DNA of 61,473 bases from an uncultured virus (IMG/VR IMGVR_UViG_3300001687_000017) (taxonomy: Duplodnaviria > Heunggongvirae > Uroviricota > Caudoviricetes): the IMG/VR virus record IMGVR_UViG_3300001687_000017, one strand, 5' to 3'. Positions 1 through 61,473 of this stretch are shown in pieces. The notes under the pieces were generated by a model. The model was given only the letters and a program-made list of their open reading frames with translations, did not search any database and was not told where the DNA came from. Each line of letters starts with the position of its first letter. Positions within the stretch are counted from its first letter, which is position 1. A program made the position numbers and the translations under genes.

Positions 1-2
1 CC

Positions 3-341
3 CACGGCGGCACGTCGCCAGTTGCGATCGGCGACGAGTACCTCAGCCTTTTTCAGTCCAGCAAGCTCGCTGCGGTAAATGGCCGCAAAGACTACTACGT
101 TGGCGTTTACGCTTTTGAGGCCAAGCCACCTTTTAGGGTTACGCGTGTGCCAAAAGAGCCTTTGATTTCTCCGCTGACCTGGCCCGAACATTCTGTCGGG
201 TTCAATGGGCACAACACTTTCTTTCCGTTGGGCCTTGCACGAGAGAACGACACCTGGAGGGTCAGTCTTGGGGATGACCGCGCCATGTGGCTGCTCGAAT
301 ACAGCACCGATGAACTCCTCGACGCAACCAAACCTGTTTGA
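3..341 (+). CDS. 5'-truncated beta-propeller glycosidase/glycosyltransferase-like protein (GH130-like)
   Basis: Frame is open from the window start: HGGTSPV..EYLSLFQS..YYVGVYAFEAKPPFRVTRVPKEPL..FFPLGL..VSLG, resembling five-bladed propeller glycoside-active proteins. Confidence 0.5.
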   Translation, partial: HGGTSPVAIGDEYLSLFQSSKLAAVNGRKDYYVGVYAFEAKPPFRVTRVPKEPLISPLTWPEHSVGFNGHNTFFPLGLARENDTWRVSLGDDRAMWLLEYSTDELLDATKPV

Positions 342-345
342 GCTG

Positions 346-933
346 ATGGAGCAGACGATGGGAATGCTCTGCTTTCCCAGGGCCACCCATCTGGCGCATT
401 ACCTTCTTCAGACGGCCACGGTTCCAGGAGCGGTGGCTGAATTTGGCTGCCACCAGGGCCGTACGGCGGCCTTTATGACGGCTCTGACCAAGAAGCACGT
501 TTACGTTTACGATAGCTTTGCCGGGCTGCCGCCACCGTCGGAGCATGACAGGCCATCGGAGGTCTTCCACGAGGGCGCGATGGCTATAAGCCCGCAAGAG
601 CTGGTAGACCTATTCAAGAGACTCGGGCTGCGCACACCGATCATTGAGCCCGGCTTCTTCAAGGACCTCCAGCCCCACCAGTTGCCCAAGGAAATCGCTT
701 TTGCCCACTTGGACGGCGACTTCTACGAAAGCATTGCGGGGCCGCTGTACGTGGTCTGGCCGAGGCTGTCGCCCGGAGGCTACATCGTGGTCGACGATTG
801 GGACTGGGACCAGCTACCGGGCGTCACGGACGCGGTCAAGGCGTGGTCGAAAGATATAGGGATCAAGCCGGAGGTTCAGTACGGCACGGACGGGGCAGGA
901 TGCCACCAGGCGGTGCTGCACAAACCTAGTTAG
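346..933 (+). CDS. TylF/MycF (macrocin O-methyltransferase) family SAM-dependent methyltransferase
   Basis: VPGAVAEFGCHQG, YDSFAGLP, FAHLDGDFYES and LSPGGYIVVDD motifs; start placed at the ATG just after the upstream stop (310 is possible). Confidence 0.85.
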   Translation: MEQTMGMLCFPRATHLAHYLLQTATVPGAVAEFGCHQGRTAAFMTALTKKHVYVYDSFAGLPPPSEHDRPSEVFHEGAMAISPQELVDLFKRLGLRTPIIEPGFFKDLQPHQLPKEIAFAHLDGDFYESIAGPLYVVWPRLSPGGYIVVDDWDWDQLPGVTDAVKAWSKDIGIKPEVQYGTDGAGCHQAVLHKPS

Positions 934-1120
934 GGACCGGTACGGCCTTAAGCTGAACCGGTTCAGGCTCGGCGGGCTTTGATTCGGCAAGGTGCTTCAT
1001 CACGTCCACGCTAACCTGAGCTGTCCGGTCCTCGACCAGCTGCTGGCCCGATTCCTCGACCGGGCGCGTTTCGGGCTCGAACTGACGGGCCAGGTCGATA
1101 TGCTCATGTAGGCGACTCAT
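926..1120 (-). CDS. Hypothetical protein (64 aa)
   Basis: ORF fills the gap between genes; GTAGTTA motif 6 nt before its ATG. Confidence 0.6.
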   Translation of the reverse strand: MSRLHEHIDLARQFEPETRPVEESGQQLVEDRTAQVSVDVMKHLAESKPAEPEPVQLKAVPVPN

Positions 1121-1121
1121 C

Positions 1122-1133
1122 GTTCTTAACTAC
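1122..1133. promoter_or_regulatory. Back-to-back putative phage promoters: GTTCT (+, primase) and GTAGTTA (-)
   Basis: The 14-bp spacer cgttcttaactacg between divergent start codons contains both recurrent motifs. Confidence 0.6.
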
Positions 1134-1134
1134 G

Positions 1135-2196
1135 ATGACTGGCGATCAGCTACGCGAAACGGTCGAGCAGCTCTTTCAGCCGGTGCCGCACCGCAGCACC
1201 GCGACGGAGCTGGCTTTCGTCTGCCCGCAGCCCGGATGCACGGATTCTTCCGGCCACCGATCCGTTAACCTGAAGACCGGCCAGACCAACTGCTGGATTT
1301 GCGGGGTCGGCGGCGATTTTGTGCGCTGGGCACAGCGGCTTGGCTACGCGGTCACGGAGGAACACCGGGTTACCAAGCCGATGGAGGAGGCTGAGTTCGA
1401 CCGCATCAGCCGGACTCCGGTCAATGACTTGCCGGTGGTCACCAATATCAAACTGCCGAAGGGTTTCAGGCTTTGCCGGGACTACCCGAACAGCGTTTAC
1501 ACGGAATTCATCGCCGAAATGGCCGAGCGCAAGGGACTGAAAATCGATGACCTCATGTCCGTGAGTGTGGGCTTTACGAAGACCGATCCGTTATGGGAGC
1601 CTTACGCGATCTTCCCCAGTTTCGAGTATGACAAGGTCGTTTACTATCAAGGCCGGACCTATGTCGACGAGCCCGACCAGAAAACCAAGAAGTTCCCCAG
1701 CCGCCGGGAAGTTCCCTACAGCGCCAAGTACTGGGTCTACGGCATTGACGAACTGCGCGCCGAGCGGCCCGAGACCGTGCTGGTCATGGAATCCATTTTG
1801 AACGTGCTGACCATGCGGCGGTTCATGCGCCGTCACAAAATCAAAGGCGTCGGTACAGCCTGTGTTTTCAGCCACAGCATCAGCGAGCCGCAGGCCACCA
1901 AACTCAGGCAGCTGGAATTCCTGAAGGAGGTTGTGCTTCTATTCGACCACGACGCGACTCGTCGCGGCTGGCAGAAATCGCCCAGGCTCGGCAACAAGTT
2001 CAACCTGACGATCGCGGACATGCCGCCTGGCCCCGGCGGCGAGAAGAATGACCCGAACGACGATCCAGAGGGTGCGTGGCGGGCTTTTGAAAAGCGCGAG
2101 CACGTGAATACTGTTTTGGCTGCTGGTGCCGACATGTTCGATTTCGACCGGGAACCGCTGGACGCTGATTCGTTTACGCGCCGACGCCGTTCTTAG
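1135..2196 (+). CDS. DNA primase (T4 gp61/DnaG-like, Zn ribbon + TOPRIM)
   Basis: CPQPGC...CWIC zinc ribbon, YYQGR, TOPRIM VMES and LLFDHD, C-terminal NDPND. Confidence 0.85.
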   Translation: MTGDQLRETVEQLFQPVPHRSTATELAFVCPQPGCTDSSGHRSVNLKTGQTNCWICGVGGDFVRWAQRLGYAVTEEHRVTKPMEEAEFDRISRTPVNDLPVVTNIKLPKGFRLCRDYPNSVYTEFIAEMAERKGLKIDDLMSVSVGFTKTDPLWEPYAIFPSFEYDKVVYYQGRTYVDEPDQKTKKFPSRREVPYSAKYWVYGIDELRAERPETVLVMESILNVLTMRRFMRRHKIKGVGTACVFSHSISEPQATKLRQLEFLKEVVLLFDHDATRRGWQKSPRLGNKFNLTIADMPPGPGGEKNDPNDDPEGAWRAFEKREHVNTVLAAGADMFDFDREPLDADSFTRRRRS

Positions 2197-2200
2197 GGGC

Positions 2201-2824
2201 ATGAAGCAAATCAAAGCGCTGTTTGGCAACCGTCTTGCCGTTCAACTGGCCGAAGAGGAATACGAGGGGCTGATTGTGACCGCTCCGACCGCGATGCGGA
2301 TGCACGTGCTGGCCAAAGTCATTGCCAAGGGGCCGGAGGTCAAAGGCATTGAGGTCGGCGACATCGTGTTTTACCAGAAGGTGATTCACCCGTTCGGGAA
2401 CGCGCAAACTGACCCGTTCGGTGACGCCAAGCGCTACGACCTTAATGGAACGCCCACTTTCATCGAGATGGCCGGTGACATGATCGCCAAACTCACGGCG
2501 CAAAAGGTCAAATTGGAGCATTTTCAGGCCATCGGGGATTGGTGCCTCTGCCGTAAGAAAGTGATCGAACCGAGCAAGCTGATCGTTGTGCCCGACACCG
2601 CCGAGGCTACGAACCAGGACATCATGGTCGAGTTCCACGTGGAACAAGTTGGTGAGTCGGTAAACATGGACTTGCCGCATGGGGCGGAGCTGATTCTGGA
2701 CCGGGGACGCGCCAACCCGCTACAAATCGAGCGCGAGGACTTCGTCTACGTCCACAAGAACTTCATCCTGGGCGTTCTTGGGTATCCGACGGACACAACA
2801 GAGCCTGAAGCGACCGGTAGTTAG
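2201..2824 (+). CDS. GroES/Cpn10-like co-chaperonin with two tandem domains
   Basis: Domain 1: IKALFGNRLAV..GLIV..AKVIAKGPEVKGIEVGDIVFY; domain 2: FQAIGDWCLC..LIVVPDTAE..VEQVGE..FVYVHKNFILGVL. Confidence 0.7.
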   Translation: MKQIKALFGNRLAVQLAEEEYEGLIVTAPTAMRMHVLAKVIAKGPEVKGIEVGDIVFYQKVIHPFGNAQTDPFGDAKRYDLNGTPTFIEMAGDMIAKLTAQKVKLEHFQAIGDWCLCRKKVIEPSKLIVVPDTAEATNQDIMVEFHVEQVGESVNMDLPHGAELILDRGRANPLQIEREDFVYVHKNFILGVLGYPTDTTEPEATGS

Positions 2825-2827
2825 GAC

Positions 2828-5800
2828 GTGGTAACGCTCACGCTTAACGGCGCTCCAGCACCAACAAGCTACGCTCTAGGGTCCGTTTACACGCTTCTGG
2901 CGCTGGTTGACGCGCAGGAGCCGCTTTCGGTTGAATGGTCGGTTGCCCGCCAGGGCGAGCCGCCCATCGCCGGTACCGGTCCCATTCGTTTTGAGCCGGT
3001 CGCCGCCGAGACTCACTATCTTCACGTCGCTGCCGTTGGCCAGGACGGTGTCCTCCAGCAAACCGTTTTCCAGCTTCAGGTCGTCGCTGCCGGGGCTTCT
3101 GCCATGTCGCCCACGATCCAGTGGTCGACGACCAGCCCCGCCATCCGCCAGACAGTTGTGGCAACCATTTCGGCGGCCAATCCCAGCACTGGGTCACGGC
3201 GTCCGCCGCGCAACATCGCCTGGACAGTCTACCTGAATGGCACACCCATCCTGGGCGGTGAGGGAGCCCAAACCGGCTTTCCGATCCTCTATCCTGGCGT
3301 TTACCGGCTCGTGGCAACGCTTGTGGACGAGGGAGGCAATTCGGCCACGGCGGACAGCTCGATCGTGGTTCCGGGTGGTTTTGAGCTTCAGACCGCCGTT
3401 GTGCCAAAACAGCCCACTGGGACTCTGTACTACTTGGGCAGCGTTTATTCTGCCACGGTCGAGGGCTACGCACAGCTGGCCACCGAGCTGCCTTACCTTG
3501 TCATTAGCGCCAACAGCGCGGTCCACCTGCTGCCGGGCACGACGCATGTCATCGCCGAAGTTGAGGAAGGCGGCGTTGTTCAAGATGAAGTCGTGCTCAG
3601 GTCCAGGCTGGGAAACTGGTCCCTGGTTGGCGGCCCAGGCGGCTTGACCACTGAGTCCCTGTTTTACGATTACGTCCCGGCAGTGCCGCTGCCCGCCCCG
3701 CACGACCGCCTGTTCCGCTACACGCTCGACCAATGGAAAGTGGGCGGCACTTCCGTTTCCGACTATCGGTTTCGGGTCCGGTTCAAGTGCTACCGCGAGG
3801 GCCAGAAGCTTTACGAGTACAGCGCCTGCCCGTACGCCAACTACCCAGGCGGTGAGGCGCTTCGCGAAAAGCGGATGGTGGCGTTGATCACGAACGTCGA
3901 TTTCAGGCTGGATGCCGAAAGCCCGGACAACCGCCTCGGTTCGACGGACACGATCACGTACACGACACCCAATCAGATCACGCTGGAAGGCAACTTTACG
4001 CCGGACGGTGCGCCCTACGGTGTCGCCTACCGCGAGGAAGACCACGGGTTCACGGCGCAGAACATCATCGCCAACTACGAGGCCGCCGGGCACCCGGACA
4101 TCAAAACCCACGCTGTTTACGGAATACCGGGCGTCCGGCCCGCCCTGCTGGACTTCACACAGCCTGGCCTGCCAAGGATCATTCAGTACGCCAAGCGCTT
4201 GCACGGTAAGCTGGTGGTCTACATGGCGGGCGGAGGCGTGTCCTACGACACGGTCATTTGGGCTCGAATTTATACCGGCAAGTCGCCGGGTTACCAGGTG
4301 GTCCGTCTGCGCTGCGCCGACGTGCTCTACAATGGCTCCTTGGAGCGCTACGTGAAAGTTGCCGAAGCGGACATTGACCTCAGCGACTTCGAGTTCGGCA
4401 AAGTCGGCTTGGCCATTGATTTGACGCTGGATGAGGCCGAGGCGCACACGACGCCCTACTATCGCACCGAGGATACCGACGATGCTTGGGAGACGGAGGA
4501 GGGCGGCTTTTTCTGGCAAGTGGAAGAGTCGGGCACCGACGTAAATTACCAGCCGCCTGAAATTGCGCCGGAAAGGGTCTACGCGACCTCGGGCAGCCAG
4601 GCCGTTCACTACGAGGGAGCCTGCTACTATAGGCCGGTTCCCGTGGCGGTCTTCGACGGCACCCACGCCGTCGCGGGCACAGTCATCGAGAGCTGTGCCG
4701 ATCCCGTTTGCGGCGACCGTGGCGTTTACTGCTACACCGACGGAACGAATTTTGCCCAAGTCATTCAGCCGCTGGATCACCCCGCGCCCTACTTGGCGTT
4801 TGCCAGCGACCAGGCTCATTGTTGGTACGACCCGTACTTCGTTGCCATTGCCGGGGACGGGACCGTGGCGATCAACGAGCCCTACCTGCCGTATTCGGGG
4901 ACAAGCGGCTGCGGCATAGGTTACGCTTACGCCAGCTGCGGATCACTCGCCGCCATCGCCGTCATTTACCCGGCGGCGGCCTCACCACACAGCTTTGTGG
5001 CCTACGGCAGCAACTGCTACGCGCTGAGTGGCAGCGTCGCGGACCTGCGCCCTTACGAGACTGTGGCTTTGGTGGCGGACGTGACTGCCGTAGCGAGCTG
5101 CGATGACGTAGCCTGTACGGGCAGCGATGCCTCGGGTGACTCGGCCTGGTACCTCGACCAGCACGGCCAGCGGGTCCAGGTCTACTTCCCGCATTTGAAT
5201 CAGGGAATTCCCAGCTACGGGGCGGCACAGGAGAGGATGAGCCCCGGCTATGGGAGGACGCCGCCGGGCCGCCTCTACTACAATTCCTGGGCGCAGCCGA
5301 TCTGGCCCATAATGACGGCGCAGGAGGCCGCCACGGTGGACTTCGTAATGACCCCGCTGGGCTGGACCCGGAAGCTTTACGTGCGCCGTGGCACTACCGT
5401 TACCGAGTACTCTTATGGCCTTGGCACGGTGCGCAAACGCATCGATTTGCAAGCCGGGGACCACGTCTTTCTTCAGTTCGGCTCCAGGTCGACCAATCTG
5501 GAAGGCTACGTGGACTACGCCAAGCGCGTAACGCTGCCCGCGTATTACGACAGCGCAGTCTTGGACACCGGTACGGCCTCCTCAATCAGGGCTCTTGGCT
5601 TCTGCGGCTTCTCCCAGGTCGAGGATTACGTTTTCTTCGGCACGCTGCCGGTAGAAACCGCCATGTCCCTGCCCAATCCCGACAGTATCGTCACTGTCAC
5701 TGGAAGCGGAGCGGAGGAGCAGCTTCTCGTCAGAACTTTTGCCTACGGCGATCGGTACTACCCGCTGTCCTGGCCAGCTTACGGCGGCGAGGTCCTCAAC

Positions 5801-6244
5801 ATGCCCGTGACCTTCAAATTTTACGCCGGGCGGAACATCGCGGGGCGGCATGGTGAAATGGATGTCTGGCTCGACCTGGATCAGAGCCTTCCCGGATTCC
5901 TCAAAGTCTCGCGCTATCACGTTTTGACCGCCGATGCGGGCCAATATCGCGTCACGGCGCAAATAGGCGACATCAACCGGCGCGGTTTGCGAGTTTCCTC
6001 CAGCACCGAGGCGAATGAGCTGCTCTTGCCGCGTGTCTACGCAACGACAGAAGGGCAAACGATCGTGGTCGTTGGCGGTGGCACCGAGATTTACCACGAT
6101 GGAAATGTTTACGCCGTAGTTGGAACTGACACAGGCATCTCGACCCAAGTCTACACAGCTCAGAGCGTATTTAGTGGTGGTGCCTGGACCACTGCGGATG
6201 GTTCGGCGTGGCTGACATCAGGAACGTTGCCTTGGCTCTCATGA
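2828..6244 (+). CDS. Large virion structural protein (N-terminal PKD/Ig-like repeats, Cys-rich middle)
   Basis: 1138 aa, beta-rich G/T/Y composition, PGVYRLVATLVDEGG PKD-like motif, GTAGTTA motif upstream. Confidence 0.6.
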   Translation: MVTLTLNGAPAPTSYALGSVYTLLALVDAQEPLSVEWSVARQGEPPIAGTGPIRFEPVAAETHYLHVAAVGQDGVLQQTVFQLQVVAAGASAMSPTIQWSTTSPAIRQTVVATISAANPSTGSRRPPRNIAWTVYLNGTPILGGEGAQTGFPILYPGVYRLVATLVDEGGNSATADSSIVVPGGFELQTAVVPKQPTGTLYYLGSVYSATVEGYAQLATELPYLVISANSAVHLLPGTTHVIAEVEEGGVVQDEVVLRSRLGNWSLVGGPGGLTTESLFYDYVPAVPLPAPHDRLFRYTLDQWKVGGTSVSDYRFRVRFKCYREGQKLYEYSACPYANYPGGEALREKRMVALITNVDFRLDAESPDNRLGSTDTITYTTPNQITLEGNFTPDGAPYGVAYREEDHGFTAQNIIANYEAAGHPDIKTHAVYGIPGVRPALLDFTQPGLPRIIQYAKRLHGKLVVYMAGGGVSYDTVIWARIYTGKSPGYQVVRLRCADVLYNGSLERYVKVAEADIDLSDFEFGKVGLAIDLTLDEAEAHTTPYYRTEDTDDAWETEEGGFFWQVEESGTDVNYQPPEIAPERVYATSGSQAVHYEGACYYRPVPVAVFDGTHAVAGTVIESCADPVCGDRGVYCYTDGTNFAQVIQPLDHPAPYLAFASDQAHCWYDPYFVAIAGDGTVAINEPYLPYSGTSGCGIGYAYASCGSLAAIAVIYPAAASPHSFVAYGSNCYALSGSVADLRPYETVALVADVTAVASCDDVACTGSDASGDSAWYLDQHGQRVQVYFPHLNQGIPSYGAAQERMSPGYGRTPPGRLYYNSWAQPIWPIMTAQEAATVDFVMTPLGWTRKLYVRRGTTVTEYSYGLGTVRKRIDLQAGDHVFLQFGSRSTNLEGYVDYAKRVTLPAYYDSAVLDTGTASSIRALGFCGFSQVEDYVFFGTLPVETAMSLPNPDSIVTVTGSGAEEQLLVRTFAYGDRYYPLSWPAYGGEVLNMPVTFKFYAGRNIAGRHGEMDVWLDLDQSLPGFLKVSRYHVLTADAGQYRVTAQIGDINRRGLRVSSSTEANELLLPRVYATTEGQTIVVVGGGTEIYHDGNVYAVVGTDTGISTQVYTAQSVFSGGAWTTADGSAWLTSGTLPWLS

Positions 6245-6399
6245 AACGACGAAGCTTCTTCCAACTTCTGGCGGCAGGCTTTGCGCTCCTCGTAAAAGGG
6301 TGCGTGATGCCGCCAATTCAGCCCTATAAAAACGCCTGGCTGACCGAGAACGGCGAGCCCTGGCTCACCGAGGATGGTAAACCCTGGCTGATTGAATAG
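6241..6399 (+). CDS. Small protein with Tat-like signal, lipobox-like Cys and WLTExG repeats
   Basis: MKRRSFFQLLAAGFALLVKGC; ATGA overlap with the upstream stop. Confidence 0.55.
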   Translation: MKRRSFFQLLAAGFALLVKGCVMPPIQPYKNAWLTENGEPWLTEDGKPWLIE

Positions 6400-6407
6400 G
6401 AAACGCT

Positions 6408-7328
6408 ATGCCAAAAGTCTCTCAATTTGACGTGGTGACCTCTGTGTCACCGATCGACGATTATGTGCCAATCATCGAGCTAACCGGCACTGCCCCGGAC
6501 ACCTACCGCCAGCGCAAGGTTCTCAAGGGCAATTTGTACGGATCGGCAGTCACGTACACCAGCACGGGCAATTACTACCCGGACGACGGTGTGGGATTCA
6601 TCAACATCAATCAAGCCACCGGCTCGGACCAGATCGACGTTCACCTTCCTCTAATTCCGCCGGGTAACACGATCGCGATTTACGTTCAAAACATCACGTT
6701 GATCGGCATTGGCTACGTGCGGATTCATGCGCCAAGTGGAAAGAAGATCGACAAGGCGGGCACGACTGCGGTGGGGCGCGACAGTGTTTTGCTACCCAAG
6801 GCTTTGGGCGCTGCCTATGGGCCGGTTGTGCTGATGGCGACTCCCAACCAGGACTACGCCTATGCCTCGGCCAATGTCGGCAGTGCCGGGATGAACTTCC
6901 TGTTTTTTCATAGTAGTAGCGTCAGTTTGCCGAACGGAACGGGTTGGCAGCCCTGGCCCAATTTGGCGGCGGCAACCATTATTTGGGATGACGCCTCGAT
7001 GTGGAACGCGTCAGCGACGCCAACGCCAGGCTTCAATGTGCTCGGCGTTGACGCCTACATGCTTAACTGGAGCCTCGGCCAGAATTCTCCTTTGGTCATT
7101 CCGGCGGGCGTCTCGCTGGAAATTGGTTTGGGGTTCTGGTCGGTGAGCAGCTACCAGGGAACGGCTTATCAGCAAATCGTGGGCGACGGCGTGACCGAGA
7201 ACAAATTCTACGGTCAGACCAGGTTCACTGGGTTCACATCGGTTGCGATGCACCCTGTTTTCAGGCACAACCACACATCTCCCATTGCCGTGGGCCAGCC
7301 TTATTGGAGCATCTATCGTTTCACCTAG
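6408..7328 (+). CDS. Putative tail fibre / receptor-binding protein
   Basis: N-terminal MPKVSQF..DDYVPII resembles fibre attachment segments; beta-rich C-terminus; lies in a structural gene run. Confidence 0.5.
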   Translation: MPKVSQFDVVTSVSPIDDYVPIIELTGTAPDTYRQRKVLKGNLYGSAVTYTSTGNYYPDDGVGFININQATGSDQIDVHLPLIPPGNTIAIYVQNITLIGIGYVRIHAPSGKKIDKAGTTAVGRDSVLLPKALGAAYGPVVLMATPNQDYAYASANVGSAGMNFLFFHSSSVSLPNGTGWQPWPNLAAATIIWDDASMWNASATPTPGFNVLGVDAYMLNWSLGQNSPLVIPAGVSLEIGLGFWSVSSYQGTAYQQIVGDGVTENKFYGQTRFTGFTSVAMHPVFRHNHTSPIAVGQPYWSIYRFT

Positions 7329-7879
7329 ACCCAGTCCGGCAGCTGTTCGGGCCGGTAAGGCAATTGCTTCTGCTTGAGCGCGACGCCCAGGCGATCACCG
7401 CGCTCCCTGAGCGAGGCTAGGAAGCCCATAATCGACTTGATGATGTGGGCTTCGGGGTCCTCCAAGCTTTCATCCAGCGCCACGTAAACGGGCGGCCCAC
7501 TGGCCTCCTTGCCCACCACGATTTGGATGGCGAACTCGCTTTTGATTTCGTCGGCCAGGCGGTAGATGCAGCCACCGTGTTTGGCCTTCCTACCCTGTGC
7601 CCCGACGGTCCAGGACGTGACATAGGCGACGTTCTCAGGCCGCTGAACCCGGAAATCGAGCAGAACGCCCGCGTAGTGCATCGAGACGCTGTGCTCGCAC
7701 TCGTAATGGGTCTGAAAGCCAAGATCGCGCAGGATGCCCGCCACGCGCTTTATTCCCGCCCTGTAGGCGTCGACGCGTTCCTCGCGGGACAAGGCTCGGC
7801 GCGGCTGCGGCAGCTGATCTGAGCGAACAACAAGGCCGTTGGCGTCCGCGATCCACGTAAGCTGCTTCTGTTCAGCCAT
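7325..7879 (-). CDS. Hypothetical protein
   Basis: 184-aa ORF, GTTCT-N7-ATG upstream. Confidence 0.7.
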   Translation of the reverse strand: MAEQKQLTWIADANGLVVRSDQLPQPRRALSREERVDAYRAGIKRVAGILRDLGFQTHYECEHSVSMHYAGVLLDFRVQRPENVAYVTSWTVGAQGRKAKHGGCIYRLADEIKSEFAIQIVVGKEASGPPVYVALDESLEDPEAHIIKSIMGFLASLRERGDRLGVALKQKQLPYRPEQLPDWV

Positions 7880-7891
7880 ACCCTATAGAAC

Positions 7892-7921
7892 AAAAAGCCG
7901 TCTCCCCGGAGGAAGACGGCT
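7892..7921 (-). terminator. Intrinsic terminator
   Basis: Minus strand AGCCGTCT-loop-AGACGGCT followed by a T run, just after the 7943 stop. Confidence 0.75.
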
Positions 7922-7942
7922 GTGTGAAGACTGCTAACCAGA

Positions 7943-8455
7943 TTACTGGTAGCGCGGATCGGCGGTCGGGTCGATGGCACCACTGCCAGAATTGACCGAA
8001 CCCCACTTCTTCCGCAGCTCGGGCGGCGCAAACGCGTCGTCCACAGTCCAGCCACGGCGTCCGACGGCGACCAGGTCGATCTGCGCTCCACGGATGTCAC
8101 CCTTGTTGTGGATGACCGCCGTGATGTTCGCAGTGGTGGACGTGACGTATTTGCTCACTCCACCCACGGTGACCGTCGCGGCAACGCCGGAGCCGAAAAA
8201 GCCGACCCGCCTTGAGAGCAGGTTGTAGCTGATCGTCCGTTTGCCACGGGCAGCGACCGAGTACTGGGCACCAACGTTCGCATAGCCGGACGGCGAGGTC
8301 GTTCCGTCGTACCGGCGCAGCTGGAAGGCCAGCGCAATATCACCAGTATTCTCGACAAGGAAGTCGACCGCACCGAGCCGTTCGTTTGCGGCCTGGGCGT
8401 AGCCACGCAAGGTGGTTGCGTCATTGCCGAAACCGATTGAGCTTAGTTGGTTCAT
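7943..8455 (-). CDS. Hypothetical, probably virion protein
   Basis: G/T/A-rich beta composition, biased codons, followed by a terminator; start at MNQLSS (8488 GTG possible). Confidence 0.6.
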   Translation of the reverse strand: MNQLSSIGFGNDATTLRGYAQAANERLGAVDFLVENTGDIALAFQLRRYDGTTSPSGYANVGAQYSVAARGKRTISYNLLSRRVGFFGSGVAATVTVGGVSKYVTSTTANITAVIHNKGDIRGAQIDLVAVGRRGWTVDDAFAPPELRKKWGSVNSGSGAIDPTADPRYQ

Positions 8456-8595
8456 ACTTTGTTCCTGTTGGTTTCTGTTGCCCGCCACTCAGCGAGCTGT
8501 TGTTCACGCTAAAAACCTGGTAACGGGCCTCGGTGCTTCCTTCGATTGAACTTCAATTGTTAAAGTTGGCGGCCCGTAACAGCGAGTGCGATCCG

Positions 8596-9633
8596 TTATT
8601 CCGCTTCAACCAGCTCCAAGCCAAGTTCCACTAGCTCCTCGGGCTCGATTTCGATGTTGCGGGTTCCAGGCGGCACGCGCTCTGTGTAGCGCCGCATCAC
8701 GTCCTCCCTGGACCAAAGTTTTTGCGCATCGGCGGCCTTGGCGACTTCGGTCGGAAGCTCGAAGCTGTAGACCGGTTCGGCGCGGCCCATCAGTGGATGA
8801 GCGTAGAACGCTTCCGCCTCGTCCGAATTGGCCAACAGGACCTGGAAGCGGTCTTCGCTTTTATCGCTCGCCTCCTTGCGCCAGGTATCGAAATCGACCA
8901 CGCGATAGCGCGGGTAGCCAGGCAGCGGGACCCAGGTGATGTCGAAGGTATCCAGGTCAAAGACGGCCACGCGCTTGTCTTCGTCGCGTTCCCCGAAGTC
9001 CTGCTGGAACGGGCTCCCCACGTAGAAGCCTGATTTGCCGACTTTCTGCGGCTTGTGGATGTGTCCCAGGAATGTGACGCTGAAAGGCTTGAGCGCTGCC
9101 GCTGGAATGCCAGTTACGGCCTGGCCGCTGTTGAGCAAGCTGCCGACGACCTGGAAATGGCCGAGCAGCACGGAATCGCGTCCGTGTACTTTGTGCCCGG
9201 TGTGCTTCAGCCAGTCGGTAAGGACACCGTCCGTCGACGGAAACGCGGCGCAGGCAATATAGAGGTCGTCAAACTCAATCAGGTCCGTGCGGTCGACGAT
9301 CCGAAACGTTTTCCTAAACATTCTGCCGACGTGGACGGTGGTGTCGCGCAGGTACTGCTCGTGGTTGCCGATCAGCTTGATGTTCAGGTCGTGGGTCGGG
9401 AACGGCTCCAGGCCCTCCATGACCGCGTCGATCGCGGGGACGGGCAAGGAACTGCGGTCATCGGTCGTGTCCCCGAGGTCCCACAGGCAGTCGCAGCGGT
9501 GTTCCTCAAAGACGGCGTGGAGGTCCCGGTAGAACTTGCGCACGCGCATCAGCTGGAGCGGCACGTTGGCATCGAGAAAGGACATTTCATGCCCGTCGGT
9601 GGCCTGGAGGTCGGTGTAAATCAGGGCTTTCAT
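8596..9633 (-). CDS. SbcD/Mre11-like recombination endonuclease subunit (T4 gp47-like)
   Basis: Metallophosphoesterase motifs YTDLQ, LGDTTD, IGNHE, LGHF, LGHIHKPQ, YVGSPFQQDFGE. Confidence 0.9.
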   Translation of the reverse strand: MKALIYTDLQATDGHEMSFLDANVPLQLMRVRKFYRDLHAVFEEHRCDCLWDLGDTTDDRSSLPVPAIDAVMEGLEPFPTHDLNIKLIGNHEQYLRDTTVHVGRMFRKTFRIVDRTDLIEFDDLYIACAAFPSTDGVLTDWLKHTGHKVHGRDSVLLGHFQVVGSLLNSGQAVTGIPAAALKPFSVTFLGHIHKPQKVGKSGFYVGSPFQQDFGERDEDKRVAVFDLDTFDITWVPLPGYPRYRVVDFDTWRKEASDKSEDRFQVLLANSDEAEAFYAHPLMGRAEPVYSFELPTEVAKAADAQKLWSREDVMRRYTERVPPGTRNIEIEPEELVELGLELVEAE

Positions 9634-9914
9634 GAATTTGGTTTACGGCACGGGCCGCCTGGCTTAAAAAGGAGCGTGCCCGCGCTTCGACATAAGAGAA
9701 GAACGGCGGAAGCGTTGACGTTGGGCGAATTGATCACGGCGGCTTACTCCCTCTTTCCAGAGCCCATCGCGGCCTGGCTGTTGCGGGAAATGATGCGCCG
9801 TGGCTCCATCAAGCGCCTTGCCTGAATACCGTTGACGTAATTGACGTACCGTTTTTTAAGACGCAAACCCCAGGCTCCACCGATAGCGTTCTATAAGGTG
9901 CGGAGCTAAGGGTG

Positions 9915-10070
9915 ATGCGACTCTACACGCTTCAAGTCAACAACGAGACCGTGATCCAGGTCGACGCGGAGCTTCCGAGCTGGTTGCCAAGAAGGCCCCG
10001 GCTCAACCTTCGGTGGCTTAGGAACCTGCTGGCGTCGTCTCTGCGTGAGCTGCTCTTGGATGCCGCGTAG
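9915..10070 (+). CDS. Small hypothetical protein (51 aa, not in the ORF track)
   Basis: MRLYTLQVNNETVIQVDAELPSWL...LLLDAA*, read by hand; GTTCT at 9888 upstream; stop abuts the next gene's motif. Confidence 0.45.
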   Translation: MRLYTLQVNNETVIQVDAELPSWLPRRPRLNLRWLRNLLASSLRELLLDAA

Positions 10071-10077
10071 TTAAGGC

Positions 10078-10449
10078 ATGAATCTGAAGCAGCTGGCTCA
10101 GCTGTTGATTGAGGGACCGAATGCTGCCGAGCAGGCTCCTGAAATCGACAAGAAGATCGCGGTTTTCCTCAACCGCGTGCTGCTGCGGCATTGGAATACG
10201 CCCAGTTTCCTCTCCTTCCTCAAAGACGTGGCGATGTTCCCGAAGGACGATGAAAGCGGCCAAGTCGTAATCCAATTCGTTTACAATCGCCTGCCCGAGG
10301 AAGCGATCCCTTCCCTGGCCCGTTTGCTGGCTTCGCCTTCGGACCCCAAGTACTCGCGGTTTGTCGACAACGGCCAAGCCTATACCGGCGTTGAGCTGTG
10401 CGTTAAGCCGGATGACTTCGGCGGCGAGGAATACGACTACGCTTACTGA
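10078..10449 (+). CDS. Hypothetical protein, possible internal head protein
   Basis: GTAGTTA upstream; N-terminus MNLKQLAQLLIEG. Confidence 0.65.
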   Translation: MNLKQLAQLLIEGPNAAEQAPEIDKKIAVFLNRVLLRHWNTPSFLSFLKDVAMFPKDDESGQVVIQFVYNRLPEEAIPSLARLLASPSDPKYSRFVDNGQAYTGVELCVKPDDFGGEEYDYAY

Positions 10450-10460
10450 CGTAAACGAAA

Positions 10461-10769
10461 ATGAGCGCGGTCGCAAAGAGGATCATGGGCACGTACATCG
10501 CGGACGCGGCCCTTCCTATTTCTTCCACACGGGCTTGGCTCCAGACTCAGATGCGGCAAGGCGTCCTGCGGGGCGTCATCGAGAGGTTTGTCCGGGAGCA
10601 GCCCGAGGACTTGGACGCAGGCTTGGTGCTCGTGGAAAAAGTGGATGAATCCGTGGTAGTTGGGCGGATTCCGTGCTACGCCTACGATCACGAGAATCCG
10701 CACCCGTTTCGCACGGAAGTCCGGTTTAGCCTGGACTTGGCCAGGCGCGCCTTCACCCGGCTGGTGTAG
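10461..10769 (+). CDS. Hypothetical protein
   Basis: 102-aa ORF in an operon-like arrangement. Confidence 0.6.
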   Translation: MSAVAKRIMGTYIADAALPISSTRAWLQTQMRQGVLRGVIERFVREQPEDLDAGLVLVEKVDESVVVGRIPCYAYDHENPHPFRTEVRFSLDLARRAFTRLV

Positions 10770-11004
10770 CCACCGCCGCCTTGGCCACTTCGACTTCGTA
10801 GGTGGTCTTTCGGGCTTTCTCAGTTTTCCAGCGGAGTCGCCCCATCGCGTAGTCCATCGCCAATTTGCGGCACATGTCGAACGCGCTGCGCACGCCCTGG
10901 ATGTCCGTTTTGTCCTGGTCGTAGGCTTTCTCGAAGAGGGCGTACTCTTCAGGGGTTAGCCGGAACGCGACCACTTTGCTCTTGATGACTTTGCCGTTTG
11001 CCAT
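10753..11004 (-). CDS. Ribbon-helix-helix-like small DNA-binding protein
   Basis: KSKVVAFRLTPEEYALFEK pattern; GTTCT-N7-ATG upstream. Confidence 0.6.
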   Translation of the reverse strand: MANGKVIKSKVVAFRLTPEEYALFEKAYDQDKTDIQGVRSAFDMCRKLAMDYAMGRLRWKTEKARKTTYEVEVAKAAVATPAG

Positions 11005-11041
11005 GCTTGGTAGAACGGCATTTTCCAGTTCTTATGTCTCG

Positions 11042-11048
11042 GTAGTTA
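11042..11048 (+). promoter_or_regulatory. Putative late promoter GTAGTTA (portal gene)
   Basis: Same motif at 2817, 10067, 14045, 30733 and 34797 (+) and at 1127 and 29603 (-), always 4-8 nt before a start codon. Confidence 0.65.
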
Positions 11049-11054
11049 AAGCAA

Positions 11055-12974
11055 ATGGCACAGACCATCGGAACCAATCTTCTGCGCTACTTGGGCATGG
11101 TCGGCTCGACTGGCGTAAACACGGGGCGGCTTGTACCTCCTGCGGCCAGCGCCATCGCCAATCAGTTCCTTTTCAGGGAATTCGAGGAATCGGGCGCGGT
11201 GGCCGACCCCGACATCTGGACCAAGTACAACAGCGTCATGAAGCGTCCGACGACCTTCGACGCGATGCTCCAGCTGTGGGAAGAAATGGCCGATTGGGAC
11301 CTGATGCACGCCGCTTTGGTCGAGGTCGTGGATGAGGCGACCGCCGTGGATATTACCAGCCCAGGCGCGATTTGGTACCAGTGCAACGACAAGGCTTTTG
11401 AGGACGAGCTGAACAGCCTGCTGGTCAAGGTGGATGCGGAGACCATCATTCGCAGCCAGGTCTGGCACGTTGCCGCCGTCGGAAACCACTTTGAGAAGAT
11501 CGAGTACGCCCCGGTGGAGGGCGTGTTGGGGCTGTCCTTCGTTCATCCGATGGACATGCGGCGGTATTGGCTGGAGCGGAACCGGAAGTGCATCGGCTTT
11601 AAGTGGGCTGGGCACCGCCCGGACAAGGAGCCGGTGTTTGTTGGGCCGGACAACCAGACGCCGGTTGAGCGCGTCGCGCTTTCCACAGGCCAAAACGTTG
11701 AGGAATTGTGGTATCCGTGGGATTTCCTGCACATGCGCCGGATGTACCGGCTGCGCATTTCCGAACACGGCGAGCCCCTCTTCGCCGAGGCCGAGGGCAT
11801 CTACAAGAAGCTACGGATCGCCATTGACCAGATGGTGGTTCACCGTGCCCAGGTTCAGCCCGACCGCTACGCCATCAACATCGACGTTCAGGAGCAGCCT
11901 CCGGCAGAGCAGATGCGCACGGTCCAGCGGTGGAAGCAGCAGCTTCGGGCGAAGCTGGCGTTCGGCCAAACTGGAAACGTAAACAGTTTGAACGCGCCCA
12001 CGGACTTCAGCAGCTACTACAACGCCTGGGCGCTGGACACCATCCTCTACGTGGCCCAGCCCAAGGGCTTCAATCACGTGGTCAACAAGCTTCAGGGCAC
12101 GCAGCAAGTCCCTGACGTTTACGATATTGAGCTGCTCACCGACCTTTTCTACAGCATCATCGGCATGCCGCGTTCCTGGTTTGGCGGCCAAAAGGAGGGC
12201 CAGACTTCACCGTCGGGCAAGGCGCTCCTGGCCCAGGACATCCGGTTCCTGCGCAAGATCAAGTCCATTCGAGCGCCCATCATCCAGGCGTACGTGTGGC
12301 TGGCCTACTTCCACGCAGTCCTCAAGGGCAAGGACATCCGGGAGCTGGACATCAAGGTCCTCATGCCGCCCATCGGGAGCTTGGAGGACCAGATGAAGCT
12401 GGAGATGCTCAAGCTCCAAACTGAAGTCCTGTCCGAGCTGGCCGACGTGATGCAGAAGTACAACCTGCCGCAGGAAGCCTGGGTCGAGACGGTTTTCAAG
12501 CGCTACATGCACCTGCCGGATGAGGTCGTGAACATGTTCATCACGGCCATGCCGCTGCCGTCGGAATCCTCCGATGTGACGGGCGGCCCGGCGGAAGGCC
12601 GCAAGCCCGCGCCCAGGGTTGGAAAGCTCATCCAGGAGGCTGAAGCCCTGGCGGACAAGAATCCCAGGCTGCGCCAACTGCTGGGTCAGATGCGCGAGGC
12701 GCAATGGGGTGTCAATGTCACGGATGTCAACCGGGCCGTGCTCCGCCGCTTCAAGACTCGCGACGATGTCGCCCTTGCGCCGCAGCTTAAGGAGAACGAT
12801 CTGATCATCAGTTCCTTTGGCAAGCACCCGCTCGAACTCAAACGCGTAAACGGAAATGGTTCGAGCCAGGGGCGTATGTCTTTGACCGAGCAGTTGCAGG
12901 AAGGCATCACCCAGGGCGAGCCGGTCGCCCAGCCTAATGGCGGTTGGCGGCAATTCTATCCTGAGAAGTTCTGA
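11055..12974 (+). CDS. Portal vertex protein (T4 gp20-like)
   Basis: ALVEVVDEA, YKKLRIAIDQMVVHRAQVQPDRYAINIDV, VNKLQG, LLAQDIRFLRKI match gp20-family segments. Confidence 0.88.
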   Translation: MAQTIGTNLLRYLGMVGSTGVNTGRLVPPAASAIANQFLFREFEESGAVADPDIWTKYNSVMKRPTTFDAMLQLWEEMADWDLMHAALVEVVDEATAVDITSPGAIWYQCNDKAFEDELNSLLVKVDAETIIRSQVWHVAAVGNHFEKIEYAPVEGVLGLSFVHPMDMRRYWLERNRKCIGFKWAGHRPDKEPVFVGPDNQTPVERVALSTGQNVEELWYPWDFLHMRRMYRLRISEHGEPLFAEAEGIYKKLRIAIDQMVVHRAQVQPDRYAINIDVQEQPPAEQMRTVQRWKQQLRAKLAFGQTGNVNSLNAPTDFSSYYNAWALDTILYVAQPKGFNHVVNKLQGTQQVPDVYDIELLTDLFYSIIGMPRSWFGGQKEGQTSPSGKALLAQDIRFLRKIKSIRAPIIQAYVWLAYFHAVLKGKDIRELDIKVLMPPIGSLEDQMKLEMLKLQTEVLSELADVMQKYNLPQEAWVETVFKRYMHLPDEVVNMFITAMPLPSESSDVTGGPAEGRKPAPRVGKLIQEAEALADKNPRLRQLLGQMREAQWGVNVTDVNRAVLRRFKTRDDVALAPQLKENDLIISSFGKHPLELKRVNGNGSSQGRMSLTEQLQEGITQGEPVAQPNGGWRQFYPEKF

Positions 12975-13723
12975 TGGCCTTGAGGATTTACGACGCGGGC
13001 GGCACGGACATTCTGGCCAACAAGCCAGCGGAGGTCACCTTTCGGATTCCGAGCGGCACCTATGCGGTGGCCGTCTATGCCGAAATCGTGGAGGATGACC
13101 TGTGTCTGCCCTACCGGCTGCTCAAGGCAACGTTGGATTGGAATGACGGAACCCAGCCCGTCTCCTTCCCCGAGACGAACTATTCGACCTCGCCTTTAAT
13201 CGTAAACACTTCTCGCCGACTTGGGTTTGGCGCGTACGCGATCACGCTCATCGTGGAGAACAACCGCCTGCCGATCCGTGATTCTGAAAAGATCACGTTC
13301 TATGTGAACGTAGAGCCGGTCCAGGCGACGACCGAGCAGACCAAACTGTTGCTCGGGCCGATCTTGCCGAAGGACACGGGATTGCCCAATCGGCAGACGT
13401 GGATGTTCGACGTGGAAAACGACATCGCGCTCCTGGCCAGCTCCGTGAAAATGCTGCTGTTGACGACCAAGGGTGAGCGGGTGATGCAGCCCACCTACGG
13501 CACGAACCTGCGGCGCATATTGTTCGAGCTGAACATCGAGAGCGTGGAGTCGATCGTGCAACAGGAAATTTCGACCGCCCTTGCCGCCTGGGAGCCTCGG
13601 GTGGTGATTCAAAGCCTTGGAATCACCCGGTACCCCAATGAGCGCAAAGTCGAGGTCCTAGCGTCCTTCCTGGCGAGAACTGCGGCCCAGCCTTTCGAGG
13701 TTCAGTTGAGCTTTGGCTCCTGA
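12974..13723 (+). CDS. Baseplate wedge protein, GPW/gp25 family, with N-terminal PKD-like extension
   Basis: VKMLLLTTKGERVMQPTYGTNL..LFE..AWEPRV. Confidence 0.85.
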   Translation: MALRIYDAGGTDILANKPAEVTFRIPSGTYAVAVYAEIVEDDLCLPYRLLKATLDWNDGTQPVSFPETNYSTSPLIVNTSRRLGFGAYAITLIVENNRLPIRDSEKITFYVNVEPVQATTEQTKLLLGPILPKDTGLPNRQTWMFDVENDIALLASSVKMLLLTTKGERVMQPTYGTNLRRILFELNIESVESIVQQEISTALAAWEPRVVIQSLGITRYPNERKVEVLASFLARTAAQPFEVQLSFGS

Positions 13724-14052
13724 TGGGCAAACGCAACGTAGTCACCCGTCGAGACTTCATCCGCAAGTTCATGGACTGCGGATTGACGTTCGACCAGGCG
13801 TGCCGCTGCTACACCGGCATGGTCTCGGTGTTCGAGGACGCCGTTGTGCGCGCCGAGAAGATCGGCATTGGCCGCGTAGGTTGCCTCACGCCCACCATTT
13901 GCCCTCCACGAGACGTGGTCATGGGATTTCAGCGCGGAAAAGGCGGCAAGGTCGTTCGGACCAAGCGCCTCTACCACTTGGATGAAAGAGTCAAATACCG
14001 GTTCACCCTGTACCGGGAATTCAAAACGAAACACGGCCTTCAGGGTAGTTAA
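13723..14052 (+). CDS. HU/IHF-like DNA-binding protein
   Basis: TRRDFI..helices..EKIGIGRVGCL..PPR..VKYRFTLYREFK follows the HU fold pattern. Confidence 0.6.
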   Translation: MGKRNVVTRRDFIRKFMDCGLTFDQACRCYTGMVSVFEDAVVRAEKIGIGRVGCLTPTICPPRDVVMGFQRGKGGKVVRTKRLYHLDERVKYRFTLYREFKTKHGLQGS

Positions 14053-14055
14053 GAC

Positions 14056-15522
14056 ATGAGCGACATCCGCCCACTTGATTTGCCGACCGCTGCCGGTATG
14101 GACTTCGGCTCGGGAGACGTGCGCCATTTCAGCGAAGACGACGCCGTAAACGTGCCGGGGCTCCAAAACCCGACGCGGATGCTCGCGGAGCGCGATAATC
14201 TGATCGCGGTCAAGCTCAACGAGGTCGTCACGGAGGTCAACAACAAGGAGCAGGTTGTCCCGCTGCCCATTCCGCGCACCGGTATTCCGTCCTCGACCGA
14301 AGAGGTTGTCTTCAATTTCAAAATTCCCGACGGCTTTGAGGCCCGCATTCTGAGCGCCGCCATCGGCAGCAGCCCCGTCACGACCGACCTGACCCTCAAG
14401 ATTTACTTCAGCACCGGCTACGGCAACACCACTGGAACTGAGCTGGTCTCGACCACTGGCTCTTTCGACAGTGGCGTGGCCTTTTACAACACGGGCGAGT
14501 TCATCGTCGCCGTGGTCAACGATGGCAGCCAAAGCCTCGACGCCGTGGCCAGCGTGATCCTAACGGTCCGTCCGATGGGCTCCGAGGCCAGTCTCCTGGT
14601 CGGCAGCATCATTCGGGGTGCTCGCGGCTATACGGGCGGTAGGGGCGACAAGGGCGACAAGGGTGATCCGGGCGTTGGCGGCGCTGGCACGCCTGGCCTT
14701 TCCTGGGCCGGAACTTTCTCCTCCGCAACCAGCTACAATCCTCCCCAGGCGGTTTATTACACACGCGAGAACGGATCGACCGAAAGCTACATCGCGATTG
14801 CGGCCAATCCGTCCCCGGCCAAGCACCCGACCGACTCGGCTTATTGGGACCCGCTGGCGGCGGGTGCGGCGGCAGTGCTGACGTGGCGCGGGCCTTGGAC
14901 CTCGGGGCAAAACTACTATCTGAACGACGCGGTTAAGCACAACGGGTCCTCTTACATCTGCATTCAGACGGTCATCAACAGTACCGTCAACCCGGCCACG
15001 GATACGACAAATTTTGACCTCCTGGCCGAAGCCGGTACCGATGGCACCGACGGCACTTCAGTCTCCTTTGCCAGCCAGCCTGTTGGTTTCCCGGCGGCGG
15101 ACGGCGGCAGCCTCGCCTCCACCGCTCCGGCGGAGGGCGACTACGAGCTGATCAATGTTGGCGGTTTGCCCGGAACGATCACCGGCAAAGCCACGGAGTA
15201 CTGCATCCTGGGCGGGCCGGACGACAGCTACCCTGGCCGTTACGTGATCATGAACGGGGCCTTCCTGGCGAAGTTCGTGGGCACGCTCAGCATCACCATG
15301 CCGGTGTCCTACTACACCCAGCAGCAGTACACCCAAAGCAATGTCCAGGTGACCGCTACCGCTCAGGGCGATCAGCCCGTGCCGTTCCCTTCACCGGCAG
15401 GAACGCACGCGGGCGGGGTGCGGATCGATTGGCCGTCCTCGACGCAGGTCGACATCATTGTGACCGAGACCGTGGGAGAGCAAAAGGTCGTCGTCAATGC
15501 GACGGGATTTCAGATAGCCTGA
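14056..15522 (+). CDS. Tail fibre-like protein with collagen-like repeat and CBM5/12-like modules
   Basis: Gly-X-Y run GARGYTGGRGDKGDKGDPG; two WxGxW/F..Y..V.Y/H.GSSY repeats; GTAGTTA upstream. Confidence 0.7.
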   Translation: MSDIRPLDLPTAAGMDFGSGDVRHFSEDDAVNVPGLQNPTRMLAERDNLIAVKLNEVVTEVNNKEQVVPLPIPRTGIPSSTEEVVFNFKIPDGFEARILSAAIGSSPVTTDLTLKIYFSTGYGNTTGTELVSTTGSFDSGVAFYNTGEFIVAVVNDGSQSLDAVASVILTVRPMGSEASLLVGSIIRGARGYTGGRGDKGDKGDPGVGGAGTPGLSWAGTFSSATSYNPPQAVYYTRENGSTESYIAIAANPSPAKHPTDSAYWDPLAAGAAAVLTWRGPWTSGQNYYLNDAVKHNGSSYICIQTVINSTVNPATDTTNFDLLAEAGTDGTDGTSVSFASQPVGFPAADGGSLASTAPAEGDYELINVGGLPGTITGKATEYCILGGPDDSYPGRYVIMNGAFLAKFVGTLSITMPVSYYTQQQYTQSNVQVTATAQGDQPVPFPSPAGTHAGGVRIDWPSSTQVDIIVTETVGEQKVVVNATGFQIA

Positions 15523-16951
15523 GCAACTGTTTGACCCAGCGAACGCCCCAGGCACAGTAGCCCAGCAGTCCGCAGATGGGCCGGACCACGTTGAAGATCA
15601 CGGTTCCGGCTAGGTTGTCTTTCGGATGCACCCCATGCAAATAGGCCATGTGGTAGGTCCACGCCTTGATGGCGGGCAGCCAAAGAAGCAAAAGCCAGTT
15701 GTGTCGGTAGAGCTGCCGCGAGAGCGGGAAAGCCCACAGCGCGTAGCCGTCCTTCACTGCGCGGCTCACGTGGCGCTGGGTGTAAATCAGGTCGGCCAAA
15801 TAGATATGCTTCGGGATGTAGCCCCGGTGATAGGCCACGGTGCAGAGCCAGCTGGAGGACCGGTCCTTCATGTGGTTGTAAAACGCAGGGAAGCTAACGC
15901 TTGTGCCACCACTGTCTTCGTTGGTGATGGTTAAGCGCAAGTACCACGCGCCGCTGTCGTCACCGCCCGGTGTTCTTAGACCACATCTGAGAAAGACTTC
16001 GCCCGAAGCGTCCACAGCTTGTGCGATATAATCGTCCCCATCTGGAGGGTTATCGTCAATCTGGCACGGATTAACGTCATCGCGGTTGGTCCAGTCAATA
16101 GGCGTCAGTCCGCAGCCGTTACCAGTTTGAAAACCTCCGCGAGGCACCCGCGTCCAATTGCCGGTGCCGATCTTGTACTCCCACAGGTAGCAAAGCGGCC
16201 TGGTTCCCTTGATTCCCGTGTACGTGAACCTGACATAACTCGGCCACGGATCGCCGCCGTCCACGTGGTAATAAACGGTGTTGTTGCTCGTGTTGTAGTA
16301 GAAGGTGCCGTGGATTGGCGGCGCAAAGTAAACGCTCGGAGTAAGGCTACTGGTAAGGCGCGGATTCTGAAACGGACCTCCCAGCCGGGTATCCGCCGGG
16401 ATTTCCCAAACGAAGTTGTTGACCTGGATGCGCACGCGGTTGCGGCCCACGGTGTCCCCATTGCTGTCGAGGACACTTGAGCTGAGCGCGCTTAAGGCGA
16501 AATGGGCGTTCTGCGACGACTTGCGGGTGTGCTCCAGGAGCAGGCTGTTGGTGTTGACCGCAGCCGCGCTTTCAAGCGTCACAAATTCGGTGATGAGCGT
16601 GGTGCCGATCGGCTCGTCCGAAATTGCGTCAGGCTCGACCAGTGCGCCAGTATCCTCGGGTTGGCCCGCTAAAGCCGTGTCGAGTGCTGGGGCGTAGTAG
16701 GGCTGCCCGTTGATGACGAACCGGATGAAGTTAAAAGCGTTTACGTCCGTGTTCGACCACGTGTCGCCGTTGGAGTCCTGGTAAATGCGCAGGTCATTGC
16801 CGTAGCCATCCACATAGCCCTTGACCAAAGCAACGCCGTGGCCTTTATCGAGCGGGCCATTGATGTGGTAGGCCAAGTTCTCGGCCAGGAGCGCCAGCGC
16901 CTCGTTGAATTCGCCCAGCTCACTTTGGGTTGCCAGTTGCTCGCTGCCCAT
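15494..16951 (-). CDS. Virion-associated protein with C-terminal 'CT..Y..G...GY..WA' hydrophobic domain
   Basis: 485 aa; C-terminus SWLCTVAYHRGY..DLIY..GYALWAFPL. Confidence 0.55.
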   Translation of the reverse strand: MGSEQLATQSELGEFNEALALLAENLAYHINGPLDKGHGVALVKGYVDGYGNDLRIYQDSNGDTWSNTDVNAFNFIRFVINGQPYYAPALDTALAGQPEDTGALVEPDAISDEPIGTTLITEFVTLESAAAVNTNSLLLEHTRKSSQNAHFALSALSSSVLDSNGDTVGRNRVRIQVNNFVWEIPADTRLGGPFQNPRLTSSLTPSVYFAPPIHGTFYYNTSNNTVYYHVDGGDPWPSYVRFTYTGIKGTRPLCYLWEYKIGTGNWTRVPRGGFQTGNGCGLTPIDWTNRDDVNPCQIDDNPPDGDDYIAQAVDASGEVFLRCGLRTPGGDDSGAWYLRLTITNEDSGGTSVSFPAFYNHMKDRSSSWLCTVAYHRGYIPKHIYLADLIYTQRHVSRAVKDGYALWAFPLSRQLYRHNWLLLLWLPAIKAWTYHMAYLHGVHPKDNLAGTVIFNVVRPICGLLGYCAWGVRWVKQLLRLSEIPSH

Positions 16952-17475
16952 TATTCCTCCACCGTGACGTACGCCTCGGCGCTGGTAACCGAGCCGTACT
17001 GGTTGGTGATCACGCAGTAATAGGTTGCCTGGTCAGCTTTGACGACGCCCGTGTTCAAATAGAAGTTCGCGGTTGCCCCGCTGACGGCCTCATCGTCCTT
17101 GTACCACTGGTAGGTCATCGGAACCTCGCTGATCGCCACCGTGATGAGCGTCAGCTGATCGCCAACGCCGACCGTAATGTCAGTAGGCTGAACAACGATC
17201 TGTGGCGCGCTGCCAGGTGTAAACGCGGCTCCGTAGGCGATAATGGGCGTGATCACGGCCCGGTCGCCCGAAGTGTCGGTCAACAGCATGCGCAAGCTGT
17301 AGACAGCGCAGGTATGCCCGGCATCGTCCGCGAACTCTTGGTTGTAAACGCGAACGGCATTATGCCGACCCCAGTCACCGCCGGTATGCGCGGCTACACC
17401 GTTGCCAAAGCTGGCCAAAACCAGCTCCGCTGCCGCCTGGGCGGCCTGGGTAACCAGTGCGGTGTTGTCACTCAT
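16951..17475 (-). CDS. Immunoglobulin (I-set-like) domain protein
   Basis: APQIVVQP..TYQWYKD..DQATYYCVITNQYGSVTS. Confidence 0.8.
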   Translation of the reverse strand: MSDNTALVTQAAQAAAELVLASFGNGVAAHTGGDWGRHNAVRVYNQEFADDAGHTCAVYSLRMLLTDTSGDRAVITPIIAYGAAFTPGSAPQIVVQPTDITVGVGDQLTLITVAISEVPMTYQWYKDDEAVSGATANFYLNTGVVKADQATYYCVITNQYGSVTSAEAYVTVEE

Positions 17476-17489
17476 TCCTTAGAAGAACG

Positions 17490-17921
17490 CTATTCGGCTG
17501 GCGGGGCAGGAAGCCCCTCCGGGCCACCGCGCAGAAGTTCACGCGGCGAGGGCACTTCCTCGGGGCCAATACCACCGCCTGGGCCTTCCTCGGGGCCTTC
17601 TTCCGGCGGCGCTCCGGGGCCTACCGGCTCCTCGCCGGGCTTGGGAAGCAGGTCATCGGCACTGGGCTTGACGGGCCGTCCCTCCCCGGCTTCCTTGTCC
17701 GCCATGCCGCTTTCCTCGGCATCCTCGGCGGCTTTGATGTCCTCCTCGCTCTCGCCAGGGCCGGGAATGTTGTCCAAGTACCAGGTAAGCTCGGCGTACA
17801 GCTCATCGGCCAACGGATCGGCGTGATCAGCGGCCAGGGCGTTGCGCATGGCTTCGAGCTGCCCGAAGGACATCTCGACCTGGTAGTCGTTGTAGGTGCC
17901 TTTGATCTTCTTAATTTTCAC
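17490..17921 (-). CDS. Acidic Pro/Gly/Glu-rich hypothetical protein
   Basis: Low-complexity C-terminus; GTATTTA variant motif upstream on the minus strand. Confidence 0.6.
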   Translation of the reverse strand: MKIKKIKGTYNDYQVEMSFGQLEAMRNALAADHADPLADELYAELTWYLDNIPGPGESEEDIKAAEDAEESGMADKEAGEGRPVKPSADDLLPKPGEEPVGPGAPPEEGPEEGPGGGIGPEEVPSPRELLRGGPEGLPAPPAE

Positions 17922-17965
17922 AATGACCTCGTAAAAGCTTTCCCTAAATACTGTTCTTCCAAGGC

Positions 17966-19222
17966 ATGAACATCGTCACGTTCGCAGAACCTGTCACCGT
18001 TGCCTTCAAAAAGTCCGCTGGCGGGTCCACGGCGGTTTTTGAGCCCATGCGCCCGTACATCATCACCGGAGCGCAGCTAGACCGCATTACCCAGGACGAA
18101 AACGTCAGGAACCGGCTTTACAAGTGCTCCCGGCTGGAGCCCCGCCTCGGGCCGTTTCACCCCGGCATGCGCAATCCCAATGGCTCCAACCGGCTGCTTT
18201 TCTACAACGGCAGCGGCGGCTACGGGGATGCCATGATGAGCTGGCCGCTAACCAAGTGGCTGGCCGAGCAGGGCTTTGAGGTCCACGTCCTCAGCGATCC
18301 GGGCAATCAGGTTTGCTGGTACGGCTTTCCCTGGATCAAAACCATCCAGATGACGCCCATCGCCTACGACGCCTGGAGGCTGTTTGACTTTCACTTCGTC
18401 ATGGAGCACGTGAGCAACCTGGACGAGCACCAGGACCAGCTCCATCCGGTCGACGCGATGTTCACGAAGATGGGCGTTGACCACCGTTCAATCGACGCCA
18501 GTCATAAGGTCGTCCACCCAATTTTCACCTGGGCCGAGCAGCAGGGAGCCAGCCAGGACATGCCGAATCGGACCAAGCTGGGGTTCTACCAGCTATCAAG
18601 CGCCAATCCAGTCCGGGCCAGCCTGCCCAACGATTCAGCCTTTCTGTTGTCCCGGATCGCGGAAGCTTTCCCGGACATCCACTGGCTGGCTCTTCACGAT
18701 GAATTCGTGCCCAAGACTTACGTGGAGGCGCTCAAGTGCCGTACCTGCGGCGGTACTGGCACCCTGGGCGTGCCGGAGCAGGGCACCGTGGCCACGGAAG
18801 GCACGGCTGCTCCAGTGGTCCCCGCGCAGCCGTGCCCGGACTGCAAGGGCTGGAAATGGCTGGCCCCTAACGTCGAACCCTACGTTTCCGGCAGCCTGCG
18901 GGCGCTGTGGGCACTGATCTGGCGGCGGGCGACGGTCTGTGTCGGCCCGGACAGCATGATCGTCCACGTGGCCGGTTCTATGGGCATTCCGTGCGTTGGG
19001 TTGTGGGGACCTGTCGCGCCGCCCAACCGGGTTGGCTACTACAAAAATCACATGCCGGTTTGGCACCGAGAAGCCTGCCCGCACACGCCCTGCTACGCTT
19101 ATCTGGCCAATTTCCCCAAATACTGCCCGCCTCGGGGCGCGGGAGCACGCACCGTCTGCGAGGTCATGGCCGCCGTAACCCCGGCAGAAGTCATTGACGC
19201 TATCGCCAAGATCAAGCGATAA
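17966..19222 (+). CDS. Glycosyltransferase family 9 (heptosyltransferase-like) with inserted DnaJ-type zinc finger
   Basis: GGYGDAMM, CVGPDSMIVHVAGSMGIPCVGLWGP, C-terminal C..PC...C; inserted CRTCGGTG...CPDCKG. Confidence 0.8.
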   Translation: MNIVTFAEPVTVAFKKSAGGSTAVFEPMRPYIITGAQLDRITQDENVRNRLYKCSRLEPRLGPFHPGMRNPNGSNRLLFYNGSGGYGDAMMSWPLTKWLAEQGFEVHVLSDPGNQVCWYGFPWIKTIQMTPIAYDAWRLFDFHFVMEHVSNLDEHQDQLHPVDAMFTKMGVDHRSIDASHKVVHPIFTWAEQQGASQDMPNRTKLGFYQLSSANPVRASLPNDSAFLLSRIAEAFPDIHWLALHDEFVPKTYVEALKCRTCGGTGTLGVPEQGTVATEGTAAPVVPAQPCPDCKGWKWLAPNVEPYVSGSLRALWALIWRRATVCVGPDSMIVHVAGSMGIPCVGLWGPVAPPNRVGYYKNHMPVWHREACPHTPCYAYLANFPKYCPPRGAGARTVCEVMAAVTPAEVIDAIAKIKR

Positions 19223-19239
19223 TTCGTTTACGAATTTGC

Positions 19240-21033
19240 ATGATCAAGCTGATTGAGCGCTCACGCTACATCCATCTTGAAGGTGATCAGGAACAGCTGA
19301 AGTGGCTGCGTTCCAAGTTGCGCTATCGGCCCAAGAACTATTGGCGCAGTGATGCCTACCGGTGCTACCGGCAGACCGACGGCAAGAAAGGCTGGGACGG
19401 GTACCGCTACCCATTGAGGTACTACGCCAACCAAGGCTGGGCTGTACTGCGGGGTCGGAAGGATGACATCCTGGAGCTGTGCGCCGAGGAAGGCATCCGC
19501 GTGGACCGCGACGGCCTATTCAAAAGCCCGTTTGCGGAATGGACCCTGGACGACATCCCGGATGACCTGATCCAGGCCGACTTCGCGCTGGACGACCACC
19601 AAAAGGAGGCGGTGCTTCAGTGGCTCCAGAACTGTTTCGGCATCGCCAATATGGCCGTAAACGCCGGGAAGACCGCGACATTCGCGGCGGCGGCTTCGCT
19701 GATCAAGCGCAACTACGGGAAGGCCAGGTTCCTTTACTTCACCTTCTCGGAGCGGCTCGTGCGCCAGGTCTACGCCGCCATGCGCGAGTTCCTGCCCGGC
19801 TGGGAGATTACCCAGTACGGCGGCGGCAAGAAGGACAAGACCGGCCAGGACATGGTGGTGGCGACCCAGGCCATGCTTAACAAGCACTTCCCGGAGCTTC
19901 AGCAGGAAGGCTGGTTTGATTCGTTTACGGGGCTTCTCCTGGACGAAAGCCACCACACCCAGTCGGAGACCGCGCAGAAGATCATTTTGGCCTCCAAGGC
20001 TCTGTTTAGGCTCGGGGCGTCCGACTCCACCAAGGAGGCCGACCCGGACAAATGGAACGCCATACGCGGGCTTTGCGGCCCGGTAAGGTGCGGTGTGAGC
20101 AGCTCCTGGCTGATCGACGAAGGCCGGAGCGCGGCCCCGGTCGTCTACATCGTCGACGTGCCGGAATGGAACAACCTGTACGAGGGCGCACCCCATACGG
20201 CGGAGCCCAATAGCCCGGCCCGCTGGTTCCGGCATGGCCAGTGGGTGGACGGCGTTTATCGTGGTCCGGTCCTGAAGCGAGACGACGAAGGCAAGACGGT
20301 TTGGCGTAAGCGCCGGATTTGGGACGACGAAGAGGAAACCTGGAAGACGGAAACGGTGGCTGAAACCGAGCCCAGCCTTCACCGGGTTGAATTCGACGGC
20401 AGGATTTGGAGGGCGGACGCCCGCTACGTTCTGCTGGATCGTCGCTACGACGAGGCCATCATCCGCTTCGACCGGAGGAATCAGATGATCGCGGACTGGG
20501 TCCGCTTTTACAGCGGCAAGGGCTGGCCGACCCTGGTGGTCGCCACGCGCACCCCGCACGTTCTGCTGCTGGAGGAGATGCTCAGGGAGGTTGTGGGCAG
20601 CAAGGTGACACTGCTCTTCGGGGAGGACACGAGCGCTCACCGGGACAAGGTCTTCGACTGGTTCAAGCGGACGCCCGGATCAGTCCTGGTGACGCCGCTG
20701 GTCAAGGAGGGCGTGTCGATCAACGAAATCAAAGCCGGGGTCATCGCCGATCCGATCGCGGACATCGAGGTAGCCCGGCAGATCATCGGGCGATTCATGC
20801 GGCGCAAAAAGGACGAAAACGTCTGCCACATCACCTGGTTCCTGGATCGGCAGCACCCGAGGTTTCGGCGCAACGCCACCGAGATTATCGGGTCCCTGGA
20901 AAAACTGAAGGGGTTTACCTTCTACTACCCTTGCGCTGGCCCCGAGACGATCGGCCAGGCTTTGATCCATCGAGGCGGTTCCCCAGGCCAAAGTGCCACG
21001 CCTGGTCGGACGCGAATTCTAAAGCGTTCGTAA
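19240..21033 (+). CDS. Superfamily 2 DNA helicase (UvsW-like)
   Basis: Motif I AVNAGKT, motif II LLDESHH, EGVSI, motif VI QIIGRFMR. Confidence 0.88.
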   Translation: MIKLIERSRYIHLEGDQEQLKWLRSKLRYRPKNYWRSDAYRCYRQTDGKKGWDGYRYPLRYYANQGWAVLRGRKDDILELCAEEGIRVDRDGLFKSPFAEWTLDDIPDDLIQADFALDDHQKEAVLQWLQNCFGIANMAVNAGKTATFAAAASLIKRNYGKARFLYFTFSERLVRQVYAAMREFLPGWEITQYGGGKKDKTGQDMVVATQAMLNKHFPELQQEGWFDSFTGLLLDESHHTQSETAQKIILASKALFRLGASDSTKEADPDKWNAIRGLCGPVRCGVSSSWLIDEGRSAAPVVYIVDVPEWNNLYEGAPHTAEPNSPARWFRHGQWVDGVYRGPVLKRDDEGKTVWRKRRIWDDEEETWKTETVAETEPSLHRVEFDGRIWRADARYVLLDRRYDEAIIRFDRRNQMIADWVRFYSGKGWPTLVVATRTPHVLLLEEMLREVVGSKVTLLFGEDTSAHRDKVFDWFKRTPGSVLVTPLVKEGVSINEIKAGVIADPIADIEVARQIIGRFMRRKKDENVCHITWFLDRQHPRFRRNATEIIGSLEKLKGFTFYYPCAGPETIGQALIHRGGSPGQSATPGRTRILKRS

Positions 21034-21331
21034 GCTTGGCGACGCGTTCGCCGCGCTCGCGGGTGGCGGGCTTCTTCATTTCCGCGTCCAGCGCCTTGAT
21101 GACGGTGCGGCTCATTCCCACCAGATGCTTGAGCCAGCGCCGGACATTTTGGGCGTCCGAGCTGAGGGGCCGCAGCAGTGCGTAATGGTGCGTGACGCCT
21201 GGGAAGCTGTAGATGTCGCCCTGGTCCTGGTTTAGCCGCCACTCAAGCGCTTTGGCCAGCTCGCGATACCGGGCCTTGGTAACCGGGCCTTCAACAACCA
21301 GCCGAATGTGAAACTCGTGCTCCTCTTTCAT
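20915..21331 (-). CDS. Hypothetical protein
   Basis: Coupled by ATGA overlap to the upstream gene; 3' end overlaps the helicase end. Confidence 0.5.
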   Translation of the reverse strand: MKEEHEFHIRLVVEGPVTKARYRELAKALEWRLNQDQGDIYSFPGVTHHYALLRPLSSDAQNVRRWLKHLVGMSRTVIKALDAEMKKPATRERGERVAKLTNALEFASDQAWHFGLGNRLDGSKPGRSSRGQRKGSRR

Positions 21332-21642
21332 CGGTCGAAAAAGTGGGTGGGGTCGCTGTCCTCGTAGAAGGGTTTGGGCGGCAGCTTGGGTTTCGGCCTG
21401 GGTTCCTCTGGCCCTAAAACCTCCACATCAACAGGCGTGTCTTCCAGAAAGTCGGTTACAGGCGTCTCCTTGGGCGCGAACGTAAGCGGCATTTGGTTGT
21501 TGAGCATGAGCGGCTGGTTTAGAGCCGGGCACATTGCCCAAAAGACCCAGTGGCTCTCCGGGTCGTGATTGGTCAGCGGCGCAAACTCAAGGTCCTCGTG
21601 CGTGCCGCCGCACCGCTCGCACTGTATCACGGTCACTTTCAT
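21328..21642 (-). CDS. Hypothetical protein with CxxC
   Basis: CERCGGTH..WAMCP; ATGA coupling. Confidence 0.6.
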   Translation of the reverse strand: MKVTVIQCERCGGTHEDLEFAPLTNHDPESHWVFWAMCPALNQPLMLNNQMPLTFAPKETPVTDFLEDTPVDVEVLGPEEPRPKPKLPPKPFYEDSDPTHFFDR

Positions 21643-21971
21643 TCCAGAATGCAGTCAAAATCGATCGGCTTTTCTTTCGGATCACTCTCGGCGCTGATGA
21701 TTGCGTGGCAGGACCAGCCGTCGCACATGTCGACGCGGCACATCAGCCGAATCTTCAGCTCCCGGAACCGATGCAGCCGCCACGTCAGCTCGCGGGGCAC
21801 GAAGCCAATATGGTGCCTGCCCTTGTAAACGGCGATGGCCCACGGGTCGTGGCCATTCTCCAAATCCCACTGCAACGCCAGCAAGTCGCCCGGCTGCAAG
21901 TGGGCTGCATCGTAGGTTTTCTGGCGGTACTTGATGCCCGCCACGGCAAAGGAGGTAACGGGTCTGCTCAT
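21639..21971 (-). CDS. HIRAN domain protein
   Basis: FAVAGIKYR..LQPGDLLAL..ENGHDPWAIAVY..HIGFVPR. Confidence 0.85.
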   Translation of the reverse strand: MSRPVTSFAVAGIKYRQKTYDAAHLQPGDLLALQWDLENGHDPWAIAVYKGRHHIGFVPRELTWRLHRFRELKIRLMCRVDMCDGWSCHAIISAESDPKEKPIDFDCILE

Positions 21972-21973
21972 GA

Positions 21974-22660
21974 TTATTCGATCATTTTGGTGGCTCTTTC
22001 TTCAAGCTGCTGGGCTACTGCGGCAGCTCCAGCGCTTTGCAAAAGCTGCTTGGTGTACGAAGACAAGTCTGACTTGGCCTCGTTGAGCATGTCGTCCAGA
22101 GCTTCGTTCCATTGGGACGCCATGAAGGGCAGATTCTGGCCGATTTGGCACTTGAGCATCTGGAGCGCCTTGACGAACTCCACGCGTTCCTTCTTGGGCA
22201 CTCGGTCGGCCTGGGCCATCGTTTCGGCGGTGGTGATCACTGCGTCGCAAATCTGGTCCAGCTCCTGCATCTTCCGCCGAAATTCGGCCTCCAGCTCCTG
22301 GCGCTCGTTCTTCTCGGGGCAATCGGGCTGTTTCTCAAAGTTGATGGCCTCGATCGTGCAGGGAACGCCGTCCCCGACGTTCATGTGGCTCAAGAGCTGG
22401 CCAAATTGGGCCTCGGTTAAGCTGATTTCGATGATCGGCTTGGACATCATGTACCGATCGGCGTAAAGCTGCCGGTGCTTCTCGGCGTGCCCAATGCGGA
22501 TGGTCACGCCCGCATGGTGCCGGATGGACGATCCGAAAAAGTTCTGAGGCGGCGTGCAAGTGTACCGGCTGACGCCGATCATGCCGTAGCTGGGGTGCTC
22601 CTCGATCGTGCTGTCGTGATCGCCTTTACGGATCGTCGGAGGGACTGTGGTTGTTTTCAT
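21974..22660 (-). CDS. Conserved phage hypothetical protein
   Basis: HPSYGMIGVSR..FFGSSI..EISLTEAQF..MNVGDGVPCTI; start reassigned to MKTTT. Confidence 0.7.
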   Translation of the reverse strand: MKTTTVPPTIRKGDHDSTIEEHPSYGMIGVSRYTCTPPQNFFGSSIRHHAGVTIRIGHAEKHRQLYADRYMMSKPIIEISLTEAQFGQLLSHMNVGDGVPCTIEAINFEKQPDCPEKNERQELEAEFRRKMQELDQICDAVITTAETMAQADRVPKKERVEFVKALQMLKCQIGQNLPFMASQWNEALDDMLNEAKSDLSSYTKQLLQSAGAAAVAQQLEERATKMIE

Positions 22661-22661
22661 A

Positions 22662-23027
22662 TCAGTTGCTGGCCGAAGCATCGGCCAAATCGAGCCTGGC
22701 AATTGAGCTTCGGCATTCGGCGCAGAAAACCTCAACAAAACCAGCGTTCCATTGGTAGGAAGCCCATACACCCGCTTTAGAATGGCAGACCGCCTTGATC
22801 TGCGTGGCTTGAAGCGGTTCACGCAGTTTAAGAACGACAATCGTTCGGTAGCACTCGCGGCACGAGATGGTCGCGACCTGGCCCTTGATGTCGATTTGGG
22901 TCGGTTCATCCAGGTGGCACTTGCCGTGAAGAAAGACCTCCTTGGTATGGTTCTGGTGGTCACAGCCTGGCATCGTGCAGCCCCTGACCGCGATATTGTC
23001 CATTTGCTCTTTGCCTAGAGGGTTCAT
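22662..23027 (-). CDS. Cys/His-rich protein with internal duplication
   Basis: Two CH...C.EC repeats; start MNPLG overlaps the upstream stop. Confidence 0.6.
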   Translation of the reverse strand: MNPLGKEQMDNIAVRGCTMPGCDHQNHTKEVFLHGKCHLDEPTQIDIKGQVATISCRECYRTIVVLKLREPLQATQIKAVCHSKAGVWASYQWNAGFVEVFCAECRSSIARLDLADASASN

Positions 23028-23428
23028 GCCTTGAGTTTCTGAAAAGCTTCGCGCCATTTGGGGTCCACCCGGATGGCCGTCAGCATCTGGTAGATGACGC
23101 CGGGGCTGAAGAGCGCCTTGGCCATCTTGTCGGCGGGGCACAGGTTGGTGTCCACGATGAAGCGCGGCAGCGTGTCCCCGAGGTCGGTGATGAGCGGGTA
23201 AAGCTGGCATTCCAGCGGTTTGCGTTCCTGGACTTTGCACATGCCGCCCTCGTAGTAGACGCACTGGCCGTCCGGCTTCTTGGCGACGGTCTGAAATTCG
23301 ACTCCCTCGAACGAGCGGGACTCGGTCTGGTAGCCCTTGTTCAGCTCGTGCGGAAACAGCACTGGGATCAGGTTTGGGTTGACGCAGCACTTGCCGCAGT
23401 CCATGCAGTTGATGATGACAGGAGTCAT
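23024..23428 (-). CDS. YkgJ-like cysteine-cluster (Zn/Fe-chelating) protein
   Basis: CMDCGKCC...CVYY..CKVQERKPLECQLYP. Confidence 0.8.
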   Translation of the reverse strand: MTPVIINCMDCGKCCVNPNLIPVLFPHELNKGYQTESRSFEGVEFQTVAKKPDGQCVYYEGGMCKVQERKPLECQLYPLITDLGDTLPRFIVDTNLCPADKMAKALFSPGVIYQMLTAIRVDPKWREAFQKLKA

Positions 23429-23631
23429 TGTCGGTAGAGCAAGTGGCGGATGATTTTTCCTTCGTGGTCGATGAAGCAGACGTGGCCTTCGCGCCCGCAA
23501 ATGCAGCGGATGTCCCACTGTAACGGATCGCTGTAACGGCAGGAGCCGGGCACTTCCCAGGCGCGCCCACAGGGACATGGGTGTTGGGCCATGTAATCTC
23601 GCATGCGTTGCAGCTCTTCTTCCTGGGTCAT
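23425..23631 (-). CDS. Small zinc-ribbon-like protein
   Basis: CPCG...CICG; ATGA coupling on both sides. Confidence 0.55.
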   Translation of the reverse strand: MTQEEELQRMRDYMAQHPCPCGRAWEVPGSCRYSDPLQWDIRCICGREGHVCFIDHEGKIIRHLLYRQ

Positions 23632-24152
23632 AAATCCATGCGCCCTTTTCCAATGAAGTGGTCGAAAATTTCCGTGGTGAGGTAGATGCGCCTAACGAAC
23701 AAGGGCAAAGGCTGCCTGGCTTGCCTCGCTTGCCTCATTTCGGCGTCGGTGGGCCGCCGAACAAGCCATCCGGTAAGCTCGCCAGGTTTTGGCGGCATGT
23801 CCCGAGGGTCAATCGGAGGAGACTGTAACGGAAAAGCGGTATTCACGGGCGACTGGCTGTAAGCCGCGAGCAGGTCTGTGAAACCGGCGTCCGTAACCGC
23901 CCAGGTTTCGTCGTGCATCAGCAAACTCAAAAAGTCATGCAACGACACGGTGGTCCAGGAATTCGGACTGACGTTCCGAAGGCTTTCCAGCTCAGTGCTG
24001 TTGACGAGAAGTGTCGCCCCGTTCCCGTCAGGGATGTTGACAGTGCGCAGCACGGTGTCTCCTTCGGCAGGAGCACAACCGACTGTCAGCCCTTTGGCCT
24101 TTAGCACTTCAGCATCGATCATTTCATTGATATTGGCTTGTTCCGGGCTCAT
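23628..24152 (-). CDS. Hypothetical protein
   Basis: 174-aa ORF, coupled to both neighbours. Confidence 0.55.
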   Translation of the reverse strand: MSPEQANINEMIDAEVLKAKGLTVGCAPAEGDTVLRTVNIPDGNGATLLVNSTELESLRNVSPNSWTTVSLHDFLSLLMHDETWAVTDAGFTDLLAAYSQSPVNTAFPLQSPPIDPRDMPPKPGELTGWLVRRPTDAEMRQARQARQPLPLFVRRIYLTTEIFDHFIGKGRMDL

Positions 24153-25045
24153 AGGTCTTCGCTCAGTTCATTCCATTGTTCGGACACCGCCTGGAGCTTT
24201 TTACGGGCCGCCTCTTCGGCCTCGTCGCGCTCCGCCCAAAGGTCAGCGTCCCGTACAGAGAACACGGCGTCGCGGATCAGGTCGGCAATAACTTGAGGTT
24301 CGAGTGCGTCCAGCTCCCAGCTGTCGTTGCCGAATTGGGCAATGTAGGCGGCGGCCCGTGAATCCGTGATCTTGGCCGGATTGGGCGGCGGCTGGAACTG
24401 GTCGATCTGGTCCATGTTGAGCGCCAGCCGCTTGATTTCGATGTCGCGGCCCGCAAACTCGGAGAGCCGGTCCACGATGTCGCGGGTCATGTCCTTGCCG
24501 GAGGGGTCGTGGTCGCCCAAATGGAACACGAGCGGCGTCTGCCCCTGCCGGGCAAACTTGGCCAGGCGCTGCGCGGCGCTCCACATCTCCGATTGGCTGG
24601 TGTAGCCCCGGCAGGAGAAGTAGGGCACGTCGAGGTCGTTGCACACGCCCTCGATGACACCCACCAGCGCATCCTTCTCGATCCAGACCTCGACGTGGTA
24701 GGGCTGGTCATTCCATTTGTCGAAGCGGAACTGGTTCGCGCAGGCCCGAATGATGTCCGAGGGCGATTCCCAGTGGGCTAGGCTGCGCAAGTTCCGGGTC
24801 CGGTCGACGATGGCCTCCCAGTCAATCAGCCCCGCCAACCGGGCATCGCTGATGATGTCGCCGAGGTTCTTGTAGTCCTTCTGCGTATTGGGGATCAGGT
24901 CGCGGCTGACGAACTGGTAGTAGAGCTGGCGCAGTGTCAGGGTGAATCCCTGCTGCGCGTATTCCGCGATGATCTGGTTCGCGGTCTCGATCAGCGCCTG
25001 GCGGGCCGCGCTGAACCTCTTCTCTCGGTAGCAAATCTTTGGCAT
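24149..25045 (-). CDS. Topoisomerase VI-A/Spo11/JetD-like wHTH-TOPRIM protein
   Basis: LTLRQLYYQ, VEVWIEKDAL, RGYTS, HLGDHDPSG, WELDAL. Confidence 0.8.
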   Translation of the reverse strand: MPKICYREKRFSAARQALIETANQIIAEYAQQGFTLTLRQLYYQFVSRDLIPNTQKDYKNLGDIISDARLAGLIDWEAIVDRTRNLRSLAHWESPSDIIRACANQFRFDKWNDQPYHVEVWIEKDALVGVIEGVCNDLDVPYFSCRGYTSQSEMWSAAQRLAKFARQGQTPLVFHLGDHDPSGKDMTRDIVDRLSEFAGRDIEIKRLALNMDQIDQFQPPPNPAKITDSRAAAYIAQFGNDSWELDALEPQVIADLIRDAVFSVRDADLWAERDEAEEAARKKLQAVSEQWNELSEDL

Positions 25046-25092
25046 GGTACTATCCTTATACCCAAATCTCGGCAGTTTTTAACCCTTGGCCC

Positions 25093-25401
25093 TTAAGGTT
25101 GAGGAAGATTGCCGCTTCCAACGGTGTCGTCCTGAATGGGCTTGTCCGACTCGTCGCGCACTGTCCAGCCCGCCAGGGGCAGGAGCGATTCGGTGGATTC
25201 GTCGCCGGGGCCGGTGCGCCAGAGGATACAATGCTTTTTGTCGACGCGGTAGATGGTCAGCGACCTGGGTATAGCCCAGGTTCCGCCGTCGTTTATGCGC
25301 CCCAGGTGCGCGAGAAGCCACGTCAGCGCCGGGGCAATGTCCTCCCGGCGGGCAAGACTCAGCTGGCCCTTACGAAGGCGCTCTAAAGCTTGCTTATTCA
25401 T
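25093..25401 (-). CDS. Hypothetical protein
   Basis: ORF from MNKQAL within the minus-strand run. Confidence 0.5.
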   Translation of the reverse strand: MNKQALERLRKGQLSLARREDIAPALTWLLAHLGRINDGGTWAIPRSLTIYRVDKKHCILWRTGPGDESTESLLPLAGWTVRDESDKPIQDDTVGSGNLPQP

Positions 25402-25486
25402 AGTAGCGTGCTGGTGAAAGCCCAAACCAGAGCAACAAGCGCCGCCACGAGCAAAATAACGGCGGCGCAGCCAAGGTCTTCGCGGC

Positions 25487-26677
25487 TCATAGGTCCCTCT
25501 GAGAACAGGTCATGTAGTGTCCGGCGCTGGGTTCCGCGCTGCATTCGGGGCACGCAACTGGCAACGTTGCCAGTTCCTCTTCCACCTTGTCGGGAATGTC
25601 GGCGATAGCGATTTCAGGATGCTGCATGGCGTAGGCAATCCACGGAGCGGCCTCGGCCATCGTCTTTCCACGGCGGATGGCTTCGTCCTGAAGTGCGTTC
25701 CACCGGTCGAGCTTGGACTGGAACTGGGGCTCGGCGAGCACTGGGTTGGCCTTGGCGATGGCCTCCTCGTCGACCGCCAGCTTGAGGATGCGGAAGTTGG
25801 CGGGGCGCTTCCAAAAGCCGAATAACGGATCGCCTTCCTTGGGCTCGACCGTGGCCTTGAATTCGACCGTGTCGCCGACCTTGAGAATGTCGGACACGTA
25901 GGCGTCGTGCCCAGGCTTCTGCCAGTCGTGGCCCCGCGAGATGTTCACGTCGTCAAAAACCGTGCGCTCCGGGCAGCTGCCCCACAGCTTCACACCGTTG
26001 CCGAGGTCAACCAGGACCTTGGCCGTGTAAGTCGTCAGGGCCGAATAGCGCGACCGCTCGCGCTCCTCCAGGCGAATCTTGCGGACGATGCCACGGATGA
26101 CCTGCCGCCCGGCCTTGGCGGTCCCGGTCGCCTTGGCCCGACGGTCAATGTCGTCCTGGCGAACCTTCTCCAGCAGCGCGAGCTGCTTCTCGGAGATGTT
26201 GCCGTACCGGCGCAGCTTCTCGCAGATGTCCCGCGAAATGCGCGGAGCGTTGGGGCGCTTGGACCACTGGATGACGCCGATCGCGTCGGGATTGGCGGCG
26301 AGGAAATCAGCCTCGCGCTTGTCGCACGCGATGCGCTGTGCCAGGGCCACCGTCGCGCCCTTGATAATGTCGCTGTAGCCCGCGAGCGCCTTGACGGTCT
26401 TGGCGCAGTCGCGGCCAATCCAGTAACCGTTGCCGGTGGGCCTGTGGGTGACGGCGCAGGCGATCTTCAGGCCGTGCCCGCACAGGGCGCACCGATTGGC
26501 CTCCTCCTTGGGCGCATTGAACTTCTCCCAGTCGGCCTCGTTAAGGACCTCCATCTCGACCACTGGAAGCTGCCGTCCCGTCTCCTCGTCCTCGTAAACG
26601 TCGGTGATTGACGCCACCGCCGTTATCGAAAGCTCGTTGAGGGGCAGGCCCTTGATGCTGTCGGCGCGGGGTGTCAT
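25487..26677 (-). CDS. Hypothetical protein (metal-binding N-terminus, OB-fold-like C-terminal part)
   Basis: CALCGH..IGRDC; VEFKATV..FWKRP; start MTPRAD preceded by AAGGAA. Confidence 0.65.
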   Translation of the reverse strand: MTPRADSIKGLPLNELSITAVASITDVYEDEETGRQLPVVEMEVLNEADWEKFNAPKEEANRCALCGHGLKIACAVTHRPTGNGYWIGRDCAKTVKALAGYSDIIKGATVALAQRIACDKREADFLAANPDAIGVIQWSKRPNAPRISRDICEKLRRYGNISEKQLALLEKVRQDDIDRRAKATGTAKAGRQVIRGIVRKIRLEERERSRYSALTTYTAKVLVDLGNGVKLWGSCPERTVFDDVNISRGHDWQKPGHDAYVSDILKVGDTVEFKATVEPKEGDPLFGFWKRPANFRILKLAVDEEAIAKANPVLAEPQFQSKLDRWNALQDEAIRRGKTMAEAAPWIAYAMQHPEIAIADIPDKVEEELATLPVACPECSAEPSAGHYMTCSQRDL

Positions 26678-26679
26678 GG

Positions 26680-27048
26680 CTATTTCCTTCCGGCAAGGGT
26701 TTCGATGGCGGCGACGGCGGCGGCCATCTCGCGGCTGCGAGCGGCGGCGTTTTCGGCCTCGATGGCGGCGACGAACTGCCCCACGGTGCGGTGCTTGCCC
26801 GCTTCGGCGGCGAAGCGCTCGGCGCGCTGGCCGTGCGTCTCGTCCTTGCGCAGCGCAGACCACTTGCTGACGAGCTGAAGCTGGCGCTTGGACTCGGTCG
26901 GGTCGTTGCTACCGGCCACCAAAACGGTGTCGCTGTAGCGGTTGATGCGCAGCTCCACGGAGCCGCCGCTGGGGTACTGAACCTTCACCACGAGGCGGTC
27001 GTAAGAATCCCGTCGGGTGACCTTGGTTTCGGTAATTCGCTTTGTCAT
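26680..27048 (-). CDS. Hypothetical protein, first gene of a putative early operon
   Basis: Directly downstream of a sigma70-like promoter. Confidence 0.65.
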   Translation of the reverse strand: MTKRITETKVTRRDSYDRLVVKVQYPSGGSVELRINRYSDTVLVAGSNDPTESKRQLQLVSKWSALRKDETHGQRAERFAAEAGKHRTVGQFVAAIEAENAAARSREMAAAVAAIETLAGRK

Positions 27049-27057
27049 AGCACCACC

Positions 27058-27086
27058 AATATGGCAGCAGCCACGACCCAGCGCAA
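27058..27086 (-). promoter_or_regulatory. Sigma70-type promoter
   Basis: TTGCGC-N17-CATATT with TG extension and AT-rich upstream tract; ATG 9 nt after the -10. Confidence 0.65.
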
Positions 27087-27122
27087 GAACAAATTAAAGA
27101 TTTTTGGATACGTCTAACTGGC

Positions 27123-29312
27123 TCATGTGAGCGTATCTACGCCCCACCAACCCGCCGGGCGAGCGGCTATGACCATCCAGCCCGTTGCCGCTACTGAAGT
27201 CCAGTCTCGCAGGTCGTAGGACGCGTCGTTGAAAAGCGTGTATGGGAAGCCGTTTGGCCCCAAAAGGTCCCTGAGCTGCGTGTGCAATGCGACCGCCTCG
27301 TCCCTGAGCCCGGCACCGACCCAGGCGTGAACCACGCCCGCCGTGCCCTCAATCCAGAGGCCGCCGGATGCGCCCGGATACCCGTAGTCCGGGCTGTAGG
27401 GCGTGTAGCCAACGAAGGTGCCGGACTGGGTGCCGTAGTAGGTGCCGCTGAACTCGCCGACCGGGGCAAAACTGCCGAAAAACGTGCCGTTGCTGTAAAT
27501 GCCTCGGGTTTGGTAGTCGGGAATGATGTCCAGGACCACGGTGCCGTGCGGAGCGCCCACGTCCCGGACCACGCTGGAGTACCAACTGGCCACGTCCAGG
27601 GCGTGCGCCGTGTCCGGGCTGCTGTTGTTGGTCATGCCCTGGTAGGCCCGTGGCGGGCTGTAGGTGCCTTGCCAGAAGGTGGTGTTGAGGACCTGGCCGA
27701 TGCGCGTGCCGTAGTCGTGCCACGCCTGGCTGCCGGTCATGGCGTAGTATTCCTTGGCAAACCAATAGGCGTCGGTATTGTGCTCGGTCGAGACCCACGG
27801 AACCTGGTAGGTGCCGTTGAATTCCCACACCGGAAGCTGATAGCGGCCCCTGCCGCCCCGGAAGGTGGAGACCTGCTTGTCATCGCTATCGACCCAGTAC
27901 TCCGTGACCATCGTTCCGGCGAACTCGCCCAGGACGTGCTCGATCGAGCTTTGCAGGTCGGGCGGCACGGTCGGGGCCTTGTTCAGGTACCAGGCCAGGG
28001 CCGAGGCGCACCAGAAGTTGGCCCCGGTTCGGTAATACGGATCGGGAGGAACGGCGGAGACCGTGTTTACCGAGAAAGCCCACTGGCGATCCAGCGGGGT
28101 CCACGCGGCGACGAGGCCCCGCGACCAGCGCTCGGCGGTCTCCCAGTCCTCCATGCCCACGGCGGCCACAATTGAGAGAGCCTGATCGTAGGTGTAGGTG
28201 CGCTTGTAGAGGTAGGGCCACGACGGATCGCTCTGGTCCATGCCGTAGGAGCGGAGCAAGCCCTGACCCCAGTAATGCTCGGCGATGAGGTTCTCCTCGG
28301 GAACCTTGACCAGTTTCAGGGTCTTGTAGCCAGGGGTGCCGAACGGGATTGAAAACCCGCCCAGCACCGCCCCGGATTGCCCGACCGTGGTGCCATACGC
28401 GTTGGCCACCAAATCTGCGCGCTTGATGCCTGAATCGGTCTCCGCCACGAATCCGTAAACGAACGGCGCATAGGTGTGGCCGAAGATGCCACCGTCGCTT
28501 TTGCGGATGAGCTTGGCGATCTTGGTGCCCGTAAACGCTTGGGCCGCCGCCCAAGTGCCGTCGCCTTGGATCGTGCCGGTGGACTGGTAGTAATCCTGGT
28601 CGGTCTTGCTAAAGACCTGAATTTCATAGTCAGCGTACTGGCCGGGGTCCAGGCCCTCCACGCGGCCCACGATGGGGCCGAAGCTGCCTGAATACGGGTA
28701 GGGCTCGCTGAAAAGCACGGCTCCCGTAAACAGATTCGAGCGGGAAATCAGGTAGGGGATGTCGCTGACCGCGTAGATGTCCACGCGGAGGTCAGTGCCT
28801 GTGAAGTCGGACGGAAAGGCGGTGGCGCGACCAGCGGCACTTCCAGTATAGCCGTAGTCGTAGGTGCCCGTCTGGCTGTAGTCGAAGGTGCCGTCCGGGT
28901 TCGTTCCGTAGAAAACCAGTTCAGCCCGGTTGGGCGTGGCGCTCCCGACGAAGTAATCAACGTCGCTGGTGTTGTATCCCCGGATCGAGTACTCGGTGTA
29001 AGCGTCGGTGCCGATGCCGGTGACGATGCCCGACACTTCGCCAACGTAGCTGGGCGCGTACGATCCTGTAAACGAAAGGCCGCTGGTGCCGTTGTAGAAG
29101 GTCGGCGGGTTCTCCAGCGTTTTGAGGACGGCGAAGGTTTCGTTTACGAAGTCGGCATCAAAATAGGCAAGCGGTGGCGTGGGAGGCGTGGGCGGAGCTG
29201 GATTGACCGGCCCGCTGCCATCGCTGCGGCCCGTGCGGCTGGTGTTCCAATAGGACGGAGCTGGCCATTTGTCCCCGGTCCTATCGAACGGGCGGATGAC
29301 AAACGGAGGCAT
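27123..29312 (-). CDS. Six-hairpin glycosidase-like protein with beta-rich N-terminal half
   Basis: TYTYDQAL, RTGANFW, STEHNTDAY, ALDVASW, LWIEGTA, SVAATGW, typical of (alpha/alpha)6 enzymes. Confidence 0.6.
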   Translation of the reverse strand: MPPFVIRPFDRTGDKWPAPSYWNTSRTGRSDGSGPVNPAPPTPPTPPLAYFDADFVNETFAVLKTLENPPTFYNGTSGLSFTGSYAPSYVGEVSGIVTGIGTDAYTEYSIRGYNTSDVDYFVGSATPNRAELVFYGTNPDGTFDYSQTGTYDYGYTGSAAGRATAFPSDFTGTDLRVDIYAVSDIPYLISRSNLFTGAVLFSEPYPYSGSFGPIVGRVEGLDPGQYADYEIQVFSKTDQDYYQSTGTIQGDGTWAAAQAFTGTKIAKLIRKSDGGIFGHTYAPFVYGFVAETDSGIKRADLVANAYGTTVGQSGAVLGGFSIPFGTPGYKTLKLVKVPEENLIAEHYWGQGLLRSYGMDQSDPSWPYLYKRTYTYDQALSIVAAVGMEDWETAERWSRGLVAAWTPLDRQWAFSVNTVSAVPPDPYYRTGANFWCASALAWYLNKAPTVPPDLQSSIEHVLGEFAGTMVTEYWVDSDDKQVSTFRGGRGRYQLPVWEFNGTYQVPWVSTEHNTDAYWFAKEYYAMTGSQAWHDYGTRIGQVLNTTFWQGTYSPPRAYQGMTNNSSPDTAHALDVASWYSSVVRDVGAPHGTVVLDIIPDYQTRGIYSNGTFFGSFAPVGEFSGTYYGTQSGTFVGYTPYSPDYGYPGASGGLWIEGTAGVVHAWVGAGLRDEAVALHTQLRDLLGPNGFPYTLFNDASYDLRDWTSVAATGWMVIAARPAGWWGVDTLT

Positions 29313-29319
29313 GGACCAG

Positions 29320-29595
29320 CTACTTCTTCCTCATCACCTTGCCGGGCGGCTTCGCAATGACGTTGAGCATCTTTTTGGATCGTGCCTCGGCCACTGGCAT
29401 TTCCACATCTTCCTGCCGGTAGCTGACCTTGCCCGGTGACTTGGCCACCGGAGCCGTGCCGCTGCTGGACGCGCCCTTTTGCTTGGCCTTCTTCATGGCC
29501 TTGGGCACGCCCATCTTAGCTTCGGGCATTTCGATCTTCTCGCCGCTCAAGAGTCGTTGCGCTACGCGCTCGGCTGTTTCGCGAATGTCGTTCAT
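29320..29595 (-). CDS. Small basic protein, possible internal head protein
   Basis: Lys-rich; GTAGTTA upstream; N-terminus AERVAQRLLSGE. Confidence 0.6.
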   Translation of the reverse strand: MNDIRETAERVAQRLLSGEKIEMPEAKMGVPKAMKKAKQKGASSSGTAPVAKSPGKVSYRQEDVEMPVAEARSKKMLNVIAKPPGKVMRKK

Positions 29596-29639
29596 ACGTT
29601 CCTAACTACGGCGTCCAGGTTAACGCGTTCTATCTGGCC

Positions 29640-30740
29640 ATGCAGCAAATTCTCATTCACCGAAAACAGCGGGACCCATTCAATCGGATTCCGAAAACGA
29701 TCGCCGAAAATCCAGAGCTGACCCTGGCGCAAAAAGGGCTCTTCACCTACCTCCTGGGCAAACCGGAGGGCTGGCGCATCATCACCAACGACGTGGTCAA
29801 GCAAACCAAGGACACCGAGTACAAAGTCCGCAAGGTCATGAACGAGCTGAGAGCGCTGGGTTACATGGCCCTGGTTAAGGCACGAGAGGGCAGTCAGATC
29901 ACGGCCTGGATTTGGCTCATCAGCGACGAGCCTATCTTCGCTACGCTTGAAGAGCTGGAAACCCTGGACCGGCAATACGAGCTGGCTAATGTGGAATACT
30001 CACGCCTGGAACGGCTTAGGAAGAAAAGAGGCCCCAACGGCTCCGCTTCGAGCCAACTTCCTAAAAATCGAGAAGTTGTCGATTATGATGAGAATTTTCA
30101 ACATGGGCCGGATCGCCACCATAGTAAGAAAGAGAGTAAGCAAGAACCAAATAAAGCAAGAACCACCACCACTACCGCCGCTGGCGCGGGCGGTCCAGCC
30201 GCTGGCGCGGCTGGTGGTGGTAGTAGTGTCGCCCTATCGGGCGGGGAGGAGCAGGCTGCAAGCCCGCAGGCCGCAGGCGAGGAACCCAGCCGCAGGGGCA
30301 GGCCAGGTGGCAAGCCCAAACACAAAGAGCTGACCTTGCAGGAGCAGGAGGCAGGCGTCTTCCTGGCTCATTACACCACCAAGCTGGGAAGGATGACCCG
30401 GAACTTCCAGATTCGGATTTCCCAGGAAACTGTGATCGAAGCCGGGAAGTTCTTCGAGGCGCATGGGCGGTGGGCAGGTTTGGACATAGTCCTGGTCTGC
30501 GCCCTGGCATGGGCCTGTGCCTACCAGAACCGCGCTCCGGGAAAGGGTAATTTCGACCGGTACTTCTACTCCAGGCGGTATGCCACCCGTCCAGAGAAGC
30601 TGTTCCAGGAAATGAACGGCCAAACCGTCATTGAACACATGGCCCACGAGGTCCGCTACGACTTCACCCAAACGTACGATCAAGCCTGGGCCACCCTGGA
30701 GAGCTTGGTGGCCGAGGTTTCCAAGGGCTGGGGTAGTTAA
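29640..30740 (+). CDS. HTH replication initiator / replisome-organiser-like protein
   Basis: FNRIPK..NPELTLAQKGLFTYLL..PEGW..VRKVMNELRALGY followed by a low-complexity linker. Confidence 0.7.
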   Translation: MQQILIHRKQRDPFNRIPKTIAENPELTLAQKGLFTYLLGKPEGWRIITNDVVKQTKDTEYKVRKVMNELRALGYMALVKAREGSQITAWIWLISDEPIFATLEELETLDRQYELANVEYSRLERLRKKRGPNGSASSQLPKNREVVDYDENFQHGPDRHHSKKESKQEPNKARTTTTTAAGAGGPAAGAAGGGSSVALSGGEEQAASPQAAGEEPSRRGRPGGKPKHKELTLQEQEAGVFLAHYTTKLGRMTRNFQIRISQETVIEAGKFFEAHGRWAGLDIVLVCALAWACAYQNRAPGKGNFDRYFYSRRYATRPEKLFQEMNGQTVIEHMAHEVRYDFTQTYDQAWATLESLVAEVSKGWGS

Positions 30741-30744
30741 GGCA

Positions 30745-31608
30745 ATGGCAGACAAACCAAATCGCCCCGTGCGCGACTGGCTCAAGAAGGTGGAGACCAC
30801 CGGGCCGCTCACCACGCGATTACGGGCCGCCAAAATCAAGGACCCGACGCTGTACGTGGGCGCGGCGATCCGCGAGAACGGCAGGCACCCGCACTTCGGG
30901 GCTTTTGAGCCGCAGGTGGAAGTCACCAGCGAGACCCAGGAGTCGGGCGACGAGTTCTATGACGCGATCCACAGCACCCTGGTTGAGTGGCTGGCCGAAG
31001 AGGTTCAAAGCTTAAACCGCGAGTTTTTCAAAATTCTGGAGACCGAGTACGACTACCAGGTGAGCGATGAGGGCGTGGCCGACAGCCTGGACGCAAACGA
31101 AATGCACTTTGATGCTGATGGCCAGCCCGCCGACCTGAGCCACTACTACCACATCGATCAGTTGCCCAAACCGGTGGCGGTCAAGGTCATCGGCCTGTAC
31201 TCGCGGATGTTTGGTAAAACGGAAGAGGAGGTTGCCGAGGCGCTCCTGGCCAACAAGATCAAGTTCGACAAGCGGGGCAACCGCGTGGACACCGACGAGT
31301 TCAAGCGCGTCAGCGAGCTGCCGCCCGAAGTTCGCAAAAAGGTCCTCGAAAAGCATCGTTACTGGAACGTTGAGGACAACGACTGGGCGCACTGGCTTCA
31401 GGAAAACTTCGCCGAGGAACGCTTGCAGGGCTGGCGGAACCCACAGTTTGAGTGGGAACTTTACGGATCGGTCCACGCTGCCCGAATTCTGACGGACAAC
31501 GTCGACCTGGACACTTTCATTCCCGAGGCGGAAAAGCACCGGCAGAGCCAGTCAAGAAAGCAAACGAGCGAGGCCCGGCAGGTGGCACAAAGGGTTCTCG
31601 TAACATGA
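30745..31608 (+). CDS. Hypothetical acidic protein with internal repeats
   Basis: LETEYDYQVSDEGVADSLDANEMHFD and EEVAEALLANKIKFD repeats; GTAGTTA upstream. Confidence 0.7.
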   Translation: MADKPNRPVRDWLKKVETTGPLTTRLRAAKIKDPTLYVGAAIRENGRHPHFGAFEPQVEVTSETQESGDEFYDAIHSTLVEWLAEEVQSLNREFFKILETEYDYQVSDEGVADSLDANEMHFDADGQPADLSHYYHIDQLPKPVAVKVIGLYSRMFGKTEEEVAEALLANKIKFDKRGNRVDTDEFKRVSELPPEVRKKVLEKHRYWNVEDNDWAHWLQENFAEERLQGWRNPQFEWELYGSVHAARILTDNVDLDTFIPEAEKHRQSQSRKQTSEARQVAQRVLVT

Positions 31609-32048
31609 AACTCGACGCGGAAACCCATGACTACATCGCCCAACGAGCGCAGTGGTACTTCGACGTTTACCCGGCGGGCTACCCATACTCGGTTGAGAAT
31701 TTCGTTCTCACCGGGGACGGCGTGGACGATCTTGATTTCGCCATCACGCGGATCGAGGCGTACGGAACCATCCGCCCGCCTCGCATTGTCTGCGAGGTCG
31801 GCACGAGCGGCACGGTCATGCTCGGGAACGCCTTTCCCAAATATCTTCCCTGCGACGTTGAAGATGTTAGAGCAATTCGTGAAGCGTTTATCGCATGGTA
31901 TGGGACGGTCAACAGGCCGGACATCTACGCGACCGGGACCGGTGCGTCTATGGAGACACCCTGCCAGCCACAAGCTGTTTGCGTGTGGTGTACCACCGGG
32001 TCCCTCACCGGGACTTACGCGGGTACGGTCTTTCCGGGACAATGCTGA
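31605..32048 (+). CDS. Hypothetical Gly-Thr-rich protein
   Basis: ORF from MKLDAE; GTTCT-N6-ATG. Confidence 0.6.
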   Translation: MKLDAETHDYIAQRAQWYFDVYPAGYPYSVENFVLTGDGVDDLDFAITRIEAYGTIRPPRIVCEVGTSGTVMLGNAFPKYLPCDVEDVRAIREAFIAWYGTVNRPDIYATGTGASMETPCQPQAVCVWCTTGSLTGTYAGTVFPGQC

Positions 32049-34078
32049 TGAAGAAGGTTACGGAAGCGGACGGCGGAGCTGAGCGCGCCCGGCGCGACTT
32101 CAAAGCCATGATTCAGGCCCAGCGCGACGCTGAGGCCGCCAAGGCGCGTGCCCGCGAGGCGGAACGGGCCACGGCCCGCCACCAAAAGGTCTTGGATAAC
32201 GGGCCGCCGCTGCGGGACGGCGAGGAGGATAACCCGAAGATGATGTGGTTTCGGGAGAACCTGGAATGGGAGCCGCACCCGGAACTGTGGTGCCCGCCGA
32301 GTACTGGCTACAGCGACGGCAGCGGCAGCTTCGTCGAGCGCTCCAACGCCAAGTGGTTCACCGAAAACATGGGTGAAATCTTCAGCCAGGTCGGCGGCGG
32401 CTACGGCACGGTATGGACCGGCATTACCGATGAGGACCGGTGGGTCATCACCGACGAGCAGTTTGAGCAGCTCAAGGATGTGGTCGAGGGCCTGGAGGGC
32501 TACCCCATCATCGACGAGCAGCTCTACAGCGAAATGGAGTACGACGCCTACAACGAGTACTACCAGGGCGAAGGGCGCAAGGACCTGCGCCAGGCGCTCC
32601 TGCAAAGGTTCTCCGGCGACCCCGAGGCGCAGATGGCCGTGCGCTTCAGCTCGGTCGACGCGTTCGACCACCTGGCCTGGAATAGCGACATCAGCCAGGC
32701 TTTTGAGACAGAAACGGGCGGCGGCGTTTACTTTCGGGCCAACGCGGCTGCCGAAGGCTTCAACCGGGACGAGGTCGTGGACCTGGTCAGCGAGGAGGAG
32801 GCCCGCACGGCAATGGCCAGCGCGTGGGCCGAGCGTATTCAGCCTGGGTGGATCGACACGCTGGCTGAGGTTCGACGCGACGATGAACGGCTGGTCAACA
32901 CGGTCGCGGAGCTGGAGCCCTCGTCAGGCTTCAATTTGTTTACGAAATTGATGGTTAAGGTTGGAGCCGACTGGGAATGGGATCAGCGGGAGGATGAGGC
33001 CAGGGACGCGTTCGACATCGATAGTGATTCTATGAAGGAAATGGCGCAGGCACTGGAGCCGGGCATGCTGAGCGGTCTTCGCCCCGAGGACCCGCGCCAG
33101 CTGCGCTTGGCCATCGAGCAGATTCTCAATGGCGAGCCGACCTTCACGCTCTTCGAGGGGTTTAAGGAGAAGAAGCAGCTTTTCGTCAGCCAAGGCGCGA
33201 GCCCCGAGGAAGTCGACGCACTCCTTACCCAGTTCAAGCGCCTGAAGCAACGCGGCCTGCTCCAGGGTGAGGAGGCCGACATCGACCGGTACACTGACTT
33301 GGATTCGCTGCGGCAGGCGGTCGAAGCCGCGTCGCAGAAACAGAGCAAAACGGGGCGCAAGCGGGAGGTTCGGCACAAAGAGGCTATCGTGCTCCGGGAT
33401 GACGAGGAGATGCAGATTGTCGTTCCGAAAACCTGGGCCGCCGCGAAAGCCTACGGCAAGGGGACCAAGTGGTGCATCAGCATGAAGGAGTACCCGAGCC
33501 ACTGGACCGAGTACCACAAGAAGCTCGCCAAGCATTACATGATCTGGAACAAGCGGCTGCCCGCGCCCACGATGGGCACCCACGGCGAGCCGATCGGCGG
33601 CAGCCCGCTCTACAAGATTGCCGTTACGATTTACCCGGACGGCCATTCATCGATCTACAATGCGCAGGACCAGGCCATCACCGAGCAGGACCTGAAACGA
33701 GCCACCGGTTTCAGCCTTTCGGATTTCAAGTCTTGGGAGGAGCACGAGCTTGCGGGCCGCGACCTGTTCCGCCTGATGGGCGCGAAGAACGTGCCGTTCC
33801 GCGAGCGTGTGGAGCGGATCGGGGCCGAGGGCTGGGCCGAGATGGGCAAGAATGTGGCCATGCGCGAACTGTGGTCCAGTGACCAGGCCGAGGACCTGAA
33901 GGGCAAAAGCAAAGAGGAGGTCGACGCGGCCTGGGACGAGTTCTGGCAGAAGGCCCGGCAGGAGCTGCTGGACTACCCGGACGACGAGGACTACGAAAAG
34001 AGCCTGAAGTTCTACGTCGAGTCGCTGCGGCTGCCGCCCGGCAAACAGCTGGCACTGCTGGAGGACGCCGATGAATAG
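32042..34078 (+). CDS. Large acidic multidomain protein, probable internal head protein
   Basis: Contains IVVPKTWAAAKAYGKGTKWCIS, a module I recall from large-phage proteins; LFE/LLE sites at domain borders. Confidence 0.65.
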   Translation: MLMKKVTEADGGAERARRDFKAMIQAQRDAEAAKARAREAERATARHQKVLDNGPPLRDGEEDNPKMMWFRENLEWEPHPELWCPPSTGYSDGSGSFVERSNAKWFTENMGEIFSQVGGGYGTVWTGITDEDRWVITDEQFEQLKDVVEGLEGYPIIDEQLYSEMEYDAYNEYYQGEGRKDLRQALLQRFSGDPEAQMAVRFSSVDAFDHLAWNSDISQAFETETGGGVYFRANAAAEGFNRDEVVDLVSEEEARTAMASAWAERIQPGWIDTLAEVRRDDERLVNTVAELEPSSGFNLFTKLMVKVGADWEWDQREDEARDAFDIDSDSMKEMAQALEPGMLSGLRPEDPRQLRLAIEQILNGEPTFTLFEGFKEKKQLFVSQGASPEEVDALLTQFKRLKQRGLLQGEEADIDRYTDLDSLRQAVEAASQKQSKTGRKREVRHKEAIVLRDDEEMQIVVPKTWAAAKAYGKGTKWCISMKEYPSHWTEYHKKLAKHYMIWNKRLPAPTMGTHGEPIGGSPLYKIAVTIYPDGHSSIYNAQDQAITEQDLKRATGFSLSDFKSWEEHELAGRDLFRLMGAKNVPFRERVERIGAEGWAEMGKNVAMRELWSSDQAEDLKGKSKEEVDAAWDEFWQKARQELLDYPDDEDYEKSLKFYVESLRLPPGKQLALLEDADE

Positions 34079-34778
34079 CCAGGCCCTCCGTCTCGCCCGA
34101 TGCCTGCTGGAGCAGAAGTTCAGCTACAGCACAACGCAGATCAATCTGCCGTCGCCGCTCGACGATTTCGTCGTGAAGTGGGGCCGGATGCACGTGCAGG
34201 ACCAGGACCTCTACTACTTTGACGATGGCGGCGGTGGCCGTGAAACCGAACCTCATATCACGGTGCTTTACGGGCTGCTGGAACCCGAGCCCAGCGATGC
34301 GCTCCGGCAAATCGTCCGCCGGACTTCGCCCTTCTGGATTCGGTTGGGGCCGACGAGCCTCTTCGAGAACGAGGACTTTGACGTGCTCAAGTTTTCCGTG
34401 GTGAGCCCCGACTTGGAGGCGCTCAGCGGTGCGATCCGCCAGGCGTGCCCAAACGAGAACAAGTACCCGAAGTACATCCCGCACGCCACAATAGCCTACG
34501 TGAAAAAGGGCCGCGCCAAGCACTTGAACGGGCTGTACCCGTTCGAGGGTTATCCGCCCGTTCCCAGCGAGTTCGAGGCTAACACGTTGATTTTCAGCGC
34601 TGCCGGGGATGACGACGACCCGAAGCGCCGAACAGTGAGGCTTCCATTCAACCGGACGAGGAACGAAAGTCTCAATCAGGACAGCCCATTCCAGGGTTTA
34701 TGGTTCCCGGCAGACGCGTCCGAGCTGGCCAGCAAGATTCTCGGACTCAAGAAACAAGACCCAAAGCAGGTTGTTTAG
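34071..34778 (+). CDS. 2H phosphoesterase, Acb1 (T4 gp57B)-like
   Basis: Two HxT motifs: EPHITVLYGL and YIPHATIAYVK. Confidence 0.8.
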   Translation: MNSQALRLARCLLEQKFSYSTTQINLPSPLDDFVVKWGRMHVQDQDLYYFDDGGGGRETEPHITVLYGLLEPEPSDALRQIVRRTSPFWIRLGPTSLFENEDFDVLKFSVVSPDLEALSGAIRQACPNENKYPKYIPHATIAYVKKGRAKHLNGLYPFEGYPPVPSEFEANTLIFSAAGDDDDPKRRTVRLPFNRTRNESLNQDSPFQGLWFPADASELASKILGLKKQDPKQVV

Positions 34779-34811
34779 CACTCATCCTGCGAAGGGGTAG
34801 TTAGAGCAGGC

Positions 34812-37800
34812 ATGAGCTTAATCAACCTGACCGAAGATTTCCTCTACGACCGGCTGCCCGAGGGGCTGATCCAGCTGGACGAGAGGGGTCTGATCCAGGC
34901 TGTCCTCGGTGGGTTTCAGGACCGCATCGAGGATTTGCGCTTCTACGCCAAGCGCTTCCAAAGCTTCTACACGCCGATCCCCGAGGCGCTTTATCGCCCA
35001 AACGTCGTGCTGGTCACTTATCGCACCGATCAGGGGCGCGACATCACGCGGAGCATTGACCTGGAGACCGAAACGCCGCAGGACGGGACGAGCGACCTGC
35101 TGGTATGGGCCGCCACGCAGCTGAATGTCGATACGGACCGAGTCTCCAACGCCCGCTATGGCGTGGACCCGCTGCGAGACATCGAACCCAGCCTGCTCGA
35201 TTACCTGGCCACCAACGTCGGGGCCGTCCTCTACGCCAGCGCGATCCTCAAGGAGAGCCCGTCGGTTACGACCAGCACGGGCACACTGACCGCCGCCAAT
35301 TACGCCTACAGTAAGCTCTTGGAGACGTACTTCCCTCGGCTCAAGTTCAAGGGCACGGCCAAGAGCTTCGAGGCGCTTGGCAAACTGCTGGGATGGGATG
35401 ACGTGCGGGTCACGCCGCTTTGGGGCCGGGTGAGCCCACGGCTGCCAAACGATCCAGGCAGCGACGTGAACGACCCGGACTTCTCGGAGATGCCGGAATT
35501 CTGGCCGCAGCAAACGATCGGGCCTTTTTACGACCCGCTCGACCAGGCCGATGGGCCTTTTTACGACTGGACCGGGACCGCGTCGGCGGGCACTGCGTCA
35601 ACGAAGTTTTACAGCCAGGTCGTAAACGGATTTCAGCCGTACGTGGAGGTTCTCGTGACCGGGACCGCCTCCGGCACGGTCATCCAGCACCCGTCCAGCG
35701 GCAGTTACGTGCTGGCCGACGGAGCGCCGCACCAAAAGGCGATGGTCGACGCCGGGGACATTCAGTTCCGGGCGCTGGGCGAGGGCGAAAGCTACAACGG
35801 CGTCACGGTCACCGTCTTCGACGTGGTGGACGCGGACTTGCGGGGCGTCAACGTGGATGGACGCCTTTCCTCGATCAAGTACCGGACCAGCTTCTACAAC
35901 CTGGGTCTGACCATCACATCGGAGAAGGCGCAAGCGGTTTTCGGAACCCTGACGGCCAAGGCCAACAAGGACCTGGCGGTCGCGCCCCACGAGTACCAGA
36001 GCTTTGTCGGCAACCTCACGGCGGTCAGCCCCTACCGGCCATTCACCAGCGGCACCGTGGCCCTGGACACGCTGACCACGGACTGGCTGACGCCGTTTAC
36101 CGGGACGATTTCAACCTACACCGAGCGTCGGGAAGCCGGGTTGGGCGATCGGCAGGAGAATTGGGACGACCTGTCCCGCGCCGGAGCCCAGGCCACGCAG
36201 GCGCTGGAGGAAGTGCGGGCCGCCACCCGGCGTCCTCGCGTCAGCTCCTTCGGCTATCTGCAAAAGGACCAGGTGGGCTACGCGCCCTATCCGGCGCAGG
36301 ACTGCCTGTTTACACTTTACGGTTCGATCGTCGCGGGGACGTATCACGGCACGTTCAGCACTTACCCGCTGCCGCCCTATTACGCCGACGTAGGCTATGT
36401 GAGCGGTGGCTTTGTGACCGTTTTCGACGCGGGGACCAATCCGGCCTTTCCAGGCATCGTCACCTATCAAAATTGCGCGGACGGCGGGACGATCGCGGGT
36501 ACGATCGGCTACACCGGCACAGGCACGAACTCCTATTTGTTTACGGCGACGGGCACGTGGCCTCAATGGGGTACTGTTTGTGCGCTGTTCACGGTGACCG
36601 ACACTGAAGTTGTCCGGCCAGAGCCCTTCAGTTGGTCGACCGGCACGACGGTCCTGGCTGCCTTGGCGGATTACGGCCTGGCGGGCACGAACCACGATGA
36701 GGTCGCCGCGCTCATCAACAGCTGGAGCCCGCAGGCGGTCGTGGCGATGGGCGACAACAACTACCCGGACGGACAGGCGGCCACGATTGCGGCCAATAAC
36801 GTCGGGTACGAGAGCTACATTGTCAGCGACCGTTTCTTCCCGGCGATCGGCAACCACGATTACTGCTGCTCCTCGACCGGGACCGACCTCACGCCGCACC
36901 TGACCTATTTCTTTGACGGCACCGCTCCAGGCGAAGGTGGTCGCTACTACAGCCGCCGGATCGGCAACGTCGAAATCTTCTGCCTCAACGCGGGCTGGAA
37001 CAGCAGCCAGGCAGCGGCAGCCGTCGGCGACCCTTATTACGTGACCACGCAGGAGCCCAGCGGGAACAGCCTGACCAGCACCCAGGCGCTCTGGCTCAAG
37101 CAGGCCCTCCAGGAATCGACGGCGACGTGGAAAATCGTTTACAGCCATTACCCGCCCTACGCGTCGGAGACCACAACGAACAACTATGCGCCCGGTTACC
37201 CAAGGCTGCGCTGGCCGTTCAAGGCGTGGGGTGCTGATCTGTACCTGGCCGGGCACGTTCACGCCTACGAGCGGCTGGAGGTCGATGGCCTGACCTACAT
37301 TACGTGCGGCGTGGGCGGGGCGGGAAATCGCGTCTTCGACGGTTACGTGTCTCCAGGGAGCGTGGTCCGCTATGCGCCCTTGGGCGCAACGACCGAGCAT
37401 GGGGCGCTCCGCATCTTCGCGACCGGCCAAGGGCTCCAGATTGATTTCATTCTCGACACCGGCCAGGTCATCGACCGCGTGTTCTTGGACGCCACCAAGA
37501 AGTATCTGGCGCGGCCCGAGGACGAGATTGACGACGATGAGGTCTACGGCACCGCCGACATGTACCCGTGGCGGCGCGACATCGTGGGCAACGGCGAGCT
37601 GGTCGAGCAGGACTACTACACGGCTGGCACCAACAACCTGGCCGTCTCGATCCTGGAGAAGACCATGACCGTGCCGGACCAGACCGGTGCGGAATACGAC
37701 GTTTACGCGATTAAAGGCCAGGAGCCTTACCGTCTGGTGGCGGCGCTTCGCGCCACGAGTCCGGCCTCGGATTACGTGCCCGGCCAGCCCAGCGTGGCCT

Positions 37801-40100
37801 TCAGCGGCACGTTCCGGGATCAGGCTGGCCTCGGGGCCGACGACCTCAATCCGTACGTCAACCCACACGACCCGGACAATTTCCGAACCCAATTCAGCCG
37901 GATTGACTACGACACGGTTTTCAATCCCGGCTGGGCGATTTACAACGCGGGCCTGGTTCAGGGCGTTTTGGTCGCCGACCCGGACAAGTTCGGCGGGGCC
38001 TACCACACCGAGAACCTGGTGGGCTGGCTGCCGTTTAACGAGCACCCGCTTGATGACCTCACTGTCACGGATCACGCCCGCACGCTGGCTGTGAGCCAGT
38101 TTCTGAACGCAGCACCCGAGGACCGCGTTTGGGACGACACCTTTGGGTGGGTCCTCTACATGCGGCCCGGTGCCACACTTCAGGTTTTCGCCGACCGGGA
38201 GATGACGACCGAGGGGCTGATGACCTTCTGGATCAACGTGGACTCGACCACAACCGGCCCCACACAGGAAATCATCTTTGAGTTCGGCCCGATGCGCTGG
38301 ACGTTGGACGCCGGGGCCAACCAGATCACGTCCTGGGGCAATGTTCCTGGGGTTGGCTGGACGGTTAGCTCCAACTACCCTGTGACGCCCGGCCAATGGC
38401 ATCTGTTCGGTATGGGATTCACCACGACCGCCGACGTGTTCCTCGATGGCGACCTGTCATCGTTCAACTATTCGGCGCTCGGCGGAGGCGGCCTGGTGGC
38501 CACAACCGACGACACGGTTCTGTCGCTGTCCGGCAAGTCGCGGCGCTACAAGATTCACGACCTGCGCATTTGGACCGAGGTCAAGACCTACGGTCAGATG
38601 GAGCTGGTCCACAACTACCAGCCGAGGCCGACGCAAACCCTTTACAGCCTGGGCCACATTCTGGCCGCCAACGATGGCGACCGGTTTGGGCTGAAAGTGC
38701 TGCCCCGTGGCTGGCTGGTTCCAGCACAGCTTCCGGCCTGGGTTCGCACGCCCAAGTACGCCCGCGTGGAGCGCTACGACGGCGGCGGGGAATACCAGGG
38801 CGAGGCGCGTTTTAAGGAGGTCGGGCTCGGCGGCGGACAGATGCCTCCCTACAATTGGCAATTGGGCACGCAGGGGCCGACTTTGACCGGCGCTGGGACT
38901 GTGGTGGTAAGCACGCAGATCGGCGCGTACCCCGGCACGAACGCCTACTGGGGCAAAGATTCGATTCCCGGCACCTATATCGAGTTGAGCGGTTCGACGG
39001 CGAGCGGGTCGATCGCCGTGGTTCAGACGTGGGGAAGCGGTGGACTGCCGTGGCCGCACCACATGGAGGCGACCAATCCCTGCTTTGACGCGGTGTGGGT
39101 GCCGGACCAAACTGGCCACGTTTACAAAGTCACGCTGGAGGCTGGCTCGGATTACACCGCCAGGTTTGTGGCGACTCCGGGCACCTACGGTAACCAGGAG
39201 GAGACCGGCGCGCACGTGGGTTTGAGTGGCACGACGGCGGCGAACTACCTGGTCGTGACCGGCTACGGATCGGTTGTTCAGCAGCCCTACGCGGGGACAC
39301 TTACCACGCCTCCGCTTTACATGTACCTCCATGACGTGCTGCTGGAGGATGTGGGCGGCTCCACGACCTACAACCGGTGGACTGATCCGAACGTGGATGG
39401 GCAGTCCATTGGCTACCCGACCATCGATCAAGCTGGTGAAATCTCGCTGACCAACAGCACCAGCCTGCGGGCCGGAACCTACCGGCTCAAGGTGACCAGC
39501 GGCAACTTGGGCAAGGTTGACGAGGCGTTCGACGGATTCAGGGTGCTCATTACCGTTGGTGACGCCACCATCGACCGGACACTGCTGGCAGGCTACGGCG
39601 GCAACAACTTCACCGGCACGGATGAATTTGAGTTCAGCCTGGACCACGACATCGACGGTGAGTGGTTGCTCACTTTCGACTGGACCAATCCCTATGAGGA
39701 CGTGACACGGGGCACGATCCGCCAACTGGTCATTTACGGCTACCAGCTCCGGCGGCTGGAGACCAACATTTACAAGGTTGACGTTCAGGTCGCCGGGACG
39801 GAGCCCGACGTGGAACGCATGGCTATCTTTGGTGAGACGGGCGACGGCGGCGTGACGCCCGGCGGCTGGATGGCCCAGTACAACGACTACGGCACGGTCG
39901 CGACTTGGCGGCACGAGGGCACGGTTTACCCCTCCAACGACACGCTGACCAGCCGGTACCCGTTGGCGAATTTGCTCACCGGGATGACCGGGGACAAGCG
40001 GGAGGACGTTCTATTCACTGTCTACGGCACCCGTAGCTGGTTTGTCCTGCCGACGGCCTCGACAACCACCTTGAGCGGGACCTCGACCATTGTGACATGA
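34812..40100 (+). CDS. Giant baseplate wedge/tail protein with calcineurin-like phosphoesterase and LamG-like domains
   Basis: LLDYLATNVG..KFKGTAKSFEALGKLLGW (P2 gpI/T4 gp7-like); ADYG, GDNNY, GNHDY, HYPPY, GHVHAYE; TPGQWHLFG..IHDLRIW. Confidence 0.75.
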   Translation: MSLINLTEDFLYDRLPEGLIQLDERGLIQAVLGGFQDRIEDLRFYAKRFQSFYTPIPEALYRPNVVLVTYRTDQGRDITRSIDLETETPQDGTSDLLVWAATQLNVDTDRVSNARYGVDPLRDIEPSLLDYLATNVGAVLYASAILKESPSVTTSTGTLTAANYAYSKLLETYFPRLKFKGTAKSFEALGKLLGWDDVRVTPLWGRVSPRLPNDPGSDVNDPDFSEMPEFWPQQTIGPFYDPLDQADGPFYDWTGTASAGTASTKFYSQVVNGFQPYVEVLVTGTASGTVIQHPSSGSYVLADGAPHQKAMVDAGDIQFRALGEGESYNGVTVTVFDVVDADLRGVNVDGRLSSIKYRTSFYNLGLTITSEKAQAVFGTLTAKANKDLAVAPHEYQSFVGNLTAVSPYRPFTSGTVALDTLTTDWLTPFTGTISTYTERREAGLGDRQENWDDLSRAGAQATQALEEVRAATRRPRVSSFGYLQKDQVGYAPYPAQDCLFTLYGSIVAGTYHGTFSTYPLPPYYADVGYVSGGFVTVFDAGTNPAFPGIVTYQNCADGGTIAGTIGYTGTGTNSYLFTATGTWPQWGTVCALFTVTDTEVVRPEPFSWSTGTTVLAALADYGLAGTNHDEVAALINSWSPQAVVAMGDNNYPDGQAATIAANNVGYESYIVSDRFFPAIGNHDYCCSSTGTDLTPHLTYFFDGTAPGEGGRYYSRRIGNVEIFCLNAGWNSSQAAAAVGDPYYVTTQEPSGNSLTSTQALWLKQALQESTATWKIVYSHYPPYASETTTNNYAPGYPRLRWPFKAWGADLYLAGHVHAYERLEVDGLTYITCGVGGAGNRVFDGYVSPGSVVRYAPLGATTEHGALRIFATGQGLQIDFILDTGQVIDRVFLDATKKYLARPEDEIDDDEVYGTADMYPWRRDIVGNGELVEQDYYTAGTNNLAVSILEKTMTVPDQTGAEYDVYAIKGQEPYRLVAALRATSPASDYVPGQPSVAFSGTFRDQAGLGADDLNPYVNPHDPDNFRTQFSRIDYDTVFNPGWAIYNAGLVQGVLVADPDKFGGAYHTENLVGWLPFNEHPLDDLTVTDHARTLAVSQFLNAAPEDRVWDDTFGWVLYMRPGATLQVFADREMTTEGLMTFWINVDSTTTGPTQEIIFEFGPMRWTLDAGANQITSWGNVPGVGWTVSSNYPVTPGQWHLFGMGFTTTADVFLDGDLSSFNYSALGGGGLVATTDDTVLSLSGKSRRYKIHDLRIWTEVKTYGQMELVHNYQPRPTQTLYSLGHILAANDGDRFGLKVLPRGWLVPAQLPAWVRTPKYARVERYDGGGEYQGEARFKEVGLGGGQMPPYNWQLGTQGPTLTGAGTVVVSTQIGAYPGTNAYWGKDSIPGTYIELSGSTASGSIAVVQTWGSGGLPWPHHMEATNPCFDAVWVPDQTGHVYKVTLEAGSDYTARFVATPGTYGNQEETGAHVGLSGTTAANYLVVTGYGSVVQQPYAGTLTTPPLYMYLHDVLLEDVGGSTTYNRWTDPNVDGQSIGYPTIDQAGEISLTNSTSLRAGTYRLKVTSGNLGKVDEAFDGFRVLITVGDATIDRTLLAGYGGNNFTGTDEFEFSLDHDIDGEWLLTFDWTNPYEDVTRGTIRQLVIYGYQLRRLETNIYKVDVQVAGTEPDVERMAIFGETGDGGVTPGGWMAQYNDYGTVATWRHEGTVYPSNDTLTSRYPLANLLTGMTGDKREDVLFTVYGTRSWFVLPTASTTTLSGTSTIVT

Positions 40101-41368
40101 ATCAGGTAGGCGACGACAAGACGTTTTACGTGGCGGCCCACACCAGCGGTGCCCGCTACGTCTGGAAGTACTGGGACGGGGCCACGGCGGTCTCGGCGCA
40201 GAGCGCTGGCAGCAACGTCAAGCGCCTCAACCTGGGCGGCAATCCGGCGGAGGGTTTCACCGTGCCGGTGCGGTGCGAGGTCGTCGACCCGATCAAAGGC
40301 GAAACCGTTTACATCACGACGGGCCGCCTCCCGGTCAACAACCAGCCGACGCTTTACGGCAGCCCGACGGTCAGCAACAACGACGCGGCTTTCCCCTACC
40401 AGACCACCATCGCGATCCGGGCTTATGACTTGGAGGACGCCGGAATTCAGTTCCTGTGGTACTCCGGCAGCAACCCGGTTAGCGGGTTGGACACGACTTC
40501 GGCGAGCATCAGCGTTGAGGGCACCTACTACGGCACGCTGACGGGCCTGACCCGCCAAACCTACCTCAACCAGTTTAGCACGACGATTTACGGATCGGGC
40601 ACGACGATGACCTGCAAGATCATCGACGGGGACGCCGGGACGCGCAGGCTGAATTTCGACTTCCGGGGCTACGATCCGGCGGCCCCGTCCTTCTCGGTGG
40701 CCGCCACGCCCGACGCGCTGACCGCGCAAGCTACCGCCCTGACGACTCAGTTCATCGCGCCGGGCCAGGTGGCCAACTTGAGCGCCTACGCCTATGATCC
40801 GGTGCCCGGCCAGTTGGTGTTTACGTGGGACCTGAACGGCACCAACGGCTGGAGCGCCCCGGACATTCCCTTCATCTACGCCAACGACGGCACGTCGGTC
40901 GAGCAGGGCTACAAGAGCGAGTGGCAGCGGCAGTTGGAGGACGAGACGGTCGGTGGCCGAAAGCGGGTGATTGTTTGGGTGACCAATCCGACCACGAACA
41001 AAACCACCAGCACCTATTTCGACATCAACACGGCCATTAACCAGGCCCCGAGCTTCAGCAGCGTCGACATGTACGACCCCATTAGCGGGGAGCAGATCAC
41101 CAGCATCACCAAGGCGGCCTTGCCCACCAGGACCCTCGTCCGGTTTTCCGGCACGGCCAGCGATCCCAACTCGGACGTGGTGACCTACAAGTGGGATTTC
41201 ACGGTTCCGGTTTCGCCCAGCACCTACACACTTTATGGGCGCGATGCGTTCGTCGATGTCAGCGATTGGCCGTCCGGGGCCTACAGCACTTTGGGTATCG
41301 TCACGGCCTACGACCGGTTCGAGCAGGCCAGCAGCCCGGCCAACATTCCCAGTCTGACGGTGACTTAA
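40097..41368 (+). CDS. PKD/Ig-repeat virion protein
   Basis: Repeated NQ.P..A.DP..L.F/Y.W modules; coupled to the baseplate gene. Confidence 0.65.
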   Translation: MNQVGDDKTFYVAAHTSGARYVWKYWDGATAVSAQSAGSNVKRLNLGGNPAEGFTVPVRCEVVDPIKGETVYITTGRLPVNNQPTLYGSPTVSNNDAAFPYQTTIAIRAYDLEDAGIQFLWYSGSNPVSGLDTTSASISVEGTYYGTLTGLTRQTYLNQFSTTIYGSGTTMTCKIIDGDAGTRRLNFDFRGYDPAAPSFSVAATPDALTAQATALTTQFIAPGQVANLSAYAYDPVPGQLVFTWDLNGTNGWSAPDIPFIYANDGTSVEQGYKSEWQRQLEDETVGGRKRVIVWVTNPTTNKTTSTYFDINTAINQAPSFSSVDMYDPISGEQITSITKAALPTRTLVRFSGTASDPNSDVVTYKWDFTVPVSPSTYTLYGRDAFVDVSDWPSGAYSTLGIVTAYDRFEQASSPANIPSLTVT

Positions 41369-41377
41369 AGATTATTG

Positions 41378-41406
41378 TTGACGGCTAGTTGCTTCAGTGC
41401 CATATT
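41378..41406 (+). promoter_or_regulatory. Sigma70-type promoter
   Basis: TTGACG-N17-CATATT with TG extension; ATG 9 nt downstream. Confidence 0.7.
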
Positions 41407-41415
41407 ACTCCCGCT

Positions 41416-42069
41416 ATGGCACTAAAACGTCTTAAAGTCAAAACGGTCCCGGCCTCTGCGAAGCCGGGAGAAATTCCTGAAATCTCCATCGAGGGCGACC
41501 TCGTTCGGCAGTACAACAAGGCCAGCGATGCGGCCAAGCAGGCGGAGGCCACGATGAAGGAGCTGAAGCCCGATGTCCTGGAAATTGGGCAGGGCGAGGT
41601 CCTCACGCGCTCCGTTGCCGACCCCATTCACCCGACCTTCACGGTCAAGCTGGTCGACGAGACTGGCGAGGCGCTGCGGGTCCAGTTCACCAAGCGCTAT
41701 GGGCAGATTGCCGACGTGGACGCCTTGGAGCAGCTCTTCGAGGAAGCCGACGTGGACATCAACCAGCACGTTCAGGAGAAAGTGGTTGGTGTTTTCGATT
41801 CCAAGGTTTTCCTCGACGACAAGGGCGAGTTCAGCCGTAAGAAGTACGATGCCTACCTCAAGGCGGTACAGGCGGTCGCGGCCAAGTTCGGCGACAGCTG
41901 CCCGTTGTCCACCGACAAGCAGATCACGCCCAAGGATACGTGGCACGACAAGCGGTGGTCGGTCTTCACGAGCGTTGAATCCCAGGCCGAGCTGGTGCGT
42001 CTGATGCCCAATACGACTCAGATTGTGCCGGTCCGGGCCAAGAACGGCGACAAATTGCCTGCTGAGTAG
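41416..42069 (+). CDS. Hypothetical protein, monocistronic
   Basis: Own promoter and terminator; strongly biased codons. Confidence 0.75.
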   Translation: MALKRLKVKTVPASAKPGEIPEISIEGDLVRQYNKASDAAKQAEATMKELKPDVLEIGQGEVLTRSVADPIHPTFTVKLVDETGEALRVQFTKRYGQIADVDALEQLFEEADVDINQHVQEKVVGVFDSKVFLDDKGEFSRKKYDAYLKAVQAVAAKFGDSCPLSTDKQITPKDTWHDKRWSVFTSVESQAELVRLMPNTTQIVPVRAKNGDKLPAE

Positions 42070-42094
42070 TCCCTAAGTCCCAGCCCAACCCCAG

Positions 42095-42126
42095 GCGGGC
42101 CACCAGCAATGGTGGCCCGTTCTTTT
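42095..42126 (+). terminator. Intrinsic terminator
   Basis: GCGGGCCACCA-GCAA-TGGTGGCCCGT followed by TCTTTT. Confidence 0.75.
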
Positions 42127-42132
42127 ATGGTG

Positions 42133-42441
42133 ATGAAGAACAACGGCAGACCCAAGCATCAGACAAAGCCAGAACGTTTACGCGAGCGACTTCGGGGCCG
42201 ACCAGACAACGACTTCAAAGTCGCTATGATTCAAGCCATTCAGAAGGTGGAAATAGTGAGCCATCCCAGCCAGCAGGAAGCCTTTGACCTGTTGGGCATG
42301 GCGATCACATTCTACGACCGCAAGGACGCGCTTCGGGCGCAACTGGCCATGTTTTTCGCCGGGGCCATCGCGGATGACCGGGTGGCCGAAAAGGTCCGTG
42401 CCCTGGTGTTCTCCCATACGACCGTCCCCAAGCGGAATTGA
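42133..42441 (+). CDS. Hypothetical protein
   Basis: ORF from MKNNG; start uncertain. Confidence 0.55.
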   Translation: MKNNGRPKHQTKPERLRERLRGRPDNDFKVAMIQAIQKVEIVSHPSQQEAFDLLGMAITFYDRKDALRAQLAMFFAGAIADDRVAEKVRALVFSHTTVPKRN

Positions 42442-42447
42442 AAATTA

Positions 42448-42476
42448 TTGATTACCTGTAGCAGATCGTTTACATT
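42448..42476 (+). promoter_or_regulatory. Sigma70-type promoter
   Basis: TTGATT-N17-TACATT with AT-rich upstream bases. Confidence 0.55.
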
Positions 42477-42539
42477 AGGTGTGTGCCTCATTACTGGTGG
42501 TTTTATGAGCCAGCACACCGGCAGCGCGGTCGGCATTCT

Positions 42540-43085
42540 ATGCAACCTGAATCAGTCAAAGAGAAAGCAGTCGAGGATTTCCGCCGTGGTGACCCCTTAA
42601 AGGACATTGCGATCCGTTACGGCGTATCCGAAGGATCGGTCAGTCTATGGGCCAAGGCGGCGGGCTTGCGCCGCAGCCGAGGTTGTCGGCCCAAGCTGCG
42701 GCCTAGCCGCACGGACTGGGAAATCGTCGAAGCCGTGCGCTCCGTGACCAACGGCCACCCGACGCTCAAGGAGATTGGCGAGCAGTTCGGCGGCATGTCG
42801 CGGGCCGGGGTTCATCGCATCTACAAGAAATGGCGGCACTGGAAACCCAAGATGCCATTCCCGAAGGGCTCGGTGATTCGGTACGGCAAGCACGACTACG
42901 AGGTCGTCGAGCCGGGACTTTTTGCCGGGCTGGTTCGTGGAATCGATACGGGCCGGACCCGCGAGGTTGAATGGGTGACCACAACCACACAGGCGGTCCT
43001 TCTCAAGGGCCGCCGCCGTTCAAAGACTCTTTCGTATGAGGAGCCTGTTTCAAACCATCGGAAGATGGCTCGACGGCTGGAATGA
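42540..43085 (+). CDS. Double helix-turn-helix DNA-binding protein
   Basis: LKDIAIRYGVSEGSVSLW and TLKEIGEQFGGMSRAGVHRI. Confidence 0.75.
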   Translation: MQPESVKEKAVEDFRRGDPLKDIAIRYGVSEGSVSLWAKAAGLRRSRGCRPKLRPSRTDWEIVEAVRSVTNGHPTLKEIGEQFGGMSRAGVHRIYKKWRHWKPKMPFPKGSVIRYGKHDYEVVEPGLFAGLVRGIDTGRTREVEWVTTTTQAVLLKGRRRSKTLSYEEPVSNHRKMARRLE

Positions 43086-43173
43086 GCATCCGAGCCATAT
43101 TATCACCCTTGGCGTCGTCGCCCTGATCCTGGGCGGGTTGGCCATAACCTTTGCGTTATTGGCCACCCCATGA
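43036..43173 (+). CDS. Small single-TM protein (45 aa, not in the ORF track)
   Basis: MRSLFQTIGRWLDGWNEHPSHIITLGVVALILGGLAITFALLATP*, read by hand; ATGA overlap with 43170. Confidence 0.5.
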   Translation: MRSLFQTIGRWLDGWNEHPSHIITLGVVALILGGLAITFALLATP

Positions 43174-43718
43174 GGATTCGACTCAACCCAAACCGGGGCC
43201 GCCTGGCCTTAACCCTCGGAGGACTGATTGTCGGCATCATGCTTTTGATCGTCGGCTTCGCCGTCGTTTTCCTGCTCTTGCGTTTGGCCAAGATCAAGCC
43301 GCGTGAGCTTCCCGACGACGTTCAGGAGGAGATGGAGCGGGAGTACCCAGGCTACGAGACCAACCACAGCGCTCAGGCGTGGCCGGTACACTACGTTCCA
43401 GCGGCCCTGGACTTGGTAACGCCCGAACCCAACGCGCCGATTTACGAGAAGGTCCTCATCGACAACGACTTTCTGGTTCAAAAGTGCATCGACGGGACGC
43501 TGACCAACTGGCTGACCGAGTTCCACTGGATCATCAGCGGGTACTCCTTCGACATGGCTGAGGACGAGAACGGCGTGCCGTGGGTTTCCGGCTTTGCTGC
43601 GTTTACGAACGAGGGTGTCTCGTATCGAATGAAGGAGGACTACTCGGGCTTCGACATCCAAGTCGCGCCCGAGGTCATGGCCACCAACCGGGCGATGTTC
43701 TGGAGGACGACCAAGTAG
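43170..43718 (+). CDS. N-terminally anchored membrane protein
   Basis: Basic leader ending NRG, then a long hydrophobic helix. Confidence 0.65.
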   Translation: MRIRLNPNRGRLALTLGGLIVGIMLLIVGFAVVFLLLRLAKIKPRELPDDVQEEMEREYPGYETNHSAQAWPVHYVPAALDLVTPEPNAPIYEKVLIDNDFLVQKCIDGTLTNWLTEFHWIISGYSFDMAEDENGVPWVSGFAAFTNEGVSYRMKEDYSGFDIQVAPEVMATNRAMFWRTTK

Positions 43719-43740
43719 TTCCGCGCCCTGTAATTAGGGT

Positions 43741-44253
43741 GTGATCTATCGGTTCCGCAGTCCCGCCTTCGTCGGTGCGCTCGGTGGACGGCCCAACGAC
43801 CAAATCGAGGGCTATACCGCCGGGCCGTACGACACCTTCGAGGGGTACACGCCTGCCGACCCCGTCACCAAGACTCTGAACTACGGCTACGGCTGGACTG
43901 GCCCGTGGGTTCTAGCCTCAAGCGAGTTTGGGGCGACGGCTGAGGATTCGTACGAGAGCTATCCGACACAAGACCCAATTGGCACGCTGAACCAGGGCAC
44001 TGGCTGGCAGGGCCAATGGATCGCGTCAGACAGTGCTTACGGCCTTCAGTCCACAGAGACGTTTGAAGATTACGGCACCGGCCAGGTCACGGAAGTTTTG
44101 CAAGGCGGTACCAACTGGACCGGCACAGCTTCGTTCTTCCTGAACTACCTTGGCACCGAAACCTTTGAGTATGGAACCGGGACAGCCGTTCCGTCGGCGA
44201 TGATCGACGGCCTTGGATGGAACGGCACGACGAGCATCGAAACCAACGTTTAG
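43741..44253 (+). CDS. Virion-type protein with (D/E)(T/S)FE.Y..G.GW.G.W repeats
   Basis: Four internal repeats; GTAATTA variant motif upstream. Confidence 0.6.
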   Translation: MIYRFRSPAFVGALGGRPNDQIEGYTAGPYDTFEGYTPADPVTKTLNYGYGWTGPWVLASSEFGATAEDSYESYPTQDPIGTLNQGTGWQGQWIASDSAYGLQSTETFEDYGTGQVTEVLQGGTNWTGTASFFLNYLGTETFEYGTGTAVPSAMIDGLGWNGTTSIETNV

Positions 44254-44255
44254 CT

Positions 44256-44990
44256 ATGGCACTGATTGGCCTGACAACCTTCGGAGACGGCGACCACAAA
44301 TACCTCCAGCTTGGCAACGAGGAATGGGGCCGCGAGTACTCAATGGGCACCAACTGGACCTTGCTGCGGGTTGTGGCGCTCGTAAACGTCGTGCCCAGCG
44401 GCACCAGCAACATCCCCAACGGCCATCTGCGCTTGGGCGTTTCAGCTGCCAGGGATGATCACCTTGGCAGTGGGAGCGCGGGATTATGGTACGGCTCAAT
44501 CGCTTGTGGGAACAACACATCCGCTTCGTTGGTAGGTGGCGTTTGGACGTACAACGCGGGCGGCGGCGAGCCTTATTTCAGCAGCTCCAGCCACTATCGC
44601 ATGCGGTCTGTCGGCGGTGTGCTGAGCGGCAGCTCCAACGCGGGCGGCCATTACATTCCGACCACAGAAGGAACGCCGCGCCGGGGTATCCTGGCCACCG
44701 AATGCTACAAGAGCGGCCTGAACATGATTGTCGGGGCCAACTACGTTACGGCCTCGACAGTCGACTTCACGCTCAGTAATGCGATCGAGTTGGCTGAAAC
44801 CGGGTTCACCAAAGTTTTGGGTGCAGGCTTCAGTGTAGCCGGTCAAACGGTCAACGGCGGGAGCACCACCTTTGGCGCTCACGACACGAACGCCGCGCTC
44901 TACGGGGACTCAATCGCCGCCCACATTTCCTGGAGTTCAACCGTCTATCCCCTACGTGTTTACGCCGTAGCCGTAGCCCGGATCGCCTAG
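44256..44990 (+). CDS. Putative virion/fibre protein
   Basis: G/S/T-rich; paralogous to the next gene (MGTNWTLLRV, TPRRGIL). Confidence 0.6.
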   Translation: MALIGLTTFGDGDHKYLQLGNEEWGREYSMGTNWTLLRVVALVNVVPSGTSNIPNGHLRLGVSAARDDHLGSGSAGLWYGSIACGNNTSASLVGGVWTYNAGGGEPYFSSSSHYRMRSVGGVLSGSSNAGGHYIPTTEGTPRRGILATECYKSGLNMIVGANYVTASTVDFTLSNAIELAETGFTKVLGAGFSVAGQTVNGGSTTFGAHDTNAALYGDSIAAHISWSSTVYPLRVYAVAVARIA

Positions 44991-44993
44991 CTT

Positions 44994-45743
44994 ATGTCTG
45001 CGTCAATCATCATTCGTGACTTCGAGGCCGCCGATCAAAAGCGGATCGTGCTCAGCAATTCCGAGATGGCCAGGATTTTCGACATTGGCACGAATTGGAA
45101 TCAGCTCAGAATCGGTGTCCACTACATCCTGACCGACCCAGGCCACGACCTGTACACACCCAGGAATTACTACGGCGTGATTGCCAGCCCCAACGGCAGC
45201 AACGGCGTGCTTACCTCCTCCACGAGCCATTTCCTGGGTTGTCGTAACAATCCCTCAATCGCAATGGTTCGGATCGGGATCGTTGGGGACACGCCCGGCC
45301 AGTCCTACTTCCGGGCGAACAACACCAGCAGCCACCAGGTTGTCAAGCGCATCGGTTCAACCGATACGGCAGTTGCCGTTGCGACTGGCAACCAGTCCTT
45401 GGTTGGAACGCCGACGACCCGGCGCAGCGTGCTCCTGGTGGAAATCACCAAGGGTAGCCCAAACTTCACGGTTCAGGCTGCCGCTTTGCGCGGCGACCAG
45501 GCCCTTACGACTACCGGCGTGCTGGATACGACCACCGCAAATTTGACGGCGGCAATGGAGGCTGCCGACATGACTGGAGCGGTAACGGCGCTCAACCTGG
45601 GCATCAGCTATCTGCTGCGGACTGCGAGCACCATCGCCGTAAACGAGGCCGCCGACGGCTATTTCAATGCTGTCTGTATCGGCTGGGGCCATACGACGCA
45701 CTTGATGGAGGTCAGCAACCTGCTGGTCTCGAAGGTCAGCTAG
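44994..45743 (+). CDS. Putative virion/fibre protein (paralog of 44256)
   Basis: IGTNWNQLRI and TTRRSVL shared pattern. Confidence 0.6.
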   Translation: MSASIIIRDFEAADQKRIVLSNSEMARIFDIGTNWNQLRIGVHYILTDPGHDLYTPRNYYGVIASPNGSNGVLTSSTSHFLGCRNNPSIAMVRIGIVGDTPGQSYFRANNTSSHQVVKRIGSTDTAVAVATGNQSLVGTPTTRRSVLLVEITKGSPNFTVQAAALRGDQALTTTGVLDTTTANLTAAMEAADMTGAVTALNLGISYLLRTASTIAVNEAADGYFNAVCIGWGHTTHLMEVSNLLVSKVS

Positions 45744-46245
45744 TCAGGAAGCGGTCGTCGGTGACCTGGATCGGCACGCCCTTCAGGTCGATGGGGAACC
45801 AAAGATTGACGGCTTCCTTGGCCGGACCCATTGGCTCCATCTCCACCGCCTCGGACTCGCGCACGAGTTTTTGGATGCCAAAGAGGTTGAGGATGCGCTG
45901 GACGCTGCCGATGTCCGGGTAAAGGCGGGGCAGGCTGCTGCTGACCTGGAAATGGGCTTTCCAGCCGTCGGTATGCTGCTCGATGACGAAAACGACCCGG
46001 CAGGCGTTCTTGCTGCGCTGTGCCGTGTCCGGTTCCGGGCTGCTGGAGGGCCGCTGTACCGGCTCCAGGGCGTCGAGCATCAAGACATGGTTCGGATCAG
46101 CGCCGGGCGGCTTGGTGCCCGCAGCGAGCCGTTTACGCATGTCCGTGAGGCTGTAGCGGTGGGCCAGGGCAAATTCGCGCACCTGGGCGGCCCGCTGCTT
46201 GGCTTCCTCGTCGATGATGTAGGTCCGCAAATCGGTGTTGGCCAT
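45736..46245 (-). CDS. Hypothetical protein
   Basis: Start MANTDL with GTTCT-N7-ATG containing AGGAG. Confidence 0.6.
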   Translation of the reverse strand: MANTDLRTYIIDEEAKQRAAQVREFALAHRYSLTDMRKRLAAGTKPPGADPNHVLMLDALEPVQRPSSSPEPDTAQRSKNACRVVFVIEQHTDGWKAHFQVSSSLPRLYPDIGSVQRILNLFGIQKLVRESEAVEMEPMGPAKEAVNLWFPIDLKGVPIQVTDDRFLTS

Positions 46246-46259
46246 ATCTCCTAGAACGG

Positions 46260-46559
46260 TTAATTGATGGCGGCGGCAAAGCCCCGGACCGTTTCCCGCC
46301 ACCATCCCAGGACGACCGGATCGGCTTTGAGGACATCCGCCAGCGCGTCGTACGGCTGCTCGAAGGTTTCCGCCACGAACGTCTGGTGGGGCAGGAGCGT
46401 CAGGTCCACGGGCTCGAAGAGCACCACGTCGCAGGTGGTTGTGTCCGGGTCCCATTTCCACATGAACCCGATGATCTGGTCCCCGTTGAAGATGGCCTGA
46501 CCTGGCCGGACATCCAGCGAGTGATCCCGCATCTGCATTTGATAGTGCTGAACTCTCAT
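46260..46559 (-). CDS. Hypothetical protein
   Basis: Member of the tightly packed minus-strand run. Confidence 0.6.
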   Translation of the reverse strand: MRVQHYQMQMRDHSLDVRPGQAIFNGDQIIGFMWKWDPDTTTCDVVLFEPVDLTLLPHQTFVAETFEQPYDALADVLKADPVVLGWWRETVRGFAAAIN

Positions 46560-46563
46560 TTGT

Positions 46564-46854
46564 TTACAAATCTATCAAGGCCGCTTCACGCTTGTTCTCT
46601 TGTAGAACGGCTTCGCCTTTGTCCCGGTCAGCATCCAGGAGCGTGAGCTGCTTTTCGTGGTACCACGCGGTAACGTGCCAGCCATCCGGCTCGTGGACCA
46701 GCAGGTTGTAATCGTGATGGTTGTTGCCGCCGTAGGCATCGCTGTAGCTGTGGACGACGATCGCCTCAAGCCCCGCTGGAAAGTGGGTCATTGCCGGGCC
46801 AAGATTGTCAGCGATCCTGACGCGGTGTCCCCGAAAGAATTTCTGCTTTTTCAT
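46564..46854 (-). CDS. Hypothetical SH3/KOW-like protein
   Basis: QKFFRGHRVRIA..AIV..AWYHEKQLTL. Confidence 0.55.
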   Translation of the reverse strand: MKKQKFFRGHRVRIADNLGPAMTHFPAGLEAIVVHSYSDAYGGNNHHDYNLLVHEPDGWHVTAWYHEKQLTLLDADRDKGEAVLQENKREAALIDL

Positions 46855-47369
46855 AATGCGACGTGCCCGTAGAAGACCCGCTCGGCCCGGTAGTTGAAGT
46901 TGGAGCCGGTGACCGCCGCGATGAAGCTGACGCGGTTGTTCTTGTCCCAGCCGTCCAGTTCGCACTGGCCGTGCCACATGCCGTGAGCCAGCAGGTAGCA
47001 GTTGCACCTGAACTTGGCCCATATCATCCGTATTCGGCTGGGCGGGCTCTTGCAGGATTCCACCAGCTCCACCTTGGCCGTCGGGCTCAAGGTGATGCTG
47101 AAAGCGTGGTCGCCGGTCAGGAACCGGTAATCGCCCTGGAGCAGGTCGCCGTAGCCGAAGGGCTTGCGATCCCCGCACCGGATGCACTCATCCCATTGGT
47201 TGCCCGTGATGTCCCGGTTGCCGTGATAGTCGCAGGGCGTGGCCACGCATTGGGTGACCCAGCGCTCCCTGGGGTGATAGGGATTGCCGATCACGTGCGG
47301 CCCGGCGTGGCCCTCGGCCATCGTGCATGGGCTGCCGGTATCGGGGTTGGTGCTGGGGCACGGCTTCAT
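46851..47369 (-). CDS. Cys/His-rich hypothetical protein
   Basis: C..C..GH.GPH and CIRCG motifs. Confidence 0.55.
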   Translation of the reverse strand: MKPCPSTNPDTGSPCTMAEGHAGPHVIGNPYHPRERWVTQCVATPCDYHGNRDITGNQWDECIRCGDRKPFGYGDLLQGDYRFLTGDHAFSITLSPTAKVELVESCKSPPSRIRMIWAKFRCNCYLLAHGMWHGQCELDGWDKNNRVSFIAAVTGSNFNYRAERVFYGHVAL

Positions 47370-47395
47370 AAGGAAGTGAGGAGGCCGCAGGTGGA

Positions 47396-47752
47396 CTACT
47401 TGCTCGCGTGTGTCGCAGGTTCCGTTCTAGCGCCACGCCCTTTCTTGCGAGGGCGGCTCCGGCGCGGCTTTGATCCGGGAGGCGCGGCCTCCTCAAAGGC
47501 TTTCTTGACGATCGACTGGTCCAAGGGCGCGAACTTCTTGCTGAAGTGAACGGTCTCCCGGAGCATCCGGCTCACGATTTCCAGCCGGAGCGCGGTCAGC
47601 TCGTGGGCCACCTGGTCGAATTCGTCCCGGAAGTAGAGGATGACCTCCACCAGCTCGGCCTTGGTGGTCTTGGGCGAGAGCATGTCCTCCGAGATGTCGT
47701 TGCTGATCTGGAGGATTCGGTCGATTGGAATGCGATAATGTTTACGCTTCAT
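47396..47752 (-). CDS. Hypothetical protein
   Basis: ORF from MKRKHY. Confidence 0.55.
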   Translation of the reverse strand: MKRKHYRIPIDRILQISNDISEDMLSPKTTKAELVEVILYFRDEFDQVAHELTALRLEIVSRMLRETVHFSKKFAPLDQSIVKKAFEEAAPPGSKPRRSRPRKKGRGARTEPATHASK

Positions 47753-48119
47753 AAAGTCGAATTGCGGTTCGTTCCCAGTAGGCTTGCCGCTCCCGCTTAC
47801 CGTCAAACACCCAGCTGGCGTGCTGGACGACGTTGTCGGTCGCGTCGTCCGTAAACACCCACCCGCCCTCGGTTGCCAAGAGAATCGTGCCGTCCCGGCG
47901 CGGCCCGACCGCCACCAGGCAGAACGGCCACCGAAGATACTCGAAGTTGTGGCACCACAGCTCTTTGGCGACCACGTAAACGGCTGCCGCGTCGATCCGC
48001 CTGGCCACGTGAATCAGCTTCTCGGGCAGCTGGAACCGGATGAAAGGCACGGCTTCGTCGGGCGTGTGGATGGCCTCGGTCGCCTTGATCGCCCGCAAAG
48101 CTCGTTCCTTCAGGTTCAT
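47742..48119 (-). CDS. Hypothetical protein
   Basis: ORF from MNLKER, ATGA coupled. Confidence 0.55.
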   Translation of the reverse strand: MNLKERALRAIKATEAIHTPDEAVPFIRFQLPEKLIHVARRIDAAAVYVVAKELWCHNFEYLRWPFCLVAVGPRRDGTILLATEGGWVFTDDATDNVVQHASWVFDGKRERQAYWERTAIRLYEA

Positions 48120-48394
48120 CGCGCCATCTTCAAAAGCCGCTCCGCATGCTCCTTGCGCAGGACTTCGGCCATTTTGATCAGCGCCTCGCCCATGACCTGG
48201 TTCATTTCGTTGGTTTCGATGCCTTGCAGGGCGTGGCCGTAGCTTTCCAGCACTGCCGCCTCGTAAAGGGGCTTCTGCTTGAGCCAGTCGATCTGCTCCT
48301 GGTACTGCTGCGGCGTCGGGCATTTGTGCAGCAGCATGACCGTGAGCAACGTCGCGCACACGGCGGACCAGAGCACTCGTTCTTTGTTTCTCAT
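48116..48394 (-). CDS. Hypothetical protein with N-terminal hydrophobic segment
   Basis: ORF from MRNKER, ATGA coupled. Confidence 0.5.
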   Translation of the reverse strand: MRNKERVLWSAVCATLLTVMLLHKCPTPQQYQEQIDWLKQKPLYEAAVLESYGHALQGIETNEMNQVMGEALIKMAEVLRKEHAERLLKMAR

Positions 48395-48837
48395 GACGTG
48401 CGGTTCAACAGAATTCGGGTCAAAGCGACCGATCTTTGGGTATAGAACAGCAATTCGTCGCCGTAGTGGTAGCCCGTCATGTTCATGAGCCAGTGGAGCA
48501 CGTCGCCAATTTGCTCCTCGCCCGCGCCTTCCAGGACACAAGCCAGCTCGAACGCCTTGGCGTGCTTGTCTGATCCGCCGCACTTCTTGAAGGTCGCCGA
48601 CAGGATGTCAGGCCGGTCGAACCATTCCCGCAGCTCCGGGGTGATCTTCACGTTTTTGATCTGGAAGGCGACCCGCTTGCTCAAGTGGTCGCTGTAGCGG
48701 GCAAAGAACAGCGGCTCGCCAAAGTGCTCCCGGAGCGCCTTGCCCGTCTCCAACGCCCACCGGCAGTAGTCCTCGTGGGACATGTCCGTGTCCAGTTCCA
48801 CGGTGACCATCGTCCACTTCCTGGCAAACAAGCCCAT
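48391..48837 (-). CDS. Hypothetical protein
   Basis: ORF from MGLFAR. Confidence 0.55.
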   Translation of the reverse strand: MGLFARKWTMVTVELDTDMSHEDYCRWALETGKALREHFGEPLFFARYSDHLSKRVAFQIKNVKITPELREWFDRPDILSATFKKCGGSDKHAKAFELACVLEGAGEEQIGDVLHWLMNMTGYHYGDELLFYTQRSVALTRILLNRTS

Positions 48838-49055
48838 ATCAGCCCTTTTTCGACCGGCGCTTCTTCTCTTTTTCACGCTGTTCCTTCCAATGACGTTCCA
48901 TAGATTCCAGCTCAGCCCGGAGAACCGCGACAAAGCCTGGGTTGTCTGCGTAGAGGCGGATGCGCTCCTGAAGCTTGGCCCTTTGTTTGTAGTAGCGGTT
49001 GCGCAAATAATTGCGCTGCGTTTCCTCCATCGCGGCTTGTTGCATCGATCCCATA

Positions 49056-49427
49056 TCAGCTTTCCTCCGGCTCACGGCTCTCGATGGACGACGGCAACGG
49101 CGGCAAGGGCACGGCCAGGATGTCGGGGTGCTTGGGCGCGGTCATGATCTTGCGGGCGGCGCAGAAGCGCTTGCTGTAGGCCAACAGAGCGTCGCGTTCC
49201 CTTTCCGGCACGCTGTTCAATTCGTCCTCGGTAGCCCGTCGCACTTCCAGGTCCTCGCCAAAGCGCATGATGCACCCGCACATGGCGCACACTGACCAGT
49301 CTCCAGGCTCAGGCATGCGGCCCGTAGGACTGGAGGCAGCGTCCATCTTCTCGTGGCAGTCCGGGCAATACCCCGCCTCGGGCACCCGCCGCCGTTTCAA
49401 GCCTGCTGGAATGATGATTCGTGACAT
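49056..49427 (-). CDS. Zinc-finger hypothetical protein
   Basis: CPDC..DAAS..PEPGDWSVCAMCG. Confidence 0.6.
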   Translation of the reverse strand: MSRIIIPAGLKRRRVPEAGYCPDCHEKMDAASSPTGRMPEPGDWSVCAMCGCIMRFGEDLEVRRATEDELNSVPERERDALLAYSKRFCAARKIMTAPKHPDILAVPLPPLPSSIESREPEES

Positions 49428-49430
49428 AAT

Positions 49431-49823
49431 TCAAGCGCCGTGGTTCTTGCACACGGCCATCAACGTCTGTAGAACGTGGTTGTAATCCCCGCTCATGGCC
49501 TCGTCGGTCAGCTCCTTGATGCGGGCGTCCGGCCACCCAGCCTTTCGAGCGCCCCGGCGAACCTGTGCGATCAAGTTCATGGCATTGCCGTCAAGGCCGA
49601 CGAGCCGCACAGGCACCTTGGGCAGGTCGGCGAATCGGGCTTCGAGGGAGCCTGCGGCATTCCATTGTTGGCTGTACTTCTCCACAGCGGCACGAGCCTC
49701 ATCCATGCTGATGTCACCGGGGACGCAGGCGTAGGTCGCCTGGGCGAATTCGGCGGGTGTGCCGTGCTTTTTGGCCAGCTTCCTTTGAGCGGGCGTCAGG
49801 GTGTCAGTGAGCTTGGGTGGCAT
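49431..49823 (-). CDS. Conserved phage hypothetical protein
   Basis: C-terminal VRLVGLDGNA..EAMSGDYNHVL module; first gene of the minus-strand run. Confidence 0.65.
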   Translation of the reverse strand: MPPKLTDTLTPAQRKLAKKHGTPAEFAQATYACVPGDISMDEARAAVEKYSQQWNAAGSLEARFADLPKVPVRLVGLDGNAMNLIAQVRRGARKAGWPDARIKELTDEAMSGDYNHVLQTLMAVCKNHGA

Positions 49824-49831
49824 GGATTAAA

Positions 49832-49868
49832 GAATTACATTGACCAGTAAGTCATGCAAGCGTAATCT
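49832..49868. promoter_or_regulatory. Overlapping divergent sigma70-type promoters
   Basis: Plus strand TTGACC-N17-TAATCT (49840-49868); minus strand TTGCAT followed by a weaker AT-rich -10 before the 49823 ATG. Confidence 0.55.
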
Positions 49869-49976
49869 GTTCGGGCATTTCTGCTAAATCGCACGCGCCG
49901 AGTTAAAAACGTTTGACGGGAAAGCGCTCACGGTTTACGCCAGCGATGCGTAGTCAGCCGGTTTATGCAACGAGCA

Positions 49977-50006
49977 AAATAACGGATCGCCAAATAACGG
50001 ATCGCC
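49977..50006. repeat. Tandem 15-bp repeat AAATAACGGATCGCC x2
   Basis: Read directly; ends 1 nt before ATG 50008. Confidence 0.95.
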
Positions 50007-50007
50007 C

Positions 50008-50823
50008 ATGAAGGAACCAAGAAACGCTGCTGACCCCAAAGCGCTCCAGCGGTTTGTCGATAGGGTGCGCAGGCAAGCTCACCGCCAGTTCGGCGAGGAC
50101 ATCTTCGTTGATGTTTACGACAGCGCCGTGGCCCAGCGGCTTCAGCTGCTGGCAGTGCCCCACTACCATCTTTGCGAAACCAACGAGGAATTGCTGCGCG
50201 GAGCGGAGCTGGCGATTGCCAACTTGAGGCACGTCTGCGACTACACTGACGCGTGGCTGCGGCATATTGAGTTGGCGCACCGCGACGACCGCGAAATGCG
50301 CGAGCTGGAGGCGCTGGCCAAAAAGCTGTGGCCAGGATTCCCCGTTGCTTTTTCGACAAGCTACTCGGGTTTTGACCGGCGCTCGGACGAGGTCATTCGG
50401 CGGCCCAAGCAGCTTGCAAGCTTGCGCACGGACAGTGATTCGCGTGCTGGGCTTCACAAAGAGCGCCTGGCCTACCTTCATCTGGCGGCTAAGGAAATGG
50501 CCAAGCCTACGTGGCGGCGCGGCATCACGATCAAGGAAATCCTGGTCACGATGACGAGCTATTCCATGAGCGTGTACGCCAGGACCAACATCACGCAGGA
50601 AGAGCTGCGGCGTGCGGCGGCGTACCGGGAAACGATGCGTGACGCCGACAAGGCGGTGGCTGAATGGGCAGCGGCGCACGGCCTTGAAAAAGAAGGTATT
50701 TCCCGTCGAGAGCTGACGCGAATGATTGAGTTCTTTGCTAAGCAGACGCTGAAGGCTTACGCCAAGAAGCGGCGATCCGTAACACGGCGATCCGTAACAC
50801 GGCGATCCGTAAAACGAGGATAG
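50008..50823 (+). CDS. Uncharacterised basic, helical protein bracketed by CGATCCGTWA arrays
   Basis: 271-aa ORF, Arg-rich; no family recognised. Confidence 0.7.
   Translation: MKEPRNAADPKALQRFVDRVRRQAHRQFGEDIFVDVYDSAVAQRLQLLAVPHYHLCETNEELLRGAELAIANLRHVCDYTDAWLRHIELAHRDDREMRELEALAKKLWPGFPVAFSTSYSGFDRRSDEVIRRPKQLASLRTDSDSRAGLHKERLAYLHLAAKEMAKPTWRRGITIKEILVTMTSYSMSVYARTNITQEELRRAAAYRETMRDADKAVAEWAAAHGLEKEGISRRELTRMIEFFAKQTLKAYAKKRRSVTRRSVTRRSVKRG
50770..50812. repeat. Tandem 15-bp repeat CGGCGATCCGTAACA x3 (third copy partial)
   Basis: Read directly; encodes RRSVT repeats; inverted relative to the 49977 array. Confidence 0.95.
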
Positions 50824-50826
50824 GAT

Positions 50827-51105
50827 ATGAGCGCAGAAAGTGAGCAGCTGAAGGCTTTGGCCAAGGCGGTAGAGGGTTTGGCCAAAGAAGCAGGCTCAAT
50901 CGGCATGCTCAGCATGTCGCTTGACGATCTGAAGGATAAAGTTTCCGCCAACCAGGAGTACACTATCGCGCATCTGCTTGGTGAGATTTCTCTTTCAGGT
51001 TACAGGATAGCTGACGGCCTTGTGCTGGTCGCTCACGCAATCAATCCTGATCTGATCACCAAGGAAGACGTGGAGGGTTTGATGGCTAGGCATCCACGAG
51101 CATAG
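50827..51105 (+). CDS. Hypothetical protein
   Basis: 92-aa ORF with a GAGGA/AGGA element upstream. Confidence 0.55.
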   Translation: MSAESEQLKALAKAVEGLAKEAGSIGMLSMSLDDLKDKVSANQEYTIAHLLGEISLSGYRIADGLVLVAHAINPDLITKEDVEGLMARHPRA

Positions 51106-51206
51106 AATGAGCAAAGCAACGATTTGGGGAGCCGCCCAACGGGTGACGACTGGAGGCGCTGAGTGGCGTCTTCGGGCTCCCCTTAACATCCGATCCGTAA
51201 TACCAC

Positions 51207-51671
51207 ATGGAATCCAAACTCAAGCTCGGACAGACGGTCACGGACAAAATCACCGGCCTGACCGGCGTCATTACCTGCATCGCCGAATTCATGCACTCGC
51301 CGCCCCGCGTCTGCGTGACGCCGCGCAAGAAGCCCAAGGACGCGGAGAAAGAGAGCGACCACTGGCTGGACGAGGCCAGGCTCAAACCAGGCAAGATCGC
51401 GCTGAAGGTGGAACGGAAGCCCGCCACGGTTCCTTTTGGCCAGAAGGTCAAGGACCCGATCAGCGGTTTCAGCGGCGTGGCCACCGCCCGGTTCTTCCAC
51501 ATCAACGGGTGTATCCAAATCGAGGTCACCCCGGACAAGCTCAAGGCGGACGGCAGCATCATCAAACCGTGGGCCTTTGACGAGCAGCGCCTGGAATGGA
51601 AAGGCAAAACCGAGAGTAAGGCAGGTCCGGGCGGCCCGTCGATCGAATGCCCAGGTTTACCGACATGCTAG
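51207..51671 (+). CDS. Phage protein with duplicated SH3/KOW-like domain
   Basis: LGQTVTDKITGLTGV..WLDEARL and FGQKVKDPISGFSGV..FDEQRL. Confidence 0.7.
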   Translation: MESKLKLGQTVTDKITGLTGVITCIAEFMHSPPRVCVTPRKKPKDAEKESDHWLDEARLKPGKIALKVERKPATVPFGQKVKDPISGFSGVATARFFHINGCIQIEVTPDKLKADGSIIKPWAFDEQRLEWKGKTESKAGPGGPSIECPGLPTC

Positions 51672-51928
51672 CAAAACTTGCCAGACTGACAGTTTGTGAC
51701 TGTGGTTTTCCGACGCTCGATGAGCGCATTCCGCTGGGCACGGAGTACGAGATTGATCCCGACAAGCGAAAGCAGGCCACGATGTTTTGTGGAGGTTGCG
51801 GCAAGCCAATAGAACTTGTGGTGGTTTACGCCGCCCCGCGCCTGTTTGGGCAAACGGGCGGTTTTTTGCCGGAATGTTTGTTCGACAATTTGCCCCGGCG
51901 GGCGTCGGCGGAGGCACAGCCGGACTGA
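51665..51928 (+). CDS. Small Cys-rich hypothetical protein
   Basis: CDCG..CGGCG. Confidence 0.5.
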   Translation: MLAKLARLTVCDCGFPTLDERIPLGTEYEIDPDKRKQATMFCGGCGKPIELVVVYAAPRLFGQTGGFLPECLFDNLPRRASAEAQPD

Positions 51929-51982
51929 AAATCCGTCGAGTGAGACCGTCCGGTCGCCGGGGCACCTATTACAGGAGTAGCT

Positions 51983-52270
51983 ATGACGAAGGAACAAGCG
52001 GAAAGACTGATCGTAGTGCTTGAGACCTTGGTAAACGGAGGATTGTCTGACGCGGCTGCCGCAGCCTGCGCGGGCGCTGTCAGCGACAATGTTGAGTCAA
52101 TAGCCACGAGTTTAGCTGACGTGGCCAACTCAATTTCTGACGGCAGGTTGCCCTCTCTTAGGCCAGCTAGTCCAGAGCCGTCGTTGTCAGAAGCGGTAAA
52201 AGGAGCTGGGCAGAATATCCGCAAAGGTCTGGAAACCTTAGCCGACGCCATTCTGGCAGGCAAGTCCTGA
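51983..52270 (+). CDS. Hypothetical protein
   Basis: AGGAG ribosome-binding site; repeated amphipathic segments. Confidence 0.55.
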   Translation: MTKEQAERLIVVLETLVNGGLSDAAAAACAGAVSDNVESIATSLADVANSISDGRLPSLRPASPEPSLSEAVKGAGQNIRKGLETLADAILAGKS

Positions 52271-52362
52271 TGATTTGCGCTGGGTGGCCCCAGTGCGGCG
52301 GCGGGCGCGCCTCTGTGAGGCTTAAACGGGTTGTAGCCCGCCGCCTTTCCGTTCTATTGGGT

Positions 52363-52686
52363 ATGAGCGCACAATCGTTTACATCCAATCATTGGACCAC
52401 CCCGGACGGCGTGCCAGCTGGTGGCTGCTCCTTCGGCACGGGCTTCTGCATCTCCTGGCAAAACGGGCCGCTCGGTCGCGGCGAGGATCGCTTGCCGCAC
52501 AACGGGGCGTTTGTCGAAACTTTGCTGGAGGTCGTGGCCGACCGGCTGGTGTACTACCAGAACAGCCGGTTCGCGTGCGACGAGAACACCGACGCCCTTG
52601 AGCACATCGGCAAGGCGCTGGAAACACTGCGTTCCAGGACGGCCAAGCGGGAGGCCCGCCAGGTGGAGGGTACTGCGGAGGTTTAA
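52363..52686 (+). CDS. tad1: Tad1-like anti-Thoeris cyclic-nucleotide sponge
   Basis: ISWQNGP..NGAFVETLLEVVADRL..YQ.SRFACDEN..AL.HI.KAL..L..RT..REARQVEGT matches the Tad1 family pattern as I recall it; GTTCT-N7-ATG. Confidence 0.75.
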   Translation: MSAQSFTSNHWTTPDGVPAGGCSFGTGFCISWQNGPLGRGEDRLPHNGAFVETLLEVVADRLVYYQNSRFACDENTDALEHIGKALETLRSRTAKREARQVEGTAEV

Positions 52687-52688
52687 CA

Positions 52689-53177
52689 ATGCCACGCGAT
52701 ACCAGTGCGGAGGCGTACGCAGCTATCAGGGAGTCCGGCTACTTGGGGCAAACACTGTGGGCTGTTTACGATTGCCTTTACAGGTTCGGTGGGCGCTACG
52801 GTGACGGCCAGGGGCTTTCTCAGACCGAATGCTACCACACCGCAATCGATAAGGGGCTTGTTGAGGCCGACAAAAAGGACTCATTAGGCCCGCGCTTTGC
52901 GCCGCTGGAGCGAATGGGCATCATACAGCGCGTGGCCAAACGTCAGTGCCACTATACCGAACGAACGGTTTGGTGCTACGATGCGACAAGCTTTGTGCCT
53001 ACTTCCGAGCAAGTCGCGGAGGCGCTTCGACGCCCGAGGACATTTTGGGCCGTGTTGGGTAAAGGCGAGCGGGCTGGCGTTCTTTGGCTGGACAAGAAGG
53101 AGGCCAAGGAAGACTTGCGACAAACAAGCGCCGAGCTGCCCGGCAGCGAGATGTTTGAGGTTACGGAGAGGGTATGA
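52689..53177 (+). CDS. Winged-helix-like DNA-binding protein
   Basis: DTSAEAY..SLGPRFAPLERMGII..KRQCHYT. Confidence 0.55.
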   Translation: MPRDTSAEAYAAIRESGYLGQTLWAVYDCLYRFGGRYGDGQGLSQTECYHTAIDKGLVEADKKDSLGPRFAPLERMGIIQRVAKRQCHYTERTVWCYDATSFVPTSEQVAEALRRPRTFWAVLGKGERAGVLWLDKKEAKEDLRQTSAELPGSEMFEVTERV

Positions 53178-53659
53178 GGTCGACGGGCACTCACATTCCC
53201 TTCACAGTGCTGGCGGCGACGCTTTGCCCAAGCTTGCCGATGGCGGAGCTGGGCATGGGCCATTACAGCACGCCCATCTTCAATGCCTTGGCCCGCCTGG
53301 GCCGCCGGGTGCTGAGCTACGAGACGAACGAGACCTGGCTCAAGGTTTTCCAGCCCTTAGCCCACCCCAACCACCAGATGCTGCTGGTCAAGGACGGCTG
53401 GGAGAACGAGCGGCTGGAGCAAAAGTGGGGCTTCGTCCTGGTAGACATGGAGCCGCCCGAGGCCAGGGCTCCGGTGATTCGGCGCTTATCGGACTGGGCG
53501 CAAGTCCTCGTTCTCCACGACACCCAGGACCCGATCTACGGCTACGCGCCCATTTGGCCGCTGTTCAAGTACCGAGCGGACTATACGTTTTGGCCGACAA
53601 CAACGGCAGTCGTGAGCAATGCCATTGACGTGCGGAAGTTCTTTCCGGGACCAGAATGA
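53174..53659 (+). CDS. Class I SAM-dependent methyltransferase-like protein
   Basis: AELGMGHYST, LSYE..W, FVLVD, LVLHDT. Confidence 0.65.
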   Translation: MRSTGTHIPFTVLAATLCPSLPMAELGMGHYSTPIFNALARLGRRVLSYETNETWLKVFQPLAHPNHQMLLVKDGWENERLEQKWGFVLVDMEPPEARAPVIRRLSDWAQVLVLHDTQDPIYGYAPIWPLFKYRADYTFWPTTTAVVSNAIDVRKFFPGPE

Positions 53660-53711
53660 GAATTATGGAAATTTCATTGACGGCTATCTTATGCCGTGAG
53701 AACGTGTAAGC

Positions 53712-54296
53712 ATGAAGCTTTCTCCAGAACTGGCTGACAGCCTGCCCAAAGCCGAGACCCCGGCCAGGCTGGTGGGCTCGCCTCGGCAAATCGGATGGGC
53801 TGAAACCATCCGGCAGCAGATGCTCGACAAGGTTTCCAGGGCCACCGCCGGGCTTGGCGAGGGATGGGCCGGGCAGGTCGAGGTCTACAGCGTCTTGCTT
53901 GCCGCCGACGACGCCTCTTGGTTCATCGCCAACAAGGACAAGGAATTTTGGGAAATGAACTGGGACTGGCTCGGGCTGACGCCGGAACAGCGGCAGGAGC
54001 GGAAGCAGGCGCACTATCGAGCGAGTGGCAGGCCCAGCGGGCGCACCAAAGGCATTCAGGAAGACACTGAAGATACCCCGGCACCCCAGGCCAAAAGGCG
54101 CGAGCAGGCACAAGCTTACCTGGTTTCTTTCCGTCAGTCCATTAACGGCAAAGTCAAAATCGCAAATGCGCTGACCACACGGAATCCGGTCGACTGGCTG
54201 ACCGGCGTGCTGGAGCGCGGGGACGATGTGGCGCTTGTAAACGCGTGGGCCATCTCGCCGGAGCAGTACACCGCCCTTGCCCGGAAGCTTCCGTAA
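53712..54296 (+). CDS. Hypothetical protein
   Basis: LVGSPRQIGWAETIR..ASWFI module; TTGACG at 53677 upstream. Confidence 0.6.
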   Translation: MKLSPELADSLPKAETPARLVGSPRQIGWAETIRQQMLDKVSRATAGLGEGWAGQVEVYSVLLAADDASWFIANKDKEFWEMNWDWLGLTPEQRQERKQAHYRASGRPSGRTKGIQEDTEDTPAPQAKRREQAQAYLVSFRQSINGKVKIANALTTRNPVDWLTGVLERGDDVALVNAWAISPEQYTALARKLP

Positions 54297-54492
54297 CGCG
54301 TATGAGTATTTGGGACCGAGACTTTTCCATCAGGCTGACGAGCAGCCGGGTCATTGGCAAAACCCGCAAGCTCAAGACCCGCTGGAGGGTTGAGGAGGGG
54401 CAAGACCTTCAAGCTTTCCATTCTGCCGACGCCGAGGACGCGTTGGCCGTTGAACTGGGATACGAACCGCCACCCGACCCGGAGTAAGCACC

Positions 54493-54873
54493 ATGAGACA
54501 AATCCACATCAACAAGACCGAACTGCTCGCGATCGTGCGGAAGAACCGCGCCGAGCACCGCGACATCTTCCTGAAGTCGCAGAAGAAGTACCGCCAGGTC
54601 GCCATCAAGGCCCTGGACGCCCAGCTCAAGGCGGCCCGTAACGGCAGACCGTTCCAGCTTGCCAGCCTGATCCAGCTCGAAGCGCCCGAGGACCACACCG
54701 AGGAATACGACCGAGCGATCAAGATGCTGGAGATGAGCACCGACGAGACCATCCTGATCACCAACGACGAATTCAAGTGCTACGTCGAGGACAAGTGGCA
54801 CTGGAGCCGCGAGTGGGCGGTCAGCAACATGCGCTACACCAAATCCGCCAAGCTGTCCGCCTTGGCAAGATGA
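54493..54873 (+). CDS. Conserved phage hypothetical protein
   Basis: PEDHTEEYDRAIKMLEMS..EFKCYVEDKWHW; GGAG upstream. Confidence 0.7.
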   Translation: MRQIHINKTELLAIVRKNRAEHRDIFLKSQKKYRQVAIKALDAQLKAARNGRPFQLASLIQLEAPEDHTEEYDRAIKMLEMSTDETILITNDEFKCYVEDKWHWSREWAVSNMRYTKSAKLSALAR

Positions 54874-54874
54874 C

Positions 54875-55276
54875 GTGGAGGCCCCGTATCCAGCCCACAT
54901 GCCGTACGCGCCGGAGCCGGTGGAGAGCGCCCGCAAGCGCATGCCCGCCGCGCTCCACGACGTTTACGATCCGCTAGAGGTTGAGGCTGGCAAGCAAACC
55001 AGGCCAGGGCTGCTGCGCAAGCATGTCTTTGACTTTGAGGACGGGATGCGCATGATCGTTTCCCGAGAGACAATGGACGGCAAGCTCTGGATTCATGCCA
55101 GCTTCAGTTGGTTTGCGCCACCGCCGGTTCTGGAGATTGCGGAATCAAGGATCGAGGAACGGCTGCGACAGGCGGTTGGCTACACCGGCTTCATGCAGTT
55201 GGTGATGCGGTTTGCCACGCCCAAGGGAATTCTGCATCTCCTCATGGACCCGGACCGGGTCGACTCGTCACCGTGA
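54875..55276 (+). CDS. Hypothetical protein
   Basis: HVFDFEDGMRMIVSRE..IHASFS. Confidence 0.55.
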   Translation: MEAPYPAHMPYAPEPVESARKRMPAALHDVYDPLEVEAGKQTRPGLLRKHVFDFEDGMRMIVSRETMDGKLWIHASFSWFAPPPVLEIAESRIEERLRQAVGYTGFMQLVMRFATPKGILHLLMDPDRVDSSP

Positions 55277-56169
55277 AAAACAAGCCCGAAAAAACCCACG
55301 TTTGTCCGCACTGCGCGGAAAAGTTTGAATACCCAGCTTGGTTGAAAAGGCACATCAAGAGGCATCATGCGACCGCCCAAACGGACCGCTTCCAAATCCT
55401 TGGCGCACTGGCGCAGAAAGGTCCCGAGTCGTCCGTGGAGGACATGCTTGGCCAGGCCCACGCGGCGCTGAACCGGCGGCTGGTAAATCTCGCCGAGGAG
55501 CGGGCAAGCCTTAACAAGCAAGCCGACCAGCTCAACGAGAAAGCCGACAGGGTTGTCCGCCGGATCAGGGAAGTTGAGGAGGAGATACGGCGGCTGGAGG
55601 CGGAGCGCCAAAAGGCTGAGGCGGCTCTCAACGCGATTCCCAGCCTCCCGGACTTGCCGCAGCCTCAGCTTCCGGCTCAAAGCCCGCTTGCCGCTGAGAG
55701 CGAAATGCAGGAGGTCCCAGTAGAAAGGCGACGGCGCAGGCTTAACGAAAAGCTGGGCAAGGTCGTGGTTCAACAGGGCGTAAGAGTCTCCGTGAACGAC
55801 AATCCAAGGTTTTTGCGCTTTCGCCGCATGCTGGAGCTGATGTTTAGAGGCGACCCGGCCTGGAACAGGCAGATGATCAACTCGGCTTACAAGGCGTACG
55901 TCATCACGAGCCTGAAGCTGTATCCGGCAAACGACCCTGTGCGCGTCAAGTGCGGCAAGGGCAGTAAACTCAGCAATACCAAGGTCGACATCGATTGGCT
56001 GGCTTCGCAGCTGGCCAACCGGTGCCCGAAGTACGGCCAGAAGCCTGATGAGGTTGCCAAAGCAATCGCCGATGCCGAGCGCGACGCAGCGGCGTTGAAC
56101 AGGGCATGGCGTGACCGATGCCTCGAACAGCGCGACAAGCTCAGGGGTCACGCCGATGAAGACGCATGA
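55273..56169 (+). CDS. C2H2 zinc-finger and coiled-coil protein
   Basis: CPHCAEKF..LKRHIKRHH then a heptad region; GTGA coupling. Confidence 0.65.
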   Translation: MKNKPEKTHVCPHCAEKFEYPAWLKRHIKRHHATAQTDRFQILGALAQKGPESSVEDMLGQAHAALNRRLVNLAEERASLNKQADQLNEKADRVVRRIREVEEEIRRLEAERQKAEAALNAIPSLPDLPQPQLPAQSPLAAESEMQEVPVERRRRRLNEKLGKVVVQQGVRVSVNDNPRFLRFRRMLELMFRGDPAWNRQMINSAYKAYVITSLKLYPANDPVRVKCGKGSKLSNTKVDIDWLASQLANRCPKYGQKPDEVAKAIADAERDAAALNRAWRDRCLEQRDKLRGHADEDA

Positions 56170-56539
56170 GGAGAAGGTCCGCACCGCCGAGGCCAGCCTG
56201 ATTAGGTTGAGCCGGACCCGCCGTATTGGCTTTGTGATCTTCGGTTTTGGCGTGCCCATGCAGTTTCTTCAGGTGGCGGCGTGGGCGCTCTCCTTGAGCC
56301 TGGGGTTCGACTGGCTGGAGGTCATTCCGCTGGTGATCAACACGGTCATCCTGTTTTGGTGGGCGCTTCTAGCACGCAACAACTACCTGGAGTGGAAAGA
56401 GGTTGAGGCGATCCGTAAGCTTTGGGCGCAGTTGAAGCAGCCCCTGCCGCACGGCTACTTGCTCCATGTTCAGGACCAGATCGAGGCGTTTTGCGAGCGC
56501 GTGGCCAAACGGCCATCTCTGTGGACGGGCCGTTGTTAG
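56156..56539 (+). CDS. Two-TM membrane protein
   Basis: Two hydrophobic helices. Confidence 0.55.
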   Translation: MKTHEEKVRTAEASLIRLSRTRRIGFVIFGFGVPMQFLQVAAWALSLSLGFDWLEVIPLVINTVILFWWALLARNNYLEWKEVEAIRKLWAQLKQPLPHGYLLHVQDQIEAFCERVAKRPSLWTGRC

Positions 56540-56546
56540 TTAAAGC

Positions 56547-56981
56547 ATGGTAGCATCGAAGATCGATTCGACGTTTTGGATCGGCACCAGCCAGGCTCCC
56601 GGCTATTTGGTCGATGGCGGCAAAATCAAGGGTGTCATGAACTGCGCGTTCGACCTGGACATCCAGGTGCCTGACGGCGTGCTCTACGCGAAGGTGCCCT
56701 TGGTCGATGGCCCCGGCAATGCGCTCCACGCGCTCATCGGCGCGGCCCTTTGCCTGCGGCAAATCGTGGAGCTGGGCAAAGTGCCGGTGCTGGTCCATTG
56801 TCACAGCGGGTCTTCTCGTAGCGTGGTGGTTTTAGCAACGTACCTGGCATGGCAAAAGAAATGGACAGTGCAAAAGGCCCTGGCCCTGATTCAGAGCCAG
56901 CGCGAGATTGCCGCCCCGAAGCCGGAGCTGGTGGAGCTGGCCAGCCGCAGTGTCGACCTGCTGAGCGTCCTGCTCTGGTAA
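56547..56981 (+). CDS. Dual-specificity protein phosphatase
   Basis: VPLVDG acid loop; VLVHCHSGSSRS (HCx5R) active site. Confidence 0.88.
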   Translation: MVASKIDSTFWIGTSQAPGYLVDGGKIKGVMNCAFDLDIQVPDGVLYAKVPLVDGPGNALHALIGAALCLRQIVELGKVPVLVHCHSGSSRSVVVLATYLAWQKKWTVQKALALIQSQREIAAPKPELVELASRSVDLLSVLLW

Positions 56982-57291
56982 TCAAGGACCATGCCTGTCG
57001 AGCGCTTGCCGAGCCGCTGACTGTGTGGGTGCCGCTCCGGCTTCCTCAAGGTCCGATCGGAACAGCTCTTTCCGCGCAGTTGATCGGGCTTGCCGAACAA
57101 GGCATACCCATTTCCACTGGCGGGCGCATCGCGCATCCGCTGTTCCAGTGTGACTTCGACTTAGAGCATAGGCGCGTGCTCGTGCCGAAATTACGGATCG
57201 GCGAAATAGTTAACGTTTCTGTGCGGTGGGGCATTGGTCGTGACGGCGAGCCCGAGGTTCTCGGCATGGACCTTTGCCGTTCTTCAAAGTC

Positions 57292-57753
57292 ATGAGAGCC
57301 ACCGTGAGCATCAGCACTGCCGCTGAGGCCATCGACGAAATCAAGAGCTACAAGCGCATTCGTCGTTCCAACGACCCAAGCAAGAAGTTCCGAGACTGGC
57401 ACTTCTCACTTGGGCACGGACTGCCTTCGATGGACATTGATTTTGTCGAGTACCGCCCGAACAGGGAAGGCGAGCTTATCCCGGTGGCGATGTACGAGCT
57501 GACCTGCTCTGAAGTGGTGCCGATACCGCCGCGCTACCTCGACCAGGTTTGGACCCGGCTATTTCACGACAAGCCCCAGGCGCGGGTGATGCGCTACATT
57601 GCCAGGATCATCAATGTGCCCGCGTTGATCGTGCTTCACACCGAGGACTTGACCGACATTTGGGTCTACAACGTGCTGAAGATGGGCCGCTGGTACCACA
57701 CGACCCTGGAAGATTTAGGTGAGTGGATTGACGGCCTGAGAGTACGCGAATGA
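57292..57753 (+). CDS. Hypothetical protein, possible PD-(D/E)XK-like fold
   Basis: MDIDFVEY..VAMYELT..Q..IA..PALIV; GTTCT-N8-ATG. Confidence 0.5.
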   Translation: MRATVSISTAAEAIDEIKSYKRIRRSNDPSKKFRDWHFSLGHGLPSMDIDFVEYRPNREGELIPVAMYELTCSEVVPIPPRYLDQVWTRLFHDKPQARVMRYIARIINVPALIVLHTEDLTDIWVYNVLKMGRWYHTTLEDLGEWIDGLRVRE

Positions 57754-58529
57754 TCGAACATGTGGTCCAGTACAGTGGTGGGGCCTGCTCGTTTTGGGCG
57801 GCCAAACGGGTGATTGACCGTTACGGATCGGACACGGTGGTCCTGCTCTTCGCCGACACGAAGATGGAGGACGAGGACCTCTACCGGTTCCTGGACGAGA
57901 CCAGCCAGTTCCTGCGCGTGCCCATCACCAAAATCGAGGACGGGCGGACCCCGTGGCAGGTGTTCTTCGACGAGCGTTTCCTGGGCAATACCCGCGTCGA
58001 TCCGTGCTCCAAGATTCTCAAGCGGGAGCTGCTTTGGAAGTGGATGACTGAGCACGCCCCGAAGGCCACGGTCCACGTGGGTCTGGATTGGACCGAGGAC
58101 CATCGCCTGGAGCGCCTGCGCACTTATCGGCCTGAATTCAAGATTGAAGCACCGATGATGTGGGACCCGCTGGTGGACAAGCCAGACATGCTCATCGAGC
58201 TGAAGAAGCTTGGGTTCGAGCTGCCTCGGCTCTACAAGCTCGGGTTCGCCCACAATAACTGCGGCGGCTTTTGCATCAAGTCAGGCCAGGCGCAGTTTCG
58301 TTTACTGCTCACCGAAATGCCCGAGCGCTACGCGTTCCACGAGGAACAGGAGCGCAAGCTGCGGGCCTTCCTGGACAAGGACGTGGCCGTGCTGCGGGAC
58401 CGGCGCGGTGGAAAAACCAGGCCGATGACGCTTGAAGAATTTCGTAAACGCCTTCAAGCTGACGGTGATGAGCCCTCTGACTGGTATGCAAGGGACGAAT
58501 TTGGAGGTTGTGGTTGCGCCATAGACTGA
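57750..58529 (+). CDS. PP-loop (PAPS reductase-like) protein with Cys clusters
   Basis: VVQYSGGACS, FADT..EDEDLYRFL, HNNCGGFC, GGCGC. Confidence 0.75.
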   Translation: MIEHVVQYSGGACSFWAAKRVIDRYGSDTVVLLFADTKMEDEDLYRFLDETSQFLRVPITKIEDGRTPWQVFFDERFLGNTRVDPCSKILKRELLWKWMTEHAPKATVHVGLDWTEDHRLERLRTYRPEFKIEAPMMWDPLVDKPDMLIELKKLGFELPRLYKLGFAHNNCGGFCIKSGQAQFRLLLTEMPERYAFHEEQERKLRAFLDKDVAVLRDRRGGKTRPMTLEEFRKRLQADGDEPSDWYARDEFGGCGCAID

Positions 58530-58703
58530 TGAGACTTGCACGAGGCATCCAGTTCACCGTTGGCCAATCTTTGGCGGAGACAGTGGAGCCGAGGTCAGGC
58601 GGATGGTGGGTGTGCATCGTAGAGGATCATGCGTACGACGTGCGCATTCACGAATTCGCCATCGCTGAGGCGCTTGCCAGGGAGGCGTCACGATCAAGAG
58701 ACC

Positions 58704-59093
58704 ATGAAGAAGGAATCAAATCCACCGCCGGTACTGCCGCGCCCTAATCCGCCGCCCGCGCCGCCCGCTTCGGACGGATACCGCAAGCTGGGCAGCCTCT
58801 TCGTCCCGGAATCGGTGACGGAGACGCAACCGATCGTCAACTGGTTCGCGACCGAGATGGAGCGCCAACTGGCCGCCGCCAAGCACAAGGACAGTCCGGC
58901 CCACTGGCGGTCGACCGACGTTTTCAGTCTCAAGAAGCGGCTTTGGGACTGTCGAGCCAACCTTAATGCCGCCACCAACGAAAACCCAACCCAGGTCCTC
59001 CAGGAGGCCGCCGCGATGGCCAACGTGCTGTTGATGATCGCGGACTGGTACGAGAGCCGACTGGTGATCCTGGACATCGACGGAACAGAATAG
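58704..59093 (+). CDS. Hypothetical protein (dATP/dGTP pyrophosphohydrolase-like helical C-terminus)
   Basis: FATEMERQL..HK..W..EAAAMANVLLMIAD. Confidence 0.5.
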   Translation: MKKESNPPPVLPRPNPPPAPPASDGYRKLGSLFVPESVTETQPIVNWFATEMERQLAAAKHKDSPAHWRSTDVFSLKKRLWDCRANLNAATNENPTQVLQEAAAMANVLLMIADWYESRLVILDIDGTE

Positions 59094-59113
59094 CCTAACC
59101 TAGAGGATTACCT

Positions 59114-59746
59114 ATGTGGCACCAATGCTTGGACGATTTGGAAGACCCTTGTTTGGTCATCACAGACGCCGGGAGCTTGCAGTACCTGATGAACCGTTTC
59201 GTTGAACACCTGTGCGCCGATTTGGAAGACCGCGACTTTAAGCCAAAAAAGGCGTGGCTGGCTTTACGCAAGAAAGTCTTTGACGTGCCAGAAGACGAAG
59301 ACCTGCCTTATGACAGTGACGTGAGTCAGGATGACTTGGACAAAATCTTCCAACTTTGGCTCTCGGACTGTTCAGCACAACACGTTGAAGATGAAACTTA
59401 CAGCGTGGCTGCCAAATTAAGATATGGGCTCGCTGCGGGAGCTGTGTGGTTCACCGCTTTAGAATGCTACAAGTTTTGGGAGGGCGTGGCTTGGTCTGAG
59501 AACAGTCCGGCTGAATTCTATGACGTTGACGATGGAGATGATGAACATGCCAGAGAGGTCGCGCTGTGGGGTGCGCTGCTGAATATATGCCAGCCGTCAG
59601 ATGCAGAAGACGGTGAGATGGACGCGGAGGACGCGGGCCTCGAAGAGGAAGCGGCTGAAAGCCTGCAAAATCAACGGAATCTTTTTGAGAAGTTCGGAAT
59701 AGAGATTAAGTGCCGCAAGCTTAGCCGTGGTGACACAGATGAGTAG
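59114..59746 (+). CDS. Highly acidic hypothetical protein
   Basis: D/E-rich, AT-richer codons, GAGGA ribosome-binding site. Confidence 0.65.
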   Translation: MWHQCLDDLEDPCLVITDAGSLQYLMNRFVEHLCADLEDRDFKPKKAWLALRKKVFDVPEDEDLPYDSDVSQDDLDKIFQLWLSDCSAQHVEDETYSVAAKLRYGLAAGAVWFTALECYKFWEGVAWSENSPAEFYDVDDGDDEHAREVALWGALLNICQPSDAEDGEMDAEDAGLEEEAAESLQNQRNLFEKFGIEIKCRKLSRGDTDE

Positions 59747-60035
59747 CCCGCCCGGACCTGATGCCGGTGCGCCCCGCCGTTTTCATCAGGCGGCGGGGAC
59801 GGCCACTTTCAAACCGAGGCGCAGGAGCATGATTCGGGTCCTGCGCGAGAAATGGCCGCAGCTGACCTGGACGGCGCACCGGGTCGGTTTCGGATCGTGG
59901 CTCTACGAAGCCTCCAACGGCTGGATGGGCTGGTGGACCGCGTCGATGGATGAGGACGCCGATCCGTTGTGGCACCGCTTCTACGTTTACAAGTCCTCGA
60001 CCAACGAACCGCCCGAGCAAGTTTTCCTATCGTGA
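59739..60035 (+). CDS. Trp-rich hypothetical protein
   Basis: ORF in the packed plus-strand run. Confidence 0.5.
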   Translation: MSSPPGPDAGAPRRFHQAAGTATFKPRRRSMIRVLREKWPQLTWTAHRVGFGSWLYEASNGWMGWWTASMDEDADPLWHRFYVYKSSTNEPPEQVFLS

Positions 60036-60047
60036 TATAGTTTGGTC

Positions 60048-60278
60048 ATGAACTACGCGAGCGCCTACGAGCTGGTGATGGCCGGGTTTGTCCGGCACCA
60101 CCGGAGGAAACCAACACAAATGGAGGCCAGGATGCTGATGAAGTGCCTCAAGTCGCGCCAGTTTCACCAGCACCTGGAGCAGGTCACCGCAGCCCATCCT
60201 GGCGCTGAATACGTCGTGACTTTCGACGGTGAATTCCTTTCCATCACGCCCACGGACGAGCAGGCTTTCTCCGCATGA
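60048..60278 (+). CDS. Hypothetical protein
   Basis: ATGA coupling to the next gene. Confidence 0.5.
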   Translation: MNYASAYELVMAGFVRHHRRKPTQMEARMLMKCLKSRQFHQHLEQVTAAHPGAEYVVTFDGEFLSITPTDEQAFSA

Positions 60279-60493
60279 GCCAGGTATTCTGGAAATCCTC
60301 GATGGGTGAGTGGCACTGTTACGGATCGGACGGTTGGAGCCTGTGCGGCTTCTTTCAGCTCAAAGCGCAGCGCAAAGGGCCGCAGAAGGAGCCAAAGTTC
60401 CAGGAAGCCTTTGACCGCATTGAAGCCTGCCAGCGCTGCTGGAACGAATACCAGCGAATAAAGGCTTCCACCAATGGCGGATCACGTTCTTGA
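60275..60493 (+). CDS. Small Cys/His protein
   Basis: WHC..SLCG..CQRC. Confidence 0.5.
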   Translation: MSQVFWKSSMGEWHCYGSDGWSLCGFFQLKAQRKGPQKEPKFQEAFDRIEACQRCWNEYQRIKASTNGGSRS

Positions 60494-60698
60494 TCGCATG
60501 AACGATCGAGAACGCCTGGAGTTTTTGAAGGCGCTGGACAAGGCGGATTTTGAGGTTTCCGATTGGGAAGCCCAGTTTATCGAGAGCCAGCTGCGGCGCG
60601 AGCAGGAGTACGGCGATTTTGAAGAGATTTCGTTTACGCCGAAGCAGCGCCAGTGTATTGATGACCTGGTTTCCAAGTACGACCAGCGACTGAAATAA
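60474..60698 (+). CDS. Hypothetical protein
   Basis: SDWEAQFIES..FTPKQ module. Confidence 0.6.
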   Translation: MADHVLDRMNDRERLEFLKALDKADFEVSDWEAQFIESQLRREQEYGDFEEISFTPKQRQCIDDLVSKYDQRLK

Positions 60699-60702
60699 GC
60701 TT

Positions 60703-61125
60703 ATGAGCACCTGGTTTGAAGTCTATCACGAAAAGCTGCCGCTGAAGGTCACCGTGCCCACCGAAGAGGATGCGAGGAAGCTTGCGGAATCCTTCGATGG
60801 GCTGGCAGCCAACGGTGTGTGGAGGTACCGACGCGTCGGCGTAAACGATTGCCCGAGGCCGCCACAGGCACCAGAGCCAACGCACCCAACCGTCGAGGAG
60901 CTGCTTCAGCTCATGCTCCAGCACGGCCAGGACGTGGCGGTATTGTTTGTATGGAACAGCAAGACAGGCCCCACCGTTTTGACAGCAGGGCACCAGGAGC
61001 AGGACTCACTCGCGGCCATCGAGGCTGGCCAGAAGCTTCGTGTGGCCTTGGGCTTGGGCGACGATATGACGGAAATCGAAAACCGAACCGACGAACACGG
61101 ACCATGTGGGACGCCGTCAAACTGA
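60703..61125 (+). CDS. Hypothetical protein
   Basis: 140-aa ORF. Confidence 0.55.
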   Translation: MSTWFEVYHEKLPLKVTVPTEEDARKLAESFDGLAANGVWRYRRVGVNDCPRPPQAPEPTHPTVEELLQLMLQHGQDVAVLFVWNSKTGPTVLTAGHQEQDSLAAIEAGQKLRVALGLGDDMTEIENRTDEHGPCGTPSN

Positions 61126-61316
61126 CTGGCTTTTGGATAGTCGCGGCGATCCTGGCCGTTCCAGCGATCGTTGGTGCGGTTGTTGCCGTCGTTCTGGCCG
61201 TGGTTGCGCTGGGAATTGCGGCCATCGGCATCATTCCGGTGCTCATCTGGCTTATCCTGGCTGATGCCCGCTACTGGAAAAATCTCGCTACCCGAGGGGT
61301 TGAGCACCGCAATTAA
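61104..61316 (+). CDS. Small hydrophobic membrane protein
   Basis: MWDAVKL followed by a long uncharged stretch. Confidence 0.45.
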   Translation: MWDAVKLTGFWIVAAILAVPAIVGAVVAVVLAVVALGIAAIGIIPVLIWLILADARYWKNLATRGVEHRN

Positions 61317-61473
61317 GCGGCGGGCACTAGAGGTCTTGACCACAGCCTGTCACTGGTGCGGTGCTCCGGGTGCCACGCGTCAGCCCTGCCGGACGGCCTA
61401 CGCGGATGACCGGCTCAATGAGGTCCATGCGCTATGCCCTGAGTGCGCGGAGGAATACCACGCCTACTGGGAC

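Follow-up and report, generated by a model that had tools for sequence, protein, structure and literature searches.

The stretch of DNA analysed here (61,473 nt, in the following called the window) is a 61-kb part of a 203-kb T4-like jumbo phage genome, record G001, to which it is 99.98% identical. Since the genome is that of a phage, a bacterial-chromosome origin of the DNA was ruled out. The phage encodes an N6/N4 DNA methylase and a T4-like recombination set that comprises helicases along with RecA-like and SbcD-like proteins. Neither a repressor nor a clear integrase was identified in the phage; the ORF at 55108-56169 gave a weak match to a PHROG integrase (E = 0.0009). No Rfam match was obtained in the window, and known RNA families were not found.

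The window harbors 19 copies of the word CGATCCGTWA (W = A or T). All coordinates and strands that the first-pass annotation had listed for these copies correspond to exact matches. The primase-like gene (1135-2196) contains CGATCCGTTA twice on the plus strand, at 1258-1267 in sense orientation 123 nt into the gene, and at 1584-1593, where it provides an in-frame TTA leucine codon. The plus-strand copy at 8589-8598 is intergenic, and its TTA, read on the opposite strand, forms the stop codon of the SbcD-like gene on the minus strand (8596-9633). On the minus strand, the copies at 22626-22635 (CGATCCGTAA; gene 21974-22963), 23521-23530 (123 nt into gene 23024-23653, which has a CxxCxxCC domain), and 25823-25832 (gene 25487-26863, with an in-frame TTA codon) are sense to the surrounding gene. 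Antisense copies, also on the minus strand, were found at 31461-31470 (gene 30631-31608), 40588-40597 (gene 40097-41368), 57821-57830 (about 70 nt into the PAPS-reductase-like gene 57750-58529), and 60319-60328 (about 45 nt into the small ORF 60275-60493). The plus-strand copy at 42610-42619 is located in sense orientation in the 5' part of a gene for a protein with two helix-turn-helix (HTH) units and encodes A-I-R-Y of the first HTH. The copy at 51191-51200 (plus strand) is intergenic, 7 nt before the ATG of gene 51207-51671. Copies at 56409-56418 (plus strand) and 57191-57200 (minus strand) are outside the gene calls, 138 nt before gene 56547-56981 and about 80 nt before gene 57274-57753, respectively. 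The 56409 copy is possibly inside a small ORF (56111-56539).

The remaining copies form two arrays with 15-bp spacing, which bracket an orphan ORF of 271 aa (50008-50823, plus strand). Two copies on the minus strand (49980-50004) end 3 nt before its ATG. Three copies on the plus strand (50773-50812; unit GGCGATCCGTAACAC, 15 bp) are located at its 3' end, where they encode RRSVT repeats and lie 15-54 nt upstream of the ATG of the next gene. Among 1.84 billion representative proteins, the ORF product matched only itself and one homologue with 27% identity; a database variant of the protein has two array units instead of three. The ORF was considered as a possible reader of the word or initiator; it had no Pfam or PHROG family and no detectable relatives in viral contigs, and it shows no paralogy to the 271-aa ORF next to the second array. 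Its AlphaFold model (pLDDT 55) gave no fold match, and no initiator fold was recognizable in it. Sigma-70-like promoters and terminators between 49.4 and 61.5 kb were present at shuffle level.

The core CGATCCGT occurs 30 times in the window, compared to 2.37 expected copies and a shuffle maximum of 7. Besides the 19 full copies, there are 11 core-only copies (about ten had been estimated, and seven of the 11 named, by the first-pass annotation). They are located on the minus strand at 6538-6545, 11813-11820 (portal gene), 14771-14778, 16246-16253, 17813-17820, 28037-28044, 28223-28230, and 39265-39272, and on the plus strand at 13272-13279, 57998-58005, and 59960-59967.

For the full word, 100 dinucleotide-preserving shuffles of the window gave an expectation of 0.17 copies, and none of them reached 19 copies. 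An order-3 Markov model gave 0.19, which corresponds to an approximately 100-fold excess. The earlier estimate of about 0.2 expected copies and the same excess was thus borne out; the GC content of about 62% that it assumed was slightly too high (0.59-0.63 per 5-kb bin, about 0.60). The suspected genome-wide spread was also confirmed, as copies are present on both strands over the whole 203 kb of G001. This genome has 73 cores (10.2 expected) and 39 full copies, divided almost evenly between the strands (20 and 19), at a density of one per 5.2 kb.

We also applied a codon-aware null, in which all encoded proteins and the overall use of codons were left unchanged (1000 rounds), based on crude ORF and GC3 gene calls without a gene finder. 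The mean was 6.13 copies and the maximum 9. Since six copies are in sequence that was not shuffled, the expectation for coding copies was about 0.13, compared to 13 observed. Protein sequence therefore fails to explain the word, as had been proposed from the occurrence of copies in different genes, frames, and orientations, which we also observed. Rare codons are present inside copies, for example 6 of the 121 TTA codons of the genome. These data show that the word is under selection as DNA and does not simply follow from the encoded proteins.

The word is real and sharply defined. Its asymmetric consensus of about 10-12 bp is G-S-CGATCCGT-W-A. In the 60 nt flanking each side, no information was found beyond positions -2 and -1, and we concluded that the word is not a piece of a longer promoter or mobile element. 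One-letter variants of core positions 1-7 amounted to 147 in G001 versus 188 expected, so near-variants of these positions are not enriched. CGATCCGTWA contains GATC and differs from its own reverse complement, in line with its earlier description as non-palindromic, and both orientations are present as distinct copies. By our own arithmetic, its information content is about 19-20 bits, which is about 6 bits more than selecting 39 sites from 203 kb requires and close to the amount for selecting 39 sites in a cell that also holds a several-Mb host genome. Among the matches listed in a literature search for the word, there was no relevant title or abstract.

Full copies in G001 span 27.8 kb to 202.8 kb and are unevenly spread; the first 57 kb contain 4 of them, a gap of 27.8 kb has none, and 11 are crowded into 12 kb. 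Most of them (31 of 39, about 80%) are inside genes, 19 in sense and 12 in antisense orientation, and 8 are outside the gene calls. When arrays were collapsed, 18 of 35 full copies were ≤140 nt from a gene start (11.0 expected, P = 0.005) and 7 of 35 touched intergenic DNA, which makes up 6.6% of the genome (P = 0.017); both statistics rest on our own crude gene calls. Neither lean was seen for core-only copies (8 of 34 near gene starts, 1 of 34 intergenic). The excess at divergent gene junctions was marginal (5 of 35 versus 2.1 expected, P = 0.057). Among close pairs (≤70 nt), six of seven have both copies in direct orientation (spacings of 11, 15, 15, 15, 16, and 66 bp), and the remaining pair is divergent (39 bp). 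Sigma-70-like promoters were not enriched near the copies. Sigma-54 promoters for the enhancer-binding protein of the phage gave 9 loose matches in 203 kb, one of them 258 nt from a copy, and no pattern was visible.

A relative, G002, with about 72% DNA identity contains the word at a density equal to that of G001 (8 copies in 31.8 kb), while five more distant relatives had 2 copies in 680 kb. The word is thus restricted to the lineage of G001 and G002. Only two of seven alignable core sites are in the same place in G002. The 1258 copy is found there with W changed from T to A through a synonymous GTT to GTA exchange. The 8589 copy is kept amid poorly conserved flanks and is doubled with a spacing of 19 bp, the one close pair of G002. 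At the place aligned to the 1584 copy, the word is missing and only 3 of 8 core letters match. Copies were gained or lost between both genomes by synonymous, often rare, codons. The conservation in relatives that the first-pass annotation had asked about therefore applies to the word and its density but mostly not to its positions. The comparison shows a word that is common to one relative while its position is turning over, and the low number of sites kept in place suits a density-based signal better than operators tied to particular promoters.

We searched for the word in 311 bacterial genomes, 306 of Planctomycetota and 5 of other phyla. In this small sample, which may lack the host of the phage, there was no Chi- or uptake-like genome-wide abundance. 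The highest count was 64 copies, mostly in tandem arrays, and the other genomes were near the roughly 20 copies expected from composition. Tandem copies gave >120 matches from many phyla in 185,579 species genomes, but by our estimate chance pairs and microsatellites would produce about this number, and they were rejected as a signal. The Planctomycetota MAG G011 has many arrays of 35-bp hairpin units whose loop carries the word. Single copies are no more frequent in this MAG than expected by chance, and the arrays are probably a coincidence. A Verrucomicrobiae MAG contains the identical 10 bp between unrelated flanks, arranged in iteron-like arrays. These arrays belong to a non-coding element and lie downstream of a D5-type primase-helicase gene (D5_N/DUF5906), at a distance of about 340 bp. 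The IMG/VR contigs G003 and G004, which contain tandem copies, were rejected as relatives because they have no proteins in common with the phage. No phage protein, including the HTH homologues, recurred beside tandem copies at 132 other loci.

The two-HTH gene (42540-43085, plus strand), which itself carries a full copy, encodes 181 aa from the Met at 42540; the longest ORF starts at 42483 (200 aa). In the 200-aa ORF, HTH_28/HTH_23 is at residues 26-59 and a sigma-70 region-4-like HTH is at residues 79-116. The structural model (pLDDT 78) has two three-helix units and a small beta domain. Only two homologues with 54-60% identity were found, none of them in G006 or G007, and there were no homologous loci in viral contigs. 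The protein scan of G001 covered, outside the window, proteins of 90 aa or more, except for six genes spanning sequence pieces. In the window, the two-HTH protein was the only clear sequence-specific DNA-binding protein found, and it is as lineage-restricted as the word. A single chain with two DNA-binding units would fit an asymmetric 10-12-bp site. This circumstantial evidence makes the two-HTH protein a candidate reader of the word.

The explanation that we tentatively favor, at somewhat below an even chance, is that the word represents dispersed binding sites for a phage-encoded sequence-specific DNA-binding protein. One protein molecule would bind per copy. Intergenic copies and those close to gene starts, among them the short arrays of direct repeats, would be operators or iterons that control adjacent genes or a local DNA transaction, and the intragenic copies would be extra binding sites acting as roadblocks, as a sink, or as nucleation points. 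We infer that a protein reads the word, that the phage encodes it, that it may be the two-HTH protein, and what its binding would do. The sharp, self-contained site and the selection on DNA level argue for such binding sites, as do the lean to gene starts and intergenic DNA, the direct-repeat pairs, and the arrays bracketing one ORF. The intergenic copy beside the SbcD-like gene that is kept in G002, the lineage restriction common with the two-HTH protein, the precedent of mycobacteriophage repressors (see below), and the arrays of the Verrucomicrobiae MAG are also consistent with it. The high share of intragenic copies, their mixed orientation, the few positions kept, the marginal lean to divergent junctions, and the lack of sigma-70-like promoter enrichment near copies speak against it.

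We consider it unlikely that the word is a Chi-like or polar signal read by a translocating enzyme, either a host nuclease of the RecBCD/AddAB type or a recombination or packaging motor of the phage. Many copies on both strands would then, with the same low probability, serve to protect a linear, circularly permuted genome or to mark it. The sharpness of the exact word, its density with equal strand usage, and the T4-like recombination set of the phage are in favor of such a signal, and direct tandem arrays would increase the chance of recognition. It would also suit the maintained density in G002 with shifting positions, made by synonymous and rare codons, and the core alone, which is about 3.5-fold enriched at random places in G001. 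However, known Chi sites have 5-8 nt and the word has 10-12 nt, the spread is uneven, and the full copies favor intergenic DNA and gene starts. Orientation blocks were not significant (runs test, P = 0.15 for full copies and 0.09 for cores), and none of the 311 bacterial genomes, a small sample that may lack the host, had more than 64 copies. With a probability that is likewise low, the word might be a "self" mark of the phage chromosome, with selection at synonymous sites renewing it. Such a mark would let a factor distinguish phage from host DNA for nuclease protection, recombination-dependent replication, or packaging. If this holds true, the word would be a phage-borne functional counterpart of Chi and uptake sequences, a self-recognition signal.

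It is quite improbable that biased repair or a methylation-linked mutational drive produced the word as a by-product, without selection for its function. The GATC and CGATC within the word, the methylase of the phage, and the random placement of the enriched core-only copies would agree with this. Whatever letter follows it, CGATCCG exceeds expectation about 2-fold or more, and word-level pressure of another kind exists in the phage family (GGATCC 0 versus about 60 expected). On the other hand, methylase sites are shorter than 10-12 bp, and the word is asymmetric. Its transition neighbors showed no specific depletion, the placement of full copies is not random and includes arrays, and an intergenic copy is conserved within diverged flanks. 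An action of the word in RNA, as a translational repressor site, nuclease site, or small-RNA seed near message 5' ends, is suggested by several sense copies 42-130 nt past start codons (at 42, 58, 76, 100, 109, 123, 123, and 127) and by others immediately upstream of start codons, but is very improbable in view of the antisense orientation of 12 of the 31 intragenic copies, three gene-upstream full copies on the strand opposite to the nearest gene (G001 37650, 65614, 114213), the missing Rfam matches in the window, and the lack of conserved flanks able to form structure.

To our knowledge, jumbo phages are known mainly from metagenomes, and their self-regulation is largely unknown. Selection that forces rare codons and renewal of the word elsewhere in a relative would point to an undiscovered factor that reads phage DNA. 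Once identified, this reader may turn out to be a new global regulator of a T4-like jumbo phage. The word also offers a clean way to separate sites that matter by place from sites that matter by number.

Chi, FtsK KOPS, and DUS/USS belong to bacterial chromosomes, where host machines read them; Chi sites are enriched throughout the host chromosome and biased in strand or orientation on each replichore. Like these, CGATCCGTWA is an exact, short, asymmetric word far above chance, is intragenic through synonymous codon choice, and keeps its density while positions change; unlike these, it is phage-borne, unevenly spread, and forms arrays. DUS/USS occur about once per kb in a competent bacterium, and their frequent close inverted pairs form terminators, whereas the close pairs of the word are direct with the one divergent exception. 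The first-pass annotation had proposed a protein-binding signal analogous to matS, Chi, or uptake sequences. A signal at the DNA level is supported, but the analogy to matS does not hold, since the MatP sites matS are palindromic 13-mers confined to one macrodomain of a bacterial chromosome, and the word is non-palindromic, phage-borne, and not limited to one region of G001. HIP1 of cyanobacteria, for which mutational drive was proposed, is tied to a cognate methyltransferase site and, unlike the word, is a palindrome. Iterons have 17-22 bp and are usually confined to origins. The short direct-repeat arrays (2 and 3 copies) that flank ORF 50008-50823 resemble them, but at least 30 copies occur singly across the 203 kb, and no initiator fold is recognizable in the bracketed ORF.

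The operators of P1 C1 are asymmetric 17-bp sites of one phage regulator, dispersed, single or paired, and associated with promoters. The word is likewise asymmetric, dispersed, and single or paired, but is mostly intragenic and has only 10-12 bp. According to two reports, the repressors of Cluster A mycobacteriophages (L5, Bxb1, TipsytheTRex) are monomers with two DNA-binding domains that recognize asymmetric sites, many of them across the genome (PMC9283540, PMC6550527), and these stoperators have mostly one orientation relative to transcription (PMC6550527). Compared to this description, the word has no fixed orientation to transcription and is mainly intragenic, most copies are not kept in place in G002, and its genome is that of a T4-like jumbo phage in which no repressor was found. 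What the word shares with stoperators, as described there, is a short asymmetric site, tens of copies per phage genome (39 in 203 kb), and a lineage-specific consensus.

The 10-mer CGATCCGTWA occurred 19 times in the window, with 0.17 copies expected, and none of 100 dinucleotide-preserving shuffles reached this number. All coordinates and strands listed for it by the first-pass annotation were exact matches. The core, i.e., the first 8 bp CGATCCGT, was found 30 times (2.37 expected). The claimed over-representation also held against a Markov background: in an order-3 model both 10-mers headed the enrichment ranking of all 10-mers in the window (8 vs. 0.05 expected and 11 vs. 0.14). One-letter variants at positions 1–8 were nearly absent from the window.

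The first-pass annotation had argued that protein sequence does not explain the copies. We permuted synonymous codons across all positions encoding a given amino acid, thereby preserving the proteins and the overall codon usage. In 1000 such shuffles of the window the mean was 6.13 copies and the maximum 9. Since 6 of the mean 6.13 copies sit in sequence that was not shuffled, about 0.13 shuffled coding copies stand against 13 observed, and the enrichment persisted under this null model. The copies in G001, the IMG/VR phage record that contains the window, include 6 of its 121 TTA codons (TTA makes up 2.3% of Leu codons) and further rare codons (5 GTA, 5 GGA, and 7 CGA). The signal resides in the DNA, not in the proteins.

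G001 has 202,975 bp and a CheckV completeness of 89%; the window aligns to its positions 57,026–118,493 and differs there by 9 mismatches and a single gap. Pfam and PHROG scans of the window revealed a T4-type portal, a gp25-like baseplate wedge, tail-fibre proteins, a DnaG-type primase, helicases, an SbcD-like nuclease, and a Mini-A (Topo VI-A/Spo11-like) topoisomerase-like gene (24149–25045, minus strand; phrog_6247, E = 1e-118). The Mini-A family is already known and has many IMG/VR relatives (248 confirmed stretches). No tRNAs and no Rfam families were found in the window. Beyond the window, G001 encodes a prohead protease, a tail sheath, a RecA-like protein, a DnaB-like helicase, an NAD-dependent ligase, an N6/N4 DNA methylase, a tubulin/FtsZ-family protein (PhuZ- or TubZ-like; G001 1614–2924, minus strand), and a sigma-54 enhancer-binding protein without an N-terminal receiver domain (G001 147762–148853, minus strand; Sigma54_activat E = 6e-62, plus HTH_8). 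From this gene content we therefore conclude that the DNA belongs to a T4-like jumbo phage and not to a bacterial chromosome. A 92-aa ORF lies upstream of the tubulin/FtsZ-family gene on the same strand, and a search of G001 for sigma-54 promoters gave no clear set (9 loose matches).

G001 contains 39 full copies, 20 forward and 19 reverse (about 0.63 expected from the order-3 Markov model), and no match to the reversed word used as control. The core was present 73 times vs. 10.2 expected, and one-letter variants at positions 1–7 together 147 times vs. 188 expected. Position 8 was looser (C 30, G 26, and A 17 vs. 11–15 expected each). The core was followed by AA 29 times and by TA 10 times; it was preceded by G or C at position −1 in 64 of the 73 copies and by G at position −2 in 39. 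The flanks (±60 nt) of the copies showed no further conservation. Because the defined positions are sharp and the flanks otherwise not conserved, the word is a self-contained asymmetric site of 10–12 bp.

The palindrome GAGTACTC was found at 6 places in G001 (about 0.4 expected), all intragenic, among them window positions 5405–5412, 28987–28994, and 44334–44341 (G001 62430, 86012, and 101359). A 20-nt stretch ending in the core, GCCGAGACACCGCGATCCGT, occurs twice in G001, 1.2 kb apart and outside the window (136270–136290 and 137465–137500); both stretches encode AAETPRSV, in two different genes, and the pair reflects either duplication at the locus or a peptide common to the two genes. Another dispersed word, CGTTTACG, often after TT or ATT, was present 96 times in G001 (about 12 expected; 51 sense, 31 antisense, and 14 intergenic; e.g., window 19225–19232, G001 76250–76257) and 21 times in contig G002, a relative. 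It has CGTAA in common with the 10-mer. The distant relatives G006 and G007 have TGTTTACA or TTGTTTAC in its place (30 and 54 copies, about 37–40% intergenic), and CGTTTACG may be a family-wide site with outer letters changed in the G001/G002 lineage. In 12 of its 18 copies, TAGTTAA(G/A)G (e.g., window 10068–10074, 14046–14052, and 56537–56543) precedes the called start codon by 4–15 nt, and four more copies have an ATG 4–6 nt downstream that is absent from the gene calls. This motif probably serves as a common stop-plus-ribosome-site or as a start signal of late genes. GGATCC was absent from the whole window, G001, G002, G006, and G007, with about 60 copies expected in G001, 37–40 in G006, and 69–100 in G007. 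Many other 6-bp palindromes were likewise absent from these phages, which suggests strong restriction-type avoidance across the phage family.

The Mini-A and portal proteins led to 110 loci from relatives, of which 8 had a single copy of the word and 102 had none. Five large records, with a portal identity of about 60% and only about 40% for many proteins, had 2 copies in 680 kb. G002, a contig of 31,826 bp syntenic with G001 34.6–66.6 kb (72% identity over aligned columns, proteins mostly 45–87% identical), contains the full word 8 times and the core 12 times. The genome-wide signal proposed by the first-pass annotation was thus conserved in G002 as a word and in its density, but mostly not in position, since only two of seven alignable core sites in each genome had retained their place. 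One is in the primase gene, with its W position altered by a synonymous change (GTT to GTA); the other, intergenic and following the SbcD-like gene, is doubled in G002. Several of the non-conserved sites encode identical amino acids, and codon choice alone made or broke the word there, e.g., TTT TAC GGA TCG vs. TTC TAT GGC TCC for F-Y-G-S, and similarly for N-G-S, S-R-I-G, G-D-P, and T-D-R. The comparison with G002 implies that word and density are maintained while most positions turn over. A search for further members of this lineage found none.

Gene-position statistics are limited by our own gene calls (longest ORFs ranked by GC3 excess), against which the 39 full copies of G001 were 19 sense, 12 antisense, and 8 outside called genes. 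After collapsing arrays (35 copies), 18 lay ≤140 nt from a gene start by these calls (11.0 expected, P = 0.005) and 7 touched intergenic DNA (P = 0.017); proximity to divergent junctions was marginal (P = 0.057). Core-only copies did not lean to gene starts or intergenic DNA. The spread was uneven, with 4 copies in the first 57 kb of G001, one gap of 27.8 kb, and 11 copies in 12 kb of small genes (G001 107–119 kb, window 50–61 kb). Orientation runs were present and not significant. Six of seven close pairs were direct repeats. Two arrays bracket ORF 50008–50823, an orphan for which structure prediction gave nothing usable: two copies on the minus strand 3 nt before its ATG, and three on the plus strand in its last 15 codons, just upstream of the next gene. 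The latter 15-bp array encodes the C-terminal pentapeptide RRSVT three times (50761–50823). The database variant P0001 (266 aa) has two RRSVT units, which indicates that array copy number varies.

Only one clear sequence-specific DNA-binding protein was found in the window, encoded by ORF 42483/42540–43085. In this protein an HTH_28/HTH_23 unit precedes a sigma-70 region-4-like HTH, and the predicted structure (pLDDT 78) comprises two three-helix units together with a small beta domain. Foldseek gave weak matches only (E 0.01–0.1), including the bipartite HTH binders paired domains, SETMAR, DUX4, and IstA. Among 5.8 billion proteins two homologs were found (54–60% identity), with identical recognition-helix segments; G006 and G007 have none. 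The gene itself contains one copy of the word. On this circumstantial evidence, from a scan that covered the small proteins of G001 in part, the protein is a candidate reader; the G002 contig lies outside this gene region. No phage protein recurred beside tandem copies of the word at other loci.

In 185,579 species genomes, more than 120 stretches with two copies within 30 nt were among the matches listed, across many phyla; most were short-period tandem repeats or pairs, and their number was about that expected by chance by our estimate. The highest count in 301 Planctomycetota genomes was 64 (the MAG G011), and ten other genomes (four Planctomycetota, six of other phyla or classes) had 10–47 copies each. 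None of these approached the phage-like density of about 1 copy per 5 kb. Most G011 copies lie in arrays of a 35-bp hairpin unit. At least 12 such arrays are intergenic, with a G+C-rich unit of 29–43 bp (mostly 35 bp) carrying GCGATCCGTAAC in the loop (e.g., locus L177, 2948–3265); they look like a genome-specific REP-like family containing the same word by chance. A Verrucomicrobiae MAG (G318) has two copies of a non-coding element of about 340 bp (75–79% identical; L301 5430–6040 and L302 5430–5760) with the word in unrelated flanks, three copies at 19-bp spacing at one locus and five in about 470 bp at the other. One locus is about 340 bp downstream of a D5_N/DUF5906 primase-helicase gene, with IS66 genes and a DruA-like gene nearby, and the element is a possible mobile-element origin. 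These arrays show that an iteron-like unit can be built from these 10 bp. They do not tie the element to the phage, since the G318 loci matched no G001 protein.

We tentatively favor the possibility that the copies are binding sites of a phage-encoded protein, because the site is sharp and asymmetric, copies form arrays and lean to gene starts and intergenic DNA, one intergenic copy is conserved, and the word is restricted to one lineage. That most copies are intragenic and turning over would suit a number-dependent signal such as Chi, and a Chi-like or other polar signal is unlikely but the next to be considered. Repair or methylation drive seems improbable, and a role at the RNA level very improbable. 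The remaining probability falls to something outside these readings.

For binding sites of a phage protein, the comparison is with the stoperators of Cluster A mycobacteriophages. Their repressor acts as a monomer that carries two DNA-binding domains (PMC9283540, PMC6550527), and stoperators are predominantly oriented with transcription (PMC6550527). The word copies, unlike stoperators as described there, are not oriented with transcription. The stoperators are the nearest precedent for the phage word, with an imperfect fit.
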